Below, piece by piece: positions 1 to 64,000 of a stretch of 64,000 nucleotides of DNA. The stretch lies in contig CAKOLB010000004.1 in NCBI GenBank assembly GCA_934096125.1, positions 55,117 through 119,116 of the forward strand, in the 5' to 3' direction. Position numbers and translations under genes: made by a program. This DNA is from an uncultured Bacilli bacterium. Its GTDB lineage: Bacteria; Bacillota_I; Bacilli_A; RF39; UBA660. Below the pieces are notes generated by a model. That model worked only from the letters and a program-made list of their open reading frames with translations. It was not told the origin of the DNA and searched no databases. Each line of letters opens with the position of its first letter. Position 1 is the stretch's first letter.

Positions 1-1
1 T

Positions 2-397
2 GTAAGTGATGAAGATGTTAAAATAGAAATACATCAAAAAATAAATGAAATTGATTCTTATGATAAATTATTGCAAGTAAAAGAAGAAATTGAAGACCGC
101 TTTGGTAAAATTGATGAAAATATGCTTGTGTATATGTATGAAGAATGGTTTGAAAAGCTTGCCTTAAAATATAACATTACGAATGTGGTACAAACTGATA
201 GATTAGTGGAAGTTACTTTGCCTGAGGAAATATCTGCAGGTATTAAAGGCGATAAACTTTTGTTTGATGCGATGAACTTATCAAAATCATTTAATATAAA
301 GTATCAAAATAAAAAAATAATTATTACTTTATATATTAAAAATTTAGAAAAACACTTTATCTTTTATTTAGTTAGTTTATTAGAAAAGACTTTGTAA
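2..397 (+). CDS. mfd: Transcription-repair coupling factor Mfd, C-terminal fragment (gene begins upstream of the window)
   Basis: The frame is open from position 2. The translation (DRFGKIDENML...LALKYNITNV...) resembles the Mfd C-terminal TRCF domain, and the next gene is spoVT as in B. subtilis mfd-spoVT. Confidence 0.55.
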   Translation, partial: VSDEDVKIEIHQKINEIDSYDKLLQVKEEIEDRFGKIDENMLVYMYEEWFEKLALKYNITNVVQTDRLVEVTLPEEISAGIKGDKLLFDAMNLSKSFNIKYQNKKIIITLYIKNLEKHFIFYLVSLLEKTL

Positions 398-434
398 GAA
401 TAACACTAAAACTTTTGGTTATACTAAGGGTGAA

Positions 435-923
435 GTGAGTGTGAAAGTTTTGAAGTCAACAGGTGTTACAAGAAAAATAGATGAGCTGGGAAGAATAGTG
501 GTTCCCAAAGAGATACGAAAAAATTTAGGGATAAGAGAAGGAGAAAGTTTAGAGATATATACAAGTGATGATGCTATAGTCTTAAAAAAACATTATGAGA
601 TATGGCAAAATCATGAAAATATTAAAAGAATAATTAATATAGCAGAGGATATGCTGGATCTGGAAGTTTTAGTAACGGATAGAGAAAAGATTATTTTAGG
701 AAGTTGTAAGAATACTAAACTTTCAGTAGAACTACTTTCTTATATAGATAATCGGGAGATGTATTTTGGGTATGTGGAAAGTCTTGGAGATATTTACACA
801 CTGGTGCCGATTATTTCGGAGTCATCTGCTTTAGGTTTAATTATGATAAAGGAAAATGTTGATAATAGTAAGATAGGAAAGTTTTTAGCAAGGCTTATCG
901 CTGATAAAATTGATATAACATAA
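435..923 (+). CDS. spoVT: AbrB/SpoVT-family transcriptional regulator (stage V sporulation protein T-like), GTG start
   Basis: The N-terminus carries the AbrB/SpoVT swapped-hairpin motif (GVTRKIDELGRIVVPKEIRKNLGI). It is ~160 aa with a C-terminal extension like SpoVT and follows mfd as in Bacillus. Confidence 0.7.
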   Translation: MSVKVLKSTGVTRKIDELGRIVVPKEIRKNLGIREGESLEIYTSDDAIVLKKHYEIWQNHENIKRIINIAEDMLDLEVLVTDREKIILGSCKNTKLSVELLSYIDNREMYFGYVESLGDIYTLVPIISESSALGLIMIKENVDNSKIGKFLARLIADKIDIT

Positions 924-1010
924 ATCTTAAGGATAAATTCTTTAAGATTTTTTTCATCTATTGATGAATACCTTAATTTGTGCTAGACTTAAGGTAAATT
1001 TGGGAGGTAT

Positions 1011-1479
1011 TATGCGCAAATTTGAAAAGATAAGTAAAGATGAGTTTCAGAAATATTTTAAAATAGAAGAGTATGAGGGTTTTAATCTTCCAAGAAGAGC
1101 GACGAAAAGTAGTGCTGGCTATGATTTTTTTGCTATTTCTGATTATGTGTTTCATCCAGGGGAAAAATTCCTTGTTCCAACTGGGTATAAAGTAAAAATG
1201 GAAAGTGATGAAATGCTTATGATTGTTATTCGAAGTAGTATGGCTATTAAGCGTAGTATTCGGGTAGTTAATCAAGTTGGAATTATTGAAAGTGATTATT
1301 ACAATAATGAAAGTAATGAAGGGCATATATTTGTGAGTTTAGAAAATTTTGGGGATGAAGATTTTGTATTAGAAAAAGGTGTGGCTTATGCGCAAGGAAT
1401 TTTTACGAAGTTTTTAGTGACTGATGATGATGTAGCTTTAAATAAGAGAACTGGTGGTATTGGAAGTACAACTAAATAA
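1011..1479 (+). CDS. dut: dUTP diphosphatase (dUTPase/dCTP deaminase superfamily); the true start is probably ATG 1011 inside the 961-1479 ORF
   Basis: Motifs SSAGYDFFA (AGYD box) and GIIESDYYNNE (dUTPase motif III-like). Confidence 0.55.
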
Positions 1480-1494
1480 AGAAAGGAAGAAAAA

Positions 1495-3012
1495 ATGAAA
1501 GAAAAATATTATATAACAACAGCGATTGCTTATACTTCAGGGAAACCTCATATTGGTAATACATATGAGATTGTTTTAGCAGATACAATTGCTAGATATA
1601 AAAGATTAATGGGGTATGATGTTTATTTTCAAACAGGTACTGATGAACATGGGGAAAAGATTGAAATTAAAGCAAAAGAACAAAATAAAACTCCTCAAGA
1701 TTTTGTTGATGATGTGTCAAAAGAGATTAAAAGTATTTGGGATGTTATGAATACAAGTTATGATAAATTTGTTAGAACAACTGATGAAGTTCATGAGAAA
1801 AAAGTTCAAGCTATATTTAAGAAAATGTATGATAATGGGGATATATATAAAGGAGAGTATACGGGAAAATATTGTATTCCTTGTGAATCCTTTTGGACTG
1901 ATACTCAGCTTGTGGATGGTAAATGTCCAGATTGTGGTAGAGATGTTGTTAGTAAAGGAGAAGAGGCTTACTTCTTTAGATTATCTAAATATCAAAAAAG
2001 ACTGGAAGATTATATTCTAAGTCATCCAGATTTTATTAAGCCAGAGTCTCGAAAAAATGAAATGCTTAATAATTTTATTCGTCCAGGTTTACAAGATTTA
2101 TGTGTGTCTAGAACTAGTTTTAAATGGGGAATTCCGGTGACATTTGATGATAAGCATATTGTTTATGTGTGGCTAGATGCACTTACTAACTATATTACGA
2201 ATATTGGTTATGATACAGAAAATCCATCTTCTGAATTTAATTATTGGTGGCCGGCTGATTTACATTTAGTTGGCAAAGATATTGTTCGCTTTCACACTAT
2301 TTACTGGCCATGCTTTTTGATGAGTCTTGGTTTAGATTTGCCTAAACAAGTATTTGGTCATCCATGGCTGATTGTGGAAGGTGGCAAGATGAGTAAGAGT
2401 CTTGGTAATGTGGTTTATGCCGATGATTTAGTGGCAAAATACGGTGTAGATGCAGTTAGATATTATTTTTTACATGAAATTCCATATGCATCTGATGGCT
2501 TGTTTACTGAAAAACTACTCGTAGAGAGAATTAACAGTGACCTTGTAAATGTTCTGGGAAATTTAGTAAATAGAACGATTACTATGGCTTATAAATATTT
2601 TGATGGTGTTATTGATTGTAAGCGAGAAAGTGAAGAAATAGATAAGGATTTTGAAAAAGTAATTGATACACTAAATGAAAATGTGGCTAAAAAAATGGAT
2701 GAATTAATGGTTGGAGATGCTTTAGAAGAAATATTTAAAGTATATAAAAGATGTAATAAATATATAGATGAAGCTATGCCTTGGGTACTTGCGAAAGATG
2801 AAGAGAAAAAGAATAGATTAGCAACAGTTCTTTACAACTTACTTGAGGGAATTAGAAAGGCAACCGTTTTATTACAAGCCTTTTTGCCTGAGACTGCTAA
2901 AAAAGTTTTAGATGCTTTAAATACAAAACAAAGAAGTGTACGTGATGAAGCATTATTATTGCCAGTTACTTTACAAAAATTAGATCATTTATTTGAAAGG
3001 ATAGATGAGTAA
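1495..3012 (+). CDS. metG: Methionyl-tRNA synthetase (short form without C-terminal tRNA-binding domain)
   Basis: Class I aaRS motifs: HIGN (HIGH variant) at the N-terminus and KMSKS present. Zinc knuckle CPDCG. 505 aa. Confidence 0.95.
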   Translation: MKEKYYITTAIAYTSGKPHIGNTYEIVLADTIARYKRLMGYDVYFQTGTDEHGEKIEIKAKEQNKTPQDFVDDVSKEIKSIWDVMNTSYDKFVRTTDEVHEKKVQAIFKKMYDNGDIYKGEYTGKYCIPCESFWTDTQLVDGKCPDCGRDVVSKGEEAYFFRLSKYQKRLEDYILSHPDFIKPESRKNEMLNNFIRPGLQDLCVSRTSFKWGIPVTFDDKHIVYVWLDALTNYITNIGYDTENPSSEFNYWWPADLHLVGKDIVRFHTIYWPCFLMSLGLDLPKQVFGHPWLIVEGGKMSKSLGNVVYADDLVAKYGVDAVRYYFLHEIPYASDGLFTEKLLVERINSDLVNVLGNLVNRTITMAYKYFDGVIDCKRESEEIDKDFEKVIDTLNENVAKKMDELMVGDALEEIFKVYKRCNKYIDEAMPWVLAKDEEKKNRLATVLYNLLEGIRKATVLLQAFLPETAKKVLDALNTKQRSVRDEALLLPVTLQKLDHLFERIDE

Positions 3013-3805
3013 ATTGAAACCTTTTTTAATAGATTCTCATTGTCATTTGTTTAGTGATGATTACAGTGATTTAACCAAAGTAATTAAAGAAGCAAGGGAA
3101 GAACGGGTAAAATATTTTCTTAATAATGGGAGTAATAAAAAATATAATGAAGAGCTTATAAAGATGCTTTCAAATTATCCAAATATGGTTGGAGCTCTTG
3201 GTATTCATCCGGAGAGTGTGGAAGACGCAGGAGATGAAGATTTAGATTTTATTGAAAGAAATTTAGGTTATGAAAAGATTGTTGCTATTGGAGAGATTGG
3301 ACTTGATTACTATTATGGTAAAGCGAGTAAAGAGGCGCAAATTAAATTTTTGGAAAAACAACTAAAAATGGCCGAGAAATATGAGATGCCGGTTGTTATT
3401 CATAGTAGAGAGGCAACGCAGGATACTATTAGTCTTTTGCAAAAATATAATGTGAAAGGTGTTATCCACTGTTTTTCTGGAAGTTATGAAACGGCCAAAA
3501 TTTATATAAAAATGGGGTATAAACTGGGAGTTAATGGTGTTATTACTTTTAAAAATGCCAATATAAAAGAGGTAATAAAGAAAGTGGGTCTTGAAAATAT
3601 AGTTTTAGAAACTGATAGTCCCTATCTTACACCAGAGCCTTACCGTGGGAGACAAAATTGTCCCAAGCATGTGCTGGAAGTGGCAAAATTTGTCGCTGAT
3701 TTATTTGATACTACACTAGAAGAAGTAATGAAAGTTACGACAAATAATGTCTTAAATACTTTTTCAAAATTTGCAAAAATTGTAAGTTGCGATGAAAATG
3801 ATTAG
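3005..3805 (+). CDS. tatD: TatD-family metal-dependent DNase/hydrolase (YabD)
   Basis: HCH metal-binding start (IDSHCHL) and TatD-like length. It overlaps metG by 8 nt, matching metS-yabD synteny. Confidence 0.9.
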   Translation: MSKLKPFLIDSHCHLFSDDYSDLTKVIKEAREERVKYFLNNGSNKKYNEELIKMLSNYPNMVGALGIHPESVEDAGDEDLDFIERNLGYEKIVAIGEIGLDYYYGKASKEAQIKFLEKQLKMAEKYEMPVVIHSREATQDTISLLQKYNVKGVIHCFSGSYETAKIYIKMGYKLGVNGVITFKNANIKEVIKKVGLENIVLETDSPYLTPEPYRGRQNCPKHVLEVAKFVADLFDTTLEEVMKVTTNNVLNTFSKFAKIVSCDEND

Positions 3806-3842
3806 ATGATATAATATTTTGGCCTGGTGAGGAGGGCAATAG

Positions 3843-4367
3843 ATGAGAATTGTTAATTATTTTTTGAGGGTGTTTTTAATGATTGGTGTTTTGTTTTTAG
3901 CAGAAAGCAGTACGAATAATCATATGAAAATAGCCATAAATGAGAATGTTAATAAAACAATAAATGTTGATGCGATGTCAATGAAAGTATTGGAAGTTAC
4001 CGAGAGTTTGAAGTTTAGAGCCATAGATTCTTATACGGGTGATATGACTGGCTATGCGGCGAATTGTCCGAAGTGCAGCGGCAAGCTTTCATGTCTTCCT
4101 AGTTTGGATGTAACTGGGGGAAAAAATACTTATGAAGATGCGACTTATGGTAAAGTTAATATAGTTGCAGCGAGTAAAAATTTAGCGTGTGGCTCTATTG
4201 TTAGTTTTTATAATGATAGAATATCAAATGAAAAGATAGTAGCAATAGTACTAGATAGAGGAGTATATGCTAATACCTTAGACTTTTTAGCTCCGAGTGA
4301 AGCTTATGCTAGCAATTATATAGGCCGCAGAAGTATTACTTATGATGTGTTAAGAGTTGGGTGGTAA
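3843..4367 (+). CDS. 3D-domain protein (YabE/MltA-like cell-wall binding protein)
   Basis: N-terminal TM or signal peptide and a C-terminal 3D-domain-like region (GKVNIVAASKNLACGSIVS...VLDRG). Its position between tatD and ksgA matches B. subtilis yabE. Confidence 0.6.
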   Translation: MRIVNYFLRVFLMIGVLFLAESSTNNHMKIAINENVNKTINVDAMSMKVLEVTESLKFRAIDSYTGDMTGYAANCPKCSGKLSCLPSLDVTGGKNTYEDATYGKVNIVAASKNLACGSIVSFYNDRISNEKIVAIVLDRGVYANTLDFLAPSEAYASNYIGRRSITYDVLRVGW

Positions 4368-4368
4368 G

Positions 4369-5154
4369 ATGCGAGCAAAAAAAAGACTAGGGCAAAACTT
4401 TTTGATAAGTAAGGAAATAATTAAAAAAATAATGTTAGAAGTTGAAGCTTTAGAAGATGATTTAATTATTGAAATTGGTCCAGGGATGGGAGCATTAACA
4501 AAAGCTATGAAGAAAAAAAATGCCCATTTAATAGCTTATGAACTGGATACTGATTTAAAGCAAGTCTTAAGTCCTTTAGAAGATGAGAAAACAAAAGTTA
4601 TATATAAAGACTTTTTGCAAAGTGATGTTAGAAGTGATATAAAAAATATGAAGTATAATAATATTTATATTGTTGGTAATTTACCATATTATATTACTAC
4701 TCCGATAATAGAACATATAATATCTTTGAATTTAGATTTAAAAAGACTTACAATTATGGTGCAAAGGGAAGTAGCTGAGAGATTTTTAGCAAAGCCTGGT
4801 TCAAAAAGTTATGGTTATATCACATTGTTTTTAAGATATTATTTTTCGGCTTATAAAGTATGTGATGTAAGTAGTAAATGTTTTAGCCCAGAGCCAAAGG
4901 TGCAAAGTGCTGTGGTAAGTTTTGAGCCAAGGAAGCAAAAATTAGAGCTGGATGATGGTTATTTTAAATTTTTGAAAGTAATATTTAAACAGAAGAGAAA
5001 AAATATTCGAAATAATTTAAAAGGTATTTATGAAGAAGATGTTTTAAAGGAAAAACTTGAGAAGATGAATTTGGATATGCAAGTAAGAGCAGAAGAATTA
5101 AGTGAAGAGCAAATAATAATGTTATATAAAGAGTTAACCAAGAAGAGGGGTTAG
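4369..5154 (+). CDS. rsmA: 16S rRNA (adenine1518/1519-N6)-dimethyltransferase RsmA/KsgA
   Basis: KRLGQNFL N-terminal motif, SAM-binding GPGMGALT and NLPY motif. ATG 4369 is preceded by a GGTGG RBS. Confidence 0.9.
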   Translation: MRAKKRLGQNFLISKEIIKKIMLEVEALEDDLIIEIGPGMGALTKAMKKKNAHLIAYELDTDLKQVLSPLEDEKTKVIYKDFLQSDVRSDIKNMKYNNIYIVGNLPYYITTPIIEHIISLNLDLKRLTIMVQREVAERFLAKPGSKSYGYITLFLRYYFSAYKVCDVSSKCFSPEPKVQSAVVSFEPRKQKLELDDGYFKFLKVIFKQKRKNIRNNLKGIYEEDVLKEKLEKMNLDMQVRAEELSEEQIIMLYKELTKKRG

Positions 5155-5208
5155 CTTTTTTTGAATAAATTACTTTGATAAATAATATAATTAAATGGTG
5201 ATTATATT

Positions 5209-5985
5209 TTGGATATAAAAAAAGGGGATTATGTAACTAGAAATAGTTATAATAATGATACTGTTTTTAAAGTTATAAATGTTAAAGATAATATGGTTTA
5301 TTTAAAAGGGGTAGAGGTTCGTTTAGTAGCCGATGCTTTAGTTACGGACTTAAGAAAAGAAGAAAATGTTAGTCAAGATAACTTAATAGATGAAATAAAA
5401 GTGCAAGAAGATCTTTTGGTGCGAGGGGAGTATTTTTATTTGCCGGCGAAAGTTCTTCATATTGATGCGGATGAGGAGTACTTGAGAAGATGTTTGAAGT
5501 TTTATAAGAAAAATGGGATTTTTGCTATTGGCAAGAAAATAAATGAGAAAAATATTTATGAGCAGTTACTCATGCTTTTAAGGGAATATAAACCCGATAT
5601 TGTTGTGATTACAGGACATGATGCTTATTATAAGAAAAAAGGAAATATTAATGATTTAAAAAATTATAAAAATTCAGCGTATTTTGTTAAAGCAGTGAAA
5701 GTAGCTAGAAATTATGAAAAAAGTCATGAAAAGCTTGTAATTATTGCTGGGGCTTGTCAAAGTGATTATGAAGAGTTAATTAAAGCTGGAGCAAATTTTG
5801 CCTCTAGTCCCAAAAGAATTAATATTCATGCATTAGACCCAGCGATTATTGCGAGTACTATATCACTTACGGAAAGAAGTAGGGAAATAGATTTAAAGAA
5901 ACTTTTAGATAAAACGAAATATAAAGAAGAAGGTATGGGGGGAATTATTTGTAATGGACTTATGTATGTGGGGTATCCAAGATGA
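5209..5985 (+). CDS. yabG: Sporulation-specific protease YabG (TTG start)
   Basis: The conserved YabG core (ITGHDAYYKKKG...AGACQS) is present. The gene sits between ksgA and veg as in Bacillus. Confidence 0.8.
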   Translation: MDIKKGDYVTRNSYNNDTVFKVINVKDNMVYLKGVEVRLVADALVTDLRKEENVSQDNLIDEIKVQEDLLVRGEYFYLPAKVLHIDADEEYLRRCLKFYKKNGIFAIGKKINEKNIYEQLLMLLREYKPDIVVITGHDAYYKKKGNINDLKNYKNSAYFVKAVKVARNYEKSHEKLVIIAGACQSDYEELIKAGANFASSPKRINIHALDPAIIASTISLTERSREIDLKKLLDKTKYKEEGMGGIICNGLMYVGYPR

Positions 5986-6191
5986 ATATTAATATAATAA
6001 GAGATCATATCAAAAAACTTTTAAATAAGAAAGTAATGCTCTCTGTTTATGGGATGCGTAACAGAGTAACAAGATATGAAGGAATTGTTTATAAAATGTA
6101 TCCTAATATCTTTACGTTACTAATAAATGGAGAAGAGAAGAGTTTTTGTTATAGAGATGTTGCAACAGGAGATATAAAAATAAATGTATAA
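5982..6191 (+). CDS. veg: Veg (biofilm/sporulation-associated small protein)
   Basis: Translation matches the Veg family (IKKLLNKKVMLSVYGMRNRVTRYEGIV...YPNIFTL). It overlaps the yabG stop. Confidence 0.8.
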   Translation: MNINIIRDHIKKLLNKKVMLSVYGMRNRVTRYEGIVYKMYPNIFTLLINGEEKSFCYRDVATGDIKINV

Positions 6192-6216
6192 TAAAAAAAA
6201 TAAAACATATAATTAA

Positions 6217-6507
6217 ATGGTGATAAAAATGGATGGAACGGTTTATGGTAATCAAGAAGTAAAAATGATTGATAGAAGTAATATTTCAATATCAGGAGTT
6301 AAAAAAATTGTTAGTTTTGATGATCAAGAGTTTTTGATGGAAACTAATATGGGAAATATGCGGATACTTGGAAATACTTTAGAGCTTTTGAAACTTGATA
6401 CTCAGGATGGAAATGTAAAGATTAAGGGGAAGATTAACTCCTTTATGTATGTAGATGGAAAGGGAAAAAATAAAGAAGATAGTTTGATGAGTAAGTTATT
6501 TAAATGA
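6217..6507 (+). CDS. yabP: Sporulation protein YabP
   Basis: YabP family pattern (ISGVKKIVSFDDQEFLMETNMGNMRILGNTLEL). It overlaps yabQ. Confidence 0.8.
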   Translation: MVIKMDGTVYGNQEVKMIDRSNISISGVKKIVSFDDQEFLMETNMGNMRILGNTLELLKLDTQDGNVKIKGKINSFMYVDGKGKNKEDSLMSKLFK

Positions 6508-6803
6508 GTAGTTCCCTGCAACTTGTAAGTTTTCTTTTTTCTTTTCTATTTGGAGTAGTATTTAGTTTTTTAACAAGTGTTAATAATTATGTTTTGCAGG
6601 ATAAATCAAAAATTGTGAAGTGCTTTATAACCGGGGTATTTGTTCTTGATATAGTACTTTTGTATGTTTATATGATGTATAAAATAAATATGGGAATTTT
6701 ACATATATACTTTATAATGGTATTGGTATTAGGTTATATTGGGGCGGTTAAGTGTCAAACTTGTGTCAAAAGAAAAATTAAACTATTTAAAAAGACAAAA
6801 TAA
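6504..6803 (+). CDS. yabQ: Spore cortex biosynthesis membrane protein YabQ
   Basis: Small polytopic membrane protein immediately after yabP with an overlapping stop and start. Confidence 0.65.
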   Translation: MSSSLQLVSFLFSFLFGVVFSFLTSVNNYVLQDKSKIVKCFITGVFVLDIVLLYVYMMYKINMGILHIYFIMVLVLGYIGAVKCQTCVKRKIKLFKKTK

Positions 6804-6849
6804 GTTGTCTTTTTTTGATATACTAATTAAAGATTTGATGGGGTGGAAA

Positions 6850-7134
6850 ATGAAAAAAACAAGGAAAGAGAAGAAGAGACTTATTACGATTAGCTTGATT
6901 ATTATGTTTATGCTTGTGTCTTTGGTAACTTCTGTTGCTAGTGACTGGACTAAAATTTTAGAAAATAAAAGTAAGATAGAGTCTTTAAATGTCAAGTATA
7001 ATACTTTGCTAAGTGATGAAGAGAAGCTTGTTAGTGAAGTAACTAAACTTCAAGATACTGATTATATAGCAAGATATGCTAAAGAAAAGTATATGTATTC
7101 AGCAGATGGTGAAACAATTATTAGAATGGACTAA
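6850..7134 (+). CDS. divIC: Septum formation initiator DivIC/FtsB; the likely start is ATG 6850 (or 6838) inside the 6739-7134 ORF
   Basis: Basic N-terminus, single TM ([16 protein letters not shown]), then a coiled coil. GGGGTGG RBS before ATG 6850. It follows yabP-yabQ as in Bacillus. Confidence 0.7.
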
Positions 7135-7709
7135 ATAATATTTTTCTTAAGTATTTCATCAATTAATCCATACTCGAGGGCTTCATCAGCGCTTAGAAAG
7201 TTATCTCTTTCGGTATCATTATAGATTTTTTCCACAGACTTTCCAGTGTTTTGAGCTAGTATTTGATTTAATTTTTCTTTAAGTTTAATAATTCTTTCAG
7301 CGGCAATTTTGATATCACTTGCCCGCCCACTTGCACCACCTAGAGGTTGGTGAATCATGACTTCAGTATTTGGTAAAGCATATCTTTTATCGCCACTTGA
7401 AAGTAAAAAGGCTCCCATACTTGCACAAAGACCAAGGCCAATGGTTATTATTTTGCTTTCAGTATACTTCATAGTATCGTAAATAGCCATACCAGCGGTG
7501 ATAGCTCCTCCAGGGCTGTTGATATAAAGGTAAATATCATCATGACTTAGGTTATCAAGATAAAGAAGCTGACCGATGATATTACTTGCCAAATTATCCT
7601 CAATTTCACCACTTAAAAAAATAATTCGGTCCTTTAAAAGACGAGAGTATAAGTCAAAGGCATACTCTTTATTGCTAGTTTTTTCAATTACTGTAGGTAT
7701 TATGTTCAT
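7131..7709 (-). CDS. clpP: ATP-dependent Clp protease proteolytic subunit ClpP
   Basis: Catalytic triad context [11 protein letters not shown] (Ser) and MIHQPLGG (His). 192 aa. Confidence 0.95.
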
Positions 7710-7813
7710 ATTTTTGTCTCCTTATAAGTAAATAATAGTAAATATATTTAAATTTTATTCACAAGAACTAAAAAAATTGATATAATTGTTATTAAGAATA
7801 GAGGGAGATAATA

Positions 7814-9457
7814 GTGAGCTATTTTGAAGTTGAATTTGATGGTGTGAAACATAAATATCCTCAAGGTACTTTGTTTTATGAAGTATCTAAGGCTTCTAAA
7901 AAAGAAAATATAATGGCTTATAAAATAGGTAATGAAGTGTTTTCTTTAGATGAAAAAGTAAATAAAAATGTTAAGATAGAGTTTATAAATACGGATGATA
8001 TAATTGGTAATAAGATATATAAAGCAGGACTTAAGTTTTTGTTTGAAGTGGCTCTTTTGGAGTGTTTTCCAAATTTAGAAGTTACTTATGAACATAGTGT
8101 GCCAAGAGGAATGCTTGCTCATGTATCAGGAGATAAAGTTTTAACCCAAGATGATATTTCAGTAATTAAGGGAAAGATGAGTGAGATAATATATAATAAT
8201 GATAAAATTATAAAGCTTAATATTTTGCCGAAAGAGGCGATTAATTATTTTTATCATCATTCTTTGTATGAAAAGGCGGAAAATATCCAAAATATAAGTG
8301 ATAGGGTTGTTAATTTTTATAGTTTGCGGAAAAGACTTAATTATTTTTATTCACTTATGCCTTATAATACTGGTGCTCTTAATAAGTTTGAAATAGTATA
8401 TTTAGGAAAAAATAAGTTAATATTTTTGTTCCCAACTGTTAAAAGTCATGGAAAAGTGCCAGAGTATGTGCATTATGCTAGTATCTTAGAAAGCTTTTGG
8501 GAAGGTAAAAAATGGCTTAATCAAATGCATATTCCTTATGTTTCCGATTTAAATAAATTAGTTGGTAATGGAAAGATTAAAGATTTTATTACTTCTTCTG
8601 AGCTTAAGTTTAACTTAAACATTTCCAAAGTGGTAAAGGATGTGCAAGCAAGAAAAGATATTAAGTTCATTTTGATTGCGGGTCCATCATCTTCAGGAAA
8701 GACAACGACGACCTCAAGAATTGCGAATTATTTTGCGGCTGAAGGGTATGATACAATTAAAATAAGTTTGGATGATTATTTTCTAGACCGAGAAAAAAGT
8801 CCAAAGGATGAAAATGGTAAGTATAATTTTGAATGTTTAGAAGCTTTGGATGTTTCCCTTTTTAATCAAGATTTAAATGATTTACTTATGGGTAAGGAAG
8901 TGTTGCTTCCAAAGTATAATTTTTTAACAGGGAAAGGTGAAAAGGGAAAAGAAAAAATTTCTTTAAAAGAAAATAGTATTGTTCTAATTGAAGGACTTCA
9001 TGCTTTAAATGAAGAACTTACGAAGTCTATTGCATCAACATATAAGTACAAAGTGTATTTAAGTCCATTTATTCCTCTTAGTATCGATAGACATAACTAT
9101 ATATCAACTCTAGATATGCGGCTTTTAAGAAGAATGGTTCGTGATAATAGAACAAGAGGTTATGAAGTTACAGCGACAATTGATAGTTGGCAGAGCGTTC
9201 GAAGTGGAGAAGAAAAATATATTTTTCCATATATTCATGAGGCTGATACAATTGTTAATACGGCGCTTCCCTATGAAATTGGGGTGCTGAAAGTTTATGT
9301 GCTTCCTCTTTTGTTATCAGTTGATGTAAATTCTATTTATTATGAAGAGGCAAGAAGATTAGTGGATTTCTTAAAACAGTTTTTTCCTATTCCAGGAGAA
9401 TATGTTAATGATGAATCAATATTACGCGAGTTTATAGGAGGTAAATATAATGATTAA
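7814..9457 (+). CDS. Uridine/nucleoside kinase-family protein with N-terminal ThrRS-like TGS and second-additional domains
   Basis: P-loop GPSSSGKTTTTSRIA and a uridine-kinase-like C-terminal half. The N-terminal ~250 aa resemble the ThrRS N-terminal domains. GTG start. Confidence 0.7.
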   Translation: MSYFEVEFDGVKHKYPQGTLFYEVSKASKKENIMAYKIGNEVFSLDEKVNKNVKIEFINTDDIIGNKIYKAGLKFLFEVALLECFPNLEVTYEHSVPRGMLAHVSGDKVLTQDDISVIKGKMSEIIYNNDKIIKLNILPKEAINYFYHHSLYEKAENIQNISDRVVNFYSLRKRLNYFYSLMPYNTGALNKFEIVYLGKNKLIFLFPTVKSHGKVPEYVHYASILESFWEGKKWLNQMHIPYVSDLNKLVGNGKIKDFITSSELKFNLNISKVVKDVQARKDIKFILIAGPSSSGKTTTTSRIANYFAAEGYDTIKISLDDYFLDREKSPKDENGKYNFECLEALDVSLFNQDLNDLLMGKEVLLPKYNFLTGKGEKGKEKISLKENSIVLIEGLHALNEELTKSIASTYKYKVYLSPFIPLSIDRHNYISTLDMRLLRRMVRDNRTRGYEVTATIDSWQSVRSGEEKYIFPYIHEADTIVNTALPYEIGVLKVYVLPLLLSVDVNSIYYEEARRLVDFLKQFFPIPGEYVNDESILREFIGGKYND

Positions 9458-10454
9458 AGTTGCGATTAATGGTTTTGGGAGAATTGGGAGGTTAGCTTTT
9501 AGACAAATAGTTACACAAACAGATTTTGATATTGTAGCTATTAATGACTTAACTAGTGCTGAAGATTTAGCATATTTAGTTAAGTATGATACTGTTCATG
9601 GCTCTTTTCATGAAGATGAAATTACTTTTGATGGTAATGAAATAGTTGTAGCAGGAAAGAAAAGAATTAAAGTTTATAGTGAAACTGACCCTTTTAATTT
9701 ACCATGGGGTGAATTAGGTGTAGATTTAGTTCTTGAATGTACTGGTAAGTTTACATCAAGAGAAGGGGCAATGAAACATATTACATCTGGCGCAAAAAAG
9801 GTACTTATTTCTGCACCTTGTAAAGATGAGGTAAAAACTATTGTTTATGGTGTTAATGATAATATTTTAACTAGTGATGATATTATTGTTTCTGGGGCAA
9901 GTTGTACTACCAATTGTTTGGCACCAGTTTTATATGTTTTAAATAAAAATATTGGAATTAAAAAAGGTTTTATGACTACTGTTCATGCTTATACAAATGA
10001 CCAAGCTACTTTGGATATTGCTCATAAAAAAGGTATTAAAGCTAGAAGAGGTAGAGCATGTGCGCAAAATATTGTTCCAGCATCTACTGGAGCAGCAAAA
10101 GCAATTGGGCATGTTATTCCTGAACTTAATGGAAAACTTGATGGAATGGCAATGCGAGTTCCAACTGCAGATGGTTCTTTAATTGATGTAACTTTGGAAC
10201 TAGCTCGAAAGACAACTATAGAAGAAGTTAATAATTTGTTTAAAAATAATCAAAGTGTTGTTCTTAAGTACACAGAAGACCCAATTGTTTCAAGCGATTG
10301 TCTTGGTAAAAAATTTGGGGCTATAGTTGATGGACTTTCAACTAATATAATTGAGTCAGATGACACACAACTTGTTAAAGTACTTGCTTGGTATGATAAT
10401 GAATATGGGTATACAGCACAAATGCTTAGAACTGCAAAAAAAATGTTTGAATAG
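9450..10454 (+). CDS. gap: Glyceraldehyde-3-phosphate dehydrogenase
   Basis: NGFGRIGR NAD-binding motif, catalytic ASCTTNCLAP, and WYDNEYGY at the C-terminus. Confidence 0.95.
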   Translation: MIKVAINGFGRIGRLAFRQIVTQTDFDIVAINDLTSAEDLAYLVKYDTVHGSFHEDEITFDGNEIVVAGKKRIKVYSETDPFNLPWGELGVDLVLECTGKFTSREGAMKHITSGAKKVLISAPCKDEVKTIVYGVNDNILTSDDIIVSGASCTTNCLAPVLYVLNKNIGIKKGFMTTVHAYTNDQATLDIAHKKGIKARRGRACAQNIVPASTGAAKAIGHVIPELNGKLDGMAMRVPTADGSLIDVTLELARKTTIEEVNNLFKNNQSVVLKYTEDPIVSSDCLGKKFGAIVDGLSTNIIESDDTQLVKVLAWYDNEYGYTAQMLRTAKKMFE

Positions 10455-10499
10455 AGTCTTATGACTTTTTTTGCTAGTTATAAATAATTTTGATTGATT

Positions 10500-10733
10500 T
10501 TTTTGATAATGGAGTTAGGGTAAGGTTTTCTTTCATCAGTTTTGCCTACGATATAATCTATTGATGTGTCGTAAAATATAGCTAGTTCATAAAGCTAGTT
10601 GATTGGCATTAGTCTTTTGCCTATTTCACATTCACTAAATTGTTGCTGTTTAATTCCAAGGGCATTAGCTGCATCTTTTTGTTTTAAATCTTTGTCTTCT
10701 CTAATTCTTTAAGTCTATTGATATTCATATGGA
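10500..10733 (-). pseudogene. Degraded XRE-family helix-turn-helix regulator (frameshift and in-frame stop)
   Basis: The reverse-complement reads MNINRLKEL, then after a frameshift REDKDLKQKDAANALGIKQQQFSECEIGKRLMPIN, a stop, then LYELAIFYDTSIDYIVGKTDER. This is a typical Cro/CI-type HTH broken into three frames. No intact ORF appears in the six-frame track. Confidence 0.5.
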
Positions 10734-10889
10734 GTTTATTATTCTAGACAAAGTATTGGGCACTGCCAGGCTATGATGCATCTGGAAATGATATTAGAAA
10801 AGAAATTATAAAATATAAAATTTGATTTAATCGATTTGGATACTGAAACAAAATCAAACCCAATTAGGATAAACTAAAAAGTTAGTAAA

Positions 10890-12515
10890 TTATTTAGTCT
10901 TTACTAACTTTTTCTTTGGAAGTTTATTAATTATTCTATCTCCTAGTAGTTTGTTTAATAAGTCTTTATTCATGCTATAGTATAAAACTAGTGATGAAAG
11001 ACCGATGACCGCAAGAATTGTAAATGTTATGATTTTGCTGTAAGAATGGTCAAAAATTAAGTTGCGAGCTATAGTGCATATGATAACTAAAATGATAATT
11101 GTAATAAATAATTTAGGAATAGATTTAAGAGTTTCTTTGTAGCTGAAATTATATTTGTGTTTGAGTGTATATAAAGGAATTAATAGTGATAAACAGTAGC
11201 CGATGGTAGTTGCTAAGATAGCTCCATAAAATGGATAAATACCAATTTTGTTGAATAATAAAATTAAAGGAATATCAAGAATGGTTTTAGTGATAAGACC
11301 AATACCTACCGATGTATATATGAGTTTTGTTTTATTTAAACCTTGAAGAGCACTACATATCATTATGTAAGCAGAGTCTAAAATGGCTAGTAAAATGGTA
11401 TATTTAAATATTAGAGGTCCATAAAAACTTTGACCATAGAAACAAGTCCATATTTCTTTGGAAAAGATACTTAAGAAAATTGATAGGGGAAGTATTGCAT
11501 AAAGTAATACTTGAAGTGTTTTGTTAAATTGTAAGTTTACTTCTTTCATATCTTTTTTAGTAAAAGCTTCCACAATTGAGGGAATAAGACTGATGACTAG
11601 GCCTGTTGCAATGGCTGTAACAACACTTACAAGTTTTGCACCCCAGGTGGTAAAGATACTACTGATGGTTTCGATATCTTCGGCAGGATAACCAATCCAG
11701 TTTAAACCTTTGATAACTAAAATCATATCAACAGAATTATAAATACTGTTAGCAACATTGATAACGATGAAAGGAATGCAGTAGCCGATTAATTTTTTTA
11801 AGATAGATTTCTTTTCTTCTTGAGAGACTTCTTCGTACTTTGTAAATAAGTCTTTTTTGATGGCCCTAGTTTTTATAAGTAAGTACATATAAGAGATAAT
11901 GGCTCCGATGAATGCTCCAGAAACGGCGATACCTACGGCTTTAGCAACATTTAAATGAAATACTTTAAGAGCTAGAAAAGAACCAATGATGATTATTAGA
12001 ACTCTGGTAAATTGTTCGATAACTTGGCCAATTGATGGAGCGGCGATGTACCGGTGTCCTTGAAGATATCCTCTTAAAATACTTAGAAGAGGAACAACTA
12101 ATATGGCAAAAGATACACACCTAAGAACGTATGTTACATCGGCAACAGAATTTCCGCCTTGTAAATCACCAACGATAACCTGAGCTATTAATGGAGCACC
12201 GAAAAAACAAATACAAAAAGAGACAATAGAAAATATCTGAATGATTTTACTAGCATACTTAAACATATATGTTTTTTCTTTTTGTTTTCCTAAAGTGTTG
12301 TATTCACTTGTTATCTTACTAATGGCAAGAGGTATGCCGGCGGAAGAAATTATAAGAAAGAAATTATATATATTGTAAGCATAACCATATAAAGACCCAC
12401 CGTTTTCACCAATTATATTATAGAAAGGAATAACGTATACTACTCCTAAAATTTTGGATACGATAATAGCAATTGTGGCAATTAAAGCGCCTTCCATAAA
12501 TTCATTTTTTTTCAA
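10890..12515 (-). CDS. MOP-superfamily flippase (MurJ / SpoVB-like polysaccharide biosynthesis protein)
   Basis: 541 aa with about 14 predicted TM helices and a MurJ/SpoVB family pattern. Confidence 0.75.
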   Translation of the reverse strand: MKKNEFMEGALIATIAIIVSKILGVVYVIPFYNIIGENGGSLYGYAYNIYNFFLIISSAGIPLAISKITSEYNTLGKQKEKTYMFKYASKIIQIFSIVSFCICFFGAPLIAQVIVGDLQGGNSVADVTYVLRCVSFAILVVPLLSILRGYLQGHRYIAAPSIGQVIEQFTRVLIIIIGSFLALKVFHLNVAKAVGIAVSGAFIGAIISYMYLLIKTRAIKKDLFTKYEEVSQEEKKSILKKLIGYCIPFIVINVANSIYNSVDMILVIKGLNWIGYPAEDIETISSIFTTWGAKLVSVVTAIATGLVISLIPSIVEAFTKKDMKEVNLQFNKTLQVLLYAILPLSIFLSIFSKEIWTCFYGQSFYGPLIFKYTILLAILDSAYIMICSALQGLNKTKLIYTSVGIGLITKTILDIPLILLFNKIGIYPFYGAILATTIGYCLSLLIPLYTLKHKYNFSYKETLKSIPKLFITIIILVIICTIARNLIFDHSYSKIITFTILAVIGLSSLVLYYSMNKDLLNKLLGDRIINKLPKKKLVKTK

Positions 12516-12690
12516 GTTATCATCTCCGTCTTCCTAATTATAATAGAAAATTTAGGGTGAGGCAAATAAATTTAAGGGAAAATGTCAAGTAGGGGTAAAA
12601 GTTATGAGGTGTTATGAAAGTGTCAAGTTCTTTTTTTATTATTTTAATAATCTAAAAAGTCGTGTTATAATTATGGTGGAGGATTGTCTT

Positions 12691-13392
12691 ATGAAGTTTA
12701 TTGAATTAAAAAATGTTAATAAAACTTATAAAAATGGGATAACAGCGATTGCGGATTTGTCGGTGGGAATTACCAAAGGTGAATTTGTCTTTGTAATAGG
12801 TCTTACCGCCAGTGGAAAATCGACGTTTATTAAAATGTTATATAGAGAAGAAAAACCAACTAGTGGAACTGTTTATGTTGGTGGTTTAAATGTGGGGAAA
12901 CTTAGAAATGGTAAGGTTTACAAACTTAGAAGAAAACTAGGAATTGTTTTTCAAGATTTTAAACTTTTGCCAAAGCTTACGGTTTATGAAAACGTTGCTT
13001 TTGCTCTTGAATGTATTGGTCTTAAGTCTAGTGAGATTAGACCAAAGGTTTTAAATGCCTTGGAAAGAGTAGGCTTAAAAGAAAAGGTAAGGGCATTTCC
13101 AGGGGAACTATCTGGTGGAGAACAGCAAAGAGTGTGTATTGCTAGGGCAATTGTAAATGAGCCAAAACTACTTATTTGTGATGAACCTACAGGTAATTTA
13201 GATCCTAAAACTAGTAAAGAAATTATGAAAGTAATTGAAAACATTAATAAAGATTTAGGGACAACTATAGTTATGGCTACTCATGATAAAGAAATAGTGG
13301 ACCGAATGAAGAAAAGAGTTCTTTTGATAGACCATGGGGTTTTAGCAGGAGACTATGCGAAAGGAAGTTATAAGACAAATGAGGGTGTGTAG
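12691..13392 (+). CDS. ftsE: Cell division ATP-binding protein FtsE; the start is ATG 12691 (RBS GGTGGAGG), not 12604
   Basis: Walker A GLTASGKST, signature LSGGEQQR and Walker B LLICDEPT. An ftsX gene follows. Confidence 0.9.
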   Translation: MKFIELKNVNKTYKNGITAIADLSVGITKGEFVFVIGLTASGKSTFIKMLYREEKPTSGTVYVGGLNVGKLRNGKVYKLRRKLGIVFQDFKLLPKLTVYENVAFALECIGLKSSEIRPKVLNALERVGLKEKVRAFPGELSGGEQQRVCIARAIVNEPKLLICDEPTGNLDPKTSKEIMKVIENINKDLGTTIVMATHDKEIVDRMKKRVLLIDHGVLAGDYAKGSYKTNEGV

Positions 13393-14272
13393 AATATTTA
13401 TAAGAAGTGTTAGAGATGCTTTTAAAAGTGTAGTTAGAAATTTCTCTTTAAGTTTTGCTTCAATCATGTGTACAACAATAACTCTTATTTTAGTATCTGT
13501 AGCTTTGATATGTGCTTTAAATGTGGATAATGCAACTAAGATGGTCGAAAATGAATTAACTGTTGTAGTATATTTGAAAAAAGATGTAACTGATGATGTG
13601 GTTAGTAATATTAAGGCAGATTTGAAAAATCAAGGGAATATAAGTGAGATGACTTATAAAAGTAAAGATGAGTGGAAAAGTGAAATGAGTGAATATGATG
13701 ATGCTTTTAAAACTGTCCTTGATTACTTAGATGAAAATCCTTTGCTTGATTCTTTTGTTATTAAAGTAAAAGATGTGAAGAAGTTAAAGGAAACTAGTGA
13801 GTATATTAAAACTTTAGATGGTGTAGATACTGTCAAATATGGTGAGGGAATGGTTGAAACTGTTATCTCGGTATTTGATATAGTTCAAAAGGTAGTTATT
13901 GTGGTGGTAATAGCTTTAGTGCTTGTTACAGGTTTTCTAATTAGTAATACTATTAAACTTACAATATTTAGCCGAAGAAATGAAATAGAAATAATGAGAC
14001 TCGTTGGTGCTAGCAATATGGCGATTAAATTACCATTTTTATTCGAAGGCTTTATGATTGGTTTAATTGGTTCAATAATTCCAGTGTGTGTAACAATTTA
14101 TGGATATGTAATTTTGTATACGCGATTACATGGTAGATTATTTTCTAATATGCTTATGCTTATTAAACCTTATAATTTTGTATTTTATGTCTCTTTAATA
14201 CTAGTTTTAATTGGAGCTTTAGTAGGTATGTATGGTAGTGTTAAAGCCGTTAGGAAGTATTTGAAGATATGA
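13355..14272 (+). CDS. ftsX: Cell division permease FtsX (the start may be 13379)
   Basis: Four TM helices with a large extracytoplasmic loop. It overlaps the ftsE end. Confidence 0.85.
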   Translation: MRKEVIRQMRVCRIFIRSVRDAFKSVVRNFSLSFASIMCTTITLILVSVALICALNVDNATKMVENELTVVVYLKKDVTDDVVSNIKADLKNQGNISEMTYKSKDEWKSEMSEYDDAFKTVLDYLDENPLLDSFVIKVKDVKKLKETSEYIKTLDGVDTVKYGEGMVETVISVFDIVQKVVIVVVIALVLVTGFLISNTIKLTIFSRRNEIEIMRLVGASNMAIKLPFLFEGFMIGLIGSIIPVCVTIYGYVILYTRLHGRLFSNMLMLIKPYNFVFYVSLILVLIGALVGMYGSVKAVRKYLKI

Positions 14273-15480
14273 TGAAGATGGTAAATTATTTTGTGCGTTA
14301 TATTCTAGCTATATGTATGATTTGTGCTTCTTTTATGGTAAATATTAAAAGTGCAAGTGCAAAAAGTGAAGCGACTACTTTGGCAGAACTTCGGCAAGAG
14401 CTTAAGAATTTACAAGCAAAAAAACAAAGTACACAAAATCAGAAGAACATGACGGAAAAAGAAAAGAGACAAAGAAATAATGATATTATGAATGCCAATC
14501 AGGAGATTCAAAATTCGGAGAATAAGATTGCTGAGGCTAAGGCTGATATCGAAGCAACACAAGTAAAGATTGCTGAGCTTGACAAACAGACTAAGGATCT
14601 TATGGAGTCCTATCAAGTGATGCTGGGTGATAATTCTTATCTAGAGTTTGTGACAGATTCTTCGTCGATGACTGAGCTTATCATGAGAATAGATGCTGTG
14701 CGGCAAGTAACTAATTACAATAAAGATAAACTAGCAGAGATGGAAGAACTTATTAAGACTAATGAGCAAAAACAAGTAGATTTAAAAAATTATGAAGTAG
14801 AACTTAATAATAATATTGATTCTTATCAAAAACAAATTGAAAGTTTAGACTCTAGTTTGCTTGCTCTTTCTGATATTTCAATTGGTATCGATGAAGAAAT
14901 TGATATTGTACAAACAAATATAAAAAATTATGTAGCAATGGGATGTGGAGAAAATCAAAAATTTACGGAATGTGCTTCATATTCTTATAATAGTACTTGG
15001 TTAAAGCCTGTTACCAAGGGGACTGTGACTAGTTTATTTGGCTGGCGAAAGTTAAACGGAGCTAGTAGCAACCATAGTGGTATTGATATTGGAACGCCGG
15101 AAGGAACAAGTGTTTATTCGGCCACAAATGGGAAAGTTGTCTATATTATAAGAGGCTCTAGTTGTGGGGGAAATCAAGTTTATATTGAGTCTAAAGTAGA
15201 TGGTGTTACTTATACGATGCTTTATGCACACATGTTATCAATTAATGTTAGCCTTCATCAAGATGTAAGTAATCAAACAGTTATAGGTAAATCTGGAGGT
15301 CAAAGTACGGCGAAAAAGTATGGTGGCTATGATAGATGTACTTTTGGAGCGCATCTTCACTATAGTGTTTCAAAGAGTAACTGGACTACTTGGTCACACT
15401 TCTATTCTAATTTAATTAATCCGCCGGGATTTCCAGGAAAAGGTGCTTCGTTTTATTCGCGGACACAATGGTTTAGATAA
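14269..15480 (+). CDS. Coiled-coil M23 peptidase (EnvC-like activator/hydrolase partnering FtsEX)
   Basis: Signal or TM segment, a long coiled coil (aa 30-200) and a C-terminal LytM/M23 domain (HSGIDIG...GAHLHY). The gene overlaps ftsX. Confidence 0.8.
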   Translation: MMKMVNYFVRYILAICMICASFMVNIKSASAKSEATTLAELRQELKNLQAKKQSTQNQKNMTEKEKRQRNNDIMNANQEIQNSENKIAEAKADIEATQVKIAELDKQTKDLMESYQVMLGDNSYLEFVTDSSSMTELIMRIDAVRQVTNYNKDKLAEMEELIKTNEQKQVDLKNYEVELNNNIDSYQKQIESLDSSLLALSDISIGIDEEIDIVQTNIKNYVAMGCGENQKFTECASYSYNSTWLKPVTKGTVTSLFGWRKLNGASSNHSGIDIGTPEGTSVYSATNGKVVYIIRGSSCGGNQVYIESKVDGVTYTMLYAHMLSINVSLHQDVSNQTVIGKSGGQSTAKKYGGYDRCTFGAHLHYSVSKSNWTTWSHFYSNLINPPGFPGKGASFYSRTQWFR

Positions 15481-15482
15481 TT

Positions 15483-15983
15483 ATGGAAGTTAAAAGAGTT
15501 GTAGTAGGTGACCTGCAAGAAAACTGTTATATTGTAAGTGATGGTAAGTATTCTTTAATTATTGACCCAGGAAGTGAAGCGGATAAAATATTAGAAGCTG
15601 CTAAAGACTTAAATGTTGTGGAAGTTCTTGTTACTCATCATCACTTTGACCATGTTGGAGCTTTAAAGCCAATTTTAAATCATTATAATTTAGAAGAAAA
15701 TAAAAGAAGTGGAAAATTTAATTATGAGATAATTTTAGTGCCCGGGCATACTTTGGATAGTAAATGTATTTATTTTCCTGATGATAAAATTATGTTTACA
15801 GGCGATTTTATCTTCTATAACGCAATTGGAAGAACTGATTTGGGTGGAAGTGATACTCTTATGAAGCAAAGTCTTGAAAGTATGATGGCTTATCCAGATG
15901 ATCTTATCCTGTATCCGGGGCATGGTTCGTCCACAACTTTAGGACGAGAAAAACAAAATTTTAAATATTATTATGATAATTAA
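15483..15983 (+). CDS. Small MBL-fold metallo-hydrolase
   Basis: HHHFDH metal-binding motif in a 166-aa protein. Confidence 0.7.
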   Translation: MEVKRVVVGDLQENCYIVSDGKYSLIIDPGSEADKILEAAKDLNVVEVLVTHHHFDHVGALKPILNHYNLEENKRSGKFNYEIILVPGHTLDSKCIYFPDDKIMFTGDFIFYNAIGRTDLGGSDTLMKQSLESMMAYPDDLILYPGHGSSTTLGREKQNFKYYYDN

Positions 15984-16016
15984 AACTACTTATTTGCGTA
16001 ATAAGTAGTTTTTTTA
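15984..16016 (+). terminator. Rho-independent terminator after the MBL hydrolase gene
   Basis: Perfect 11-bp stem aactacttatt / aataagtagtt with loop tgcgt, followed by TTTTT. Confidence 0.8.
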
Positions 16017-16050
16017 GTGGGAAAATGTGATGGTAAGTGTTTAGGACAAG

Positions 16051-16086
16051 AAAAAACTGATAAGAAATCTACTTATCAATTTTTTT
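16051..16086. terminator. Bidirectional terminator (3' end of the minus-strand gerQ-like gene)
   Basis: 7-bp stem tgataag / cttatca flanked by an A-run upstream and a T-run downstream. Confidence 0.5.
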
Positions 16087-16453
16087 AATATGTTTTTTCT
16101 GAGTAACTATGAGAATAAATAATTGGTTCCATAAATTCAACATAATTTAAGTAAATAATTCGGATTAAGTACCATAAGTTATTGGTGTTGTCTCGGATTA
16201 TTAAGTGGTCTTTGCCTGCTTCTTCAATAATTCCCTCATATACTTTATTTTGCCAAGCACTACTGTCGGGATAAGAGACATAAGCTTTGATTTTTCTTCC
16301 TTTGTTAAGTCTTAATATATTTTCAATATAACTTGCTTCCATCACTGGTGTTTTTTCTACTTCAATTGAAGACATGTTTCCAGGTGGAGTAGGAAAGTTT
16401 TGCGATGGAAATGTTGGATTTTGGTAGTAGTTACCATTCATAAAATTTATCAC
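16085..16453 (-). CDS. gerQ: Spore coat protein GerQ-like
   Basis: The C-terminal conserved block (SYIENILRLNKGRKIKAYV...AGKDHLIIRD...YLIRIIYLNYVEF) resembles the GerQ/YwdL family. Confidence 0.5.
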   Translation of the reverse strand: MINFMNGNYYQNPTFPSQNFPTPPGNMSSIEVEKTPVMEASYIENILRLNKGRKIKAYVSYPDSSAWQNKVYEGIIEEAGKDHLIIRDNTNNLWYLIRIIYLNYVEFMEPIIYSHSYSEKTY

Positions 16454-16529
16454 CTCTAAAAAAGTATATGTTTCTCTTTTCTTTTTTTGCTTATTTATGT
16501 TAAACTTATTATAAAAGTAGGTAGTAGTT

Positions 16530-17405
16530 ATGGATAATCTGAGTATAAAAGAAATAGTTATTAATGGATTGTGTTTTGTTTTCGGTGTATTTTTATATGC
16601 TTTAACCTTTAATTTGTTTTTAACTCCTAATAATTTGGTGGTATCAGGTTTTAGTGGTGTTGCAATTGTCGTGCAACAGTGGTTTGGAGTTACTCCATCA
16701 ATATTTATCTATGTTATGAATCTTTTGATGCTTGTAGTTGGTTTAATAGTTCTTGGATGGAGCGCTACAAAAAGAAATTTAGCGGGTTCATTATTATATC
16801 CATATATGATTATTGCATCGATGCCTATTGCTAAGTTTTTGAGTAAATATTTAATAAGTGATGATTTTTATTTAGTACTACTTTTTTCAACTATATTTTA
16901 TGGCGTTAGTAGTGGTCTTATTTATCGAAGTGGTTTTTCAACTGGTGGATCTGATATTATTATGCAGATAATTCATAAAAAGGTGCGAATTAGTGAGTCA
17001 AAGGCAATGATTGCAGCAAATACGATAATTATTATTTTGGGAATGTTTACCTTTGGCCTAAATCATGGTATTTATTCTTTTATAATTTTAGCAGGATCAA
17101 CTTATTTTGTTGATAAAATACTTTTTGGAGTATCAAATAGTAAACTTTTCTTTATTACGACGAAACATCCACATAAAATGAGAAAACTGATAATCGATGA
17201 GTTTGAAACAGGGCTTACTATTATTCCAACAAAGGGTGGATATACGAAGCAATCCGGGTTTTTAATTATGTGCGTTATAGCTAATACACAGTATTATTTA
17301 TTTAAAGAAAGAGTACTGGAGGTAGACCCGAATGCTTTTATAGTTATTGATAAGTGTTATGAAGTAAATGGAGGAGTTAAAAGAAGTAGTATTCCTTTTC
17401 TTTGA
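16530..17405 (+). CDS. YitT-family membrane protein (DUF161 + DUF2179)
   Basis: Five TM helices plus a C-terminal soluble domain, the typical YitT architecture. Confidence 0.75.
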   Translation: MDNLSIKEIVINGLCFVFGVFLYALTFNLFLTPNNLVVSGFSGVAIVVQQWFGVTPSIFIYVMNLLMLVVGLIVLGWSATKRNLAGSLLYPYMIIASMPIAKFLSKYLISDDFYLVLLFSTIFYGVSSGLIYRSGFSTGGSDIIMQIIHKKVRISESKAMIAANTIIIILGMFTFGLNHGIYSFIILAGSTYFVDKILFGVSNSKLFFITTKHPHKMRKLIIDEFETGLTIIPTKGGYTKQSGFLIMCVIANTQYYLFKERVLEVDPNAFIVIDKCYEVNGGVKRSSIPFL

Positions 17406-17438
17406 TTTATGTGTTAAACTTACAAATGAGTGATAGAT

Positions 17439-18392
17439 ATGAAAAAAATTGTAATTTTTGGAGGAGGAAGTGGACTTTCTCAACTATTAAAGGGGATAAA
17501 GTTATTTCCTTTAGAAGTAACTGCAGTAGTTTCTGTTGCCGATAATGGTGGTAGTACAGGACTTTTACGAAGAGAACTTAATATTCCAGCGGTGGGAGAT
17601 ATTACAAAAGTAATGCTTAGTATGTCGGAAGCTAGCTCGGATGTTATCGATTTAATGAATTACCGGTTTACCAAACCAAAGTCTTTAAAGGTTCATTCAG
17701 TTAAAAATCTTTTATTGATGGCTCTTTTAGATATCAAGGGTGATTTTGCATCAGCTATGCCAATTATGGAAGACTTATTAGATGTTAAGGGAAAGATACT
17801 TCCTTTAACGGAGGATAATGTTAATTTAGTGGGTATTACTGCAAGTGGTAAAAAAATAGTAGGAGAAGAGCAGCTGACAAAGTGTGCAAGTAAAATTGTT
17901 AAAGTAGAATATGATAAAAAAATAACAGTTAATCCTAAAGTCTTAAAAGCTGTTGCAAATGCCGATTTAATTATCTTTTCTTCTGGTAGTTTGCTTACTA
18001 GTATTGTTCCACATCTAATTGATAAAACTTTAGTGGATGCGATTAATAATGCTAAAGCAGATGTGATGTATATATGTAATTTGTTTACTCAGCCAGGGGA
18101 AACTGATAATTTTACAGTTAAAGACCATATTGATTATTTAGAGAAATATTTGGGAAAAAATGCGATAGATGTTGTAATTGCTAATAATGTTGTTATGAGT
18201 AATAAGTTAGTGGCTAAGTATGCTACTGAAGAACAAAAAGATCAAATTGTATATAAAAATGAGCTTGACGATCGTGGTGTGTATGTTATTGCTGATAAAA
18301 TGTATACGATTGAAGATGGATTTTATCGGCATGATGCACTTAAAACTGGTTATTTAATCTTTTCTTATTTGATGGATGGGCGAAAAAAATGA
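17439..18392 (+). CDS. yvcK: Gluconeogenesis factor / UPF0052 YvcK (CofD-like)
   Basis: N-terminal IVIFGGGSGLS motif. A whiA gene follows, matching conserved yvcK-whiA synteny. Confidence 0.9.
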   Translation: MKKIVIFGGGSGLSQLLKGIKLFPLEVTAVVSVADNGGSTGLLRRELNIPAVGDITKVMLSMSEASSDVIDLMNYRFTKPKSLKVHSVKNLLLMALLDIKGDFASAMPIMEDLLDVKGKILPLTEDNVNLVGITASGKKIVGEEQLTKCASKIVKVEYDKKITVNPKVLKAVANADLIIFSSGSLLTSIVPHLIDKTLVDAINNAKADVMYICNLFTQPGETDNFTVKDHIDYLEKYLGKNAIDVVIANNVVMSNKLVAKYATEEQKDQIVYKNELDDRGVYVIADKMYTIEDGFYRHDALKTGYLIFSYLMDGRKK

Positions 18393-19303
18393 CTTTTACA
18401 ACGATGCTTAAAGAAGAAATTTCTAAAGAAGAGATAAACCTCATTAATATAAGATATGAGCTTTTGGCATTTTTAACTATTGCTGGAAAAATAAATACTG
18501 AGGAGTTACTTCTTACTTTGGAAAATGCAAGTATTGCTAGACGTATATATAAAGAACTAAAAATAATATATGGGGTAAATCCAAAAATAACTATTAGAAT
18601 GCAGAAAAGATTTAAAGTTAAACAAATATATATATTAAGTGTTAAAAATAATTTAGAGGTTATACAAGAAGATATAAATAAATTTAAGTTAGAAGATTTG
18701 GTTAGTGATGAAGAGAAGAAAGACTATTTGCTGGGAAGTTTTTTAGCTAGTGGTAATATTTCTAATCCGAGTACTAGTGGTTATCATTTGGAGTTTGTAC
18801 TAGCCTTAGAAAGTAAAGCTTTAGAGATTTTGGAAGTGTTAAATTATTTTAACTTAAAAGCGAAGATGATAAAAAGAGGATATAAATATATAACTTATAT
18901 TAAAGCTAGTGAGTGTATTAGTGATTTAATAAAGATGTTTAAAGCAACTAGTTCTTTGTTTTATTTTGAAGATATAAGAATATATAAAGATCATAAAAAT
19001 ATGGTTAATAGACTTAATAATTGTGAGATTGCTAATCAAGAGAAGAGTTTTAAATCGGGGATGGAACAAGTTAAAAATATAGAATACTTAAAAGAGCATG
19101 ATATGTTTGATTTGTTAGATGAGAAAACTAAGATTGTGGCAGAGATGAGAGTGATGTATCCAGAGTATTCGATGCAAGAGATTGCTGATTTAATAAGTAG
19201 TGAAAACAATTATAAAATAGGAAAGTCGGGTGTAAATCATCATTTTATTAAGATAAAAAATTTAGTGCAAAAAGAGATGGAGAGATGTAGGGATGAAAGT
19301 TAG
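18389..19303 (+). CDS. whiA: Sporulation/cell-division regulator WhiA
   Basis: LAGLIDG-homing-endonuclease-like core (GSFLASGNISNP) with a C-terminal HTH. It overlaps the yvcK stop. Confidence 0.9.
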   Translation: MTFTTMLKEEISKEEINLINIRYELLAFLTIAGKINTEELLLTLENASIARRIYKELKIIYGVNPKITIRMQKRFKVKQIYILSVKNNLEVIQEDINKFKLEDLVSDEEKKDYLLGSFLASGNISNPSTSGYHLEFVLALESKALEILEVLNYFNLKAKMIKRGYKYITYIKASECISDLIKMFKATSSLFYFEDIRIYKDHKNMVNRLNNCEIANQEKSFKSGMEQVKNIEYLKEHDMFDLLDEKTKIVAEMRVMYPEYSMQEIADLISSENNYKIGKSGVNHHFIKIKNLVQKEMERCRDES

Positions 19304-19790
19304 GTTAGCTTCAGAATTACAAAAGGATAGTATAATTGATGGTAAAGGAATAAGGACAGTTATTTGGTTTCAAGGATGCTCACATAAGTGCTTAGGGTGC
19401 CAAAATCCAGGGACGCATAGTTTTGATGGTGGTTTTGTTTGTGATACTAAAGATATATTTGTGCAAATAGATGAACTTTCTTATCAAAGTGGTATTACTT
19501 TATCTGGGGGAGACCCATTTTATCAAGCTGATGCGGCGCGTGAAATTGCTCATTATGCCCATCAAAAAGGTTTAAATGTGTGGGCATATACAGGCTTTGT
19601 TTTTGAAGATATTTTAAAAAGTGAAAATAGCATGAAAAAGCTTTTGGAAGAAATTGATGTTTTAGTGGATGGCCCTTTTATTATAGAGAAGAAAAGTTTT
19701 GGATGTAAGTTTCGCGGAAGTACTAATCAAAGAATTATAGATGTTGCTAAGTCTTTAGAAAGTGGTAAGGTGTGCTTGTATGAAGTTTGA
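19293..19790 (+). CDS. nrdG: Anaerobic ribonucleotide reductase-activating protein-like radical SAM protein (NrdG family)
   Basis: CxxxCxxC cluster (GCSHKCLGCQNP) in a small ~165-aa NrdG-like protein. Confidence 0.65.
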   Translation: MKVRLASELQKDSIIDGKGIRTVIWFQGCSHKCLGCQNPGTHSFDGGFVCDTKDIFVQIDELSYQSGITLSGGDPFYQADAAREIAHYAHQKGLNVWAYTGFVFEDILKSENSMKKLLEEIDVLVDGPFIIEKKSFGCKFRGSTNQRIIDVAKSLESGKVCLYEV

Positions 19791-20256
19791 TAGTAAATTA
19801 AATTATACGGTTTTAACTAATAAAGCAAATAAGACATTTTTAGAAAAATTTTCGGGTATAAGTGTGATAAATGAAAAGCTCTCTTTTGATGAGTTAAAAA
19901 AAAGCTTAGAGTTTTTTCCAAGTAAGCAAGTGGTGTTTGTAGAAACATTTTCTTATTTGCAAAAAACAGAAAGAGAGGCAGTAATTAAAATGTTGGAGCT
20001 AGAAAATGTAAAGTTTATTAATGTGACAAGTGATGTGGAAGAGGCTTTATATAGTGATTATGTTTATGTATTTGATGAAGATAATATGGTTTTAGAAGGA
20101 AAGACTTTCGAAGTACTTGAAAATGAAAAAATGTTAAAACAATTAGGATATGGGTTGCCATTTGTTACAGATTTATCAAGACAACTTATGATTTATGATC
20201 TTTTAGACTATCCATTTTATGATGTGAAAGATTTAGTGGAGGAATTATGGAGTTAA
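19762..20256 (+). CDS. Hypothetical protein (possible remnant of an ABC ATPase N-terminal half)
   Basis: ORF only, with no recognisable motifs. Its position is where ecfA would be expected upstream of truA. Confidence 0.3.
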   Translation: MVRCACMKFDSKLNYTVLTNKANKTFLEKFSGISVINEKLSFDELKKSLEFFPSKQVVFVETFSYLQKTEREAVIKMLELENVKFINVTSDVEEALYSDYVYVFDEDNMVLEGKTFEVLENEKMLKQLGYGLPFVTDLSRQLMIYDLLDYPFYDVKDLVEELWS

Positions 20257-20798
20257 AAAATTTAAGGGGATGTATAATTGGTCTTGTTTATGATAAATAT
20301 AAAGAAGAGAAAATGACTGGCCTTGTAAAAGATATTGTAACTAAAAAGACTTTGGCATCTTTAAAAATGGTAGGTTTAGCTGAAAGTTTGGTAGATGAAG
20401 ATATAGGTAGTTTATCAAGGGGTGAGCAAAATAAAGTTGGGCTTGCAAGTAAACTTTTAGATGATGTGATTGTGCTAAAGGATTTTTCTGTAGGTTTAAC
20501 TAAGAAAGAATTAACATTTTATAAACGATTATTTAAAAAGATTTCATCTTATAATAAAAAAATAATTTTGATTGATAAGAATGCTGAGCTTTTTATAGAT
20601 TTAGTTGATAATATTTATGTGATTGATGAAGATATTTTGTATGAAACAAATGATATATATGATGCTAAACTTTATGACTATATCGATAAGCCATTTTTGG
20701 TAGAATTTACTATGCTTTCCGAAGACTATGGTGTTAAACTAAATCATTATTATGAACTAGATGAGCTTTTGAAAGCAATATATAGGATTAAATCATGA
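20247..20798 (+). CDS. Degenerate ABC-ATPase-like protein (signature and Walker-B-like region only, no P-loop)
   Basis: Residual ABC signature LSRGEQNKV and pseudo-Walker B IILIDKN. It overlaps truA, matching ecfA-ecfA'-ecfT-truA synteny. Confidence 0.4.
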   Translation: MELKNLRGCIIGLVYDKYKEEKMTGLVKDIVTKKTLASLKMVGLAESLVDEDIGSLSRGEQNKVGLASKLLDDVIVLKDFSVGLTKKELTFYKRLFKKISSYNKKIILIDKNAELFIDLVDNIYVIDEDILYETNDIYDAKLYDYIDKPFLVEFTMLSEDYGVKLNHYYELDELLKAIYRIKS

Positions 20799-21514
20799 GA
20801 TACTTAATTCGTTTTAGATATGATGGTACTTGCTTTCATGGTTTTCAAAGGCAAAAAGAGTTAAAAAGTGTGCAGGGAACGCTGGAAAATGCTCTATCAA
20901 AAATGCTTGATTGTCAGATAGTTATTAAAGGTAGTGGCAGGACGGATGCAGGAGTTCATGCTTTAGCACAGTGTGCTCATTTTGATTATGATGGAAGTCT
21001 TGGCAAGAAAGATTTAGAAATAATTAATGATTATTTAGGAGGAGAAATCTATATTGATAAAATAGAGAAAAAGTCTAGTGATTTTCATGCTCGGCATAGT
21101 GTTTTAAAGAAGGTTTATGAATATCGGGTTAATTTTGGCCCTTTTAAAGATGAGTATAAAGGATACTATTATCAGTATAAGGGGAAGTTTGATATTAAAG
21201 AGATGAAAAGAGGGGCAAAGTTAATGGAAGGTAAACATGATTTTCGCCAGTTTGTAAGTGGACCACGGAATGATTATACTTCCTACATTTACAAAATAAC
21301 AATAAAAGTAAAGAAGAATATACTTATATTTAAGTTCGTTGGAGCAGGGTTTTATAGATATATGGTAAGGCATTTGGTTGGAGCTTTAATGGATATTGGG
21401 AAAGGAAAATTAAAGGCTGAAGATGTTAAAGCTATGCTGGAGTGTCAAGATATGTCTAAAAATCATAGTATTGTGGTGGCAGATGGCCTTTATTTAGTGA
21501 AAGTTTATTATTAA
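20795..21514 (+). CDS. truA: tRNA pseudouridine(38-40) synthase TruA
   Basis: Catalytic-Asp motif GSGRTDAGVHA. 239 aa. Confidence 0.9.
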   Translation: MRYLIRFRYDGTCFHGFQRQKELKSVQGTLENALSKMLDCQIVIKGSGRTDAGVHALAQCAHFDYDGSLGKKDLEIINDYLGGEIYIDKIEKKSSDFHARHSVLKKVYEYRVNFGPFKDEYKGYYYQYKGKFDIKEMKRGAKLMEGKHDFRQFVSGPRNDYTSYIYKITIKVKKNILIFKFVGAGFYRYMVRHLVGALMDIGKGKLKAEDVKAMLECQDMSKNHSIVVADGLYLVKVYY

Positions 21515-21530
21515 TAATCGTGAAAACTTG

Positions 21531-21559
21531 TTGACTTTTTGTAGGTTTTCCCATATAAT
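21531..21559 (+). promoter_or_regulatory. Consensus sigma-A promoter for the rplM-rpsI operon
   Basis: TTGACT (21531-21536), a 17-bp spacer, then TATAAT (21554-21559). Confidence 0.6.
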
Positions 21560-21639
21560 TTTAATCGGTACATTTAATTTGTGATTTTTATTTAGCCGTG
21601 GGAAAGCTTGATAAAAAACATAAATGGAAGGAAATTATT

Positions 21640-22071
21640 ATGAAAACATTTATGCAAAGAAAAGAAGATATCGAAAGAAATTGGTATGTAATTGATGCTG
21701 AAGGTCAAACTCTTGGACGCATTGCAACTAAGGCTGCCCATGTACTTCGTGGAAAGCATAAAGTTACATATACTCCTCATGTTGACTGTGGCGATTATGT
21801 TATTATTATTAATGCAGAAAAAGTTGCTTTAACTGGTAACAAACTAAATGATAAGATGTATTATAATCATAGTGGTTATCCAGGAGGACTTAGAGAAAGA
21901 ACTGCAAAAGAAATGATTGAAAAATATCCAGAAGAAATGGTTGAAAGAGCTGTTAAAGGAATGCTTCCTCACAATAGACTTGGAAGAGCTATGGGTAAGA
22001 AGTTATTTGTTTATCGTGGTACTGATCATAAGCATCAAGCTCAAAAACCACAAGCTTTGGAAGTTAAATAG
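21640..22071 (+). CDS. rplM: 50S ribosomal protein L13; start at ATG 21640 (RBS GGAAGGAAA), not GTG 21598
   Basis: [27 protein letters not shown] matches the L13 N-terminus. Confidence 0.95.
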
Positions 22072-22079
22072 GAGGATAT

Positions 22080-22499
22080 ATGACTAAGAAACAAGAATGG
22101 ACTGCAACAGGTAGAAGAAAAAGAAGTGTTGCGCAAGTAAAACTTGTTGGTGGAACAGGTAATATTACTGTTAATGGTGTTGATGTTAATGAGTATATGC
22201 CATATGCTACACTTGTAAAAGATTTAAAACAACCACTTACTGTTACTGATAATGAAAATCGTTTTGATATTACAGTTACTGTTAAAGGTGGAGGTTTTTC
22301 TGGTCAAACTGGTGCTATTAGATTAGCTATTACTAGAGCATTACTTAAATTTGATGCTAATACTGACCAAACTAGGGAAGATAGTTATAGACATGTTTTA
22401 AAAATTAATGGATTTACAACAAGAGATCCAAGAATTAAAGAAAGAAAGAAATATGGTCTTAAAAAAGCACGTCGTGCACCACAATTCTCTAAGAGATAA
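22080..22499 (+). CDS. rpsI: 30S ribosomal protein S9
   Basis: C-terminal [14 protein letters not shown] matches the S9 signature. Confidence 0.95.
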
Positions 22500-22516
22500 T
22501 ATCAATTTTCTTTGGA

Positions 22517-22546
22517 AAGGCTACCCTTTTGGGTGGTTTTTTTGTT
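22517..22546 (+). terminator. Rho-independent terminator after rpsI
   Basis: Stem aaggctaccc / gggtggtttt (with G-U wobbles) followed by a T-run. Confidence 0.55.
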
Positions 22547-22786
22547 TAGCTTCATTTTCTACATATGCTTACTTTATTGCTCAAAGTGATACTGCGTCGA
22601 ATAGTAGTGTGCGAGTACAAACATCCCCAACTGATAACTTATCTTTTAGTATGGGGTCTTCCATTAACTTAACGGCAGACCAATCATCATTTGCAAGTGG
22701 TAAAGGTAATGTGACAGGAAGTACAACTGCAAAATTTAACTCGTATTAAGGAGTTATGTGAAAAAAATGAGGACATAGACCCAGCA

Positions 22787-23065
22787 GTGCGGATGGCTCG
22801 TCTTGATGCTTTGAATAAGTGTCTCTCTTTATCAGATGCTTTGGATACAAAAGATGTTTGTGAACTTGATAAAAAACGTGATGGGGTTATGATAAGTGGA
22901 TATGAAGATGGTCTTAGTCCGGTGGAAAAGCTATATCAAGAAATTGTTAGTTTGCATCTTTATACTTCTCAAGAGAGGTTTTTACGAAATCTTTTGAAAG
23001 AAAGCAGAGATATGCCTGATAGTACAAAAAGATATTATGGTTTGCCGCTTTCTAGAACACGCTAG
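22787..23065 (+). CDS. Hypothetical small protein
   Basis: 92-aa ORF followed by a palindromic terminator. No motifs recognised. Confidence 0.3.
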   Translation: MRMARLDALNKCLSLSDALDTKDVCELDKKRDGVMISGYEDGLSPVEKLYQEIVSLHLYTSQERFLRNLLKESRDMPDSTKRYYGLPLSRTR

Positions 23066-23085
23066 AGAATTCTCTAGTTTTTTTA
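23062..23085 (+). terminator. Rho-independent terminator
   Basis: Perfect palindrome ctagagaattctctag followed by TTTTTTT. Confidence 0.6.
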
Positions 23086-23155
23086 TGTCAACGTGATCTT
23101 AATTTTCTTGTAAAACATTATTATAAATAGTACAATTAATTTGTGAGGTATAGAT

Positions 23156-24019
23156 ATGAGGCTAAGTGAAAAATGGCAAGATTATGAATGTATAGATGCT
23201 GGTAATGGAGAAAAGTTAGAACGATTTGGAGATGTTGTGCTTGTAAGACCGGAACCACAAGCGATGTGGCCAAGGCAAATAAATGATAGTTGGAAAAAAA
23301 TTGATGGGATTTATCATCGAAGTAAAGATGGGGGAGGAAGCTGGGAGTTTTATAAAAAGTTGCCAGATTTTTGGACAGTTTCTTATGGCGATTTAGTGTT
23401 TAAAGTAACGCCGACGAATTTTAAGCACACTGGTCTTTTCCCTGAACAAGCCACTAACTGGGATTTTATGATGGATAAAATAAAAAATGCCGGCCGAGAT
23501 ATAAAAGTTTTGAACTTGTTTGGATATACAGGGGCAGCGACAGTTGCTTGTAGTAAAGCTGGGGCTAAAGAGGTAGTGCATGTAGATGCGTCTAAAGGAA
23601 TTGTTGGATGGGCTAAAGAAAATGCTAAATTATCTGGTGTTAGCAACAACTACATTAGATATTTAGTAGATGATTGTTTGAAGTTTGTTGAAAGAGAGAT
23701 TAGAAGAGGTAATAAGTATGATGCAATAGTTATGGACCCTCCAAGCTATGGACGAGGACCCTCTGGGGAAATGTGGAAACTTGAAAAAAATTTAGAAAAA
23801 CTCATTACTAGGTGCTCTATGTTACTTTCTGATAAACCATTATTCTTTTTAATAAATGCTTATACTACAGGTTTATCTAGTACAGTTTTATATAATATAT
23901 TAAAACTTACGATCGAAAAGAAATATAATGGAAAGGTTGATGCTGGAGAAATAGGTCTTCCAATTACTAATAATAAACTTGTTCTTCCTTGTGGTATTTA
24001 CGGTAGATGGCAGGCATGA
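23156..24019 (+). CDS. Class I SAM-dependent RNA methyltransferase (RlmI/YwbD-like)
   Basis: Rossmann-fold motifs VLNLFGYTGAATVACS and DPPSYGRG (motif IV D/N-PP-Y/F family). Confidence 0.7.
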   Translation: MRLSEKWQDYECIDAGNGEKLERFGDVVLVRPEPQAMWPRQINDSWKKIDGIYHRSKDGGGSWEFYKKLPDFWTVSYGDLVFKVTPTNFKHTGLFPEQATNWDFMMDKIKNAGRDIKVLNLFGYTGAATVACSKAGAKEVVHVDASKGIVGWAKENAKLSGVSNNYIRYLVDDCLKFVEREIRRGNKYDAIVMDPPSYGRGPSGEMWKLEKNLEKLITRCSMLLSDKPLFFLINAYTTGLSSTVLYNILKLTIEKKYNGKVDAGEIGLPITNNKLVLPCGIYGRWQA

Positions 24020-24729
24020 GAAGTAATAGAGATATTTTTATAAGTTATGTAAATAGTTTTAAGTTTAAGGGAAAAGAAAGTAATCGAAAACTTAATCACT
24101 CGGTTAGAGTAAGCATGCTTTGTAAAGGAATTGCTAAAAGTCTTAACTTAAGTGAAAAAGAAATAGAACTTGCCGAGTTAATTGGACTTGTTCATGATAT
24201 TGGGAGATTTTGGCAATGGGAAAAATATCAGACGTTTGATGATAGTAAAAGTATTGATCATGCGTTGCTGGGAATAGAAGTCTTATTTGAAAATAAAGTG
24301 ATTGAAGATTTTAATGTTGATATCAAAGACTTTCAAACTATTAAAGATGCTGTCTTTTATCATAATAAATATAAAGTAGATAATGCACTTAATCTTGAGA
24401 GTTTAATTATGGTAAAAATAATAAGGGATGCTGATAAAGCGGACATACTTTGTATGGTTGCTAATGATATACTTCCTTTAGAGGAAGATGGACAAAAGTT
24501 AAGTGAGCAAGTAGTACGTAGTTTTTTGAATAAGACTAGTGTAAAAATACTAGATGTACATAACTTGAGTGATAAGATACTTTTTCAACTGGCCTTTATA
24601 TTTGATTTAAATTTTGAGTATACAAAAAAATTTGTAAAAAAAGAAAGATGTTTAGATGTAATATATGAAAAATTAGAGAAAAAAGAGGTTATTAAGCCTT
24701 ACTTTGAATTTGGAAAAAGATATTTGTAA
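24007..24729 (+). CDS. HD-domain phosphohydrolase
   Basis: The H...HD motif (LVHDIGR) is present. Confidence 0.55.
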   Translation: MAGMRSNRDIFISYVNSFKFKGKESNRKLNHSVRVSMLCKGIAKSLNLSEKEIELAELIGLVHDIGRFWQWEKYQTFDDSKSIDHALLGIEVLFENKVIEDFNVDIKDFQTIKDAVFYHNKYKVDNALNLESLIMVKIIRDADKADILCMVANDILPLEEDGQKLSEQVVRSFLNKTSVKILDVHNLSDKILFQLAFIFDLNFEYTKKFVKKERCLDVIYEKLEKKEVIKPYFEFGKRYL

Positions 24730-24786
24730 GTTATGTCTTTTTTTTTGAAAAGTTATGTTATATAATAGGTTTGCTAAAAAAAGTGG

Positions 24787-25620
24787 GTGAAGTATATGGA
24801 AGAAAGATATAAAGAGATAGAAAGAAGTATTATAAAGAAGTATCGAAAAGAGTTATGGAGTAAATTTATGCATGGGGTTTCTTTATATAACCTAATTGAA
24901 GAAGGGGATAGAGTAATGGTGTGTGTGTCTGGTGGTAAAGACTCTTTTTTGCTTGCAAAATGTATTGAAGAATTACAAAAACATGGGAATGTTCATTTTG
25001 ATGCCTATTTTGTTATGATGGATCCTGGCTATAGTGAAGAGACACTTGAAGCAATTTGGAAGAATGCTGAGGTTTTAAATGTTGATTTGCAAAGTTTTAA
25101 GTCTGATATTTTTGAAGTTACAAATGAGCTGGCAGAGAAAAGTCCTTGTTATTTATGTGCGAGAATGAGAAGAGGGCATTTATATAATAAGGCTAAGGAG
25201 CTTGGGTGTAATAAAATAGCTTTAGGTCATCACTTCGATGATGTTATTGAGACAACTCTTTTATCAATGTTTTATGGAGCGGAGCTAAAAACAATGCTTC
25301 CGAAACTACATAGTGATAATTTTGAGCATATAGATTTAATTAGACCTCTTTATTTTGTTAAAGAAGAAAATATTATAAAATGGAGAGAATATAATAATCT
25401 AAAGTTTATTAATTGTGCTTGTAAGTTTACTTTGGAAAATAATGTACCTAATAAAGGAACAAGTAAAAGAAAAGAGATAAAGGAAATAATAAAAAGTCTT
25501 AAAAAAATAAATAAAGATATTGATTATAATATATTTAAGTCTTTAGATAATATAAATTTAAATTGTGTTCTAGGTTATAAAAAGGATGGCGATTATAAAT
25601 CATTTTTAGACAATTTTTAG
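24787..25620 (+). CDS. ttcA: PP-loop ATPase of the TtcA / tRNA 2-thiocytidine biosynthesis family
   Basis: PP-loop SGGKDS (VCVSGGKDSF) and a CxxC pair (SPCYLCARMRR). Confidence 0.75.
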   Translation: MKYMEERYKEIERSIIKKYRKELWSKFMHGVSLYNLIEEGDRVMVCVSGGKDSFLLAKCIEELQKHGNVHFDAYFVMMDPGYSEETLEAIWKNAEVLNVDLQSFKSDIFEVTNELAEKSPCYLCARMRRGHLYNKAKELGCNKIALGHHFDDVIETTLLSMFYGAELKTMLPKLHSDNFEHIDLIRPLYFVKEENIIKWREYNNLKFINCACKFTLENNVPNKGTSKRKEIKEIIKSLKKINKDIDYNIFKSLDNINLNCVLGYKKDGDYKSFLDNF

Positions 25621-25628
25621 GGGGATAT

Positions 25629-27080
25629 ATGGATAGTGAAAAGTTACCAAAGGATATTTGGGAGAAAATAAATTATAAACATTTGCGAAAAATAGAAGAA
25701 AGCTTGCAGCCTCTTGTAGGGAATATGGCAAGGATTTATGCAGTGCATTTTCTTTTGTTAATTGGTTATGAAAGAGCATGGGATTTTGTAAATAATAAAT
25801 ATGGTACTTTAAATAAAGAAAATGTCCAAAAAATATTTAATGTGGATGAAGATATAAGTTATGTAAAGTTTACTTTGGATAAGAAAAGATATGTGCCAGT
25901 TTTAAATGAAAGGTTAGTGGAAAAGCTTTTTGGAAAAAGTTATAAAGATGAAACTTCATTAATTAAAGAGTATATAAATGGATTTGAAAAACAAATGACA
26001 AGTCAAAAACAACATAAGAAGAATGCAGAAGAGTTTATTGATAATTTTTATTATATACATAAGAATTTCGATAAGATAGTAGAACTTCATTATGAAAAAC
26101 AAGCTCTTTTTCAAAAAAAAATAAGATTAAATATTGAGGAGATTAATAAACTTTGTAAAGTATGTCGAGAAAATAGACCTTATAATAAATATTCTTTTTT
26201 GGAAAGTTATGCAAGGTTTATGGATAATGGTGATTTGGTTTTGGCTAGGACTAGCGAGTTAAAAAAGTTTATGGATTTGCAAAAGTTTAAAAAGATACCT
26301 AATACATTTGTGTATAATGATGGTTATTTCATGCATATGATGGGGCCACATGATGAGAGAATATTTGCTTCTGGTTATAAAACTCATAGTTGTTTTGCCC
26401 CAATGCATAATGCTGATAATAAAGGAAAGGATAATGGGCTTCTTTCGTATTCAATAAAGAGTATGTATGGTGGAGTGCTTGAACTAATTAATAATCAAGG
26501 TAAAGTTTTGATGATTGGCCCTATTTTAAGAAATGGTAATGTTTTGATGATACATTCAATTGAGAGTATTAATTTGACTATAGAGGAAAAAACAGTGCTA
26601 GAAAAGATGCTTCATAAGTGGAGTGAAAGAGTAATTATGGAAAGTAAGTTTAATCATGATGATATAGATTATGTGTTAATTACTGATTTACATCCAATGA
26701 TAGATTTTGATTCACTTTCAAAAAGCCCATATAAATTTGAAGTTTATGATCCTTTTGAAGAATATGAGGGAATGTATACCAATTTTGATAAGACAGAGCA
26801 TTACGTTTTAAAGGCAAATCAAAATAAGGACATGAAGTTTGGGAGTATGGTTTCAGCTTTGTATACTTATGATGATTATAATTTATTATGCGGAGTTTTT
26901 TTGCCTTTGAACATTATAAAAATAAAGGATATGAAAAAGCTAAAAGAAGTGCTTTTAAAAAGGAGTTTGGAAGATAATATTAATTACTTTCAAGTTTATA
27001 ATGATTTGGTGGGTACTGGGTTTGACAAAGTGTATTATGATAATTTTGGAAATGTTTTAAAAAGAGAAAAAAAATTGTAA
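25629..27080 (+). CDS. Hypothetical 483-aa protein
   Basis: Long ORF with coding-like composition. No recognisable motif. Confidence 0.4.
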   Translation: MDSEKLPKDIWEKINYKHLRKIEESLQPLVGNMARIYAVHFLLLIGYERAWDFVNNKYGTLNKENVQKIFNVDEDISYVKFTLDKKRYVPVLNERLVEKLFGKSYKDETSLIKEYINGFEKQMTSQKQHKKNAEEFIDNFYYIHKNFDKIVELHYEKQALFQKKIRLNIEEINKLCKVCRENRPYNKYSFLESYARFMDNGDLVLARTSELKKFMDLQKFKKIPNTFVYNDGYFMHMMGPHDERIFASGYKTHSCFAPMHNADNKGKDNGLLSYSIKSMYGGVLELINNQGKVLMIGPILRNGNVLMIHSIESINLTIEEKTVLEKMLHKWSERVIMESKFNHDDIDYVLITDLHPMIDFDSLSKSPYKFEVYDPFEEYEGMYTNFDKTEHYVLKANQNKDMKFGSMVSALYTYDDYNLLCGVFLPLNIIKIKDMKKLKEVLLKRSLEDNINYFQVYNDLVGTGFDKVYYDNFGNVLKREKKL

Positions 27081-27156
27081 TGAATAATATAAATGAAAAA
27101 GTAATTGATTTAAAAAGTTATGGAAATAAAAGAAGTAATTATTAATAATATTTAAT

Positions 27157-27807
27157 ATGAATAGATATTATTGGTTTGTAATTACTCTTTTTTTGCTAGT
27201 TTTAGTATTTTTTAGTGGCAAATCTGCTCATGCTAGTTTACCTCTTTTGGGAAGAACTATTGTGGTTGATGCAGGACATGGCGGGTTAGACCCTGGAGCT
27301 ATTTATAATGATATTTATGAGAAAGACATTACTTTAAAAATTGGAAAGTATTTAGAAGAGTATTTGACTAAAATGGGGGCAACAGTTGTGATGACAAGAA
27401 CTGATAATAATGATTTAAGTAATGGAACACAAAACAAACGAAAGAAAAAAGATTTTGATGAAAGAATTAAAATAATTAATGATAAAAAAATAGATATGTA
27501 TGTATCAGTTCATTTAAACTTTTTAAAAAATTCTAGATACTATGGTCCTCAAGTGTTTTATAATTATGATAACAAAGATTTGGCTGATTTCATTCAGAAA
27601 TATTTAAATAAACAACTTAAAGGGAAAAGAAATGTTAAAAGTATTCCAAGTAATACATATATGTATAAGAGATTAAAAAGGCCAGGATTTTTGATAGAAT
27701 GTGGGTTTTTATCAAACGCTGAAGAAAGAAATAAACTTACAAATAAAAGTTATCAACAAAAGTTTGCTCAGAGTTTAGCTGAAGCGATAAGTCATTATTA
27801 TAATTAA
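27157..27807 (+). CDS. cwlD: Germination-specific N-acetylmuramoyl-L-alanine amidase CwlD-like
   Basis: Signal peptide followed by the Amidase_3 motif VVDAGHGGLDPGA, and ...SVHLN. ~216 aa. Confidence 0.75.
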   Translation: MNRYYWFVITLFLLVLVFFSGKSAHASLPLLGRTIVVDAGHGGLDPGAIYNDIYEKDITLKIGKYLEEYLTKMGATVVMTRTDNNDLSNGTQNKRKKKDFDERIKIINDKKIDMYVSVHLNFLKNSRYYGPQVFYNYDNKDLADFIQKYLNKQLKGKRNVKSIPSNTYMYKRLKRPGFLIECGFLSNAEERNKLTNKSYQQKFAQSLAEAISHYYN

Positions 27808-27971
27808 TTGTTATTAACTGTGGCTTTTTTTGTTTTAGTATGTTATGATAAAGTAAAGTAGAGTTAGTAAATGGTAGTTGTGTTATTCTTTAGTTGGTCA
27901 ATTATTTTTATAATTCTATTTGTTTTTGAATAATCAGAATAAATGATTGATGAGAAAGGAAGTTGTAGTTT

Positions 27972-28844
27972 ATGAATTGTTCAAATTGTGGTTATTATAA
28001 TAATACTGAGTCAAAATTTTGTGTTAAGTGTGGTCAAAGTTTGGCTTTAAGTGTTGATGTGAATTCATTAGGAGCGGCATCAAATGTGCAAATGCCTATT
28101 AACAACGTTGGTGTTGTGGAGAAACAAGTTAACATCCAACCTCAAAGCCCTGAAGTTTTAAGTGTTTCAAATAATAGTAAAGTTGAAATAATGGATTTAT
28201 TTAAATTAGTATTTAGTTTTATTACTAAGCCGTTTACAGCAACTCAAGAAAAAATGGGTATGATTTCTGAGATTAAAAATTCAGTTTTAATAACAGTAAT
28301 TGTTTCACTTATTGCAACACTTATTAATTTAGTGAAATCAATGATTTCTGCGGTAGTGGTTAAAGATTTTGACTGGTATGCTGGAACTTATAAGACAACT
28401 GTTCAAATGGCTAATTTAGGTAAATTAAATTATTTACAATTAATCGGAAAAACTTTAATTATCATAATAGCTTCGATTGCTTTTATTGCAGCGGTTTATT
28501 ATATTGTAAGCTTGATTATAAAAAAGCAACCTTCTTTTGCTAAAATACTGGGAATATCAGCTCTTTGTGTTACTCCAGTTTTAGGAGCGGTATTGTTATT
28601 TGCACCTATATTGTCTCTTATATGGTCTTTATTGTATATGCCAGTAGTTATTATAGGTTTTGTTTATACTTTTATTCTTATGTATGAAGGCATTAATAAT
28701 GAAATAGCACTAGATGGTAATGTTAAATATTATTTTAATTTAATATGTTTATCGATTATTCTTATAGCACTATACTATTTATATACTAAGATGTTTGTCG
28801 GTTCTATTACGGGAATAAGTGACGTAATGAATTTACTAGGGTAA
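27972..28844 (+). CDS. Zinc-ribbon + Yip1-like polytopic membrane protein
   Basis: N-terminal CxxC...CxxC (CSNCGYY...CVKCG) followed by about five TM helices. Confidence 0.5.
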   Translation: MNCSNCGYYNNTESKFCVKCGQSLALSVDVNSLGAASNVQMPINNVGVVEKQVNIQPQSPEVLSVSNNSKVEIMDLFKLVFSFITKPFTATQEKMGMISEIKNSVLITVIVSLIATLINLVKSMISAVVVKDFDWYAGTYKTTVQMANLGKLNYLQLIGKTLIIIIASIAFIAAVYYIVSLIIKKQPSFAKILGISALCVTPVLGAVLLFAPILSLIWSLLYMPVVIIGFVYTFILMYEGINNEIALDGNVKYYFNLICLSIILIALYYLYTKMFVGSITGISDVMNLLG

Positions 28845-28852
28845 TTTTAGTT

Positions 28853-30388
28853 ATGAATAATAATTATAATTTTGACCCTATGACAGGTGCACCAATTCAA
28901 CAGAGTGTTAATGACTTACAAAAAAAGAAAAAAAATAATATTTTTAAATTTGTTGTGGCTGGTATAGTTTTATGTGTAGTTGTTGGTCTATTATTTTTAT
29001 TTTTAAATAAAAATGATAAAAATGTGAATTCTTTAACTGTGGATTATGATTTAATTTTTGATGTGAGTAAACCAATTCCGGTAAAAAATGGAGATAAATA
29101 TGGATATATTGATACTGATGGAAAAATTTTATTAGATTTTAACTATAAAGCAGCGGATACTTTTTATGGTGATTATGCGGTTGTAGGTGTTGATAATCCT
29201 GATAAAACTGCTTATTATGATACTGTTTATGAGGTTATTGATAGAAATGGAAATGTGAAAATGACCTCTGATAGTTATGTTGCTCCAAAGTATTATGAAG
29301 ATGCTGGTGTATGGGTTATTAATAACACTATGTATGACTCTAAACTTAATAAGCTTTTAGATGATGGGGTAGACGTTAAATATTTGGCATATGATTATTT
29401 TCAATTTATAAATAGAGAAAAAAAAGAATCTGGAATCATTAAATCAAATGGGAAGAAAGTCTATACTATAAATGAAAGTTATATTTCTTCAAGTATATCA
29501 GAAAATGAATATAATCAAGATGATTTATATGCTGAGATTCGTACCTCTGGAGATAATGGTAAGGAAATGGTTATATCCTTAAAAACAAATGATGTTTTAT
29601 TTACTTTAGATGATGCTGATAAATACTATTTGAATGCTGAAAAAGATGGTATTTTTACTTATTATAATCATGAACAAGATGATGGTTATGAAAATAAAAA
29701 GTATTTAGTATTCATGAATAATAAATTAGTTTATCAAACTACTGAAAAGGTATCTGATGTAAAATTCTTAGATTATAAAAATCAAATCTTAAAAATAAGT
29801 TATGGTTATGATTATAGAGAGTTAGGAAAAGAGTATTTATTTGATTATTACGATATTAAAAGTGGGTCTATGTTAAGTTCAGAACCTGATAATTCGAGTT
29901 CGGATTCTGATTTAGAAAAAGAGAAAAGAGAAAAAGACTATGGATATAAAGAATTCATGTGCTCAGGAAAGGTTGGTTTAAAGAAAGATAATAAAGAAGT
30001 AGTATCTTGTGATTATTATGAAATTGATTATTTAAACTTGAATATGTTTAATTATATGAAATCAAAAGGACAAGAGTTAGTTGTGTTAGAAAAATATGAT
30101 GAAACGATATTATATGATGTTAAAAATTCAAAAACAATAGAATCGTTTGATTCTTTAACTTATGTTACTCCTACGGGGAATACTACTTTTATTGATTTAT
30201 CTAAATATGATGATAATTTTACAAAGACTGGAGTTCATGTTTATAACTTAATAACTAATAAATCTATGGATTATTCTGGAGATGTTAATGTTAGTTTAAA
30301 AGTTAATTATATAATAGTAGATGATGGAACTAAGCAAACATATTATAATATGGATTTTAAAGAAATATATAGTGTAGAAAAAGTGTAG
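28853..30388 (+). CDS. Membrane-anchored WG-repeat (KWG-like) protein
   Basis: N-terminal TM, then repeats of the form GDKYGYIDTDGKILLDFNYKAADTFYGDYAVV. Confidence 0.45.
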   Translation: MNNNYNFDPMTGAPIQQSVNDLQKKKKNNIFKFVVAGIVLCVVVGLLFLFLNKNDKNVNSLTVDYDLIFDVSKPIPVKNGDKYGYIDTDGKILLDFNYKAADTFYGDYAVVGVDNPDKTAYYDTVYEVIDRNGNVKMTSDSYVAPKYYEDAGVWVINNTMYDSKLNKLLDDGVDVKYLAYDYFQFINREKKESGIIKSNGKKVYTINESYISSSISENEYNQDDLYAEIRTSGDNGKEMVISLKTNDVLFTLDDADKYYLNAEKDGIFTYYNHEQDDGYENKKYLVFMNNKLVYQTTEKVSDVKFLDYKNQILKISYGYDYRELGKEYLFDYYDIKSGSMLSSEPDNSSSDSDLEKEKREKDYGYKEFMCSGKVGLKKDNKEVVSCDYYEIDYLNLNMFNYMKSKGQELVVLEKYDETILYDVKNSKTIESFDSLTYVTPTGNTTFIDLSKYDDNFTKTGVHVYNLITNKSMDYSGDVNVSLKVNYIIVDDGTKQTYYNMDFKEIYSVEKV

Positions 30389-30405
30389 TGAAAGAGGGAA
30401 GTTAT

Positions 30406-33114
30406 ATGTTTTGTCCAAATTGTGGAAATAAAATAAATAAAAATGAAGACTTTTGCTCTAGTTGTGGTACTAATGTAAAAAATTTATTTCCTCCAAAAAA
30501 TAATATATTTTTAAAATGCTTGCAGATATTTGTTAATAATAAGAAAAAAGTGTCTTTGACTTTTTGTGCATCCTTGATTGTTGTTGTAAGTGTTTTACTT
30601 TTTAATAGAGTTTATGGTTTTCATAATTTAAGTTGGGATGATAGTTATAGCGATTATAAACTTACATATGTTTCTCAAACTAATGTTAAGTTGGGAGTAA
30701 AATACAATGGAAATGATGGCTTAAAAAATATTAAGTATATGGCTACTTGTGGAGAAGTTAAAAGTAAGGGATTAAATATAATTTGGGATTTAACTAATTC
30801 TAAAGGCGATTGCGTTATTACAGCTCAAGTGAAAAAAAGAAAAATTACAAAAAGTGTTAAAGTAATAGATGATAAAATAAATGAGGCAGATTTGTGGCTT
30901 TCGGAAGACGAAGATTTTGATAGTGATGATGATTCTGATTATGATGGACTATCTAATAAGCAGGAAAAAGAGTATGGAACTAATCCAAAACTTTTAGATA
31001 GTGATATGGATGGGCTAGATGATTATTATGAAATATTTACTAGTAAAACTGACCCGTTAAAGAAAGATTCTGATAATGATGGTTTAAATGATTATGATGA
31101 AATAGAACTCGGATTAAATCCGCTAGAAAAAGATTCTAAAAATGATGGATTGCTTGATGGAAATAGAACTTTAACGTATGAGTATGAAAAAAATAATATT
31201 AAGATTATTATTAAAGGAACAGGAAATATAGCTAGTGTTAATGCTATAATCAATTCTGATACTAAGATTAGTAATAAAAAAGGTTTAATTAATAAGTTAT
31301 ATACTTTTTATACGGATGGAAAAATAAAGGAAGCTGAAGTAGTTATTCCATATACTGATGAAGAATTAATAAAGTATGGTTTAAGTGAAGATAACTTATC
31401 ACTATATTATTATAATACTGATAGTTCAGTATATGAAAAAATAGATACTGTTATAGATAAAGAAAACAATATTTTAAAAGCTAATTTAGAGCATTTTTCA
31501 AATTATGTTATTGGAGATTCTTCTTTGGTAAGTAATAATATTTCAACAGAAGTGTTATTTATTTTAGATAATTCTTGGAGTATGTATAGTGATGAGGATT
31601 ATAAAAAGATTACTGGTAATGATTCGACTTCGAAGTGGGAAGGATTTGATGCTTCGGGTTTAAGATTTAAACTTACTGACAATTTAATGACAAGGCTTGG
31701 AAATAAAAATTATAAAATTGGATTATCTGAGTTTCGGCGAGATTATCAAAATATCATGGGAATTGGTAGTAGCTTACGAAAACTAAAAAGTGCAATTGAA
31801 TTAATGAATGGAAATTTTTCAACGATTTTACCTGGTACAGATATTTCTAATGCTTTGGTAAGTGGTATTCAGGAATTTAGTGATGATGACACTAATAAAT
31901 ATATAGTTTTACTTACAGATGGGCAGGATTCTGATTTACATAAAGAGGCAAGCAATGTTATAAATAAAGCTACGCTTAAAAATGTAAAGATTTGTTCTAT
32001 AGGTTTTGGTGGAGGTTCTTATAATATGGAACTTGCAAATATTTCTAATGCCACTGGTTGTAAATTTTATTCTTCTGGGGAAGCCTCAGGACTTACAGAG
32101 TTATTTGAAAATCTTGGCTCAGAGTTGGATGATGATTTAGTTGATATTGATAATGATAATAAAGCAGATGGTATTTTAGTTGCTGATAGTGATTTTATAG
32201 TTAATAGAGATGGTTTTTCTTTTAATAATTATCGCTCTAACTTAGCTGATGGACATTGTTATGGTATGGCAACCTTTGCCCAACTTTATTACAAAAAAAT
32301 GTTACCCTTAACTTTTCAAAGTAAAGTACTTGAAGATGCACGTTCTTATGCGTATGATTTAACTAATATATCAAATAATTATCCTAACTTATATAGCTAT
32401 AAGTTACAATCTAATGCACTGAAATATACTTTTGGTTTTGATGTTTTTAAAGAAGAAGTGCCATCGGATTATAGAGTGTTAGAAAAAAATAGATTACTAA
32501 TATCATCAAAATATAAACAAGATATTGAGAGGTTAAATCTTTATGATATCAATCAGCTAGAGTCATCCTTGACCAAAGAAGAGAAAGAACAACGTTATGG
32601 AGTAAATTTTAAAACTTATGAAGTGCCATATTTAAATGAAGATAAAATGCAAAATAATAGTGTTATGGTTCAAGATGATGTAGAACTTTTAAATGCTATA
32701 TATGCATCCTTTATAAAACAATATAATGCATCAAGTTATAGTTCGGGAATGAATTTTGTTTTGTGGCTTAGGAATGTCATAGGGACAGAGTCAAATGATT
32801 ATTCTGGACAGCAAGGTTTTATAAATATTCTTAAAACCCGAATAACTGATAAAGACCCTGTAGTGCTAGCTTCAAATTATAGTGGTGGATTACATGCGAT
32901 AAATGCTATTAGTTTAGTTCAAAGTATTGATAATCCTAATTACTATTACATTGGTGTTTATGATAATAACTATCCAGGAGAAAAAAGATATGTTGATGTC
33001 GAGTGTAAAAATGATTCTTGTTTCACTGTTAGTAATAGTTATTATTCAATGTCAGGTGAACCGCTTAGAATTACACCGTCTTTGGAATATGATTTAAACT
33101 ATTTTAAACAATAG
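30406..33114 (+). CDS. Large zinc-ribbon, thrombospondin-type-3-repeat and VWA-domain surface protein
   Basis: N-terminal CPNCGNK...CSSCG followed by a TM. Ca-binding repeats DSDMDGLDDYYE, DSDNDGLNDYDE and DSKNDGLLDGN. A VWA MIDAS motif DNSWS (VLFILDNSWSM). ATG 30406 is preceded by a GAGGGA RBS. Confidence 0.55.
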   Translation: MFCPNCGNKINKNEDFCSSCGTNVKNLFPPKNNIFLKCLQIFVNNKKKVSLTFCASLIVVVSVLLFNRVYGFHNLSWDDSYSDYKLTYVSQTNVKLGVKYNGNDGLKNIKYMATCGEVKSKGLNIIWDLTNSKGDCVITAQVKKRKITKSVKVIDDKINEADLWLSEDEDFDSDDDSDYDGLSNKQEKEYGTNPKLLDSDMDGLDDYYEIFTSKTDPLKKDSDNDGLNDYDEIELGLNPLEKDSKNDGLLDGNRTLTYEYEKNNIKIIIKGTGNIASVNAIINSDTKISNKKGLINKLYTFYTDGKIKEAEVVIPYTDEELIKYGLSEDNLSLYYYNTDSSVYEKIDTVIDKENNILKANLEHFSNYVIGDSSLVSNNISTEVLFILDNSWSMYSDEDYKKITGNDSTSKWEGFDASGLRFKLTDNLMTRLGNKNYKIGLSEFRRDYQNIMGIGSSLRKLKSAIELMNGNFSTILPGTDISNALVSGIQEFSDDDTNKYIVLLTDGQDSDLHKEASNVINKATLKNVKICSIGFGGGSYNMELANISNATGCKFYSSGEASGLTELFENLGSELDDDLVDIDNDNKADGILVADSDFIVNRDGFSFNNYRSNLADGHCYGMATFAQLYYKKMLPLTFQSKVLEDARSYAYDLTNISNNYPNLYSYKLQSNALKYTFGFDVFKEEVPSDYRVLEKNRLLISSKYKQDIERLNLYDINQLESSLTKEEKEQRYGVNFKTYEVPYLNEDKMQNNSVMVQDDVELLNAIYASFIKQYNASSYSSGMNFVLWLRNVIGTESNDYSGQQGFINILKTRITDKDPVVLASNYSGGLHAINAISLVQSIDNPNYYYIGVYDNNYPGEKRYVDVECKNDSCFTVSNSYYSMSGEPLRITPSLEYDLNYFKQ

Positions 33115-33251
33115 ATGGTTTTTCTAAATCATCTTTTTGTATGGCTTACTTCACTTAATTATCACTTTTTTACCTTAAGTTTACCAAAAATATATTCTAT
33201 ATTTATTTTGTTTGGTGTGATATAATTGATTAGTAAAGGTGGCATGGTGAT

Positions 33252-34187
33252 GTGAAGTTAAAGACATTTAAAACCTTAGATGAACAAATAGATATTCTAA
33301 CAAAAAAAGGATTAGTTATTGAAGATACTGAGGCTGCTAAAAATATATTGCTTCGAGAGAATTATTTTTTCTTAAGTGGTTATCGTCATTTATTTATGGA
33401 TCCAAGTAATAATAAACGTTACTTAGAAAATACAACATTTGAAGAGTTATTTGCAATGTTTACTTTTGATAGACAACTTAGAAATATTATTTTTAAAAAT
33501 ATATTAATTGTGGAAAATAATTTGAAAAGTATACTGGCTTATGTGATGAGTAAAAACCATGGTTTTAAAGAACATAATTATTTAAATCCAAATAATTTTA
33601 ATAATGACCCTAGACGAAGTAAACAAATAAATGATTTAATAAGAAAGATGAAAAGGCAAATAACTGTTAATGGTAAACAACATACAGCGACTGCTCACTA
33701 CCTATATAATTATGGTTATATTCCTTTATGGGTTGTTGTAAAAGTCTTATCATTTGGGATAGTTGGAGAACTTTATACTGTGCTTCAGCATCAAGACCAA
33801 CAAGAAATTGCCGATGTTTATGGTATTTCCATTGATAATATGGTTTTATATTTACCACTAGTTGCTAATTATCGTAATTTGTGTGCTCATGAAGATATAT
33901 GTTATATAAACAGAACTCAAAAGGAGATTGAAAACACCAAATACCATCGTCTTTTGTATATTCCTTTAGCAAGTGGGGAGTATATATATGGTAAAAATGA
34001 TTTGTTTGCTCTGGTAATAATATTAAAACAATTGCTTGATGCTGATAATTTTAATCTATTTATAAGTGAAATAGCATATGAATTTGATAGACTGGCAGGG
34101 AAGCTTAAAGTAATAGAGATTGAAAAGGTTATGCATGAAATGGGATTTCCAAATAATTATAAAGAAATAGTGAGGTTAGAAAAATGA
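33252..34187 (+). CDS. Abi_2-family (AbiD/AbiF-like) abortive-infection protein
   Basis: Family pattern (LLRENYFFLSGY...NLCAHEDI). The stop overlaps the start of the downstream protease (ATGA). Confidence 0.65.
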   Translation: MKLKTFKTLDEQIDILTKKGLVIEDTEAAKNILLRENYFFLSGYRHLFMDPSNNKRYLENTTFEELFAMFTFDRQLRNIIFKNILIVENNLKSILAYVMSKNHGFKEHNYLNPNNFNNDPRRSKQINDLIRKMKRQITVNGKQHTATAHYLYNYGYIPLWVVVKVLSFGIVGELYTVLQHQDQQEIADVYGISIDNMVLYLPLVANYRNLCAHEDICYINRTQKEIENTKYHRLLYIPLASGEYIYGKNDLFALVIILKQLLDADNFNLFISEIAYEFDRLAGKLKVIEIEKVMHEMGFPNNYKEIVRLEK

Positions 34188-35299
34188 AAGATAATATAAA
34201 TAATAATAATAGAAAAACAATTAATTATATATTAATATTTTTTATTGGTTGTTTAGTGATGTATGCGGTTGTTTACTTTTTTCCAACGACAATTACGCAA
34301 AAAGTAACTAAATTAGAAAAAGATGTAACAGTGACAGATACTGGTATAGCAGATGCAGTTGAGAAAGTATATGATGCAGTTGTTATAGTATCTACTTATA
34401 AAAATGACCAATATACAGCATCAGGAACTGGTTTTGTCTTTAAAAAAGATAATGATACTTATTATCTTCTTACCAATAATCATGTTATTGAAGGTGGTAA
34501 TAAAGTAACTGTTACATTTACCAATGGTAATGTTGTGGAAACAAAAGTGGTTGGTAGTGATCAATATTCTGATATAGCTGTTTTATCATTAGAAAGTAAA
34601 GATGATATAGCTGTAACTTCACTTGGTAATAGTGAGAATTTAAGGGTAGGGGATACAGCTTTTACTGTTGGAGCTCCACTTGATAGTGTCTATTCATGGA
34701 CTGTTACAAGAGGAATAGTTTCTGGGAAAGATAGAATGGTTGAAGTATCTTTAGGTTCCAGTAGTAACAGTAGTGATTATGTTATGAAAGTTTTACAAAC
34801 TGATGCATCAATTAACTCTGGTAATAGTGGTGGACCTTTATGTAATTCTAATGGTGAAGTTATTGGTATTACTTCCCTTAAGCTTGTTAGTAGTGGGGTT
34901 GAGGGAATGGGATTTGCCATTCCAATTGAAAATGCTTTAACTAAGGCGGAAGAAATTATCTCAGGCGTATCATCAGAATATCCTTATTTAGGAGTTGGAA
35001 TGATTGATATAGCTACTGCTTACTATTCATATGAGTATTATGACTTGATTAAGAGTTCTGGTCTTTCAAGTGGTGTTATAGTAACTCAAGTAGAAAAGAA
35101 AAGTCCAGCAGGAGAAGCTGGTTTGAAAGATAATGATATAATAACTAAGATTGATGATAAAGAAGTTAAAAATGTTGCTTATTTAAGATATTATTTATAT
35201 CAATATAAGGTTGGAGATAAAGTTAAAATTACATTTAATAGAGATGGTAAAGAAGAAAGTGTAGAAGTAAAACTTGGAACTAATAAAACTACAACTTAA
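34184..35299 (+). CDS. htrA: Membrane-anchored HtrA/DegP-family serine protease with PDZ domain
   Basis: N-terminal TM, trypsin-like catalytic motifs TNNHV (His), DIAVL (Asp) and GNSGGPL (Ser), and a C-terminal PDZ domain. Confidence 0.85.
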   Translation: MKDNINNNNRKTINYILIFFIGCLVMYAVVYFFPTTITQKVTKLEKDVTVTDTGIADAVEKVYDAVVIVSTYKNDQYTASGTGFVFKKDNDTYYLLTNNHVIEGGNKVTVTFTNGNVVETKVVGSDQYSDIAVLSLESKDDIAVTSLGNSENLRVGDTAFTVGAPLDSVYSWTVTRGIVSGKDRMVEVSLGSSSNSSDYVMKVLQTDASINSGNSGGPLCNSNGEVIGITSLKLVSSGVEGMGFAIPIENALTKAEEIISGVSSEYPYLGVGMIDIATAYYSYEYYDLIKSSGLSSGVIVTQVEKKSPAGEAGLKDNDIITKIDDKEVKNVAYLRYYLYQYKVGDKVKITFNRDGKEESVEVKLGTNKTTT

Positions 35300-35320
35300 A
35301 TATGGGAGTGATGGTAAAGT

Positions 35321-35908
35321 ATGAAGTGGAAGAGATTAGGAGCTTATCTTATTGATTATACATTTGTGATACTACTGGCAACTTTAATAGCGCAAATTCA
35401 TGTTATTAATCCATATTATGATAATTATCAAGCTGCTTACGAAAAGTATGAAGAAGTAATTAGTGATGTAAATGTTAATAATTCTCTTAGTTATATTAAA
35501 TCTAGTGAGTATGCAAGTAGTTATCATGATGTTATTAAATATGGTTCAGTGATATCGAGTATTTCTATTGTTTGTACACTTCTTTATTTTGTTGGTTTTC
35601 AAAAATGGAATAAAGGTCAAACTTTAGGAAAGAAAATGTTCGGTTTAAAACTGGTAAATGATGAGGGAGAAAATCCAAGTTTACTTGCCTATATCTTGAG
35701 AACAGTTATTATTTATAATGTTTTAATTAATATGCTTATTATAATTTTGGCATTTTTATGCAAGGGGTTAGTATTTGTTATTTTATCGATTATTCTAAAT
35801 TTTGTTGGTAATATTTTGGTATATGGAAGTGCGGCATGTATATTTTTGCGAAAAGATAATAAAGGACTTCATGATATTATTGCTAAAACGAATGTTGTGG
35901 ATGCTTAA
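35321..35908 (+). CDS. RDD-family membrane protein
   Basis: Small polytopic protein with an RDD-like layout. It follows htrA. Confidence 0.6.
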   Translation: MKWKRLGAYLIDYTFVILLATLIAQIHVINPYYDNYQAAYEKYEEVISDVNVNNSLSYIKSSEYASSYHDVIKYGSVISSISIVCTLLYFVGFQKWNKGQTLGKKMFGLKLVNDEGENPSLLAYILRTVIIYNVLINMLIIILAFLCKGLVFVILSIILNFVGNILVYGSAACIFLRKDNKGLHDIIAKTNVVDA

Positions 35909-35938
35909 AAAAAGACAAGTTTTAATTAACTTGTCTTT

Positions 35939-36490
35939 TTATCTGGCATGACCTAGTGTTCTATTTTTTAGTTTTTCTTTAATTTCTTCCTCATTATTTG
36001 AGCAAGATAAATTTGGTGTGATACCATACAGTTTAGCTTGGTCTTTAAACATTGATTGAGCGATTAAAACTGCATAACTTGGTCTTTTTTCTTTCATAGC
36101 ATTTGTAAATGGTTTTATATATTTTTCAAATATACTTTTTATGTTAGTTATATTATTAGTTTTAGCATCGTTATATACACCGCTAGCTAAAGCTGGACTT
36201 AACATATCATATGTATAAAGCAAGACTTGACCAGTTTTATCTTTTAATAGAAGACTACGTAGTGTTCGAAAAGCTTCCATATAAATACAGTTATCTGCAA
36301 AACCTAAAGAAGATAGTATAGCTGTAACATCGCAGCCGCCGGGCTTGTAACCATTACCAGGTTTATTTACAAAGTCATTACATGCTTGGCTGTTGGGATT
36401 AACGTATTTTCCTTTTTTATTACAGTATCCGTTTCCTGTCCATCTGTCGATTGAACCATCAAAGTTTGCACAATTTAAACAATTATTCAT
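35939..36490 (-). CDS. Hypothetical Cys-rich protein
   Basis: 183-aa ORF with N-terminal CxxC and C-x(n)-C clusters and no family assignment. The hairpin aaaagacaagtt / aacttgtctttt at its 3' end serves as a convergent terminator. Confidence 0.35.
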   Translation of the reverse strand: MNNCLNCANFDGSIDRWTGNGYCNKKGKYVNPNSQACNDFVNKPGNGYKPGGCDVTAILSSLGFADNCIYMEAFRTLRSLLLKDKTGQVLLYTYDMLSPALASGVYNDAKTNNITNIKSIFEKYIKPFTNAMKEKRPSYAVLIAQSMFKDQAKLYGITPNLSCSNNEEEIKEKLKNRTLGHAR

Positions 36491-36626
36491 ATTTTCCCCC
36501 TTGTTGTACTAGCTATTATACTATTTATTTGCAGGTTGTCAATAGTAGTACCTTGTGTGTTAATCATACCTAAATGATTAAAAAATATTGTTAGGCACTT
36601 GACGATATTTTTTTTTTAAGATAAAA

Positions 36627-37100
36627 TTGTATTTCGGTGGTATTATGAGTGAGTGTGGTGTTTTGCGGAAAATTCATGATGTTGATAAATTAATCATGAA
36701 AGAGTTTATTGCGGGGCGAGAAAATTCTTCAAAGTTTTATGTTCCTAGTGCAACGCAGATGAAAATTATGAAATACATATTAGATAACTGTGATAATCCG
36801 GTTTATCAAAGAGATTTGGAAAACATTTTGGGTCTTTCAAGAGCCAGTGTTTCTGGAGTGTTAAAGACGATGGAGAAACATAAAATGATAAAGCGGGTAA
36901 TAGATAGTGATGATGTTAGATGTAAAAGGATAATGCTTAATGATGCTGCTTTGATGATATTTAACCAAGGAAAAGAGAAGTTTACTGAACTTGAGGCTGC
37001 TGTTATAAAGGGGCTTTCGAAGAAAGAGTTAGATACGTTTGATTGGTTGATAAAAAAGATAGAGAATAATATAATTGATTATGTAAATGAGAAAGGATAA
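36627..37100 (+). CDS. MarR-family transcriptional regulator
   Basis: Winged-HTH pattern (QRDLENILGLSRASVSGVLKTMEKHKMIKR). It is followed by the ABC exporter pair. Confidence 0.7.
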   Translation: MYFGGIMSECGVLRKIHDVDKLIMKEFIAGRENSSKFYVPSATQMKIMKYILDNCDNPVYQRDLENILGLSRASVSGVLKTMEKHKMIKRVIDSDDVRCKRIMLNDAALMIFNQGKEKFTELEAAVIKGLSKKELDTFDWLIKKIENNIIDYVNEKG

Positions 37101-37103
37101 GTT

Positions 37104-38867
37104 ATGAGAAAATTAATAATAAAAAATTTTAATAAAAAAGATTGGGCTCTAATTTTAGTTAGCGTTGTTTTAATTTTCGGTCAAGTATGGCTAGAACTTA
37201 AGATGCCCGATTATATGTCACAAATTACAGTTTTAGTGCAAACTGAGGGTAGTAAAATGTCTGAAATTATTAAAAATGGGGCATATATGATTTTATGTGC
37301 TTTGGGAAGTTTACTAAGTGCTGTAGTTGTTGGATATTTGATTGCCCGTTTATCTGCGAACTTTTCAAAAGACTTAAGAGAAAAGTTATTTAGTAAAGTT
37401 GAAAGTTTATCTATGCATGAGATAAAAGGCTTTTCAACTAGTAGTTTAATTACTAGGACAACAAATGATGTTACTCAAATAGAAATGTTTGTAGGTATGG
37501 GGATTCAACTTTTGATAAAAGCTCCGATTACGGCGATATGGGCGATTACCAAAATACTAAATAAAAGCTGGCAATGGAGTGCGGTGACAGCTACTTGTGT
37601 AGTAATACTACTTGCGGTTATAAGTATTTTAGTTGTTTTAGTTATGCCAAAATTTAAGATTGTTCAAAAATTAACTGATAAATTAAATAATGTTACGAGA
37701 GAAAATTTAATGGGTATTAGAGTGGTTAGAGCTTTTAATGCGGAAGATTTTCAACAAGACAGATTTGAAGATGTTAATAATAATTTAACAAATTTACAAC
37801 TTTTCAATCAAAAAACTATGGCGATAATGTCACCAGTGATGTACCTTATTATGTATATGTTAACTTTGGCAATTTACTTTATCGGAGCCTTTTTAATTCA
37901 AGATGCTATGATGGCAGATAAAATTTCATTGTTTGGAGATATGGTGGTATTTTCTAGTTATGCAATGCAAATTATTATGTCTTTCTTGATGTTAGCAATG
38001 ATTTTTATGATTTTACCAAGAGCTAGTGTTTCTGCAGGAAGAATAAATGAGGTGTTGGAAACAAATGTTTCTATTCAAAATGGTAGTTATACAAATATAG
38101 ATACGGATGAAGTTGGAGTTGTTGAATTTAAAAATGTATCGTTTAAATATCCTGATGCAGAAGAATATATTTTGAAAGATATATCATTTACGGCGAAAAA
38201 AGGAGAGACTGTTGCATTTATTGGATCTACTGGAAGTGGAAAGTCAACCTTAATTAACTTAATAGTTCGTTTTTATGATGCTACTAGTGGAGAAATATTA
38301 ATTGATGGTATAAATGTAAAAGATTATGATACTGAAGTGCTTTATAAAAAAATTGGATATGTTTCTCAGAAACCAGTGATATTTAGTGGAGATATAAATT
38401 ATAATATTGCTTATGGTGAAGCTAAAAATGAAATAACTGAACAAAAAATTAAAGAGGCAGCTTTAGTGGCACAAGCTCAAGAGTTTATTTTGAAAATGGA
38501 TGAAACATATCAAACAAAGCTTGCGCAAGGAGGAACAAACGTTTCTGGGGGACAAAAACAAAGATTATCGATTGCCCGGGCCATTGCTCGAGATCCGGAA
38601 GTATATATATTTGATGACTCTTTTTCAGCGCTTGACTATAAAACGGATGCAACACTTCGAAGTGAACTCAAGAAATATACAAGTGATGCTACAAACTTAA
38701 TAGTAGCACAAAGAATAGGAACTATTATGCATGCTGATAAAATTATTGTACTTGATAATGGATGTGCAGTTGGAGTGGGTACGCATGCGGAACTTTTAAA
38801 AAATTGTGATATATATAAACAAATTGCGTTATCACAATTATCGAAGGAGGAACTGGAAAATGCCTAG
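37104..38867 (+). CDS. ABC exporter permease/ATPase fusion (heterodimeric multidrug-type, subunit 1)
   Basis: Six TM helices plus an NBD with GSTGSGKST, VSGGQKQRLSIARA and IFDDSFSALD. Confidence 0.85.
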   Translation: MRKLIIKNFNKKDWALILVSVVLIFGQVWLELKMPDYMSQITVLVQTEGSKMSEIIKNGAYMILCALGSLLSAVVVGYLIARLSANFSKDLREKLFSKVESLSMHEIKGFSTSSLITRTTNDVTQIEMFVGMGIQLLIKAPITAIWAITKILNKSWQWSAVTATCVVILLAVISILVVLVMPKFKIVQKLTDKLNNVTRENLMGIRVVRAFNAEDFQQDRFEDVNNNLTNLQLFNQKTMAIMSPVMYLIMYMLTLAIYFIGAFLIQDAMMADKISLFGDMVVFSSYAMQIIMSFLMLAMIFMILPRASVSAGRINEVLETNVSIQNGSYTNIDTDEVGVVEFKNVSFKYPDAEEYILKDISFTAKKGETVAFIGSTGSGKSTLINLIVRFYDATSGEILIDGINVKDYDTEVLYKKIGYVSQKPVIFSGDINYNIAYGEAKNEITEQKIKEAALVAQAQEFILKMDETYQTKLAQGGTNVSGGQKQRLSIARAIARDPEVYIFDDSFSALDYKTDATLRSELKKYTSDATNLIVAQRIGTIMHADKIIVLDNGCAVGVGTHAELLKNCDIYKQIALSQLSKEELENA

Positions 38868-41136
38868 ACCAAATAGAGGGACTGGAAAAGCTAAGGATTT
38901 TAAGGGAGCGCTTAAAAGACTATTTAAAGAATTAAAAGAGTTTCGAGTGCTAGTTTCTATAGCAATGGTTTTGGCTGTTGTCTCAGCAGTTTTGACTATT
39001 TGTACTCCTAATATTTTATCTGATTTAACGGATAAGATATCTGAGGGACTAGTAATAAATAAAGATAATTTTGAAAAAATTACTAAAGAAGTAACGGGCT
39101 CATTTAGTCAATCAAAAATGGCTAGTATCATGGCGATGGATTTAAGCGATAAAAAAATGATGAGTTTATTTTTAGATAGTAGTATTTCGCCAGAAGATTT
39201 GGAAAGTTTTCAAAAAATAACTAAGTCGCTTCAAAATACTAGTGATGAAAGTGAACAGATGAAGTTAATTGCTAGCATTCCATCTAGTATTTTGGCGAAA
39301 GTTTTAAACCAAGATGATAAAATAAGTATTCAAGATAAAGTAACATTTATTAAAAGTATGGGTAGTGATTTAGTTATTCCTGATAGCATTGCTAGTAGCT
39401 TATTTACAGAGTTTTCTATTGATGGTGTAGTAATTACTAGTAGTGATTCTGCTAGATTTATGGAAATGCTTAGTACGGTAAAGGATGAAGATGTAAGTCT
39501 TTTATATAGTAAACTAGATAAGTTACCTGATAATATAAAAGAAGTAGTAAAGCCTGTTTTGGATATGGTAAAAATTAAAAGTATTGCTCTTACACTTGTT
39601 GTTATTTACTTAATTAGTGCGTTATTTAATTATATTGAATCTATATCTATGACTAGTGTTTCGAATAATTTTGCTCGTCGTATTAGAACAAAAATATCAG
39701 AAAAGATTAATGCTTTACCACTTAAATACTTTGATAAACATGCAACTGGTGATACTCTTTCAAGAGTAACTAATGATGTTGATACAATTGCCCAGTCGAT
39801 GAATCAGTCATTGTCAACTTTAGTAAGTGCTGTAACATTATTCTTAGGAACAGTCCTAATGATGTTTGTGACAAACTGGGTTATGGCATTAACAGCGATA
39901 ATTGCAAGTTTACTGGGATTTATCTTTATGGTGCTTGTTCTTTCTAAATCACAAAAATATTTTGTCGCTAAACAAAAAGGTTTAGGAAATTTAAATGGAC
40001 ATATTGAAGAGATATATTCAGGACTTATGGTAGTAAAAGCTTATAATGGTGTGAAAGATGCAACTGATAAATTTAATAAATTAAATTATAATTTATATAA
40101 TGCTAATTGGAAAAGTCAATTTTTATCAGGTCTTATGATGCCAATGATGGTATTTATTGGAAACTTTGGTTATGTTGCAGTATGTATTGTTGGTGCATTA
40201 CTTGCAATGAAAGGTTATATTAGTTTTGGTGTTATCGTAGCATTTATTGTGTATGTTAGATTGTTTACATCACCTTTATCACAAATAGCTCAAGCGATGA
40301 CAAGTTTACAATCTACTGCAGCGGCAAGTGAAAGAGTGTTTGAATTTTTAGATGAAAAAGAGATGAGTAGTGAAGAAAAAGTAACTAAACATTTAGATAA
40401 AGATAAAGTTAAAGGAAAGATAGAATTTAAACATGTATCCTTTAAATATGATGGTAATGATAAGCCGACGATTAATGATTTTAGTGCTATTGCAAAACCT
40501 GGTCAAAAGGTAGCGATTGTTGGACCTACTGGAGCAGGAAAGACAACCATGGTTAATTTGCTTATGAAGTTTTATGATATTAATGATGGGGAAATACTTA
40601 TTGATGGAGTATCAACTAAAGACTTGACAAGAAAAAATATTCATAGCTTGTTTACGATGGTTCTTCAAGATACTTGGATTTTTGATGGAACTGTAAAAGA
40701 AAATATTGTATATAATCAAAGTGATGCAAGTGACTATGATGTGCGAGAAGTTTGTAAGACTGTTGGGCTTGATCATTTTATTAAGACGTTACCTAGTGGT
40801 TATGATACAGTTATTAGTGAAGATTTGATTTCGGCAGGACAAAGACAACTTTTAACAATTGCTAGGGGAATGATGCAAAATGTGCCTTTCCTAATTTTAG
40901 ACGAAGCAACTAGTAATGTTGATACTAGAACGGAAGAATTGGTTCAAAAAGCGATGGATAAACTTACGGAAGGAAAAACTTCATTTATAATTGCCCACAG
41001 ATTATCCACAATTAAAAATGCAGATTTAATATTAGTTATGAAAGATGGTAATATTATTGAACAAGGTGATCATGAAAGCCTTCTTGCTAAAAAAGGATTT
41101 TATGCTGATTTATACAATTCTCAATTTGAGTTATAG
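38862..41136 (+). CDS. ABC exporter permease/ATPase fusion (subunit 2) with a ~180-aa extra domain inserted after TM1
   Basis: NBD motifs GPTGAGKTT, ISAGQRQLLTIARG and LILDEATSNVD. ATG 38862 overlaps the upstream stop. Confidence 0.85.
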
Positions 41137-41513
41137 AGAGGAAACTTCAGTTCATGCTAAATAAAAAACATATTTAGTTTGAATAGTAAAAAGTGTTAAG
41201 TTTTTCTCTTTTTTTTTACAGTAAATAAGAGTAAAATTTTTAATTATTTAAAAATAAATTAAATATATTAAAAATAATTATATCTATTTTTTTCTTTTCC
41301 AAATGAAATTTTCTTATTACGACAAAAAAACAAATAATTACAACTCATAGAATGATGTGTGATCACTTCAAAAGAAATTTTTTGCTCTTGTTGAATTTTT
41401 TTGCTTGGCGATGATATAAATTACTTAGGTGGTAAGTATTTACAATATAAGAAAATATGATAAACTAGTTATACCAAGTATGACTATAACTTTAAGATTA
41501 AGTTAGTAGTTTA

Positions 41514-42089
41514 GTGGTGGAGGATGTTATGTTCGAAGTAGAATTAAATTATATACGAAATGAGAGAATAAGGGAGAGTGCTAAAGTTTTAATTGATGGA
41601 TTGCCAGAGTACTTTTTTCGGATTGCTGCCTCTTCAACGGGAAAATATCATCCTGCTTTTGCCTTGGGTGAAAGAGGTTTAGTAAGACATACTAAAGTAG
41701 CGGTGAGAATAGCGTATGAGTTATTTCAGATTATACCTTATGATCGTTTATTTTCTAGTGATGAAAAAGATATTATGATATTAAGTTTATTGATACATGA
41801 TGGAATAAAAAAAGGATTTACTGAAGAAAGATATACTAGGTTTGATCACCCTAATTTGATAGCAGATTATGTGGAGTTAAATAAAGGGAAAACTAGGCTC
41901 AGTGAAAAAGAGATAGATTTAGTAAAGCATGTTTTAAACTCCCATATGGGAAAGTGGAATACAAATCCTTATAGTAAGGTTGTGCTTAAGCTTCCAAATG
42001 ATAAATATCAATATTTTGTGCATATGTGTGATTATTTAGCTAGTCGTAAGTTTTTAAATGTTAATTTTAATGGTGATAATATAGAATAA
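41514..42089 (+). CDS. HD-domain protein
   Basis: H...HD motif (LLIHDGIKK). Confidence 0.5.
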   Translation: MVEDVMFEVELNYIRNERIRESAKVLIDGLPEYFFRIAASSTGKYHPAFALGERGLVRHTKVAVRIAYELFQIIPYDRLFSSDEKDIMILSLLIHDGIKKGFTEERYTRFDHPNLIADYVELNKGKTRLSEKEIDLVKHVLNSHMGKWNTNPYSKVVLKLPNDKYQYFVHMCDYLASRKFLNVNFNGDNIE

Positions 42090-42200
42090 AGATGGTAATA
42101 GTTGAAATAGCATAAGGTGCTAAGCAGATAAAACAATGTTAAATAATTTTTGGGATATTTCGTTTTTTGAAAAAAGGCATATAATATCTTAGGTGATAAC

Positions 42201-42247
42201 ATGAATGATAGAGCTTTAAAAAAGGTGGTTTTGGATGCCGGACATGG
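42201..42247 (+). pseudogene. Segment A (first ~16 codons) of an N-acetylmuramoyl-L-alanine amidase gene interrupted by mobile element 1
   Basis: MNDRALKKVVLDAGHG, then the frame breaks inside the Amidase_3 DAGHGG motif. The continuation GDDPGT lies at ~50580. Confidence 0.7.
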
Positions 42248-42315
42248 GAGATACTGTTATTCTACACAATGAATAGAAACTATCAGAACTAGTTGATTTA
42301 CATGAAAATTAAACT

Positions 42316-42346
42316 TTAAAGAGATATTTGAAAAAGTATCTCTTTT
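42316..42346. repeat. Perfect 9-bp inverted repeat upstream of mob (candidate oriT or terminator hairpin)
   Basis: aaagagata - tttgaaaaag - tatctcttt. Confidence 0.4.
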
Positions 42347-42373
42347 TGCATATTAAAAAAAAGGGGGAATTAT

Positions 42374-43633
42374 ATGAGTTATGCAATATTTAGAAGTCAA
42401 CCAATAAATACACTACAAGATTTAGCGCAAATTGGTTCACACAATAAAAGAGAAAAGAAAGCTTATAAGAGCAATCCAGATATAAAATTAGATAGAAGTA
42501 AGGATAATATAGAATTAGTAAAATGTGCTGAAAAATATGTTAAAAGATTTTACGAATTAACTAAAGACTATAAAAAAGAACATGAAGAAAGACAAAAGAC
42601 AATGCGAGAAGATAGAAAAAAATCCTATTATAAAATGCTTAATGATGCTAGAAATGTAGTAGCAGATGAATTGTTATTTACAAGTGATAGTTTATTCTTT
42701 AAAGATAAAAGTAAGAAAGAAATATTAAGGTGGGCTAATACTTGTATGGATTTTGTTTATAATGATTTAGGTTATACTAAAGAACAGGTATTACATTCTA
42801 CTATTCATATGGATGAAAAAACACCACACATTCATTGTGTAGTGATTCCACTAGTTAAAAAATTAGATAAAAGAACTAATACAGAAAGATATACTATCTC
42901 AAAAAAGCAATATATCAAAAATAACGAGCATTTAAGTGAATTACAAGATAAATACCATAATAGATTAGTTAAGGCTGGTTTTGATCTAGAAAGAGGTTTA
43001 AAAGGCAGTACAGCAGAGAATATAAATATAAAAGAATTTAAAAAAATGACTAGAAGGTTAGATAAGTCATTAGAGAAAAGTACACTATTATTAAATGATG
43101 ATTATAATGACTTAAAAGTTAAATTAAATAAAAGTAAACCTACAATAACTGGCAAGGAAGTTAAAATAGATAAAGATACTTATCAAACATTAAATAAATT
43201 TATGAGTACGGCTAAAAGAATAATAGAAGATATTCCTAAAACACAATCAATGGTAAAAACTTTAGATGAGTATACCAAAATCTTTAGAAGTACGCAAAGA
43301 GAGAATATTCAATTAAAGAAAGAAGTAAATAGACTTGAATTAGAAAAAGAAGAAATCAAACAAGAAAATAATAGACTAGAAAATCTTATGTATAATTTAC
43401 TTCAAAGATTAAAAGATTTATTTAAAAAAATTCTTCATATAGGTACTGATAAAGAAAAAGATAATGTATCAAAAGAAATAAAGTATCATTATGATAATAA
43501 TTATTATAACGATTTAGATTTATGCTATATTTCTAAGGGAACAACTAAAGAAAGAGATATATTTGAACACATTGGTTATATCAAAAAAGGGTATAACAAA
43601 GAAAAAGAAGAAGATTTTGATATAAATAGATAA
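42374..43633 (+). CDS. mob: MobV/Pre-family plasmid recombination/mobilisation relaxase
   Basis: N-terminal Mob_Pre pattern (MSYAIFRSQPINTLQDLAQIGSHNKRE...HMDEKTPHIHCVVIPLV), which is the His-rich relaxase motif. The C-terminus is a coiled coil. Confidence 0.85.
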   Translation: MSYAIFRSQPINTLQDLAQIGSHNKREKKAYKSNPDIKLDRSKDNIELVKCAEKYVKRFYELTKDYKKEHEERQKTMREDRKKSYYKMLNDARNVVADELLFTSDSLFFKDKSKKEILRWANTCMDFVYNDLGYTKEQVLHSTIHMDEKTPHIHCVVIPLVKKLDKRTNTERYTISKKQYIKNNEHLSELQDKYHNRLVKAGFDLERGLKGSTAENINIKEFKKMTRRLDKSLEKSTLLLNDDYNDLKVKLNKSKPTITGKEVKIDKDTYQTLNKFMSTAKRIIEDIPKTQSMVKTLDEYTKIFRSTQRENIQLKKEVNRLELEKEEIKQENNRLENLMYNLLQRLKDLFKKILHIGTDKEKDNVSKEIKYHYDNNYYNDLDLCYISKGTTKERDIFEHIGYIKKGYNKEKEEDFDINR

Positions 43634-43699
43634 GTCAAAACAAAAACGGACTTTTTTCGTGGTATAATAAAGAAAAACTTGTTATTTTTGGAGGTAGTT

Positions 43700-45910
43700 A
43701 TGAACAAAGAAAATAAAATTATAAATTTTAAAAATGAAGATTCAAAGAAAAATATTTCTTTAGAATTAGATAAAAAAATGATTTTTATTTACGGTAAAAA
43801 TGGTAGTGGCAAAACAACTTTTTCTAGATCGAACGATTTGGATAAAAAATATGTATTTAATGAAGACTTCGTATATAAAAATGTTTATATAATAGACGCT
43901 GAAGGAGCAAAAATTGATTCAGGTGTTAAAAATAATTTTTCAGAGTTGCTTGTTGGAGAAGATGTTGTTCTATTAAAAGAAAAACAAAATAAATTAGAAG
44001 AAATATATAAAGAATTAAATACTAAAAGTAATGATAATGAAACATTTATCAATTCTAGTTTAGCAAGTAATGGTATTCCAAACAGTTATAATTTTTTAAA
44101 GGAAAAAGTTGATGAAACTTTTAATTATGATGAAACAAAAACAATCGAAGAACAAATGGAGATATATAAGAGCGATTTAGAATTGGAACAGACTATTACA
44201 AATGATAAAGAGTTAGAAATCAATGTGAATCAAATAAAGAAACATGAGAATATTAAATTATTAATAGAAAAAATAAAAAAAATACCATTGTTAGAGGAGT
44301 TTCTTTTTTCAGAGGATTATCCAATACTATTGAAACTTAATTCTGATTTAGACATTATTAATACAAATATTCAAAACATTAAAAGTTTAGAAGAGTTAGG
44401 GAAAAAGAAAAGGGTAGAAAAAAATGATTTTTCTATTATAAGAGATTGTATAACATTACAAGAAAAAGTGGGAACTGATATTTGTGTATTATGTGGTAAT
44501 ACTGAAATTAAAGCAGGTATAGAAGAATGGAAGAAAATATTTCAGGACAAAACAGTAAATTTAAAAACGAAAGTAATATCAGAATTAAATGATATTCTAA
44601 AAAATTGTAAAACTATTATTGATGATAGAAAAGTATATGAACCTGTTGCACCTGGTACTATTAACAATATAATAATATTTATAGGAATTATAGAAAACGC
44701 TTTAAAAGAAGTGAATTTAGGCAATGTTTTAGAAATTAAATATCAAGAAATCGTAAGAGAAAAATATACTGAAGACATTATTCAAAAGTATAAAACTATT
44801 GCAAATTACGTATTAAAGAAATATAAAGATAAAACTATTTTCTTAAATTCATCACTTAAAAGTGTAGGTGGTAAAATAAAAGTAATAAAAGAAAACATAG
44901 AAAAAATTTTAAAGCTAAATGCTGACACCCATAAAGAATCAATAAACTCTATTCTTAAAGATTTGGGATTAGATAAAGAAATAACCGTTGGTGTTGATAG
45001 ACTAGGCGGTAAAATAAAATATTCACTAAATGTAGTTAATAACAATTTATCAAAATTGAGTGATGGGCAAAAACATAAATTAGCTTTGGCAATATTTTTA
45101 AATACTATTAAAAATGAAGATTTAAAAGGTAAAACAGTTGTGTTTGACGACCCTGTTGTTGCGCTTGATGAACTAGGATATCACTTTTTTAAACAATATG
45201 TTATAAAAAATATAATGAATAATCCTAACATAGAAGAATGCCCTAATCTTATTATATTAACTCACAACTTTAATTATCTTTATATACAAACAAGTAATAT
45301 AATAATTAGTCCTAATTTACAAGACAATACAAAAATATTGAAATTAAATTCAGATGGATTTAAAGAATTAGATTTTGAATTGTTTAAATTAGATGATATC
45401 GCATTATTTAAAAAATGCTTAGATAATATTAAGTATGAAGATGAATTGATAGACTTAAGTAGTTTATACAATAAAGTTTTTAGAGAATTTTTGGATTTAA
45501 AACTAAGAATACTTGGAAATCCATTAAATGGTAATCCAGCAGAAGAAATAAAGATAATAGTATCTGATGAACAAACAAGAAAATTGTTGCAGGAACAAAG
45601 TAATAAGTTAAGTAGTTATTCAAAAAATAAAAATATAACAATAGAAGAATCGAAAGAAGGTTTTTGCTTATTATCAGATATGCTAAAGACAATAGGGTTT
45701 GATGAATATATTCTGCCTCAAAACATTGATTCAATTAAAAATATTGTAAAGAGGGAAGAAATAATTTATTCAGATATATTTTATATTATTCATGAAATAG
45801 CAAATATTTTAAGAAATGAAGATAATAAATATAAAAATTATATAAATTATTTAAATCATCCAAGAATATCATTTACTAAAAATATGATGTCAACATCTAT
45901 GGATGCATAG
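43700..45910 (+). CDS. ABC-type ATPase with long coiled-coil insert and central CxxC (RloC/PrrC-like anticodon-nuclease candidate)
   Basis: Walker A GKNGSGKT near the N-terminus. CVLC (nt 44483-44494) lies midway to the ABC signature LSDGQKHKLALA and Walker B TVVFDDPV. A ~240-aa C-terminal domain follows. ATG 43700 has a GGAGGT RBS. Confidence 0.45.
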   Translation: MNKENKIINFKNEDSKKNISLELDKKMIFIYGKNGSGKTTFSRSNDLDKKYVFNEDFVYKNVYIIDAEGAKIDSGVKNNFSELLVGEDVVLLKEKQNKLEEIYKELNTKSNDNETFINSSLASNGIPNSYNFLKEKVDETFNYDETKTIEEQMEIYKSDLELEQTITNDKELEINVNQIKKHENIKLLIEKIKKIPLLEEFLFSEDYPILLKLNSDLDIINTNIQNIKSLEELGKKKRVEKNDFSIIRDCITLQEKVGTDICVLCGNTEIKAGIEEWKKIFQDKTVNLKTKVISELNDILKNCKTIIDDRKVYEPVAPGTINNIIIFIGIIENALKEVNLGNVLEIKYQEIVREKYTEDIIQKYKTIANYVLKKYKDKTIFLNSSLKSVGGKIKVIKENIEKILKLNADTHKESINSILKDLGLDKEITVGVDRLGGKIKYSLNVVNNNLSKLSDGQKHKLALAIFLNTIKNEDLKGKTVVFDDPVVALDELGYHFFKQYVIKNIMNNPNIEECPNLIILTHNFNYLYIQTSNIIISPNLQDNTKILKLNSDGFKELDFELFKLDDIALFKKCLDNIKYEDELIDLSSLYNKVFREFLDLKLRILGNPLNGNPAEEIKIIVSDEQTRKLLQEQSNKLSSYSKNKNITIEESKEGFCLLSDMLKTIGFDEYILPQNIDSIKNIVKREEIIYSDIFYIIHEIANILRNEDNKYKNYINYLNHPRISFTKNMMSTSMDA

Positions 45911-46069
45911 TCTTTTTTGAAAAATGGATATATAAAGATACATTTTAGTAACACACTACGATATTGACAGAGCCAATAACGATGTGTGCCAAGGGGATTG
46001 TCCCTTTGGAAACCCTATTAGCTCTATCGCCACTTTCATTGCTAAAGCAACAAAACGTGCCACGAGCTA

Positions 46070-46102
46070 AAAAGACTGACAAAAATTAATTGTCAGTCTT
46101 TT
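46070..46102. terminator. Bidirectional terminator between the ATPase gene and the convergent XRE gene
   Basis: 12-bp stem aaaagactgaca / tgtcagtctttt with a 9-nt loop. Confidence 0.75.
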
Positions 46103-46361
46103 CTGATGGAATATCATCAAATAGTTGTCTGATGTCTATTCCTAAAGCATCAGCAAATTTACCTATGGTTTCTAATGTTGGAGTTTTATCAATGCTTAAG
46201 CATTCTAAATCTCGAACATATCCATGAGTCAGTTCAGTTAAATCAGCTAATTCTTGAAGTGTATAACCACGTATAAGTCTGTATTTTCGAATGTTTTTTC
46301 TAACTTGAATAGATAAAATTGTTTTTGAATATCTTCTCATAGAAGTTATACACCTCCTCAC
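46086..46361 (-). CDS. XRE-family HTH transcriptional regulator
   Basis: HTH_3 pattern (RLIRGYTLQELADLTELTHGYVRDLE). Confidence 0.75.
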   Translation of the reverse strand: MRRCITSMRRYSKTILSIQVRKNIRKYRLIRGYTLQELADLTELTHGYVRDLECLSIDKTPTLETIGKFADALGIDIRQLFDDIPSEKTDN

Positions 46362-46448
46362 ATTTAAATTATTTCATAAAAATTTTAAAAAATATGTCGC
46401 CTGACAGAAGTTTTTGTGATATAATTAAAATGAAAGGAGACTGCTTTT

Positions 46449-46925
46449 ATGAAGAAATGCAAATATTGTCAAACTGAAATTGACTCAAAAGCAAAAATTT
46501 GCCCAAACTGTAAAAAGAAACAAGGTAAACCAAAATGGTTAATAGCTTTAATTGTTATTATTGTAATAATGATTATTGCATCTGTTGCTGGAGGTAACGA
46601 AGAGAATGCTAAGGAAGGAAATGTTTCAAACGGAGGTAATAAGCCAACAGAAAAATTTACTTATGAAGTAACAAAACAATATGCAGATGAATATGGTATG
46701 TCTTATTATATAGAAGGTAGTGTAAAAAATAATAAGGATAAAGATTATTCATATGTTCAAATTGAATTTGTTTGCTATGATGCAGAAGGCAATAACCTTG
46801 GAACTGCTATTGATAATACAAATAATTTACTAGGAAATCAGACTTGGAAATTTAAAGCAATGGCTATGTTTAGTGATGCTGAAACTGTTGATCATTGCGA
46901 TTATCATGAAATAACAAGCTGGTAA
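46449..46925 (+). CDS. Zinc-ribbon membrane-anchored protein of unknown function
   Basis: CKYCQ...CPNCKK zinc ribbon, one TM helix, then an extracytoplasmic domain. Confidence 0.4.
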   Translation: MKKCKYCQTEIDSKAKICPNCKKKQGKPKWLIALIVIIVIMIIASVAGGNEENAKEGNVSNGGNKPTEKFTYEVTKQYADEYGMSYYIEGSVKNNKDKDYSYVQIEFVCYDAEGNNLGTAIDNTNNLLGNQTWKFKAMAMFSDAETVDHCDYHEITSW

Positions 46926-47035
46926 AATAGTTGGAAGTCTTTTTAAGACTTCTTTTTGTTAGATTTTTTTACCAAAATAGTCGTTTTATATTTGTTTTAT
47001 GTTATAATAATATTTAATGAAAAAAGGGTGGTTTT

Positions 47036-47335
47036 ATGTATCAATTATTGAGTTTATTCAGTTTTCTTATTAGGGCATATTTGTGTTATTGCACAATAGA
47101 TAATATTCCAATATTAGCTAATCCGATATTAAATAGTATTTTAGGGGAAGTAATATCCTTATATACTATTTTGTGGGCAATAAGTTATTTTGTTGTTGGA
47201 AGATTTTATGATAAAGGTTCTGAACCCTTGTTAGGTGTTATTTTATATTTTATTGTATATGTTGTAATTCTGGGAATTACATATTTATTGTTGTTATTAT
47301 TAACATATATTGGAGTTTTACCAATAGTTATATAA
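47036..47335 (+). CDS. Small hydrophobic membrane protein
   Basis: 99 aa with three predicted TM helices. Confidence 0.3.
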   Translation: MYQLLSLFSFLIRAYLCYCTIDNIPILANPILNSILGEVISLYTILWAISYFVVGRFYDKGSEPLLGVILYFIVYVVILGITYLLLLLLTYIGVLPIVI

Positions 47336-47364
47336 ATAAAAAAACTTATCGTTGTGATAAGTTT

Positions 47365-47904
47365 TTATAGGTTTATTCTATCATCAGGTAATTTTGAGTA
47401 ATCATATTTTTCAGCACACATTTCTAAATCTTCGTAAATAGAGGTTAATTGTGCTAATATTTTTTCGGGTGGAAGTAATTCTTTATAATAATCATAATCT
47501 TTAAGTAAAAGCATCATTTGGAATATTCTTGTTCTGCAATCAGCAACTTTAGTTCTTTTCTCATAAGAATCTTCTAATAAATCCAATTGAGATTCTCTAT
47601 ATTGTTTTACTAATTCCTTTATATTTTTAGGAGTTTTATGTTTTGAAGTGTCTTTGAAACTATCTAGAATATCACTATAACCAGCAGTAGTTAAAAGAAA
47701 TTCTAAACTTATTTCTAATACTTCAGATAAACTTCTTAACATATCTATATCTGGTTTTTTAATATTACCTTTTTCAAGTTCATTATATGTAGAGTGATGT
47801 GTATTGATTAAACGAGCTACTTTTCTTTGAGAGTAGCCTTTTTTTGTTCTAGCAGTCCTTAATATTTTACTTAATTCTTCAAGATTAGCATTATTATTTT
47901 CCAT
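47365..47904 (-). CDS. XRE-family HTH regulator with C-terminal extension (repressor-like)
   Basis: N-terminal HTH (KKGYSQRKVARLINTHHSTYNELEKGN). It is divergent from the downstream winged-helix gene. Confidence 0.7.
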   Translation of the reverse strand: MENNNANLEELSKILRTARTKKGYSQRKVARLINTHHSTYNELEKGNIKKPDIDMLRSLSEVLEISLEFLLTTAGYSDILDSFKDTSKHKTPKNIKELVKQYRESQLDLLEDSYEKRTKVADCRTRIFQMMLLLKDYDYYKELLPPEKILAQLTSIYEDLEMCAEKYDYSKLPDDRINL

Positions 47905-48134
47905 TTAAACCACCTCTAAAATGCTTTCTTCCAATAACATAATACCATAACGAAAATTAAAAAGCAATAATTTTGTCGGTTATTCTTGACAAAATTATAA
48001 TTACAATGTATATTATAGTTGTCGGGCAATCTTGACAAAAAAGGGGGATAGTAATAAAGTAGATTGCTAATGCGACTAATGTTCTTTGAAAATTTACACA
48101 AGTCTTTAAAGGTTAATTAAAAGGGGGTGATAGC

Positions 48135-48638
48135 ATAACAGAATCTATAAAAGATGGGTTTTGGATTATACCTGCAAAAGTAGGTATAGATGATGCACTC
48201 ACATTACAAGATAAATTACTATATGCTCAAATCTTATCATTAACAAGACAAGATGGATTCTGTTTTGCTACTAATTCTTATCTATCTAATTTAAATAATG
48301 TTACTCCAAAAACAATTTCTAACAGTATTTCTAATCTTAAAAAAAATAATTATATACGAGTTGAATATCACAAGGAAAAAATAAATAAAGATAAAAGAAA
48401 AATATTTGTAACTGATAAGGGGGTATGGAAAACAAATCCTGGGGATATAGAAAAAAATGTTAATACCGGTATGGAAGATAATTTCCAATATAATAATATA
48501 AAGAATAAAAAGATAAAAAAATATAATACCAATAATAATGTTCCTTGGTGGCTAGATAAAGAAATTAAAGAAAATCCTGCATCTCTAGAAGAACAAGCAG
48601 AGATGGAAGCACTACTAAGCGAATTTAAAAAAGATTGA
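48135..48638 (+). CDS. Winged-helix replication-initiator-like protein whose start codon position is occupied by ATA (paralog of 52602-52895)
   Basis: The frame is open from 48117 to 48638 with no ATG, GTG or TTG in the first ~105 codons. The RBS AAAGGGGGTGAT sits 6 nt before ATA 48135. The translation aligns with the element-2 paralog (DGFWIIP...LLYAQILSLTRQDGFCFAT versus EGYVVMG...LLSIMLSLPDTWCYST), which starts with ATG at the equivalent position. Confidence 0.45.
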   Translation: MTESIKDGFWIIPAKVGIDDALTLQDKLLYAQILSLTRQDGFCFATNSYLSNLNNVTPKTISNSISNLKKNNYIRVEYHKEKINKDKRKIFVTDKGVWKTNPGDIEKNVNTGMEDNFQYNNIKNKKIKKYNTNNNVPWWLDKEIKENPASLEEQAEMEALLSEFKKD

Positions 48639-48937
48639 AAAGGAGTTGGTTTTATAAATAAATACAAGACTAAATCATAAAATTTAATAAAAAGGAAAAG
48701 GGGGAATTATAAGAATGGAGGTAGTACTTAAGGCAAAACACACATTTAAAACTGATATATCAAACGAAGAATTATTTAGAGATAGATTTAACGAGATATT
48801 GTTAAAAGTTATATTGCATCTTGAGCAAAATTACCAAAGTAGTTAAAAAAATTATAAATAACTATCAAAAAGGGGTATAATATAAGTTGTAGTCGATTTA
48901 GTTCTGATAGTTATACACAGAATTGGAGGATATAACT

Positions 48938-50533
48938 ATGAGACTAAGAGTTGGTATTTATGGGAGGTTATCACAAGAGGATATAGATAAGATAAACAAA
49001 GAAGATGAAAGTGAAAGTATCCAAAATCAAAAAAGAATGTTATTAGAGTATGCTTTAAAAAATGATTGGGATGTAGTTGATATTTATATTGATGAAGATT
49101 ATTCAGGTGCTGGAGTTTATAGACCAGAGTTTGAGAGAATGCTAAAAGATTGTGAAAATGGAAAACTAGATATAGTTTTATGTAAGAGTCAATCAAGATT
49201 CTCGAGAGATATGGAAATAATTGAAAGATATATAAATAACAAATTTAAAGAATGGAATGTTAGATTTATTAGTTTAGTAGATAATATAGATACTGATAAT
49301 AAATCTAATAAGAAATCTATTCAAATATTAGGACTAACTAATGAATGGTATTTAGAAGATTTATCAGATAACATTAAAAGAACAATTAGGAATAAAAAAG
49401 AGTCTGGACAATTTACTGGTTCATTTGCTCCCTATGGTTATTTAAGAAGTGAAGAAGATAAACACAAATTAGTTATTGATCCTATTGCTTCAATCATTGT
49501 TAAAAAGATATTTGAAATGTATAAACAAGGTAATGGTTATACTAAAATAGCAACTTATTTGAATGATACTAATGTTCCTAGTCCTTATGAACACAAAAAA
49601 GCAAGTGGTAGTAAATTTGTATGTGGAAATGTTGGAAAGGAAAAATCATATTGGTATTCAGATACAATTGCTAAAATCTTAAAAGATGAAGTATATATTG
49701 GAAATCTAGTACAAGGAAAAACAAGGCATATAAGTTATAAAAATAAAAAATCAGTTCCTGTTCCTAAAGAAGATTGGATAATTGTTAAAAACACACACGA
49801 ACCTATAATAGATGAAGATACTTGGAATATAGTTTCTGCTAAATTTAAAGGTAGGACAAAGCCAAGTAAATCTGGGGAAATTCATATGTTTACTAAAAAG
49901 GTTTATTGTGATTGTTGCAAAAAAATATTTTATAATGGTTATTCTAAATCAGGAAATGGGAACAAGCATTATTATTTAACTTGTAAGTCTAGAAAATCAG
50001 GGGTGTTTTGTGAAAATAATCTATCTATTAGAGTAGATAAATTAAAAGACTTTATCCTTAATGAGATTAATGAATATATCAAAGTTTATCATAATTCTAA
50101 AGCTTTAAATGAGAAATACCAAAAATTAAATACTAAGAATAATAAAAATGAGATTCAAGAACAAATTAAAACTTTGGAAAAACAACAAACTGAATTAGAA
50201 AAATCACAAAGTAAAAAGAATTCTTATTTAAGAAAATTATATGAAGATAGAATAGAGGGTTTCATTACTGATGAGCAATACAAAGCTTTTAGTAAAGACT
50301 ATGATGATGAATTAAATGAATTGCAAAACAGAATTCAATTAATAAAAGATGAAATCACTCTCTTAAATCAAAGGCACAGTGATATGATTGATAGAGATAA
50401 AATATTTAATAAATATAAATCTATAAAGGAATTAGATAGAAGTATATTAGATGATTTTATAGAAAAAATATATATCGGTGCAGTAGATAAAGAAACGAAT
50501 GAACGAGAAATAAATATTGTATGGGCCATATAA
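48938..50533 (+). CDS. Large serine recombinase (TnpX-like resolvase/integrase) of element 1
   Basis: N-terminal catalytic domain (RVGIYGRLSQED... with the serine in YGRLS, and ...SRFSRD), followed by a recombinase domain and a Cys-rich zinc ribbon (CDCCKK...CKSRKSGVFC). ATG 48938 has a GGAGGA RBS. Confidence 0.9.
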   Translation: MRLRVGIYGRLSQEDIDKINKEDESESIQNQKRMLLEYALKNDWDVVDIYIDEDYSGAGVYRPEFERMLKDCENGKLDIVLCKSQSRFSRDMEIIERYINNKFKEWNVRFISLVDNIDTDNKSNKKSIQILGLTNEWYLEDLSDNIKRTIRNKKESGQFTGSFAPYGYLRSEEDKHKLVIDPIASIIVKKIFEMYKQGNGYTKIATYLNDTNVPSPYEHKKASGSKFVCGNVGKEKSYWYSDTIAKILKDEVYIGNLVQGKTRHISYKNKKSVPVPKEDWIIVKNTHEPIIDEDTWNIVSAKFKGRTKPSKSGEIHMFTKKVYCDCCKKIFYNGYSKSGNGNKHYYLTCKSRKSGVFCENNLSIRVDKLKDFILNEINEYIKVYHNSKALNEKYQKLNTKNNKNEIQEQIKTLEKQQTELEKSQSKKNSYLRKLYEDRIEGFITDEQYKAFSKDYDDELNELQNRIQLIKDEITLLNQRHSDMIDRDKIFNKYKSIKELDRSILDDFIEKIYIGAVDKETNEREINIVWAI

Positions 50534-50576
50534 TTTAGTCCATACAGGACTTGTGTAGAATAAACATAACCTCCAC

Positions 50577-50806
50577 ATGGTGGTGATGATCCGGGGACTA
50601 TTGCAAATGGAATAACTGAAAAAGATTATACTTTGAAGATAACAAATTATATTCACAACAGATTAGATGAACTTGGAGTGCCAAATAAATTATCGAGGAG
50701 TACTGATGAGACTTTAGATGCCAGTAGTAGGCCACAGAGAATACAAAGTCTTTATGGAAATGGGAGTGATGTGATTGTTGTGTCTAATCACATAAATGCA
50801 GGGGGA
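50577..50806 (+). pseudogene. Segment B (~75 codons) of the interrupted amidase gene, lying between the two elements
   Basis: HGGDDPGTIANGITEKDYTLKITNYI...VIVVSNHINAGG is the Amidase_3 core. The frame then runs into element 2 (QDA, stop). Confidence 0.7.
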
Positions 50807-50928
50807 CAGGACGCGTAATATGTGGTTAATCGTAGGCGCAGTGTATAACTTTAATAAGCTTCTTATTTTACTGTATATGATGGTATAATAGATATATCAA
50901 ATAACTTTAAAGATGAGAGGTGAAAAGA

Positions 50929-51840
50929 ATGTTATATATAACTGGTGATACTCATGGAGATTTTTATAGATTTGGTCATTTAGGATTAAATGAAGGTGAT
51001 ATTATGATTATCTTAGGGGATGTGGGTATTAATTATTACTTAGATGAATATGATAAAAAGTTAAAGGAAAGATTAAAAAGATATAATTTTAAATTTTTCT
51101 GTATTCAAGGTAATCATGAAAAAAGACCAGAAAATATTTCAAGTTACCACGAAGTGGAAATGTTTGGCGGTAAAGTATTTGTAGAAGATGAATATCCTAA
51201 TTTAGTATTTGCTAAAAATGGAGAACTTTATAATATTGATGACAAAAGTATTTTAGTAATAGGTGGAGCTTATTCTATTGATAAAGATTATAGAATAAGT
51301 AAAGGATATCCTTGGTTCAAAGATGAACAATTAACTGAGAAAGAGAGACTAAATATATTGGACGAGTATTCTGGTAAACATGTGGATATAATTTTATCTC
51401 ATACTTGTCCATTAAGATATGAACCTAAAGAAAGCTTTAAATTAAGTTTGCCACAGATTGCGATAGATAAATCTATGGAGTATTTTCTAAATGAAGTAGA
51501 GCAAAGAGTAGATTATGGTAAATGGTATTGTGGACATTATCATTTAGAAAAAATTGTGGACAAGTTAGAGTTTATGTTTGGAAGAATTAAAAGTGTTGAC
51601 ACAGGAGAATTTATTCCTAAATATGATTTCCATAATGGCTACAAAATAGTTAGAGATGTATGTAGTCAAAAAGATTATAAATATTGTCCTGAATGTAAAG
51701 GAGATAATATAATTATAGAAAAAGGTGAAGGACATAATATTAATGGTTTAGATTTTATTGCTATCATTTGTAATGATTGTAAAAAAGTTTATGGATTTAA
51801 TGATGTTAATTATAAACGTAATTGTCCTAAAGAATTGTAA
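50929..51840 (+). CDS. Calcineurin-like metallophosphoesterase with C-terminal zinc ribbon
   Basis: GDTHGD and GNHE motifs. C-terminal CPECKG...CNDCKK. Confidence 0.65.
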   Translation: MLYITGDTHGDFYRFGHLGLNEGDIMIILGDVGINYYLDEYDKKLKERLKRYNFKFFCIQGNHEKRPENISSYHEVEMFGGKVFVEDEYPNLVFAKNGELYNIDDKSILVIGGAYSIDKDYRISKGYPWFKDEQLTEKERLNILDEYSGKHVDIILSHTCPLRYEPKESFKLSLPQIAIDKSMEYFLNEVEQRVDYGKWYCGHYHLEKIVDKLEFMFGRIKSVDTGEFIPKYDFHNGYKIVRDVCSQKDYKYCPECKGDNIIIEKGEGHNINGLDFIAIICNDCKKVYGFNDVNYKRNCPKEL

Positions 51841-51914
51841 CTGTGTTTACCAAATTTTAAAATTTATGCTATAATTAAGATGTAATAATTATTTGACTAA
51901 GTGTGGTGAGTAGT

Positions 51915-52550
51915 ATGGAGTATAGAAAATATTCATTTAGACATGCAGAAGATATTTTTAAAAACGATAAGGATTTTACTTATTTATGGAATGAAATTTT
52001 GGAAGTGCTTGATAGTATAAGCGATGATGATTTAATTAATGAATTTAACATTGAAACTAGAAAAGCAAAAAGCATTTCCGAAGCAATTAATAAATTAATT
52101 GCAAAAAGGCTAAGTGAAAAAGGATGGCATGAACAAAGTTACATTTTTGCTGACCCTGATTATTCTGATAATAAAGGTACATGGAGATTAGATTTTGCAA
52201 AAGATAATATTGCAATTGAAGTTGCATTTAATCATGGAGGAAATGTATCTTGGAATTTAATTAAGCCAGTATTATCTAGTGAATTAAATCATGTTAAAAA
52301 GGCAATACAAACTCAAGCTGGCGTTGTCATAACAGCAACTGATGCTATGAAAAAAGCCGGTGGATTTGATAATGCTATCGGTACCTATGAAAAATATGTT
52401 GAATATCTAAAACCATTAAATAATTTGTTAACCACACCTATGATGATAATAGGATTAGAACCACCAAAAAAGTTTACTATTGAGCAGAAAAAAGAAGATG
52501 GTAAAATGGTTGGACATGTTAAATTAAAAGAAGAAGATAATAACTTTTAG
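51915..52550 (+). CDS. Hypothetical protein, possibly a BglII/BstYI-family type II restriction endonuclease
   Basis: From memory, the block RLDFAKDNIAIEVAFNHGGNVSWNLIKPVLSSELNHV resembles the BglII active-site region (D-x9-E-V-Q/x...EL-H). The gene sits beside a GATC-type R-M pair. This is an unverified recollection. Confidence 0.3.
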   Translation: MEYRKYSFRHAEDIFKNDKDFTYLWNEILEVLDSISDDDLINEFNIETRKAKSISEAINKLIAKRLSEKGWHEQSYIFADPDYSDNKGTWRLDFAKDNIAIEVAFNHGGNVSWNLIKPVLSSELNHVKKAIQTQAGVVITATDAMKKAGGFDNAIGTYEKYVEYLKPLNNLLTTPMMIIGLEPPKKFTIEQKKEDGKMVGHVKLKEEDNNF

Positions 52551-52601
52551 ACTTACAATTTTGTGAGTCTTTTTATTTTGAAAAAGAAAGGATACGATAT
52601 T

Positions 52602-52895
52602 ATGAAAATAAAAACAAATAGAGAAGAGGGTTATGTAGTTATGGGTAACTATCATCTAAGAGATAAAAAATTAAGCTTAAAAGCAAAAGGACTATTATCT
52701 ATAATGTTGTCATTACCAGACACATGGTGTTATTCCACGCTAGGATTATCTAGTATTTGTGTTGAAAGCAGGGATACAGTTAGAAATATATTAAAAGAAT
52801 TAAAGGAAGCAAAATATTTAAAGGTAGTTGAAAATAGAGATGAAAATGGTAGATTTAATTATGAATATGTAATTTATGAAAAACCCTATATGTAA
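52602..52895 (+). CDS. Small winged-helix replication-initiator-like protein (paralog of the 48135-48638 ORF)
   Basis: MKIKTNREEGYVVMGNYHLRDKKLSLKAKGLLSIMLSLPDTWCYST. Confidence 0.45.
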   Translation: MKIKTNREEGYVVMGNYHLRDKKLSLKAKGLLSIMLSLPDTWCYSTLGLSSICVESRDTVRNILKELKEAKYLKVVENRDENGRFNYEYVIYEKPYM

Positions 52896-53069
52896 TAATC
52901 CATGGTATCATTACGGTTACATGGATTTCCGTATGCGGTTATTTATTCACAATAAATTATTTAGAAGTAATTAATAAAACAAATAGATAAAGTCGATAAA
53001 ACCTCTATCGATTCAAAAAAAGAGAAGGTTTTATAGTATAATTTCTCTTTTCATTGGTTAATTTAGCTA

Positions 53070-54467
53070 TTAAATAAATTCTTTTAATATATTTTCTAAG
53101 TATTTACTATTTAACCAAAAACAATGCTTTGTATATTCAGCTAATCCTGTTAACTTGTCTTTTACAGGTAATGGCAAAGTATCTTTTGAGTCTCTAGCAT
53201 GTGGTCTAACATGGCAAACTCCATTATCCCCGATTCCTGGAAAGTTAGTATTTCTTTTACCCATATTATCAATTGATTTAATAATATTTCCAGATAAAAT
53301 AATGTTTTTTGTATTATTCCACATATTTTTCACTTCATTTTCAAGTGTTAGTTCTGGCATGTTCCATAATTTTATACCACTAAAGATATAATCATTATCT
53401 TTCTTTTTAAATATAAAGAACATGTATTTTGTAGTTTCTAATTCTTCTTTTAACTTTGATTCTTCCCAATCAGTTGTTTTAAAATCCATATAATTGAAAT
53501 ATGGAAAAGGCATAGATTCTTTAATGTGTCCATTTTCTTCAACTCTGATTGTTCTTGGAACTATATTTGCTTTTTGGAATTCATCAGTATCACGAAGTCT
53601 AGATTTAACATTAAACATTCTAGCTATCAGTATTCCATTTAAATTTTTTGCATTAGAATCAATATTAAATTCATGCATTAATTGTTTTTGAGTTTTCCCC
53701 TGATATTTCTTGGTAACATTTTCAACAAATTCAGTAAATGATTCACCAGCATTTTTAATAACTTTTTCAACATCTTCATAATTTCCAATATATTTTCTAA
53801 CGAGTCCTGTCATATAAGAAGTTTTTAAACAAAATGCTCTTTGCTTTGCTTTAATTGATGAAAAAGGTTGTTCTCTAACGGATTTTTTATTTGCTCCTTT
53901 TGTACAAGCACCAAGATACATTGTATCTGCTTCTGATATCTCATGGGCTTTTCCTTGTTTAATTTTATTAATTATTGTTTCCCAATCCTTAATAATTATT
54001 GGTAAATCTTCTTTTGGAAATGTAAATAATAACTCGTGTGTTATTCTTAAATCATTTTTATTTTTGTGAGGTTCGTAAAAATACCAAATTATTTGAATTT
54101 TATTATTTTTAAACCAAAAATGACTAGAGTAAAATTCATTTTTATATTCATCCATATAATTAATTATGTTTAGAACAAGTCTTTCTTTAGCTGATAAAGT
54201 ATTGTCTTTGTTTTTCTTATACGGTGTAACTTTAAGTTCTATTCCCGCATCAATAAAGTCAGGCGCAGATATTGAATTAATGTTGTATCCATATACATTA
54301 GTTTCAAATAAATGACCAAAGAAAGCTTTATTAAACTTTTCATCATCTTTGTTATATTCATTGTTATAAATAGTTGTTACATTCATATTATTTAATTCTT
54401 TAAAAGTTTTTCCTAATGCACTTTTAGCTAAAATTTGAATTTCATCTTTTGTGTAACTTTTTGCCAT
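53070..54467 (-). CDS. Sau3AI-like type II restriction endonuclease (MutH-like fold, GATC-type)
   Basis: 465 aa with a Sau3AI/MutH-like N-terminal pattern (LAKSALGKTF...FFGHLFE...GIELKVTP). It is divergent from a cytosine-5 methyltransferase gene. Confidence 0.6.
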   Translation of the reverse strand: MAKSYTKDEIQILAKSALGKTFKELNNMNVTTIYNNEYNKDDEKFNKAFFGHLFETNVYGYNINSISAPDFIDAGIELKVTPYKKNKDNTLSAKERLVLNIINYMDEYKNEFYSSHFWFKNNKIQIIWYFYEPHKNKNDLRITHELLFTFPKEDLPIIIKDWETIINKIKQGKAHEISEADTMYLGACTKGANKKSVREQPFSSIKAKQRAFCLKTSYMTGLVRKYIGNYEDVEKVIKNAGESFTEFVENVTKKYQGKTQKQLMHEFNIDSNAKNLNGILIARMFNVKSRLRDTDEFQKANIVPRTIRVEENGHIKESMPFPYFNYMDFKTTDWEESKLKEELETTKYMFFIFKKKDNDYIFSGIKLWNMPELTLENEVKNMWNNTKNIILSGNIIKSIDNMGKRNTNFPGIGDNGVCHVRPHARDSKDTLPLPVKDKLTGLAEYTKHCFWLNSKYLENILKEFI

Positions 54468-54636
54468 AAAAATTTCCTTTCGATCTTGTTTTTATCTCAA
54501 AAATAATTTAAAATATATATATAGTGTTGATCTTTTTAAAATATTATTTTATAATTAATATGTAAGAAGTTGATCTTTTCGCTTAAATATATTATAATAT
54601 ATTTAAATATGTTTAACAATTATTAGGAGGCGTTTT

Positions 54637-55875
54637 ATGCAAAAAACAGTAGTAGAATTATTTGCCGGTGTTGGTGGATTTAGATGTGGATTAAATAATG
54701 TAAAATTAAAAGATAATAAAGTTATTGAAAAAGGTAATTGGAATTTTGTGTGGGCGAATCAATGGGAACCTTCTACTAAAACACAAGAGGCTTTTGAATG
54801 CTATTCAAAAAGATTTGGAAAGGATGATGTTAGTAATGTAGATATATTTCAAGTAAATAAAAAAGAGATACCTAATCATACTTTATTAGTTGGTGGTTTT
54901 CCATGTCAAGATTATTCTGTTGCACAGACACTATCTAATAGCAAAGGAATTGATGGAAAAAAAGGTGTTTTGTGGTGGGCAATTGCAGATATATTAAAAG
55001 TTAAGAAACCTCCATTTGTGTTTTTAGAAAATGTTGATCGCTTACTTCTTTCGCCAGCGAGTCAAAGAGGCAGAGATTTTGGAATAATTTTGAGAAGTTT
55101 TTATGAAAATGGATATGATTTAGAATGGCGAGTTATCAATGCGGGAGAATATGGATTTCAACAAAAACGTAGGAGAATTTATATAATTGCATATCACAAA
55201 TCAACTAAATATTGTAAGAAAATGAGAAAAATTGATAAGAAAAATATATTACTTAAGGAAGGTATTTTCATAAAACAGTTTCCTGTAAAAGAGAAAGAGT
55301 TTAACTCAAATGTATCAAGTATTTCAGAATATAAAGATTTAGTCGATGTTAGTGATAATTTTAAAAACCAATTTTATAATTCTGGAGTTATGATAAATGG
55401 TGAAATATATACTGCCAAATTAGAACATAATTGCGATAGTGTATATCAGTTAGGCAATTTAATAGAAACTAATAAGGTTGATGAAAAATATTTCCTTTCA
55501 AAAGATAGAATTGAGAAATTTAGAATATTAAAGGGAAGTAAAAGAATACCTAGAAAAAAGCCAAATGGAGATGATTACATTTATTCTGAAGGTTCAATGC
55601 CATTTCCTGATAATCTAAATGTTCCTGCTAGAACAATGCTGACTTCAGAAAGTGGAACTAGCAGAATGACACATGTTATAGAGGACTATAGAACTAAAAA
55701 ATTAAGATTTTTAACACCATTAGAGTGTGAAAGAATTAATGGATTTCCAGATAATTGGACAAATACTGGGATGAGTGATAAGAAACGATATTTCATGATG
55801 GGTAACGCTTTAGTAGTAAATGTTGTTGAAAAAATAGGGATTGAATTGGAAAAAATAGTAGAAATGGAAGAGTAA
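54637..55875 (+). CDS. DNA (cytosine-5)-methyltransferase
   Basis: Motif I LFAGVGG, motif IV GGFPCQDYS, motif VI ENV (FLENVDRL), and a C-terminal target-recognition region. Confidence 0.9.
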   Translation: MQKTVVELFAGVGGFRCGLNNVKLKDNKVIEKGNWNFVWANQWEPSTKTQEAFECYSKRFGKDDVSNVDIFQVNKKEIPNHTLLVGGFPCQDYSVAQTLSNSKGIDGKKGVLWWAIADILKVKKPPFVFLENVDRLLLSPASQRGRDFGIILRSFYENGYDLEWRVINAGEYGFQQKRRRIYIIAYHKSTKYCKKMRKIDKKNILLKEGIFIKQFPVKEKEFNSNVSSISEYKDLVDVSDNFKNQFYNSGVMINGEIYTAKLEHNCDSVYQLGNLIETNKVDEKYFLSKDRIEKFRILKGSKRIPRKKPNGDDYIYSEGSMPFPDNLNVPARTMLTSESGTSRMTHVIEDYRTKKLRFLTPLECERINGFPDNWTNTGMSDKKRYFMMGNALVVNVVEKIGIELEKIVEMEE

Positions 55876-55984
55876 ATGAAAAAATGTTAAAATTTGGTAA
55901 TTTATCTAAATAGTGTTATAATTTTATACAGAAGATATGCAGTATTTGTCTTTTTAAGATGGATACTGCATTTTTTTGAAGTAG

Positions 55985-56950
55985 GTGGTAGTATTGGATT
56001 CACTTAATTATGAAGTTTTTAAAAAAATAAAGAAATATTATAATGATAATTGCAAACCTTTAATTTTTGTTGGAGAAAAATTATTATCGCAGAATAACAA
56101 ATGTAAAATGTATTTTTGTGATGTTGATTTAAATCAAGAAAAAGAAAATTATAGAAAAGTTTTTCAAGAATATTTGGCACTTTATGTTAGAAATCATGAT
56201 TTGCTAAAATATTATGATAAGATTATAAAAAGTGAAACAGAAGATGAAATTTCAGAAGCTTTAATTTATTATGGAAATGATTTGTGGAATAATACCGTAT
56301 TGATAACTACAACTACACCAGAGACTTTAGGGATATATGGAGAAGCCATTAATGATTTTTATTTAAATATTGTTAAGAATGAAAATATAATTATCACTTA
56401 TTCAGCAAAAAGGGGGTATGGTGAACGTAATATAAAAGGGGTAGATGTAGTTGCATGTACTTGGAAAAAAGATAATCTTGTACTAATATTTTCTGAGTGT
56501 AAATTTGTCGAATCAATATATAAGGCGTCGTGTGGTTTATATAATGATATAAAGGGAACTCAATATGAATTGGCACATATAAGTAAAGATTATATAAACG
56601 GATATTCTACTTATATTGTTGATAATGCTCATTCAATTTTTGCAGAGAGTAATAATTCAGATAAAATTATAGATGTTTTGGACAAATTGAATAGTAGGAT
56701 AATAAATGGAAACAAGGCGATAGATGTGTTTAATGAATTAAACATAAAAATTCAATTTAATTTCTTTGCAATTTACTGTGATAATAAATTTACACCAGAT
56801 GAAAGACAAATAATGTTTGAAAAAGTATATAATGCTTTTTATGAAAATGTAAAATTAACAGGTATTAAAAATTATGATATGGAAATTGTGTATATACCTA
56901 TTAAAAATACAAGCTCTGTGGTAAAGGAATGTATGAGACAATGGAATTGA
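55985..56950 (+). CDS. HamA-like (DUF1837-type) protein with a PD-(D/E)xK motif; Hachiman-like component A
   Basis: GVDVVACTWKKDNLVLIFSECKF gives D...(E)xK spacing typical of PD-(D/E)xK nucleases. It lies immediately upstream of, and overlaps, an SF2 helicase gene. The TTG or GTG start follows an AGGTGG RBS. Confidence 0.45.
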   Translation: MVVLDSLNYEVFKKIKKYYNDNCKPLIFVGEKLLSQNNKCKMYFCDVDLNQEKENYRKVFQEYLALYVRNHDLLKYYDKIIKSETEDEISEALIYYGNDLWNNTVLITTTTPETLGIYGEAINDFYLNIVKNENIIITYSAKRGYGERNIKGVDVVACTWKKDNLVLIFSECKFVESIYKASCGLYNDIKGTQYELAHISKDYINGYSTYIVDNAHSIFAESNNSDKIIDVLDKLNSRIINGNKAIDVFNELNIKIQFNFFAIYCDNKFTPDERQIMFEKVYNAFYENVKLTGIKNYDMEIVYIPIKNTSSVVKECMRQWN

Positions 56951-59322
56951 CACGAAATACAATTGTAAAGAAAATAAATTTATTTTCAATGGAAAGGAAT
57001 AATAAAGAATTAATAAATCTACTATGTGATATTTTAGAAAGTAAAAATTACATGGATAATTATGATCTTATTTTAATTATAATAAATATTGCCGAACTTT
57101 ATGGTTATCAAGAATTTTTTAATAATTTTGATGCAAATAGTATACCTAAATATAACGTGCATGCAATATCTAATGATATTAGAAAAAATCTATATAAAAG
57201 CAAAAAAGGTAATAATATATATTATAATTCTGGACAATTATCTTTATTAAAAGAATTATCACTATATGATAAGCTTTTTATATCAGCTCCCACGTCATTT
57301 GGTAAAACCAGTTTAGTTTTAGAGCATATAGCAATGAATAACTCAATATATAAAACTATTATTTTTTTAGCTCCAACTAATGCATTAGTAGAAGAATTGT
57401 ATCTAAAATTTTTAAAATTAAATAAAGAATGTAATTTAAATTATGATGTAATAACAATGCCAAAAAATAAAAATAATAATACAATATGGATATTAACACC
57501 AGAGAAATTTTTACTTTTGGTTGAAGAAAAAAGTATAGATTTTGATTTGATAGTTATGGATGAGGCTTATAAAATTGAAAATGAAGAATCAATTGATAGA
57601 AAAGATATTTTAAATTCTAGGTCAAGCAAATATAGGAAAGTAATGGAATATATGGCTAATTCTAATTCGAAGATTATATTTTTATCTCCATATACTTATA
57701 ATAAGGCGCCATCTATGACAAGATTCTTAAAAAAATATAGTATCAAGGATATTGACAGGAATATTAATTATGTAAAAAAAGACATAATAGATATTTATGA
57801 TAGCAAAAGTTATAAAAGTAATTTTTCCAATAGTATATTTAGTATTAAAAAAGGTGATTCTGGGATTAAAAAAGCAATGGCAGCTGTTCCCTATTTATCT
57901 GATAATACAATTATATATGTAAAATATCCAAGTGAGGCAATAAAAGTTTTAGAATTAATGCCTAATGAAAAAGCAAGTATAGATAATGAAAGATTTAAAA
58001 AATTTTTGAACCATTTAAAAGAAAATTATTTATTTGAAGACAGCAATTGGTATATTATAGATGCTCTAGAAAAGGGAATTGGCATATATGTATCACCTAT
58101 TCCTCGATATATAAAAAAAGAAATAATATATTTATTTAATAAGGGAATAATAAAAAAACTTATAGTTACAACTGCATTTGCTGAAGGAGTTAATAGTTCA
58201 GCTAAGAACATAATTATAACAAATAGAATAACAGGATCTAATAAAAAACTAACTAATTTGGATATATTGAATTTAAGTGGTAGAGCAGGCAGATTTGGTG
58301 TATATAGCAAAGGAAAAGTTTTTTCTGCAGTTGAAGAAGTAAGTGATATTTTAAGAAAATCATCTGAAAATGGAGTAATTATAAATAATCCTAATTACGA
58401 ATTAGCAAGTGATATTATACCTAGAACTGATTATGAAATCGATATGATAGATGATTATCTATTAAATGAAGAAGAAAAAAATATAAAGGAAACCACAAAA
58501 AAAAGGCAATTAAATTTTAATTTGACCAACGATGATTTAAATATAGCTTTATCAATTGCAAATGAAATAAAAATCGATGTATATTCATATTTTTTTGAAA
58601 CAATTAACAATGGAAAAATTCAAGATATAAGATTTAATAATATTAAAAATTTATTGTCTACAGAGAAAAATGATATTATAAAATCAATTACATTTATTTT
58701 TAACGAATTAAAAAATGCAGATATTCCAATAGTTTCAGATTTTGGTGATATTAATCCATTTAATAGTAAAGGTGATTTTATTTGGGGCATTTTTTACGGA
58801 ATCCACTCTTCAGGAAATATTAGAGATGTTTTGAAATCAAGAAAAGGCTTTATTTTAAAACAGTTAAGTGAAATTGAAAAAATATTAAATTTAAAACTTA
58901 AAAATTTTAATAATAAAGAAATAGAAAAAATATTACGTGAGTACGATAAAAAATGGATATACGATTATTTAACTAAAGGTGAAATTGATGATGCAAAACT
59001 ATATAATGGTGCATTTAAATTTATATCAAACATAATTGAATATAGAATACCATTTTATATTGGATTGTATATATCAGTTTTTAAAATGTTTTGTAGAAAG
59101 AATAATTTAAATTATGATTTTAATTTTGATATTGTTGAAATATCTACATCATTAGAAAATAAAAATATAGAAAAAAAGTATTCTGATATGTTGGAATTTG
59201 GCATACCATTAGATACAATCAAAAAGATAAATAAATTTAAAAATGATAATAATATTTTTGAAATATTAGATGATTATGAAAAAATTATGTTAAGTGAATA
59301 TAATTACTATTTTGATAAATAA
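56929..59322 (+). CDS. SF2 DExH-type helicase, HamB-like (Hachiman-like component B)
   Basis: Motif I APTSFGKTS, motif II VMDEAY and motif VI SGRAGRFG. 797 aa, overlapping the upstream gene by 22 nt. Confidence 0.5.
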   Translation: MYETMELTRNTIVKKINLFSMERNNKELINLLCDILESKNYMDNYDLILIIINIAELYGYQEFFNNFDANSIPKYNVHAISNDIRKNLYKSKKGNNIYYNSGQLSLLKELSLYDKLFISAPTSFGKTSLVLEHIAMNNSIYKTIIFLAPTNALVEELYLKFLKLNKECNLNYDVITMPKNKNNNTIWILTPEKFLLLVEEKSIDFDLIVMDEAYKIENEESIDRKDILNSRSSKYRKVMEYMANSNSKIIFLSPYTYNKAPSMTRFLKKYSIKDIDRNINYVKKDIIDIYDSKSYKSNFSNSIFSIKKGDSGIKKAMAAVPYLSDNTIIYVKYPSEAIKVLELMPNEKASIDNERFKKFLNHLKENYLFEDSNWYIIDALEKGIGIYVSPIPRYIKKEIIYLFNKGIIKKLIVTTAFAEGVNSSAKNIIITNRITGSNKKLTNLDILNLSGRAGRFGVYSKGKVFSAVEEVSDILRKSSENGVIINNPNYELASDIIPRTDYEIDMIDDYLLNEEEKNIKETTKKRQLNFNLTNDDLNIALSIANEIKIDVYSYFFETINNGKIQDIRFNNIKNLLSTEKNDIIKSITFIFNELKNADIPIVSDFGDINPFNSKGDFIWGIFYGIHSSGNIRDVLKSRKGFILKQLSEIEKILNLKLKNFNNKEIEKILREYDKKWIYDYLTKGEIDDAKLYNGAFKFISNIIEYRIPFYIGLYISVFKMFCRKNNLNYDFNFDIVEISTSLENKNIEKKYSDMLEFGIPLDTIKKINKFKNDNNIFEILDDYEKIMLSEYNYYFDK

Positions 59323-59636
59323 AATCATGTCCGTTGACTGTCCTATAAATTTATGGTAAAATGGTAATATAGGATAAGTGTAAGAGATGCAAATTTATGA
59401 GAGGATTTTCCCTCTTTTTTTGTGTCTTTAAAAAAAATTATCTTTTTGAAAGAAAGGTAAATTTTATCTAAAATATTCTAAACTGTCGGAGACTATTAGT
59501 GGGTTTTAGGGATATTCCCTAACAAGCTAGATGGGTGTGTATACACCATGCTTGATATATTATATTACACGGGTATGTAACCTCAAAATAGGATTTAATG
59601 GTAATCTGAAATGTGGTATGAAATGAAAGGAGAAAT

Positions 59637-60209
59637 ATGGAATTTAAGTCAATGGAGAAGTGGCGTGTTTTACAGAAGTTTAAAATTAGCGAAAAACAGT
59701 ATAAGAGATTAGTGAAAAGATTAAAAAGAAGACATCCTAATGAAAGATGGATTGATGAACATTTTGCTCAAAATGGTGAAAGAGTAGTATATCTAAAATT
59801 AGAATTTGTAGAATGGATAGAAGAAGTTTATTTAAATAACAATCTATTTTATTTAGATGCTGAAATTGTTTTCTTTAAAAAGCAAATATTAAGACTAGAA
59901 GATGAATTAAATTTTCCTCATAGTGGGTTTGAATATGAAGATATATCTTTAAAAGATTTAAGGGAGTATTTTAATAAGAGTAAAGATGTGATAGGTGTTG
60001 CAATAAATAGAATGGAAAAGAGAAATGATAAATCATTCAAGTATATAAAAGATGCTAAAGTTATGATTAATAAAGAAGGCGTTAAATGGTTAAGTGAAAA
60101 CTATTTCCGTAAAGATTATTTAAAAAAGTTAGAATTTTATAAATTAGAACTTCAAAATGTTAAGAGAAAAAGAAATAGATTAAAAGAATATAGTATTTTC
60201 TATTACTAA
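59637..60209 (+). CDS. Hypothetical basic protein upstream of the recombinase (possible recombination directionality factor or regulator)
   Basis: 190-aa ORF, Lys/Arg-rich, with no recognised motif. Confidence 0.3.
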   Translation: MEFKSMEKWRVLQKFKISEKQYKRLVKRLKRRHPNERWIDEHFAQNGERVVYLKLEFVEWIEEVYLNNNLFYLDAEIVFFKKQILRLEDELNFPHSGFEYEDISLKDLREYFNKSKDVIGVAINRMEKRNDKSFKYIKDAKVMINKEGVKWLSENYFRKDYLKKLEFYKLELQNVKRKRNRLKEYSIFYY

Positions 60210-60463
60210 CTAGATTAGTTTGGAATATAACTAATTTTTTTATGTCCTAATTTTGATAATAAAGTCTTATAGTTGTTCTTATTTCATAAAATGAAAGGAG
60301 AGGTGTAGATTAGTGAATATAACTGAAACTTTCGATAAAGATAAAAACTTGGTTGAATTAATAGAGGAGTATTTAAAATTGATGTTAGAAAATAGTAAGC
60401 AATAAGAGTTTGTGATATAATGATATTGCTTATTGAAGTTATACACGTTGGAAGGAGTAGTAA

Positions 60464-62089
60464 GTGTATAACAATGTAATACAAGCACCAAGTTTTTATA
60501 GAGTAGGTATATATATCAGATTATCAGAAAGTGATGAAGATAAAACTTATGAGTCAGAGAGTGAAAGTATAATCAATCAAAGAAATTTATTAATGGATTA
60601 TGTAAAAATGAGTGGATTTACTTTGGTTGATGAGTATGTAGATGATGGATTTACAGGAACTAACTTTGATAGGCCTTCTTTTCAAAGATTATTAAAAGAT
60701 ATTGAAAGTGGTCGAATCAATTGTGTAATCACAAAAGACTTATCAAGATTAGGTAGAGATTATATTCAATGTGGATATTATGTAGAACAATATTTTCCAC
60801 AAAAGAAAATTAGATATATTTCTATACTAGATCAAGTTGATACATTTCTAGAAAGTGCTAATAATGACATTGCTCCATTTAAAGCTTTGTTTAATGATAT
60901 GACTAGTAAGGATACTTCTAAGAAGATTCGTTCAATATTAAAAAATAAAAAAGAACAGGGTAAATTTATTGGAAGCAAACCATGTTATGGATATATGAGA
61001 GATCCACTTGATAAAGGACATTTAATACCCAATCCAGAAGTTGCTCCTGTTGTTAAAAGGATATTTAAAATGGCTCATTCTGGAACTGGAGTAAGTGATA
61101 TAGTATCATACTTAAATGATAATAAGATATTAAGCCCTAGTATGTATAAAAATACTAAATCATCTTCAAGACAAAAAGTGAATGTATGGACAATATCCTC
61201 AGTCAACAAATTACTAAAAAATAGAATGTATACAGGAGATATGGTACAAAATGTTCAAACTAAGTTAAGTTATAAATCTCAGAAGAAAGTTGCTTTAGAA
61301 AAAGAGTTTTGGATAATAGTTGAAAATACTCATGAACCTCTTGTTAGTAAAACAGTATTTGAAGCAATACAAAATGCTCCTGCTAGAGTAAGGACAACCC
61401 ATTGTAATAGAGAAAAAAGATTATTAGAAAATCTTCTTGTTTGCAAAGAATGTGGAAACTCTTTAAGCGTTCTTTATAGAAAAAATAAAAATTATAAGGG
61501 TGGAAAGTATTGGAGTGTTAATTGCAATAAATATGCAAGAGATCCAAGAAGACATTTGTGCTATCCACACTTCTTTCCTTATGATAAACTAGAAGAAAAA
61601 ATAATGAGTGTTATTAAAACTACTTGTCAAAAATATTTAGATAGTTTAAATATCAAAGAATTATCTGAAAGAGTATTACAAGATAGAGCAAAGGAAAAGA
61701 ATGATAGGCAAAAGGAAAAGCAACAATTATTAAATGAGATTGATGAATTAAAAAGAAAATCTGATGCTTTATATGATGACAAATTTAATGGAATAATAAG
61801 TGTTGATACTTATACAAGAATCTCTGCACAAACTGAAAAACAAATATCAGCCTTAAATTATAGAATTTATGAAATAGATAATGAAGAAAATCAGATTAAA
61901 GAAGATACAAAAGAAATAACTAAATATGAAGAACAAATAAAATCACTTTTAAATTTAGATGAACCCAACAGAGAACTCATAAAAACTTTAGTAAAAAAAA
62001 TTTATATAGATAAAGATAGAAATATAGAAATTCAATATAGATTTAAGGTGCTAGATGATATAAAAACTAATTATGAAGAAATAAATTAA
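60464..62089 (+). CDS. Large serine recombinase (TnpX-like) of element 2, GTG start
   Basis: RVGIYIRLSESDED (catalytic Ser) ...SRLGRD, a recombinase domain, a zinc ribbon CKECGN...CNKYARDPRRHLC and a C-terminal coiled coil. RBS GGAAGGAG. Confidence 0.9.
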   Translation: MYNNVIQAPSFYRVGIYIRLSESDEDKTYESESESIINQRNLLMDYVKMSGFTLVDEYVDDGFTGTNFDRPSFQRLLKDIESGRINCVITKDLSRLGRDYIQCGYYVEQYFPQKKIRYISILDQVDTFLESANNDIAPFKALFNDMTSKDTSKKIRSILKNKKEQGKFIGSKPCYGYMRDPLDKGHLIPNPEVAPVVKRIFKMAHSGTGVSDIVSYLNDNKILSPSMYKNTKSSSRQKVNVWTISSVNKLLKNRMYTGDMVQNVQTKLSYKSQKKVALEKEFWIIVENTHEPLVSKTVFEAIQNAPARVRTTHCNREKRLLENLLVCKECGNSLSVLYRKNKNYKGGKYWSVNCNKYARDPRRHLCYPHFFPYDKLEEKIMSVIKTTCQKYLDSLNIKELSERVLQDRAKEKNDRQKEKQQLLNEIDELKRKSDALYDDKFNGIISVDTYTRISAQTEKQISALNYRIYEIDNEENQIKEDTKEITKYEEQIKSLLNLDEPNRELIKTLVKKIYIDKDRNIEIQYRFKVLDDIKTNYEEIN

Positions 62090-62218
62090 ATAATAAAAAT
62101 AGGGTGGTAAAATTTGGTAATCACACAATCTTACCATCCCCTATACTATTTTTAGAAAAAATAAAAACGCAGTAAAATCAAGAAAAATGATAGCCTAATC
62201 ACATAAAATCTTTCCGGA

Positions 62219-63133
62219 GGTGGCGATGGTGCAGAAGTAATATATGCTCTTAGAAATAATGATGTATTTGCAAGTAAAATTGCAAGAGAACTAGAGAGTG
62301 CAGGACAAAATATTAGAAAATATTATCAGAGAAGACTTCCAAGTAATCCAGCGAAAGATTATTATTATATAATGCGAGATACTCCTAATAATGAAACTGT
62401 AATTGTAGAGTATGGGTTTGCAGATTCTACTGGTGATGATGTTGAGCAGTTAAAAAATACTTGGGAAAACTTAGCAGAAGCGGTGGTTAAAGCAATTACT
62501 GAGTATGCTGGCGGTACTTATACACTTCCAAATACGGGCAATTATTACATAGTTAAAAGTGGTGATAGTCTATGGAGCATATCCAAAAAAACAGATGTTT
62601 CTATTGCCAAGATTAAGGAACTTAATAATCTTAAGAGTAATTTGTTAAGTATTGGTCAGAAATTAACATTACCACAAACAAGTGAAGATACCCCATCGCT
62701 AGATACATATATTGTTCAAAAAGGCGATAGTTTATATAAAATCGCTAACAAGTTTAATACTACTGTTGATAACTTAAAACTTATTAACAATCTTCAAAGC
62801 AATAATTTAGCTATAGGTCAAAAATTAAAGGTAAGTAGTAGTGAAAACAAATACACAGTGCAAAAAGGTGATACACTATACAGCATTGCCACTAAATTTT
62901 CTGTTAGTGTAGATTCATTAAAAAACGCTAATAATTTAGTTAGTAACACAATTGCCGTTGGTCAATCCTTAATTATCCCAGAACAAAAAACAACTAAAAC
63001 TTATACGGTTCAAAAAGGCGATAATCTTTATAGCATAGCAAGGCGATATAATACGACTGTAAATACAATAATGTCTTTAAATAATCTAGCTTCAACTAAT
63101 TTAACTATCGGTCAAAAGCTACTTGTTCCGTAA
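62219..63133 (+). pseudogene. Segment C (~305 codons) of the interrupted amidase gene: Amidase_3 C-terminal part plus four LysM repeats
   Basis: DGAEVIYALRNN...YIMRDTPNNETVIVEYGFADS, then four LysM repeats (YIVKSGDSLWSIS..., YIVQKGDSLYKIA..., YTVQKGDTLYSIA..., YTVQKGDNLYSIA...). It is in frame with segment B across the GA junction. Confidence 0.75.
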
Positions 63134-63186
63134 ATGTATAAAAACCCCGTTTTTCAAAAGCGAGGTTTTTATATGTAATTTTAAAA

Positions 63187-63867
63187 TTATTTTTTCTTTT
63201 TGGTGTGTTTTAAAAATCCTCTAGTTTTATTTTTAATAATTTTAGTCATATTAGGGAAAGCTTTAATGATTCTTTCATACATAAAAGGATTAATAATAAC
63301 AAGTTTTTTAATAGCTTTGTTGATGTCTTCAGTTGAGTCTTTTCTCAAATTTTTGGTAATACTTTTGATATTAAAAACAACGTTGCAAGTTATAATGATA
63401 TCAAAAAGAAATATGAATAAAATGACAATACTACTAAGTTCTTTTATATTAGGTGGTATTTTGGTTATAGCGTTATAGATAAATGGGTGAATGTAGTTTA
63501 GAAAGATAACTCCCGTTAAGGCAAAAGGAACCATAGTTTCTAAACATATTCTACCATTTATATTAAATTTCATATCGGAGTAATCCCACCATCTAAGTTT
63601 AAATATTTTTTCCATTAAAAAGCTGGTAAGATACTCAACTAATGAACATATAAACATAATTAAAACGAAAAGAACTAAGTAGTTATCTTTGTATTTGTCA
63701 AGCAGCCACACTAAAAGAAGACATCCCGCTCCATAGATTGGACAATATGGACCAATTAGAAAACCTCGATTGATTAATTTTTTTTCTTTAAAAAAAGTAA
63801 AGACTATTTCTATTAACCAACCAAAAAAAGAATATATAATAAATAGTAAAAAGTATGTGTATATCAT
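63187..63867 (-). CDS. Hypothetical polytopic membrane protein
   Basis: 226 aa with 5-6 predicted TM helices, convergent with the amidase gene. Confidence 0.45.
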   Translation of the reverse strand: MIYTYFLLFIIYSFFGWLIEIVFTFFKEKKLINRGFLIGPYCPIYGAGCLLLVWLLDKYKDNYLVLFVLIMFICSLVEYLTSFLMEKIFKLRWWDYSDMKFNINGRICLETMVPFALTGVIFLNYIHPFIYNAITKIPPNIKELSSIVILFIFLFDIIITCNVVFNIKSITKNLRKDSTEDINKAIKKLVIINPFMYERIIKAFPNMTKIIKNKTRGFLKHTKKKK

Positions 63868-64000
63868 TTTTGTTCTCCCTTACTACTATCTATTATACAT
63901 TAATAACTTTTCTTTGCAAATATTAATGTAGCTTAGTGCATACACCAGCATTAGGATTATAAAAACAATGACTTTTGTACCTTCCCGCTAGGTCTTGATT

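Follow-up and report, generated by a model that had tools for sequence, protein, structure and literature searches.

Several integrative elements are known to interrupt sporulation genes. The gin element in gerE of B. cereus ATCC 10987 (GirC/GirX) is not a phage and carries restriction-modification (R-M) cargo (PMC5595907); other precedents are skin, SPbeta and yin (PMC5025042, PMC4191935, PMC10747680). All elements in mother-cell genes of spore-formers that have been tested excise during development or in a growth-phase-dependent manner (PMC5595907, PMC4191935, PMC10747680). Here we describe a 64,000-nt stretch of DNA (the window, to which all positions refer) from a low-GC member of the class Bacilli, an uncultured gut bacterium with sporulation genes, in which two unrelated integrative elements, each with its own large serine recombinase (LSR), are integrated site-specifically into one host gene.

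Like gin, the two elements are non-phage, encode serine recombinases, carry R-M cargo (element 2) and split what is probably a late mother-cell coding region (PMC5595907). Both junctions repeat a short core, and a small (here putative) accessory factor is encoded beside the recombinase. The target is an amidase gene, whereas gin interrupts a regulator; the elements of this family measure 8-15 kb with one recombinase each, compared with 28.6 kb and three recombinases in gin; and two elements occupy one gene, which offers three sites. Excision during sporulation has been demonstrated for gin, whereas we infer it here. Skin in sigK (SpoIVCA/Skr in B. subtilis, CD1231/CD1234 in C. difficile; PMC5025042) is also a recombinase-bearing element in a mother-cell gene whose precise excision rebuilds the open reading frame. 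It pairs a constitutive recombinase with a directionality factor under sporulation control, and we propose this logic here too. Skin differs in being a defective prophage that interrupts a sigma-factor gene, whereas the present elements are not phage-like, bear defence and mobilisation genes and are spreading actively between genera. SPbeta in spsM (SprA/SprB; PMC4191935, PMC5499854) and yin in yabG of C. botulinum (PMC10747680) are likewise still-mobile elements in a sporulation gene, with a recombinase gene at one end and a directionality factor under a sporulation-type promoter, but both are prophages and occur as one element per gene. The heterocyst elements (nifD/XisA, fdxN/XisF, hupL/XisC) offer a parallel in that several independent elements have to be excised in one terminally differentiated cell before genes are restored, and XisF is a large serine recombinase. 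They belong to another phylum and another developmental programme, and are largely domesticated and vertically inherited, in contrast to the horizontal transfer and defence cargo seen here.

Results and Discussion

An amidase gene in three pieces

The pieces of the amidase gene, both elements and the LSR genes lie within 42201-63133. The gene encodes an Amidase_3 domain and four LysM repeats (394 aa) and is cut into three pieces by two elements. All pieces are present on the plus strand, in the order given by the first-pass annotation:

42201-42247, + strand: amidase fragment 1, MNDRALKKVVLDAGH plus 2 nt of Gly16; GG core at 42246-42247
42248-50580, no strand: element 1, 8,333 bp, mobilizable integrative element
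50581-50805, + strand: amidase fragment 2, codons 16-91, ...SNHINAGG; GG core at 50804-50805
50806-62220, no strand: element 2, 11,415 bp, LSR-borne defence island
62221-63133, + strand: amidase fragment 3, GGDGAEVIY..., remaining catalytic domain, four LysM repeats, stop codon

That annotation had placed the breaks at the element boundaries and described the elements as co-oriented, each with an LSR gene at its right junction. Both statements hold: the breakpoints are 42247/42248, 50580/50581, 50805/50806 and 62220/62221, and each LSR gene lies 45-130 nt from its junction on the same strand. The join it proposed (42201-42247 + 50582-50806 + 62219-63133) is out of frame and needs correction to 42201-42247 + 50581-50805 + 62221-63133, which gives 1185 nt and an in-frame product of 394 aa, in agreement with the complete amidase of ~395 aa that had been claimed. 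Joining at 50806/62219 keeps the frame and yields four Gly, whereas all orthologues read NAGGGDGAEV.

Two checks had been suggested, a search of relatives for an uninterrupted orthologue and a comparison of the fragments with the Amidase_3 and LysM families. Uninterrupted full-length orthologues proved abundant (~70% identity, >30 species) and align end to end with the joined protein, which keeps all invariant residues. Pfam assigns residues 9-185 of the joined product to Amidase_3 (5.9e-27) and finds four LysM repeats in it (4.8e-68). The idea that the pieces are unrelated partial genes or a mis-assembly draws on the shortness of fragment 1 (47 nt) and on nothing else. Independent assemblies (L081, L083 and similar places) show the same double arrangement, and the exact predicted empty site 1, GATGCCGGACATGGTGGTGATGATCC, is present in same-species contigs without element 1 (L075/L079/L084/L085), where the uninterrupted 5' part begins with the same sequence as fragment 1. 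Together with the full-length orthologue alignment, these observations already refute an artefact, to which we attach practically no probability.

Element 1 resembles mobilizable transposons

Element 1 has a GC content of 25.4% (host, 29.8%) and is bounded by terminal inverted repeats, TTATTCTACACAA (42257-42269) and TTGTGTAGAATAA (50551-50563), whose half-sites have CA[CT]ATA[AT][AT]A in common. It encodes:

42374-43633, + strand: Mob_Pre (MobV-type) relaxase (Pfam PF01076, 8.4e-28)
43679-45910, + strand: AAA_13 ATPase (Pfam 1.3e-13), similar to the PADLOC candidate defence protein PDC-S06 (1.2e-11)
48135-48638, + strand: HTH_36 protein of the element backbone (Pfam PF13730, 5.1e-9; tblastn homologues in L016, L023, L024, L032)
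48715-48846, + strand: 43-aa micro-ORF directly upstream of LSR1, candidate accessory/directionality factor, preceded by CATAAAAT
48923-50533, + strand: LSR1, 536 aa (Resolvase, Recombinase, Zn ribbon (Zn_ribbon_recom) and DUF4368)

LSR1 has the catalytic Ser motif VGIYGRLS and is 33.6% identical to TndX. With its DUF4368-type LSR and Mob_Pre relaxase, element 1 resembles Tn5397/Tn4451 (TndX/TnpX), mobilizable and conjugative transposons of clostridia and enterococci; Tn4451 pairs TnpX with TnpZ. The core, however, is GG and not GA, a single gene position conserved across species is targeted, and there is no resistance gene.

Element 2 is a defence island shared by divergent hosts

The GC content of element 2 is 25.6%, again compared with 29.8% in the host. 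Its genes are:

50929-51840, + strand: metallophosphoesterase, left-end backbone gene (Pfam PF00149)
53070-54467, - strand: type II restriction endonuclease, MutH/Sau3AI-like (Pfam MutH 2.6e-30; PADLOC REase_II 3.3e-105)
54637-55875, + strand: C-5 cytosine DNA methyltransferase (Pfam 2.2e-65; PADLOC MTase_II 9.4e-166)
55985-59322, + strand: Hachiman pair, HamA-like (55985-56950; PADLOC 2.3e-4, weak match to PF08878) and HamB helicase (56929-59322; PADLOC 8.9e-71)
60314-60406, + strand: 30-aa micro-ORF upstream of LSR2, preceded by CATAAAAT-N3-SD
60464-62089, + strand: LSR2, 541 aa (Resolvase, Recombinase, Zn_ribbon_recom); upstream sigma-A-type extended -10, TGTGATATAAT

LSR1 and LSR2 are 32.6% identical to each other. 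Both match the XisF NCBIfam model below its cut-off (7e-32 and 6e-25), and in the phage and plasmid collections searched neither has a best match above 37% identity.

Element 2 is found at the same codon, with 99.9-100% identity, in at least four divergent hosts or contexts. LSR2 is present as an identical protein in 35 recorded blocks and the metallophosphoesterase in 77; the L065 version of the latter is 92% identical. In one such host the amidase, rebuilt in full, shares ~54% identity with the nearest relatives of the amidase in the window, and the 5' amidase fragments of the other hosts differ too. Divergence amounts to 0-0.1% within the element versus 0.4-1.3% in the host flanks; the elements are younger than the divergence of the strains. 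The elements move between divergent hosts with defence and mobilisation cargo (Hachiman, type II R-M, the PDC-S06-like ATPase and the Mob relaxase).

The amidase gene is a recurrent landing pad

Three LSR-specific insertion sites were found in the amidase gene, at codons ~16, ~91 and ~205, where the att sites coincide with highly conserved codons (GHGGDD, NAGGGDG, and GD(S/T)LW in LysM). Crossover occurs at CAT GG|T in attB 1 (Gly16) and at GGG GG|T in attB 2 (Gly91), so that both elements have a GG core dinucleotide in common; that of element 2 was deduced. Across site 2, L006 reads AATGCAGGAGGTGGCGAT and the predicted join in the window AATGCAGGGGGTGGCGAT; these differ only in the third position of a single Gly codon, a silent change. 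Site 3, in the first LysM repeat, is used by a third recombinase lineage in other species.

The gene is interrupted in ~40% of species representatives, in several of them doubly. Site 2 is occupied in 23 of ~57 readable representatives, and two more break there at a contig edge; wherever enough upstream sequence is available, the site is directly preceded by an LSR2 homologue (43-100% identical) in the same orientation. Insertions at site 1 are present in L016, L032 and L065, and those at site 3 in L038, L055, L058 and L062. The amidase gene is a recurrent landing pad for defence-carrying elements across many uncultured gut bacteria. Two side-by-side elements had been called unusual, and no report of two elements in one sporulation gene was found in the literature searched; in this lineage, however, the arrangement is not rare, as it recurs in other assemblies of the window's species (L081, L083) and in at least three other species (L053/L065, L058, L062). 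Every allele of the window's species found in our searches has an insertion at site 2, and four different elements account for these insertions. The product of a 253-aa sub-ORF of the 3' fragment is on record in 93 blocks, behind these four, and no intact allele of the species was among the best matches in the protein collection.

Promoters suggest a probable late mother-cell gene

42178-42197, + strand: amidase promoter -10 box CATATAATA (42178-42186) and Shine-Dalgarno AGGTGAT (42191-42197), consensus match

The signature AC-N16/17-CATAnnnTA-N2-12-AGGTGA precedes the amidase start at 24 related loci; taken alone, its -10 block does so at 31 (background frequency of this block, 4.8e-4 per nt). 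AC-N16/17-CATAnnnTA agrees with the B. subtilis sigma-K consensus. Promoter assignments are consensus matches (for B. subtilis sigma-K logos, see PMC517825), and the amidase is a putative late mother-cell gene of the sigma-K class. It would be analogous to CwlC of B. subtilis, a terminal-phase mother-cell lysis hydrolase that also lacks a signal peptide (PMC517825). In both proteins an N-terminal Amidase_3 domain is followed by wall-binding repeats at the C terminus, and both genes bear a sigma-K-class promoter signature; the repeats are LysM here, not CwlC repeats, and orthology and shared function are putative. The catalytic domain begins at residue 9, leaving no signal peptide; the product is a peptidoglycan amidase made in the cytoplasm. 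The many sporulation genes that the first-pass annotation had ascribed to this genome are borne out in part. YabG scores above the NCBIfam cut-off, and same-species contigs encode Spo0A and a SleB-type hydrolase a short distance downstream, but the CwlD-like and SpoVB-like proteins stay below the cut-off.

The recombinase genes have putative sigma-A-type promoters (TGnTATAAT) and look constitutive. A conserved micro-ORF of 30-45 aa just upstream of the recombinase gene is the best candidate for a directionality factor. It is preceded by CATAAA(A/T)T-N3-5-SD in element 1 and in the nine LSR2-family elements where it was found; in L027, L029 and L040 of that family it was not found. No recognisable -35 accompanies this box, and no two-block sigma-K-type motif precedes any plus-strand element gene. 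The predicted regulatory logic resembles that of sprA/sprB and CD1231/CD1234.

Constitutive-looking recombinase promoters and anti-phage cargo would also suit a reversible switch of the kind termed 'active lysogeny' at comK, in which vegetative excision and re-integration toggle an autolysin under stress or phage attack; recombinase elements can indeed switch reversibly (regulated gene integrity, PMC7192596). Such a switch, with no link to sporulation, would require both independent elements to toggle together. The amidase, however, has no signal peptide and a sigma-K-type rather than sigma-A-type promoter, and no empty site 2 allele was seen in assemblies of the window's species, which makes this a quite improbable explanation.

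Developmental excision versus tolerated loss

The recurrent interruption of one gene suggests that the elements may be cut out to rebuild the amidase. We regard developmental excision of the skin/gin type as the best reading and give it slightly better than an even chance. The amidase, as a CwlC analogue of the sigma-K class, would be used only late in the mother cell, and its interruption would therefore cost nothing during growth. In the terminally differentiated mother cell, the recombinases would excise both elements precisely by attL x attR recombination, while the forespore would retain them. Direction would be set by an accessory factor, possibly the micro-ORF with its mother-cell-type, -10-like box (CATAAAnT), acting on constitutive recombinases. 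Of the interpretation proposed earlier, the structural part stands in full. The functional part, skin-like excision during sporulation, is plausible and is strengthened indirectly by the sigma-K-type promoter, the CwlC-like architecture, a host with sporulation genes and fragments that are interrupted but intact. Against it speak the -35 of the window's own amidase, which is TC and not AC, a -10 that sits 3-5 nt from the Shine-Dalgarno, and the micro-ORF box without a -35. Moreover, no attB2 allele was found for the window's species and no attP junction in viral contigs, and a single metagenome scan yielded only another occupied allele.

These missing excision products also fit the main rival, a tolerated knock-out, in which ordinary integrative mobilizable elements use highly conserved codons of the amidase as attB, the enzyme is dispensable or redundant in the gut, and excision is sporadic and serves transfer, with no developmental rebuilding. 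The elements are highly mobile and young; the tandem arrays (some of them at a single site) and orphan att relics seen here are what hot-spot integration typically leaves; the cargo serves defence and mobilisation and includes no sporulation genes; and the putative promoters of the recombinase genes resemble the sigma-A type. LSR1 is a relative of TndX, and recombinases of the TndX/TnpX type work without a directionality factor and enter genes that have no developmental logic. B. subtilis has redundant CwlC-type amidases, so loss of the amidase could be tolerated, and a second Amidase_3 gene, CwlD-like, lies at 27157-27807. We consider this explanation a serious one, though somewhat doubtful.

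Several observations speak against a tolerated knock-out. All alleles of the species that were found are interrupted, yet the fragments are undegraded and changes between strains are mostly synonymous (8 versus 4 non-synonymous; pN/pS 0.14, P ~0.001), a signal that may date from times when the gene was intact, because the elements are younger than the strain divergence. Three separate recombinase clades converge on this one gene with its sigma-K-type promoter. Finally, although the recombinases have diverged to 43% identity, they retain their target specificity, which requires attB to have been continuously conserved and hence selected.

The amidase gene is interrupted twice

The first-pass annotation had described a LysM-containing amidase gene split into three pieces by two adjacent serine-recombinase elements. 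This split was confirmed once the coordinates had been corrected, as the join originally proposed is out of frame when made in silico. The locus is composed of the following parts:

42191-42197, plus strand, amidase Shine-Dalgarno sequence (AGGTGAT), ahead of the ATG at 42201
42201-42247, amidase fragment 1
42248-50580, element 1 (8,333 bp)
48715-48846, micro-ORF of element 1 (43 aa), directly upstream of LSR1
48923-50533, plus strand, LSR1, large serine recombinase of element 1
50581-50805, amidase fragment 2
50806-62220, element 2 (11,415 bp)
60314-60406, micro-ORF of element 2 (30 aa), directly upstream of LSR2
60464-62089, plus strand, LSR2, large serine recombinase of element 2
62221-63133, amidase fragment 3

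The frame opened by the ATG at 42201 reads MNDRALKKVVLDAGHG, and amidase sequence is left after position 42247. The frame is back at 50581 with fragment 2 (GDDPGT...SNHINAGG), breaks a second time after 50805 and resumes at 62221 with fragment 3 (GGDGAEVIY...), whose stop codon is 63131-63133. When 42201-42247, 50581-50805 and 62221-63133 are joined, they form 1185 nt encoding 394 aa in frame. A join at 50806/62219 is also in frame, but it was rejected because it produces NAGGGGDG with four glycines, while all orthologues have NAGGGDG. Pfam places Amidase_3 at residues 9-185 of the joined product, followed by four LysM repeats. As the catalytic domain begins at residue 9, the protein has no signal peptide. 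The contiguous orthologue anticipated in relatives was found as well: uninterrupted full-length homologues at ~70% identity are numerous. The anatomy of both insertions into the amidase gene is essentially certain.

Composition of the two elements

Element 1 has a GC content of 25.4%, compared to 29.8% in the host, and inverted repeats (TTATTCTACACAA and TTGTGTAGAATAA) lie at its ends. It encodes a Mob_Pre relaxase (8.4e-28), two XRE-type regulators, one HTH_36 protein and an AAA_13 ATPase similar to PDC-S06, a candidate in PADLOC. LSR1 (536 aa) consists of Resolvase, Recombinase and Zn_ribbon_recom domains with a DUF4368 tail (5.8e-8), and is 33.6% identical to TndX across 98% of the protein. 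The exact LSR1 product was not found on record; 531-aa variants are on record.

Element 2 (GC 25.6%) encodes a metallophosphoesterase, a BglII-like nuclease, an HTH_36 protein and a 190-aa backbone protein. In addition, PADLOC detected a type II restriction-modification pair (REase_II, 3.3e-105; MTase_II, 9.4e-166) and adjacent Hachiman genes for HamA (DUF1837) and the HamB helicase, of which HamB matches at 8.9e-71 and HamA weakly (2.3e-4); a hit to PF08878 is weak, too. LSR2 (541 aa) likewise comprises Resolvase, Recombinase and Zn_ribbon_recom domains. It is 32.6% identical to LSR1, and the VGIY-R-L-S catalytic motif is common to both (VGIYGRLS, VGIYIRLS). Among related elements, the phosphoesterase, HTH_36 protein, 190-aa protein, micro-ORF and recombinase are kept as a backbone and the cargo is swapped; the complete element at L029, a homologous locus of another assembly, carries two C5 methylases and McrBC.

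Crossover points and attachment sites

Site 1, the insertion point of element 1 at amidase codon ~16, is empty in four loci of the same species (L075, L079, L084 and L085; flanks 98.9-100% identical), in which element 2 is present and element 1 absent. The empty site is exactly the predicted join, ...GGATGCCGGACATGGTGGTGATGATCCGGGG..., and the crossover is the GG of CAT GG|T. Both elements in the arrangement of the window were also observed in other assemblies (L081 and L083). Contigs of this locus are present in public runs and assemblies, among them SRR13336879, ERR3153809, ERR11477612, ERZ4561292 and ERZ28613649.

For site 2, the insertion point of element 2 at codon ~91, attL, attR, tandem-hybrid and empty sites were compared over many loci. 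The base ahead of the shared GG varies by arm (A/C/T/G), and the two preceding bases are arm-specific. Therefore, the crossover is the GG opening the second Gly codon, AAT GCA GGN GG|T GGC GAT. The half-sites of element 2 contain CA[CT]ATA[AT][AT]A in 4/4 cases, and this block lies ~3 nt farther from the core in the P arm than in the B arm. In the P arm (62190-62220), 13 nt are a copy of host B-arm sequence (50783-50805), TAATCACATAAA.

The predicted junctions are GGATGCCGGACATGGTGGTGATGATCC (attB1) and ACCTCCACATGGGAGATACTG (attP1) for site 1, and ATAAATGCAGGGGGTGGCGATGGTGC (attB2) and TCTTTCCGGAGGACAGGACGCG (attP2) for site 2. A search of IMG/VR for the exact attP1 and attP2 junctions gave 0 matches. 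No empty site 2 of the window's species was found among the assemblies, proteins and metagenome searched; in the one metagenome scan, made with a fragment-2 24-mer, a single contig matched, and site 2 was occupied there too.

Each element encodes a recombinase of three domains whose catalytic serine is N-terminal, its activity being predicted from the domains, and each shows a 2-bp GG crossover flanked by imperfect inverted half-sites; long direct repeats are absent. Judged by these sequence features, they are large-serine-recombinase integrative elements. Element 1, but not element 2, is similar to the Tn4451/Tn5397 type (TnpX/TndX) in combining a DUF4368 recombinase with a Mob/Pre relaxase. 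However, that type has a GA crossover and a loose target, whereas here the core is GG and the insertion is at one fixed codon in all hosts. Element 1 thus resembles this type but falls outside its GA-core, loose-target definition.

The amidase gene is a recurrent landing pad

A scan with one genome per species yielded 73 amidase loci, all from uncultured gut Bacilli (labelled Bacilli, 'Tenericutes', CAG:460, CAG:609 or Candidatus Onthocola). Site 2 was occupied in 23 of ~57 readable loci, and two more break at a contig edge. At every occupied site 2 with enough upstream sequence, an LSR2 homologue on the same strand lies directly upstream; the P arms at this site belong to at least five different families. 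Site 1 was occupied in L016, L032 and L065. LSR1 homologues (~50% identical) are located directly upstream in the first two, and the L065 contig ends before a recombinase gene is reached. Site 3 (codon ~205) falls in the first LysM repeat (GGNGATA|) and was occupied in L038, L055, L058 and L062. The site 3 element of L062 (4438-8333) measures only ~3.9 kb, with a recombinase of a third clade, 40% identical to LSR2, directly upstream of the site. Wherever a recombinase adjoins a junction, its clade tracks the insertion site. These three recombinase/attB pairs, newly defined down to the exact crossover, are candidate orthogonal integrases, whatever the regulation.

Sites 1 and 2 are both occupied in the window's species and in contig CAKOIM010000005 (L053/L065), sites 2 and 3 in L058 and L062. 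A tandem pair of recombinase elements was found at site 2 in L080, L082, L089 and L090 (positions ~300-345 or ~2330-2380), where the elements meet in a hybrid P/P' junction, AACTAAACTCTCC|AGG|ACAGGACGCG.

Orphan attR-like junctions followed by ~27 amidase codons (DGAEVIYA...) were observed in L029 (13261-13341) and L043 (~1227); their distance downstream from the real gene is 2-3 kb in one case and <100 bp in the other. They are apparently relics of earlier or tandem insertions. Large serine recombinase genes also lie near, and outside, intact amidases in L028 (12512-14047), L001 (12945-13553) and L039 (3187-4311).

Alleles within the species and spread of the elements

There are 93 blocks on record with the exact 253-aa fragment 3 product, and four different elements lie upstream of it: the 541-aa LSR2 element, an element with a 529-aa recombinase (43% identical to LSR2, the commonest), one with the P arm AACTGAACTCATCA, and the L074/L085 type. 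No intact amidase allele of this species was present among the best matches in a collection of 15 billion proteins, in which the best full-length match was 71% identical.

The main rival to a developmentally rebuilt gene is that ordinary integrative elements knocked out a dispensable amidase and that this loss is tolerated; we give this explanation substantial, though minority, weight. The amidase fragments are intact despite the interruption. Over 915 nt of amidase, 8 synonymous and 4 non-synonymous changes separate the two most divergent strains (pN/pS 0.14, P ~0.001 against neutrality), indicating purifying selection within the species, but since the elements are younger than the strain divergence, this signal is not assignable to the interrupted state.

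An identical LSR2 protein is found in 35 blocks and an identical phosphoesterase in 77, spread over four or more host contexts. Only one host amidase among these, that of context B, was rebuilt completely; it shares ~54% identity with the nearest relatives of the window's amidase. The 5' amidase fragments of the other contexts differ as well. Within one such host, the elements diverge by 0-0.1% compared to 0.4-1.3% for the flanks, indicating that acquisition was repeated and recent. Whatever the regulation, a very successful Hachiman and restriction-modification island moves between divergent hosts, and in the window's species a contested integration site is filled in all alleles on record. 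The wider interest lies in this cross-host spread, which bears on the dissemination of defence islands in the gut, and in a three-site, multi-lineage, always-occupied landing pad.

Promoter motifs of the amidase gene

CATAnnnTA is located directly upstream of the amidase Shine-Dalgarno sequence in 31 orthologous loci, with AC 16-17 nt further upstream in 24 of them. The -10 block has a background rate of 4.8e-4 per nt, and the intergenic sequence around the motif has diverged. In B. subtilis, AC-N16/17-CATAnnnTA is the two-block consensus of sigma-K. Sigma-K logos have been published, and the consensus sequences were argued to be conserved among endospore-formers (PMC517825). The window's own amidase promoter has TC at -35, and the -10 block is no more than 3-5 nt from the Shine-Dalgarno sequence. 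In architecture, the amidase is similar to CwlC, likewise an Amidase_3 protein with wall-binding repeats and without export signal, and its promoter appears to fit the sigma-K consensus; unlike in CwlC, the repeats are LysM. Spo0A and SleB-type hydrolase genes lie just downstream in same-species contigs, and the window has three sporulation-type genes of its own. Taken together, motif, architecture and gene content suggest that the amidase may be expressed in the mother cell. The three genes of the window were also considered for promoter calibration:

5209-5985, YabG gene, above its NCBIfam cut-off
10890-12515, minus strand, SpoVB-like flippase gene, below its NCBIfam cut-off
27157-27807, CwlD-like amidase gene, below its NCBIfam cut-off

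No clear sigma-K or sigma-E motif was found in their upstream regions. A generic promoter scan was uninformative (156 promoter-like sites, compared to 154.8 in shuffles). Transcription running on from the amidase promoter into the elements is unsupported, as none of their plus-strand genes is preceded by a sigma-K two-block motif.

Candidate control of excision

Extended -10 boxes of the sigma-A type (TGnTATAAT or TATCAT) precede the recombinase genes. The micro-ORFs form a family of 30-45 aa with a common aromatic and amphipathic-helix pattern; 43-126 nt separate their ends from the recombinase gene downstream. The family is present in nine LSR2-family elements and 3/3 LSR1-family elements (homologues in L016, L023-25, L032, L044, L046, L047, L052, L053 and L062); upstream of the recombinase genes of L027, L029 and L040, it was looked for and not found. 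CATAAA(A/T)T-N3-5-SD precedes the micro-ORF in the nine LSR2-family elements and in element 1, a layout as at the amidase start region (background rate of the box 2.9e-4 per nt); no -35 is recognisable upstream of this box. By analogy, the micro-ORF product is a candidate directionality factor. The elements resemble in this logic SprA/SprB and CD1231/CD1234, which pair a constitutive recombinase with a sporulation-controlled directionality factor (PMC4191935, PMC5025042). The left-end metallophosphoesterase was also considered as a directionality factor similar to Bxb1 gp47. This was unsupported (pairwise E-value only 0.019); the gene is missing from the complete L029 element and apparently has its own sigma-A-type -10, and we keep it as a weak lead.

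Proposed excision in the mother cell and its precedents

Excision in the mother cell, restoring the amidase, is the best-supported mechanism, and we consider it somewhat probable. The elements interrupt a coding region, a precise join restores the ORF, and each encodes its own serine recombinase, as in the developmentally excised elements of spore-formers (skin, SPbeta, vfbin, vrin, gin, yin); we do not assign them to that class, because sporulation-specific excision is here inferred. Published targets of elements interrupting sporulation genes are sigK, spsM, spoVFB, spoVR, gerE and yabG (PMC4191935, PMC5595907, PMC10747680). Our literature searches retrieved no report of an amidase interrupted by such elements, nor of a sporulation gene with two. 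The nearest precedent is gin in gerE, a non-phage element with restriction-modification cargo and a small accessory factor. Heterocyst nif genes provide examples of several elements in one gene. If excision rebuilds the gene, a cell-wall hydrolase joins the sporulation genes controlled by DNA rearrangement, the phenomenon extends to an uncultured, genome-reduced gut lineage, and one gene would host several independent elements, as otherwise known from cyanobacterial heterocysts.

A more far-reaching reading is tentative and, in our judgement, rather unlikely. Throughout a clade of uncultured, spore-forming gut Bacilli, a late mother-cell lysis amidase would serve as a dock with three sockets for three diverged serine-recombinase lineages. 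All resident elements (at most two seen per gene, more in tandem) would have to excise in the mother cell before the amidase could be rebuilt, so that spore release would be mechanically coupled to the freeing of circular, defence-carrying elements. Directionality would come from an unrecognised family of 30-45-aa micro-proteins with mother-cell-type promoters.

Elsewhere in the window, two short neighbouring ORFs, 19762-20256 (164 aa) and 20247-20798 (183 aa), match an ECF-transporter ATPase profile partially, at positions 156-269 and 112-226, respectively. They may represent a truncated or degenerate EcfA pair.

Follow-up and report, generated by a model that had tools for sequence, protein, structure and literature searches.

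What kind of DNA separates the two parts of a cell-wall amidase gene in this uncultured gut bacterium, and how did it come to lie inside a codon of the enzyme's catalytic centre? The window, by which we mean the whole 64-kb stretch of DNA that was analysed, contains the gene of an autolysin with an Amidase_3 domain and four LysM domains (4xLysM) but without a signal peptide. A CwlD-like paralogue of this amidase is found close by. Our results show that the intervening DNA, called Element 1 here, is a discrete element precisely inserted in the DNA that encodes the DAGHGG motif, and that it is an ordinary kind of mobile element. Very probably, it is a site-specific integrative mobilisable element that split the autolysin gene through a recombinase-driven insertion of attP into attB. 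Features lie on the forward strand unless stated otherwise.

A precise insertion in the amidase gene

The 5' fragment of the amidase gene (42201–42244) contains codons 1–14 and the CA of the codon for His15, the histidine of the catalytic, zinc-binding DAGHGG motif. The middle fragment (50578–50805) resumes with the T of the same codon, continues to HINAGG and ends where a second element begins. Element 1 occupies 42245–50577 (8333 bp), with a G+C content of 25.4% versus 29.8% in the host.

Both ends of Element 1 carry the hexamer ACATGG, at 42242–42247 and at 50575–50580. The earlier note had located the left copy correctly, but had placed the right copy at 50576–50581, which is off by one base. 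The identity between the copies is exactly 6 bp, because the neighbouring bases differ (g and c before, g and t after). By itself this repeat is no proof of an insertion, because the hexamer is not special: it occurs 15 times in the 64-kb window, against 16.6 times expected. The weight of evidence rests on the restored join, not on the repeat. If 42248–50580 (or any equivalent interval) is deleted, the sequence reads GAT GCC GGA CAT GGT GGT GAT GAT CCG GGG, just as the earlier note had written it, and the DAGHGGDDPG motif is restored. The joined protein aligns with intact homologues without an indel (for example P0083, KKVVLDAGHGGDDPGTIANGITEK), and the Amidase_3 profile is full after in-silico excision (positions 1–173 of 174).

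That the insertion is real and precise follows from genomes of the same species that carry the empty site. The earlier note had proposed such a comparison, and it bears the predicted join out: the 178-nt empty site (42150–42244 joined to 50578–50660) has an exact match in two same-species contigs (L092 and L098), in which the 5' fragment runs directly into 50578 onward. In both contigs the site consists of the left arm of attL, the core and the right arm of attR, as a conservative insertion requires, and a third contig (L093) has the same junction sequence. The host flank of the same-species contigs is 99.75% identical to the window. A third allele of the site contains a different sibling element of 8550 bp (contig L091). 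Among the 24 same-species contigs that were read, about 6 are empty, 8 carry Element 1 and 10 carry the sibling.

Genes of Element 1

From left to right, Element 1 consists of mob, a cargo gene, an HTH gene, genes for two membrane proteins, a second HTH gene, an HTH_36 gene, a 43-aa open reading frame and the recombinase gene. All open reading frames were scanned against Pfam, NCBIfam, PHROGs and PADLOC. These scans found two mobility-related frames only, a MobV relaxase and a large serine recombinase, both of which the earlier note had recognised, and no type IV secretion system, coupling-protein or mating-pore genes. Element 1 encodes both an integrase and a relaxase, yet no coupling protein or mating pore, which is the gene content of a canonical IME in the sense of Guedon et al. 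2017.

We recognised MobV relaxases by the motif HxDExxPHxH together with an N-terminal HxxR in a Mob_Pre/MobV relaxase domain. The 419-aa Mob_Pre protein of Element 1 (42374–43633) has HNKR at residues 23–26 and, from residue 145, HMDEKTPHIH. It matches the NCBIfam model NF041497 with 109.3 bits (cutoff 100; profile positions 1–186 of 187), the Pfam family Mob_Pre over its full length (PF01076, positions 1–196 of 196) and the MobM structure 4LVI (E = 2e-10). Its best plasmid matches are MobV relaxases from small plasmids of Bacillus, Priestia and Clostridium, with at most 38% identity over the full length.

The recombinase (531 aa, 48938–50533) contains the domains Resolvase (E = 6e-27), Recombinase (E = 4e-25), Zn_ribbon_recom (E = 1e-7) and DUF4368. 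Its catalytic Ser12 lies in the motif YGRLS, which aligns with the corresponding catalytic regions in TnpX, TP901-1 and 3G13. The gene is the last of Element 1 and stands behind a repressor-type switch. This switch includes a cI/RstR-like HTH repressor (179 aa, 47365–47904, reverse strand) that is divergent from the recombinase operon. The operon contains an HTH_36 protein (48135–48638) that resembles the N-terminal domain of replication initiators (phrog_19658, E = 4e-15) and is 80% identical to a 151-aa protein of the related element L080. The HTH_36 frame is open, yet none of the start codons ATG, GTG and TTG is present where the gene should begin, and hence this copy of Element 1 is possibly impaired. 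Directly 5' of the recombinase gene lies the 43-aa frame (48715–48846), which is 100% identical in L080. All relatives examined have a frame of 43–48 aa in the same position; one could speculate that it is a candidate directionality factor or regulator.

Between mob and these genes lies a cargo gene for a 736-aa AAA_13-type ATPase (43700–45910; Pfam AAA_13, E = 1e-13). It also matches PDC-S06, a PADLOC candidate system (E = 1e-11), and we regard it as a putative single-gene anti-phage defence protein. The conserved backbone then begins with a small HTH_3 regulator (84 aa, 46086–46340, reverse strand). It is followed by a membrane protein of 158 aa that combines a zinc ribbon with an FxLYD domain (46449–46925; NF038353, E = 2e-22; phrog_14275) and by a predicted membrane protein of 99 aa (47036–47335), which has no family match and is kept in L080.

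The crossover site

The earlier note held that the crossover could not be placed more precisely than within the 6-bp identity. A comparison with related elements, together with the symmetry of attP, narrows it down to CA. The attL and attR of the sibling in L091 have only CA in common, and the overlaps between attL and attR across six elements (ACATGG, CATGG, CAT, GCCA and CA among them) intersect in the same two bases. In the attP of Element 1, the two arms form an imperfect inverted repeat around a short, non-palindromic core that attB shares. Around CA, 19 of 26 arm positions are symmetric, compared with 12 for the next-best centre. The same centre yields 19/26 in L085, 17/26 in L032 and 18/26 in L065, and no next-best centre in the window or in these three relatives exceeds 15. 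The P' half-site (42245–42270) contains ATTCTACACAA at 42259–42269, which is the reverse complement of 50551–50561, where the P half-site (50550–50575) contains TTGTGTAGAAT. We take CA as the core because the sibling junctions, the overlaps of four more elements and the attP symmetry agree. If the crossover position is the same in relatives, the exchange would thus occur at the CA of the His15 codon, at 42243–42244 in attL and at 50576–50577 in attR, where Element 1 ends. The 6-bp identity of the junctions would then be incidental.

Relatives and target range

The site was informative in 63 species representatives: it is occupied in 14 of them and empty in 49. In the six occupied loci for which upstream DNA is available, there is always a recombinase that is 46–52% identical to that of Element 1 and ends about 45 bp before the His codon. 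Recombinases with 52%, 59%, 86% and 96% identity are each located directly upstream of an Amidase_3 fragment, and every relative examined is inserted at this His codon within a gene of the Amidase_3 family. Relatives also occupy a CwlD-like paralogue at this codon. An identical recombinase protein (P0122) recurs in five or more target amidases, which share 28–82% identity with one another, and in-silico excision restores an open frame every time.

One recombinase sequence in several target genes is also what characterises the DUF4368 'multi-targeting' clade (Durrant et al. 2022, PMC10083194). In our case the several targets are always one and the same stretch of motif-coding DNA in members of a single protein family, and therefore the enzyme is motif-specific rather than promiscuous. 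Strong purifying selection acts on the catalytic motif that the target DNA encodes, and therefore many species, and even a CwlD-like paralogue, would be open to the family. None of the papers searched reports the Amidase_3 DxGHGG His codon as an IME target.

The cargo differs between relatives: the slot holds the AAA_13 ATPase in Element 1, Gabija in the P0122 elements and unknown genes in L080. The backbone around the slot is 91% identical in nucleotide sequence across all three. Judged from these sequences, the slot between mob and the backbone appears to hold exchangeable anti-phage cargo.

How Element 1 may move

These observations suggest the following scenario. The DUF4368-type recombinase would have recombined the attP of a circular form with an attB in the chromosome, the DNA for the zinc-binding DAGHGG motif of the amidase autolysin. 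Strand exchange at the CA of the His15 codon would then insert the element conservatively, splitting the gene and leaving ACATGG at both junctions. Excision to a circle may be controlled by the module of divergent repressor, HTH_36 protein, 43-aa frame and recombinase. The MobV relaxase would nick an oriT, possibly at a hairpin upstream of mob, and the mating pore would come from a helper conjugative element located elsewhere. In the recipient, the recombinase would re-integrate the element at the same amidase codon.

The hairpin (AAAGAGATATTT-GAAA-AAGTATCTCTTT followed by a T-run, 42318–42345) lies 29 bp upstream of mob. It is AT-rich, and its fold is only slightly better than that of shuffled sequence (z = −1.8). 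Four related elements keep its position with changed stem sequences, and a nick-site consensus was not identified in it. The hairpin is a candidate oriT or, equally possible, an insulating terminator.

Alternative explanations

One could argue that Element 1 has been domesticated, and that its regulated excision acts as an autolysin switch at a certain stage, for example terminal differentiation or lysis. There are precedents for such gene-intervening elements with serine recombinases, namely skin in sigK, SPbeta in spsM and gin in gerE (PMC4191935, PMC5595907). Like Element 1, these split a coding sequence that precise excision rebuilds. Excision of Element 1 yields the full amidase profile, and no amidase fragment has a frameshift or stop, neither in the window nor in the occupied loci examined. 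CwlC, a mother-cell lysin, lacks a signal peptide, as does the amidase discussed here, and the nearby paralogue is CwlD-like. Furthermore, the intact amidase of the source species was not found among about 15 billion proteins searched. We nevertheless consider this explanation unlikely, for the following reasons. First, the known elements are fixed, developmentally regulated and without relaxases, whereas the site in our species is polymorphic (empty, Element 1 or sibling). Second, a relaxase and exchangeable defence cargo are hallmarks of horizontal movement, for which Element 1 is built, and a single recombinase protein recurs in many hosts. Third, there is no indication of sporulation in the host, and a switch would require the joint excision of two separate elements.

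Alternatively, Element 1 could be an immobile remnant that is fixed in its lineage and has lost excision and transfer. The HTH_36 gene without a canonical start codon would fit this explanation, as would the lack of a helper conjugative element within the 64-kb window. The circular attP junction was not found in IMG/VR or in metagenome contigs of JGI either, and therefore we infer excision only from the population polymorphism. However, the ten backbone frames are all open, the two att half-sites are intact and symmetric, and empty and otherwise occupied alleles coexist in the species. Element 1 is also identical across samples (8333 of 8333 positions in other same-species contigs), although the host flank beside it has diverged (15 mismatches in 10,044 bp). 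At the rate of the flank, the probability of finding no mismatch over Element 1 is about 4e-6. Hence, a remnant, too, has only a small chance of being the right explanation.

Is Element 1 a clostridial mobilisable transposon of the Tn4451/Tn4453 family with swapped cargo, as the earlier note suggested? The broader part of this suggestion, a mode of life like that of mobilisable transposons, is supported. Both are mobilisable integrative elements that combine a large serine recombinase with a MobV (TnpZ-type) relaxase, and a circular intermediate is expected for Element 1. The recombinase falls in the DUF4368/TndX-like clade (PMC10083194), and its exchange is of the 2-bp type, as for Tn4451, where the exchange sites share 2 bp (PMC5704250). 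Membership in the family itself, however, is largely refuted and very unlikely. TnpX, compared through its catalytic domain only (PDB 2MHC), is about 34% identical over 116 aa (E = 1.8e-15), and the TP901-1 integrase and C. difficile 3G13 match the recombinase as well as TnpX does. TnpX is about 707 aa long, compared with 531 aa for our recombinase. The core is CA, not the dinucleotide GA that is reportedly found at the ends and the circle joint of Tn4451. Integration of Tn4451 has low specificity (PMC5704250), whereas Element 1 is strictly site-specific. Gene set and order also differ. Tn4451/Tn4453 have the order tnpX-tnpV-catP-tnpY-tnpZ-tnpW, whereas Element 1 has its recombinase gene at the other end, last and not first, and an HTH switch module is present. 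Element 1 contains no tnpV, tnpY, tnpW or catP, and no second resolvase; its cargo is indeed a different one, as the earlier note had stated. A relaxase of the TnpZ type would be expected to show 40% identity or more, by the family criterion of PMC12084326, and to have an RS_A site upstream; none of the best 30 plasmid matches of the relaxase is annotated as tnpZ.

That Element 1 is a prophage remnant or phage satellite, and not conjugatively mobilised, is extremely unlikely. Temperate phages commonly have a repressor of the cI type, an HTH_36 protein resembling replication initiators and a serine integrase, and Element 1 has all three (its integrase matches phrog_95 with E = 6e-109). However, scans against Pfam, NCBIfam and PHROGs found no phage structural genes (in PHROGs, neither capsid, terminase, portal or tail genes nor lysis genes), no phage was matched by megablast, the element is only 8.3 kb long and its MobV relaxase scores above the curated cutoff.

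Comparison with known elements

An integrative mobilisable element is thus our preferred explanation, and it has parallels in other Firmicutes. The MOBV1 IMEs with serine recombinases include streptococcal IMEs in rumA, IME_SsuNSUI084_SNF2 and Faecalibacterium MOBV1 IMEs (PMC5704250, PMC12084326). Like Element 1, they have one large serine recombinase and a MobV relaxase but no T4SS, disrupt a protein-coding gene, are flanked by very short repeats and carry defence cargo. Element 1 differs from them in its target, in its host, an uncultured member of the gut Bacilli, and in a relaxase with at most 38% identity to any plasmid MobV found.

Tn6215 of C. difficile is likewise integrative and mobilisable, has a serine recombinase together with a TnpZ-like Mob, and lies inside a gene between copies of a 3-bp repeat; as for Element 1, an empty site could be detected for it but no circle (PMC3870246). 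It differs from Element 1 in its size (13 kb), its erm(B) gene, its truncated Mob and its target, a transcriptional regulator gene. The best named full-length relative of the recombinase is TndX (33.6% identity over 98% of the query), which shares the C-terminal DUF4368 domain but belongs to Tn5397, a conjugative element.

Results

Comparison at the level of sequence shows that Element 1 (42245-50577, 8333 bp) inserted precisely and conservatively into an autolysin gene. It also shows gain, loss and replacement at this site in the population of the species, along with the att architecture and domain content set out below. The earlier note had flanked the element with a direct repeat, ACATGG. 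The left copy lies where the note put it (42242-42247), but the right copy is at 50575-50580, one base lower than reported. The bases beside the two copies differ, so the shared stretch is exactly 6 bp. ACATGG is not enriched in the 64 kb (15 occurrences against 16.6 expected). Hence, the flanking pair alone proves nothing, and we used empty sites instead. Removing one copy and the interval does yield GAT GCC GGA CAT GGT GGT GAT GAT CCG GGG, as the note stated.

An exact match to the 186-aa HD-domain protein whose gene lies just upstream (41529-42089) led to 24 same-species contigs. Over the 10-kb host flank, they and the window are 99.6-99.9% identical. Site 1, the CA of the His15 codon in the DAGHGG motif, has three alleles among these contigs. 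It is empty in L092, L098, L093 and three similar contigs (L numbers denote fetched related loci or contigs). It carries Element 1 in L094 and two similar contigs, L095, L096, and L099 and two similar contigs. A different, 8550-bp sibling element occupies it in L091 and five similar contigs, L097 and two similar contigs, and L100. The predicted 178-nt excision product (42150-42244 joined to 50578-50660) is matched exactly in L092 and L098. Relatives incompatible with this join would have spoken against the earlier note; what we found is a compatible intact site in 49 related species. In L094, the copy of Element 1 is identical to the window at 8333 of 8333 bases, and the adjoining host flank has 15 mismatches in 10,044 bp. 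At the host-flank rate, zero mismatches across the element have a chance of about 4e-6, which fits an Element 1 that would be younger than the host divergence.

From the window alone, the crossover can only be placed within the 6 bp, as the earlier note held, but related elements and the symmetry of attP (the junction of the circularised element) narrow it to CA. In the sibling, which sits in the attB (empty target) of the same species, the left junction (attL) reads ...GGACA/CCCAAG and the right junction (attR) ...CTTGC/CATGG, with only CA in common. Overlaps between attL and attR are ACATGG (window, L083), CATGG (L084, L088), CAT (L032, L065) and GCCA (L036), and their intersection is again CA. 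We rebuilt attP in silico (window: ...AACATAACCTCCA-CA-TGGGAGATACTG...) and scored its symmetry at every possible centre. Around CA, 19 of 26 positions are symmetrical in the window, with 12 at the next-best centre; the values are 19/26 in L085, 17/26 in L032 and 18/26 in L065. In the more divergent L091 and L036, the gapless scan did not single out CA, and the outer arm motif is in register by eye. From the sibling junctions, the overlaps and the symmetry, that is, from behaviour shared across the family, we infer that the core is CA at 42243-44 and 50576-77. This core is non-palindromic, and every insertion has the same orientation; a directional serine integrase requires a non-palindromic core.

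Element 1 begins with the P' half-site (42245-42270), followed by a hairpin with a T-run (42318-42345). The MobV relaxase and the large serine recombinase of the earlier note were both recovered by domain content. The relaxase (42374-43633) reaches 109 bits against NF041497 (cutoff 100), contains HMDEKTPHIH and matches the MobM structure (E = 2e-10). The cargo is an AAA_13 ATPase (43700-45910) that matches the PADLOC candidate system PDC-S06 (E = 1e-11). To its right lie a small HTH gene (minus strand), genes for an FxLYD membrane protein and a 99-aa membrane protein, and a gene for a cI/RstR-like repressor (minus strand). Divergent from the repressor is the open frame of an HTH_36 protein (48135-48638), which resembles the N-terminal domain of replication initiators. 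A 43-aa ORF (48715-48846) and the 531-aa recombinase (48938-50533; Resolvase, Recombinase, Zn_ribbon_recom and DUF4368 domains) complete the element, and the right CA core lies 42 bp past the recombinase gene. The G+C content is 25.4% for Element 1 versus 29.8% for the host. Neither T4SS genes nor phage structural genes were found in Element 1. Alignment of the regions upstream of mob revealed a hairpin conserved in position and nothing recognisable as a nick motif; the hairpin at 42318-42345 may be an oriT, or a terminator that insulates Element 1 from the amidase promoter. The HTH_36 gene has no canonical start codon in the window, as the GTG start of its L080 homologue (frame 80% identical; window 48118-48200 region) is GTA here. 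Translation may instead begin at a non-canonical ATA codon at 48135, which a strong RBS (AAAGGGGG) precedes.

Among 63 informative GTDB species representatives, and after a manual correction of L036, 14 have site 1 occupied. Six of the occupied loci include upstream DNA; each has a recombinase 46-52% identical to the one in Element 1, its gene ending about 45 bp short of the His codon, and a Mob homologue was seen in three of the six. In the protein database, recombinases 96% (P0121), 86% (P0122), 59% and 52% identical are each encoded directly upstream of an Amidase_3 fragment, P0122 on more than 130 contigs. One identical P0122 protein occurs in at least five target amidases with mutual identities of 28-82%, one of them a CwlD-like paralogue (TIGR02883, 193 bits, below cutoff). 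These insertions are always at GGN-CA-TGG, and in-silico excision gives an open frame every time; the target-site consensus is GATGCTGGN-CA-TGGNGGNGANGATCCNGG. Because the site is constant in such diverse amidases, the enzyme reads motif-coding DNA, not one locus. The window has a CwlD-like Amidase_3 paralogue of its own (27157-27807; TIGR02883, 194 bits, cutoff 221.55) that bears the same motif DNA, GATGCAGGA-CA-TGGCGGG, and carries no insertion here; a paralogue of this sort is the site of a sibling element in L087.

As comparison with relatives shows, the stretch from mob to the small HTH gene (window 43700-45910) is a slot for exchangeable cargo. In the window it houses the AAA_13 ATPase; the 96%-identity relative has three unannotated genes there (L080 156-2343), and the 86%-identity relative has DUF4160, GajA and GajB (L083-L090 3885-6961). 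The surrounding backbone is 77-91% identical among the compared elements. The P0121 element has 91% nucleotide identity over window 45945-50697 and a different cargo; the P0122 element measures 9.22 kb, its DUF4160 gene accompanied by Gabija-like GajA and GajB.

The amidase gene is in three pieces, not two. It starts at 42201 (MNDRALKKVVLDAGH...); piece 1 (42201-42244) is followed by Element 1, piece 2 (50578-~50805) by a second, 11.4-kb element, and piece 3 spans ~62219-63133. When they are joined in silico, the encoded protein (394 aa) has the whole Amidase_3 domain (profile positions 1-173 of 174), four LysM repeats and no signal peptide. No stop or frameshift is present in any fragment. 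Intact homologues, about 70% identical, align over the first join without an indel (P0083 reads KKVVLDAGHGGDDPGTIANGITEK); an intact amidase of the window's species was found nowhere among the roughly 15 billion proteins searched. The downstream membrane-protein gene keeps its synteny in more than 30 related genomes, so the amidase is a chromosomal gene of an uncultured gut Bacilli lineage, and we rejected the idea that it is a prophage lysin.

The second element (50806-62218) is unrelated to Element 1 and splits the amidase after HINAGG (site 2). The serine recombinase it encodes (60464-62089) shares 33% identity with the one in Element 1. Among its other genes are those for a MutH-type restriction enzyme with a C5-methylase, a metallophosphatase, a BglII-like nuclease and the Hachiman system (HamA 55985-56950, HamB 56929-59322). 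Site 2 is used in many species, with recombinases 48-96% identical to this one. Homologues require HINAGGGDGAEV (three G, not HINAGGGG), so the crossover there is GG, with an ambiguous exact position. Every same-species contig that reaches site 2 (L001, L091-L098) has it filled, with at least four different elements: Hachiman/RM in the window, CBASS, Fic, HipA and type I RM in L093, N6_Mtase/Eco57I in L091, and, in L001, one whose right end differs. Two direct copies of a 13-bp sequence, CTAATCACATAAA, were noticed, one in the host arm to the left of site 2 (50784-50796), the other within the right end of the second element (62196-62208). They were ruled out as the crossover since exchange there would disrupt the reading frame; a resemblance of the B arm to the P arm may explain them.

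Discussion

Going by its sequence, Element 1 belongs to the canonical site-specific serine-recombinase IMEs of the MOBV1 type. Such IMEs have been reviewed by Guedon et al. (PMC5704250), and those with defence cargo are abundant in gut Firmicutes (PMC12084326). The DUF4368 domain places the recombinase in the TndX-like clade, termed multi-targeting by Durrant et al. (PMC10083194). TndX itself is the best named relative, at 33.6% identity. The core of Tn4451/Tn4453 is GA. Membership in this family, which the earlier note proposed, fails on each testable feature: TnpX orthology (compared over the 120-aa catalytic domain in the PDB), the GA core, low target specificity, and gene set and order. 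No tnpZ-annotated record was among the top plasmid matches of the relaxase. A megablast search with the complete element gave no match in PLSDB plasmids or GenBank phages. Only the broad pairing of MobV and serine recombinase is common to Element 1 and Tn4451/Tn4453. Element 1 works like Tn4451, yet it is not a member of the Tn4451/Tn4453 family. The observation in the earlier note is confirmed with better precision, its interpretation is partly supported, and the kind of element is already known.

We propose that Element 1 would excise to a circle under the control of a repressor switch. MobV would then nick an oriT, transfer would use the pore of a helper element, and the circle would re-integrate in the recipient. 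One could also argue for a regulated intervening element similar to skin or SPbeta, considering that there is no sign of decay in the amidase fragments and that no intact copy of the gene has turned up in this species. We think this unlikely, given that site 1 is polymorphic within the species and that a relaxase and exchangeable cargo are present. An immobile remnant is possible but disfavoured. It would accord with the missing HTH_36 start codon and with the attP junction, for which a 33-mer and then a 24-mer also covering the 86%-identity sibling gave 0 matches in IMG/VR, JGI metagenome contigs and the fetched loci; against it, ORFs and att sites are intact and Element 1 is identical across samples. 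A prophage or phage satellite can be excluded for practical purposes because phage structural genes are absent.

Element 1 provides an exactly delimited natural recombinase set: attB, attP, the CA core and a same-species empty-site control. Since its recombinase family reads DNA that codes for a catalytic motif, it can integrate across species and even into paralogues. Recombinase engineering can draw on sets of this kind (cf. Durrant et al. 2022, PMC10083194). Our results also show defence genes (the AAA_13 ATPase here, Gabija elsewhere) carried by small mobilisable elements in uncultured gut Bacilli, and a single autolysin gene whose two sites make it a docking hotspot for elements with defence cargo. 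Knowing this hotspot helps to annotate metagenome-assembled genomes that otherwise report amidase "pseudogenes". It is unlikely that, in gut Bacilli, two separate lineages of serine recombinases use the two most conserved catalytic-motif codons of Amidase_3 genes (DAGH/GG and HINAGG/G) as universal landing pads and that the amidase is a permanently occupied platform for exchangeable anti-phage cargo. Undamaged fragments of a gene never seen intact would fit an amidase that still works through reversible excision, for example as an excision-autolysis switch.

The right end of Element 1 was also considered as a replacement amidase N-terminus. In the window, in-frame TAG and TAA codons just upstream of the attR His codon rule this out, and the amidase is not rescued in this copy. 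In some relatives, an ATG within the right end of the element lies in frame, 3-10 codons ahead of the His codon (attR of L029, L071 and L101-L106), so that gene callers predict a putative 457-aa amidase with a substituted N-terminus, such as MPR/HGG or MIIWTFPIPA/HGG. In L006 (2250-4080) and L068 (9091-9796), a duplication covers the amidase promoter together with codons 1-15. Its first copy stops at GGACAT/aacaaag and is followed by about 1.7 kb with two ORFs, which by eye resemble an AbiEi/AbiEii pair, and then by a second promoter copy and the intact gene. The arrangement resembles a small insertion into this same codon, one that may have brought its own replacement 5' end.

Follow-up and report, generated by a model that had tools for sequence, protein, structure and literature searches.

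A single-gene RloC-type defence candidate with a variant C-terminal domain on a mobile element of an uncultured gut Bacilli bacterium

Introduction

Among enzymes that abort infection by cutting tRNA, RloC and PrrC are the classic examples, and how far their nuclease module varies is poorly charted. Both belong to the Pfam family AAA_13 (PF13166). RloC has an ATPase switch that responds to Zn and to DNA. [quoted passage not shown] PrrC is smaller (~370-400 aa), lacks a coiled-coil/hook insert and is almost always encoded inside a type I restriction-modification (R-M) locus. In EcoPrrC both Asp residues of 215-DDPVSSLD-222 are essential, and the nuclease residues comprise R320/N321/E324, R349/N352/H356 and H295 (PMC3025547). 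No solved structure of RloC or PrrC turned up in our structure searches.

An ABC ATPase with a small all-helical C-terminal domain is also found in the ABC-HEPN fusions APECO1_4465 and ERFG_01251 (Anantharaman et al., 2013), groups known from mobile islands and from the neighbourhood of R-M systems (PMC3710099). HEPN domains are all-helical; their last core helix begins with R-x4-6-H, and an acidic residue is conserved in E-x3-[KR] (PMC3710099). Rad50, SbcC and SMC proteins share an ABC head and a long helical insert with a CxxC(G) hook; Rad50 and SbcC have no extra C-terminal domain (PMC2610378). Here, we describe an ATPase gene found in a 64,000-nucleotide stretch of DNA from an uncultured Bacilli bacterium (assembly GCA_934096125.1, contig CAKOLB010000004.1, positions 55,117 to 119,116 of the forward strand), referred to below as the window, and compare its product with these systems.

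Results

Reading frame and selection

An uninterrupted open reading frame occupies positions 43679..45910 of the plus strand and amounts to 743 aa when counted from a TTG codon, which is the length that had been given in the initial annotation. The frame is real, but the protein almost certainly comprises 736 aa starting from the ATG at 43700, because a GGAGG sequence lies 5 nt upstream of this codon and approximately 100 full-length homologues all begin there (Table 1). A candidate extended -10 promoter falls between the stop of the upstream relaxase gene (43633) and the ATPase gene; it was not listed by a consensus promoter scan, which required a -35 hexamer. The reading frame is no chance feature, as it is 2.2 kb long in DNA of 23% G+C, has 108 homologues and shows a low dN/dS. 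Against three homologues, dN/dS was 0.10-0.18 for the gene as a whole and 0.07-0.11 for the C-terminal domain, the lowest within the protein. Given this strong purifying selection, a pseudogene reading was rejected. Length within the family is uniform, at ~730 aa in ~100 clusters. An Rfam search of positions 41100-51000 gave no match.

Table 1. Features of the ATPase gene, its product and the element that carries it (positions in the window; residue numbers count from the ATG at 43700)
Feature	Coordinates	Strand	Basis or remark
Mobile element 1, ~8.3 kb, carrying the ATPase gene	42248..50580		Pfam/NCBIfam matches, nucleotide homology, junction alignments
MobV relaxase	42374-43633		Within element 1
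Large serine recombinase	48923-50533		Within element 1; Resolvase+Recombinase+Zn_ribbon+DUF4368
TGgTATAAT, candidate extended -10 promoter	43660..43668	+	Read from sequence; putative function
GGAGG ribosome-binding site	43690..43694	+	Sequence; 5 nt upstream of ATG 43700
Gene for 736-aa ABC/zinc-hook ATPase with C-terminal presumed effector domain	43700..45910 (stop codon included)	+	Open reading frame, shared start, AAA_13, dN/dS
Walker A / P-loop, G32-K-N-G-S-G-K38-T39	43793..43816	+	G32, N34, G35, G37, K38 invariant in 99 sequences
Helical insert, residues 87-421, splitting the ABC head in two	43958..44962	+	AlphaFold2 secondary structure; hhalign alignment to RloC-like proteins runs through it
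Candidate zinc hook, C262-V-L-C265-G266	44483..44497	+	C262, C265 invariant; G266, W277 at least 90% conserved
ABC signature (C-loop), L453-S-D-G-Q-K-H-K460	45056..45079	+	S454, G456, H459, K460 invariant; aligned on RloC LSEGEK
Walker B and D-loop, V479-V-F-D-D-P-V-V-A-L-D490	45134..45169	+	D483, D484, P485, D490 invariant
H-loop, T521-H522	45260..45265	+	H522 invariant (33-sequence set), at least 90% (99-sequence set)
C-terminal all-helical domain, residues 556-736, presumed effector	45365..45907	+	AlphaFold2 pLDDT 91, pTM 0.87, ten helices
D565-D566, invariant (consensus DDIxLF)	45392..45397	+	On conserved [DE]-Y-Q/H-x-l-W helix of RloC-like proteins in full-length hhalign
Helix R595-E-F-L-D599-L-K-L-R603-I-L-G606, candidate counterpart of RloC/PrrC catalytic R-x3-E helix	45482..45517	+	R595, R603 invariant; D599, G606 at least 90% (99 homologues)
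N716-Y-L-N-H720-P-R722, with the domain's sole invariant His	45845..45865	+	H720 invariant; Y717, R722, T726 at least 90%

Mobile element and neighbourhoods of homologues

The element bearing the gene is flanked by ACATGG at 42242-42247 and 50575-50580 and has inserted within an amidase gene at its GHGG codons, the translated flanks on the two sides reading MNDRALKKVVLDAGHG and HGGDDPG. It also carries HTH genes. Nucleotide homology to three further loci (L030-L032) was found over 42171-46438 and 47350-50718, and the same backbone occurs at sites with differing outer flanks, related elements having swapped other cargo. At other chromosomal locations, the same element carries a copy of the gene with 84% identity. 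This recurrence of the backbone agrees with the earlier description of the gene as mobile-element cargo. With Tn4451/Tn4453 the element shares a large serine recombinase, a Mob_Pre/MobV relaxase, a size of ~8 kb and exchangeable cargo, a likeness of gene content, gene order aside; it differs in that the cargo is a defence candidate and not catP. The original comparison to Tn4451 is thus upheld by the relaxase and by the recombinase with its DUF4368 domain, while the analogy to the catP slot is a loose one.

Other homologues occur among defence genes, as the initial annotation would lead one to expect. In one type I R-M locus, hsdR is followed directly by a copy of 90% identity, which has hsdR as its neighbour just as PrrC does; in the window there is no such hsdMSR embedding. 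A 68% copy adjoins a type II R-M system and GmrSD, and a 32% copy, carried by an integrase/Mob element, has an AAA_21 and RloB pair as well as R-M genes beside it; RloA/B-like genes are thus among the neighbours of homologues. Nucleotide homology to the R-M-locus copy is confined to 43659-45916, and the gene therefore moves as a self-contained module. Across the homologue contexts examined there was no conserved partner gene, and no Mre11/SbcD-type nuclease or kleisin neighbour was conserved.

ATPase head and zinc hook

Motif conservation was scored over 99 homologues, with a separate set of 33 sequences also used. The Walker A, CxxC, LSDGQK and VVFDDPV motifs are located where they had first been read, and the ABC ATPase motifs are invariant or almost so; the signature follows Walker A by ~415 residues and not by about 450. 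The Walker B/D-loop DDPVVALD is of the same DDP...LD type as DDPVSSLD of EcoPrrC, and the H-loop corresponds to KFIITTH251 of that protein. Pfam AAA_13 was matched at 51 bits, above its gathering threshold of 36 (residues 352-540 on profile positions 395-587 of 713), as it was by 33/33 family members tested (best E = 4e-22). An NCBIfam search of the protein returned generic ABC matches only. In PDB sequences, phmmer picked up nothing beyond a chance match to a DNA ligase.

For comparison with RloC, 80 RloC-like proteins were gathered in steps that led from PrrC peptide fragments to plasmids and on to metagenome loci; the set includes the 792-aa protein of Cupriavidus CH34, an RloC orthologue in Davidov and Kaufmann's Table S1 (PMC2610378). 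Full-length hhalign against this set gave Prob 99.9% and E = 3.7e-32 over 561 columns (residues 3-614), with the hooks and all ABC motifs aligned. Judged from these profile comparisons, residues 1-555 belong to the PrrC/RloC ATPase family, in keeping with the type of ATPase first proposed. The homology is remote: RloC was not found by phmmer or tblastn with the 736-aa protein. The tblastn search of phage and plasmid collections gave no match, and none came from a GkaRloC coiled-coil query reconstructed from an OCR'd alignment in the PMC2610378 supplement.

The insert had been expected to be helical, and in the AlphaFold2 model it is 76% helix with zero strands, with long helices at 87-123 and 360-421. 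Its midpoint is residue 254, close to the CVLC motif at 262-265 as had been noted, and the CxxC aligns by hhalign on an invariant C-x-F-C of the RloC-like proteins. The spacing from the Walker A Lys to the hook Cys is 227 residues, within the RloC-like range of 204-245, whereas the second arm, from hook to Walker B, is ~50 residues shorter than theirs. In a home-made heptad-periodicity test no helix was significant, a test too crude to count against a coiled coil. When the full-length model was compared by fold, it matched best to heads that carry coiled coil, namely those of Rad50, SMC and Lamassu LmuB. Compared with Rad50, SbcC and SMC proteins, the arms here are much shorter, Walker B is of the DDP and not the DE type, an extra 181-aa C-terminal domain is present and there is no Mre11/SbcD partner. 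With no partner gene and an extra C-terminal domain, a Rad50/SbcC repair role was rejected.

Among described systems the order of parts is identical to that of RloC, namely Walker A, an insert with a central C-x-x-C-G, LS.G, DDP...LD, H-loop and a helical C-terminal domain with R-x3-acid. Size is also similar, and some copies of the 736-aa family are likewise tied to R-M loci or mobile elements. PrrC shares AAA_13 membership, the DDPV..LD Walker B/D-loop and a TTH/LTH H-loop, and hhalign against 30 PrrC proteins gave Prob 84% and E = 7e-6, aligned only over Walker B to H-loop. The present protein differs from PrrC in its 335-aa insert, in having no match to the PrrC box (YYNAFYEDLFYWDND) and no significant match to the PrrC nuclease domain (SYH...LLRNLYEK...R-x6-H), and in the location of its family, mostly outside type I R-M loci. 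A PrrC orthologue was rejected on account of the hook insert and the absent PrrC box.

Six models of the PADLOC candidate system PDC-S06 matched the protein with partial coverage (best E = 2.8e-13). PDC-S06 is also a single gene of similar size, its Streptococcus thermophilus ST55 copy at 716435-718624 encoding ~729 aa; however, the matches span mainly residues ~350-550 and the P-loop, with the C-terminal domain outside. No experimental test of PDC-S06 or of the 736-aa family was found in the literature searched, and PDC-S06 has the standing of a candidate only.

C-terminal domain

The C-terminal domain extends 181 aa past the ABC fold, or 214 aa past the H-loop, and is thus shorter than the ~240 aa first estimated. 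Its all-helical AlphaFold2 model is a confident one (pLDDT 91). It is confined to the ~730-aa family, with 78 representatives among 1.84 billion proteins in an exhaustive profile search. It matched no Pfam family; its profile gave weak compositional matches to Dps/NapA only against the PDB, and Foldseek of the domain model against the PDB and BFVD found nothing significant. Among the 50 Foldseek matches listed, the top two target-normalised TM-scores belonged to HEPN proteins (0.41-0.44, E ~4-5). The HEPN motif R-x4-6-H is absent in the 736-aa protein, which sets it apart from the APECO1_4465 and ERFG_01251 groups as compared by description. The initial annotation had proposed a profile check of this region against anticodon nucleases, and the domain alone gave no significant match to either family, with hhalign Prob 0.1% and no R-x6-H motif for PrrC and P = 0.16 and 0.48 for the RloC nuclease domains.

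Five residues of the domain are invariant in sequences down to 22% identity. Over the 99 homologues they form an invariant polar cluster of D565, D566, R595, R603 and H720, to which D599, R722 and T726 can be added. The acidic pair D565-D566 has no counterpart in PrrC. The R595 helix was paired in every hhalign run with N-t-m-R-x-I-L-E-x-x-F-x-F-x-G of RloC, and the spacing from the Walker B Asp to the Arg is 112 residues, compared with 104-121 in RloC-like proteins. The latter have the invariants N-x2-R-x3-E...N-x2-S-H. In the present domain Asp takes the place of the Glu, and N-x2-S-H is replaced by N-x2-N-H-P-R some 80 residues further along, so that R595 and H720 are 125 residues apart, where R and H are separated by 40-50 in RloC-like proteins. 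Neither R-x6-H nor N-x2-S-H is present at the spacing expected from PrrC and RloC. Set against the published RloC triad, the arrangement is R595-X3-Asp599-X120-His720 with Asn preceding the His, and only the first half (R-x3-acid...G) is matched. The likeness suggested by these alignments is therefore one of motifs and collinearity only, placing R595-x3-D599...G606 on the R-x3-E...G helix of RloC.

Discussion

We place the gene among RloC-type defence candidates that consist of one gene; it resembles PDC-S06 and carries a variant effector. The specific reading we favour, to which we would give an even chance, is that of a single-polypeptide abortive-infection protein whose effector is a diverged RloC nuclease domain. 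If GkaRloC and EcoPrrC are taken as the analogues, two protomers would pair through their ATPase heads and through Zn2+ held by the CxxC hooks, and this paired resting state would keep the C-terminal effector off. A phage-related cue, for which DNA ends, damaged DNA or lost restriction-enzyme activity are candidates, may then set the effector free through the binding or hydrolysis of ATP. The effector would most likely cut RNA by metal-independent Arg/acid/His chemistry, as RloC and PrrC cut tRNA anticodon loops, whereupon translation would stop and the infection would be aborted. Anticodon-nuclease activity is plausible on this analogy. Such an effector would have kept the R-x3-D helix and had its His motif rebuilt as N-H-P-R after a helical insertion of ~80 residues, and its target and chemistry may therefore differ.

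A somewhat less probable explanation retains the RloC-type defence ATPase and takes the C-terminal domain to be a non-homologous effector or adaptor, such as a DNase, a non-RNA toxin or a domain recruiting a host or R-M protein in trans; the cell would still gain immunity or abort the infection, though not by cleaving tRNA. The family-restricted domain, unmatched by sequence, profile and fold searches, is consistent with this, as is the D565-D566 pair, which could bind a metal ion, and ABC ATPases of defence systems are known in combination with a wide range of effectors (bioRxiv 10.1101/2024.01.29.577857). However, the significant RloC alignment extends past the ABC fold through the DDIxLF and R-x3-D helices, the same helices were paired in three independent hhalign runs with the Walker B-to-Arg spacing conserved, and PrrC and RloC themselves rely on an Arg/acid/His cluster. 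It is very improbable that the protein is a decaying or inactive RloC-like relic whose nuclease catalytic motif has been lost. The missing canonical motif would fit such a relic, but selection is strongest precisely in the C-terminal domain, where five residues have stayed invariant at great divergence, and the length of the family is uniform.

The full-length model has its best fold matches in Rad50, SMC and LmuB heads, and the gene lies between the relaxase and the recombinase in the window, so a non-defence Rad50/SbcC/SMC-like ATPase handling DNA for the element (in maintenance, excision or transfer) or acting in DNA repair was considered. We judge this to be improbable, since neither an Mre11/SbcD nor a kleisin partner is conserved, Rad50 and SbcC lack the additional domain (PMC2610378), the gene also occurs off any element directly beside R-M genes, the type I R-M locus shares the gene alone, and related elements retain the backbone as they exchange other cargo. 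More speculatively, and rather unlikely in our view, the C-terminal domain might be an undescribed effector fold or active site (D-D, R-x3-D-x3-R, N-H-P-R) coupled to a DNA-sensing zinc-hook ATPase of the RloC type. It would be a HEPN-like RNase re-engineered for a new target, or else a toxin of a wholly different kind. The gene would then be a one-gene immunity cassette spreading in gut Bacilli and Clostridia and hopping between R-M loci and mobilizable transposons.

Returning to the favoured reading of a diverged RloC nuclease, the RloC sensor has been kept almost landmark for landmark and the His motif of the effector appears to have been rebuilt, which would make this family a natural experiment on the ACNase active site, asking which of its parts are essential and whether target choice can be re-programmed. 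The gene is also a clean case, from uncultured gut Firmicutes, of a defence cassette of one gene that has been exchanged between a type I R-M locus and a mobilizable transposon with a serine recombinase. Should the protein prove toxic or protective, the PADLOC candidate PDC-S06 would become a validated system.

Gene Product and Conserved Motifs

The gene of the RloC-like ABC ATPase (hereafter the ATPase) lies within an open reading frame at 43679..45910 (+), for which the initial annotation gave 743 aa, the length obtained from TTG 43679. As a GGAGG (43690–43694) precedes ATG 43700 and all full-length homologues share this first Met, the ATG was taken as the start, with a product of 736 aa. 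The host has ~28% G+C and Firmicute-like genes. Read from the sequence, a TGgTATAAT that follows the relaxase stop and precedes the gene is a candidate for the gene's own extended −10 promoter. Purifying selection was evident, with dN/dS of 0.13, 0.10, and 0.18 against homologues of 90, 84, and 68% protein identity, and was strongest in the C-terminal domain (0.07–0.11).

Motif conservation was read from an alignment of 99 homologues with identity down to 22%. All of the motifs listed in the initial annotation are present and are invariant or nearly so in this alignment. The distance from Walker A to the signature was measured at ~415 residues in place of the ~450 first estimated, and 181 aa lie beyond the ABC fold in place of ~240. 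In an AlphaFold2 model (pLDDT 86), long helices (87–123 and 360–421) exit and re-enter the head, and shorter helices surround the hook. Helix makes up 76% of the insert, which has no strand. The top fold matches of the model were the coiled-coil-bearing heads of Rad50, SMC, and Lamassu LmuB (E 1e-5 to 1e-4). A crude, home-made test of heptad periodicity in the insert helices was not significant, and the putative coiled coil is therefore claimed from homology to the RloC insert, not from periodicity.

Features of the mobile elements and motifs of the ATPase
Feature	Position	Located in	Remark
Element 1	~42248–50580		~8.3 kb; carries the ATPase gene
MobV/Mob_Pre relaxase	42374–43633	element 1	
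TGgTATAAT	43660–43668	element 1	candidate promoter
ATPase gene	43700–45910	element 1	plus strand
Zinc-ribbon membrane protein	46449–46925	element 1	variable slot
Small hydrophobic ORF	47036–47335	element 1	variable slot
Two HTH genes and small ORFs		element 1	
Large serine recombinase with DUF4368	48923–50533	element 1	
Element 2	~50820–62200		second serine-recombinase element, directly beside element 1
Metallophosphoesterase	50920–51840	element 2	
BglII-like endonuclease	51903–52550	element 2	
HTH_36 protein		element 2	
MutH/Sau3AI-like endonuclease	53070–54467	element 2	minus strand
C5 cytosine methylase	54637–55875	element 2	
DEAD/ResIII helicase	56929–59322	element 2	
Recombinase	60464–62089	element 2	
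4xLysM protein	62372–63133	after element 2	
Walker A	G32-KNGSG-K38-T	ATPase	
CxxC hook	C262-VL-C265-G266	ATPase	
ABC signature	L453-SDGQKHK-460	ATPase	
Walker B/D-loop	V479-VFDDPVVALD-490	ATPase	
H-loop	T521-H522	ATPase	

Relationship of the Head and Hook to RloC and PrrC

The ATPase scores 51 bits against Pfam AAA_13 (cut-off 36), the family of the anticodon nucleases PrrC and RloC, and 33 of 33 members tested also match. A PrrC reference set was retrieved with a query built from published EcoPrrC peptides (alignment A6), and an RloC-like set was reached from PrrC through plasmid tblastn matches and then enlarged with 80 metagenome loci. The latter contains the 792-aa protein of Cupriavidus metallidurans CH34 (ORF recovered), listed as an RloC orthologue by Davidov and Kaufmann (Table S1, PMC2610378). 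The published RloC hallmarks were recovered as invariants of alignment A7 (seven plasmid sequences), namely the C-x-F-C hook, LSEGE, DDP, TH, N-x2-R-x3-E, and N-x2-S-H.

Full-length profile–profile comparison with 80 RloC-like proteins gave Prob 99.9% and E = 3.7e-32 over 561 columns (ATPase residues 3–614), and with the eight plasmid RloC-like proteins only, E = 8.4e-28, the CxxC hooks being aligned on each other. Landmark spacings were compared with 64 RloC-like proteins. From the P-loop Lys to the second Cys there are 227 residues (204–245 in the RloC-like proteins), and the Arg of the R-x3-acid helix follows the Walker B Asp by 112 (104–121; GkaRloC 120, EcoPrrC 105). The stretch from Cys to Walker B Asp is 218 (253–276), an arm ~50 residues shorter. 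With PrrC, the alignment covered only Walker B to the H-loop (Prob 84%, E = 7e-6), as expected since PrrC has no insert. EcoPrrC 211-YVFIDDPVSSLD-222 is of the same unusual Walker B/D-loop type as VVFDDPVVALD, and EcoPrrC strictly requires all three aspartates concerned, two in Walker B and one in the D-loop (PMC3025547). PrrC identity was rejected, as the ATPase possesses the insert and has neither the PrrC box nor a nuclease-domain match. Judged by these alignments, the head and hook are of RloC type and the sensor part is homologous to that of RloC and would act in a similar way. The published ACNase triad of RloC differs, with Asp for Glu in the ATPase and a spacing of X120 against X36–52. 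The protein is thus best described, on sequence grounds, as an RloC-type ABC/zinc-hook protein with an effector domain specific to its family.

The C-Terminal Domain

Modelled alone (38 sequences), the C-terminal domain (residues 556–736) is all-helical with ten helices (pLDDT 91, pTM 0.87). D565, D566, R595, R603, and H720 are invariant; at D599, G606, Y717, R722, and T726 conservation is ≥90%. A Pfam search with the domain alone returned nothing, comparison with PDB sequences gave compositional matches only, and Foldseek against PDB and BFVD found nothing with E < 0.6. The HEPN proteins 2hsb and 7bxo_D had the two top target-normalised TM-scores (0.41–0.44) among the 50 PDB matches listed, a hint at most. 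When 1.84 billion cluster representatives were searched exhaustively with an HMM of the domain, 78 proteins emerged, all of the same ~730-aa architecture or fragments of it. A likeness of the domain to anticodon nucleases, for which profile searches were proposed initially, received no support from them, hhalign giving Prob 0.1% against PrrC and P = 0.16 (11 sequences) and 0.48 (79 sequences) against RloC C-domains.

The full-length RloC-like alignment passes beyond the ABC fold, up to residue 614, pairing DDIxLF of the ATPase with [DE]-Y-Q/H-x-l-W of RloC, and K-I-F-R-x-F-L-D-L-x-L-R-x-x-G with N-t-m-R-x-I-L-E-x-x-F-x-F-x-G. The domain-only hhalign runs, themselves non-significant, independently arrive at this pairing, with R595 matched to the catalytic Arg of RloC and D599 to the Glu, and the spacing between Walker B and R595 is that of RloC. 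It is this extent, repeated pairing, and spacing that keep a relationship with the RloC nuclease alive. Past the R-x3-D helix the family has ~80 extra residues (predicted helices 613 to 704), and the domain's final motif is N716-Y-L-N-H720-P-R722-x-S-x-T. Its counterparts are [FY]-x-N-x-x-S-H in RloC-like proteins and R-I-I-Q-F-T-S-H in PrrC, all sharing an aromatic residue followed by N-x3-H. PrrC and RloC have an Arg before the His (R349 in EcoPrrC, which is essential; PMC3025547), whereas the ATPase family lacks it and has a near-invariant Arg after the His. The nuclease domain of RloC and PrrC is of HEPN type (PMC3710099). We infer, short of demonstrated homology, that the C-terminal domain is probably a strongly diverged derivative of this domain with its second motif rebuilt.

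Distribution and Homologue Contexts

A search of 5.8 billion proteins identified 108 relatives, nearly all of 727–770 aa with Pfam PF13166, the remainder being shorter fragments. Where names exist, which is in few cases, they do not go beyond "AAA family ATPase" or "hypothetical protein," save one JGI automatic label, "EcfA2." In one-genome-per-species contigs the hosts are MAGs of uncultured Bacilli, Clostridia, Erysipelotrichaceae, Acholeplasmataceae, Mycoplasmatales, and two Muribaculaceae bins; tblastn against 72,556 plasmids and 50,697 phage records gave no match. The best PADLOC matches were to PDC-S06 (E = 2.8e-13), with which the ATPase overlaps and which is itself a candidate defence system.

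In a type I R-M locus (L001), the 90%-identical gene directly follows hsdR and adjoins a HigB/HTH pair. Nucleotide homology (91%) is confined to L001 7963–10217 and window 43659–45916, starting ~40 bp before the ATG and stopping 6 bp past the stop codon. The gene and its own upstream signals are therefore the unit that moved, and, on this homology, gene and putative promoter/RBS region are a discrete cassette common to R-M locus and transposon. The 45% homologue adjoins another serine recombinase, and the 68% homologue adjoins GmrSD together with a methyltransferase of D12 class and an endonuclease of AlwI type. The 32% homologue (P0064), on an integrase/Mob_Pre element, has an AAA_21 and RloB pair, a HEPN gene, and R-M genes as neighbours. 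At the P0064 loci (L005–L008, 6012–7876) the AAA_21 ATPase and RloB pair is immediately upstream of the AAA_13 gene, and rloC-like and rloA/B-like genes are thereby carried along with each other. No neighbour is common to the contexts of the 90, 84, 68, 45, and 32% copies, which argues for a one-gene system. As read from these neighbourhoods, the pattern is what a defence gene would show, reminiscent of the way rlo genes came by their name, from "restriction-linked ORF" (PMC2610378).

The Carrying Element and Its Surroundings

Element 1 has inserted into an Amidase_3/CwlD-like gene, precisely at the G-H-G-G codons (42234–42250; 50570–50818), with MNDRALKKVVLDAGHG on the left side and HGGDDPG...; HGGDDPGTIANG...SNHINAGGQDA* on the right, and is flanked on either side by ACATGG. 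Elements carrying the 84%-identical protein (L030–L032) have the same backbone and the same GHGG amidase motif with different outer flanks, which indicates that the element is mobile and site-selective and suggests that the serine recombinase targets a conserved coding motif site-specifically. The otherwise collinear elements differ at 46439–47349, where L030–L032 carry DUF5067/DUF4352 genes; this region, varying between copies, is therefore exchangeable cargo in a second slot.

Downstream of the ATPase gene, a 195-nt stretch (45911–46105, +) has G+C apparently above its surroundings and an MFE of −54.3 kcal/mol (z = −6.3 vs. shuffles), and is closed by a strong bidirectional terminator hairpin (46074–46098). 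Rfam gave no match for it. The stretch is kept with the backbone in L030–L032 and is missing from the R-M-linked copy, and so is not an obligatory partner of the gene.

The amidase remnant ends past NHINAGG, where element 2 begins, and the two look like tandem defence-loaded elements within one cell-wall hydrolase gene. The nonamer TGGTATAAT occurs at 43660–43668 and again at 50881–50889, before element 2's first gene (50920), and either copy may serve as an extended −10 promoter for cargo genes. Just left of element 1, beyond the region homologous to related elements, a 191-aa ORF (41514–42089) has a weak HD-domain match (E = 0.015) and is preceded by two ABC-exporter genes (37104–41136).

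Proposed Function

The computed features comprise a complete conserved PrrC/RloC-type ATPase site, a helical insert homologous to the RloC CC/ZH with a conserved CxxC midway along it, and a helical C-domain under constraint that bears an Arg/Asp/His/Arg cluster. Following the biochemistry of GkaRloC and EcoPrrC (PMC2610378, PMC3458546, PMC3025547), the ATPase heads would dimerise head-to-tail, zinc would join two hooks, and hook and DNA-dependent ATPase would hold the nuclease inactive. The switch would respond to DNA breaks, to phage DNA, or to disturbed restriction, upon which the C-domain would cut tRNA (or other RNA) by metal-independent transesterification, halting translation and aborting infection.

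The gene is likely to be of RloC type and to serve defence or abortive infection. The combined reading, an RloC-type defence gene with an anticodon-nuclease effector, stands at about even odds, and the assignment of the effector itself as an anticodon nuclease is tentative, falling somewhat short of that. The family is moderately interesting and would hold little surprise for specialists. Should its rebuilt active site turn out to function, it would be of use.
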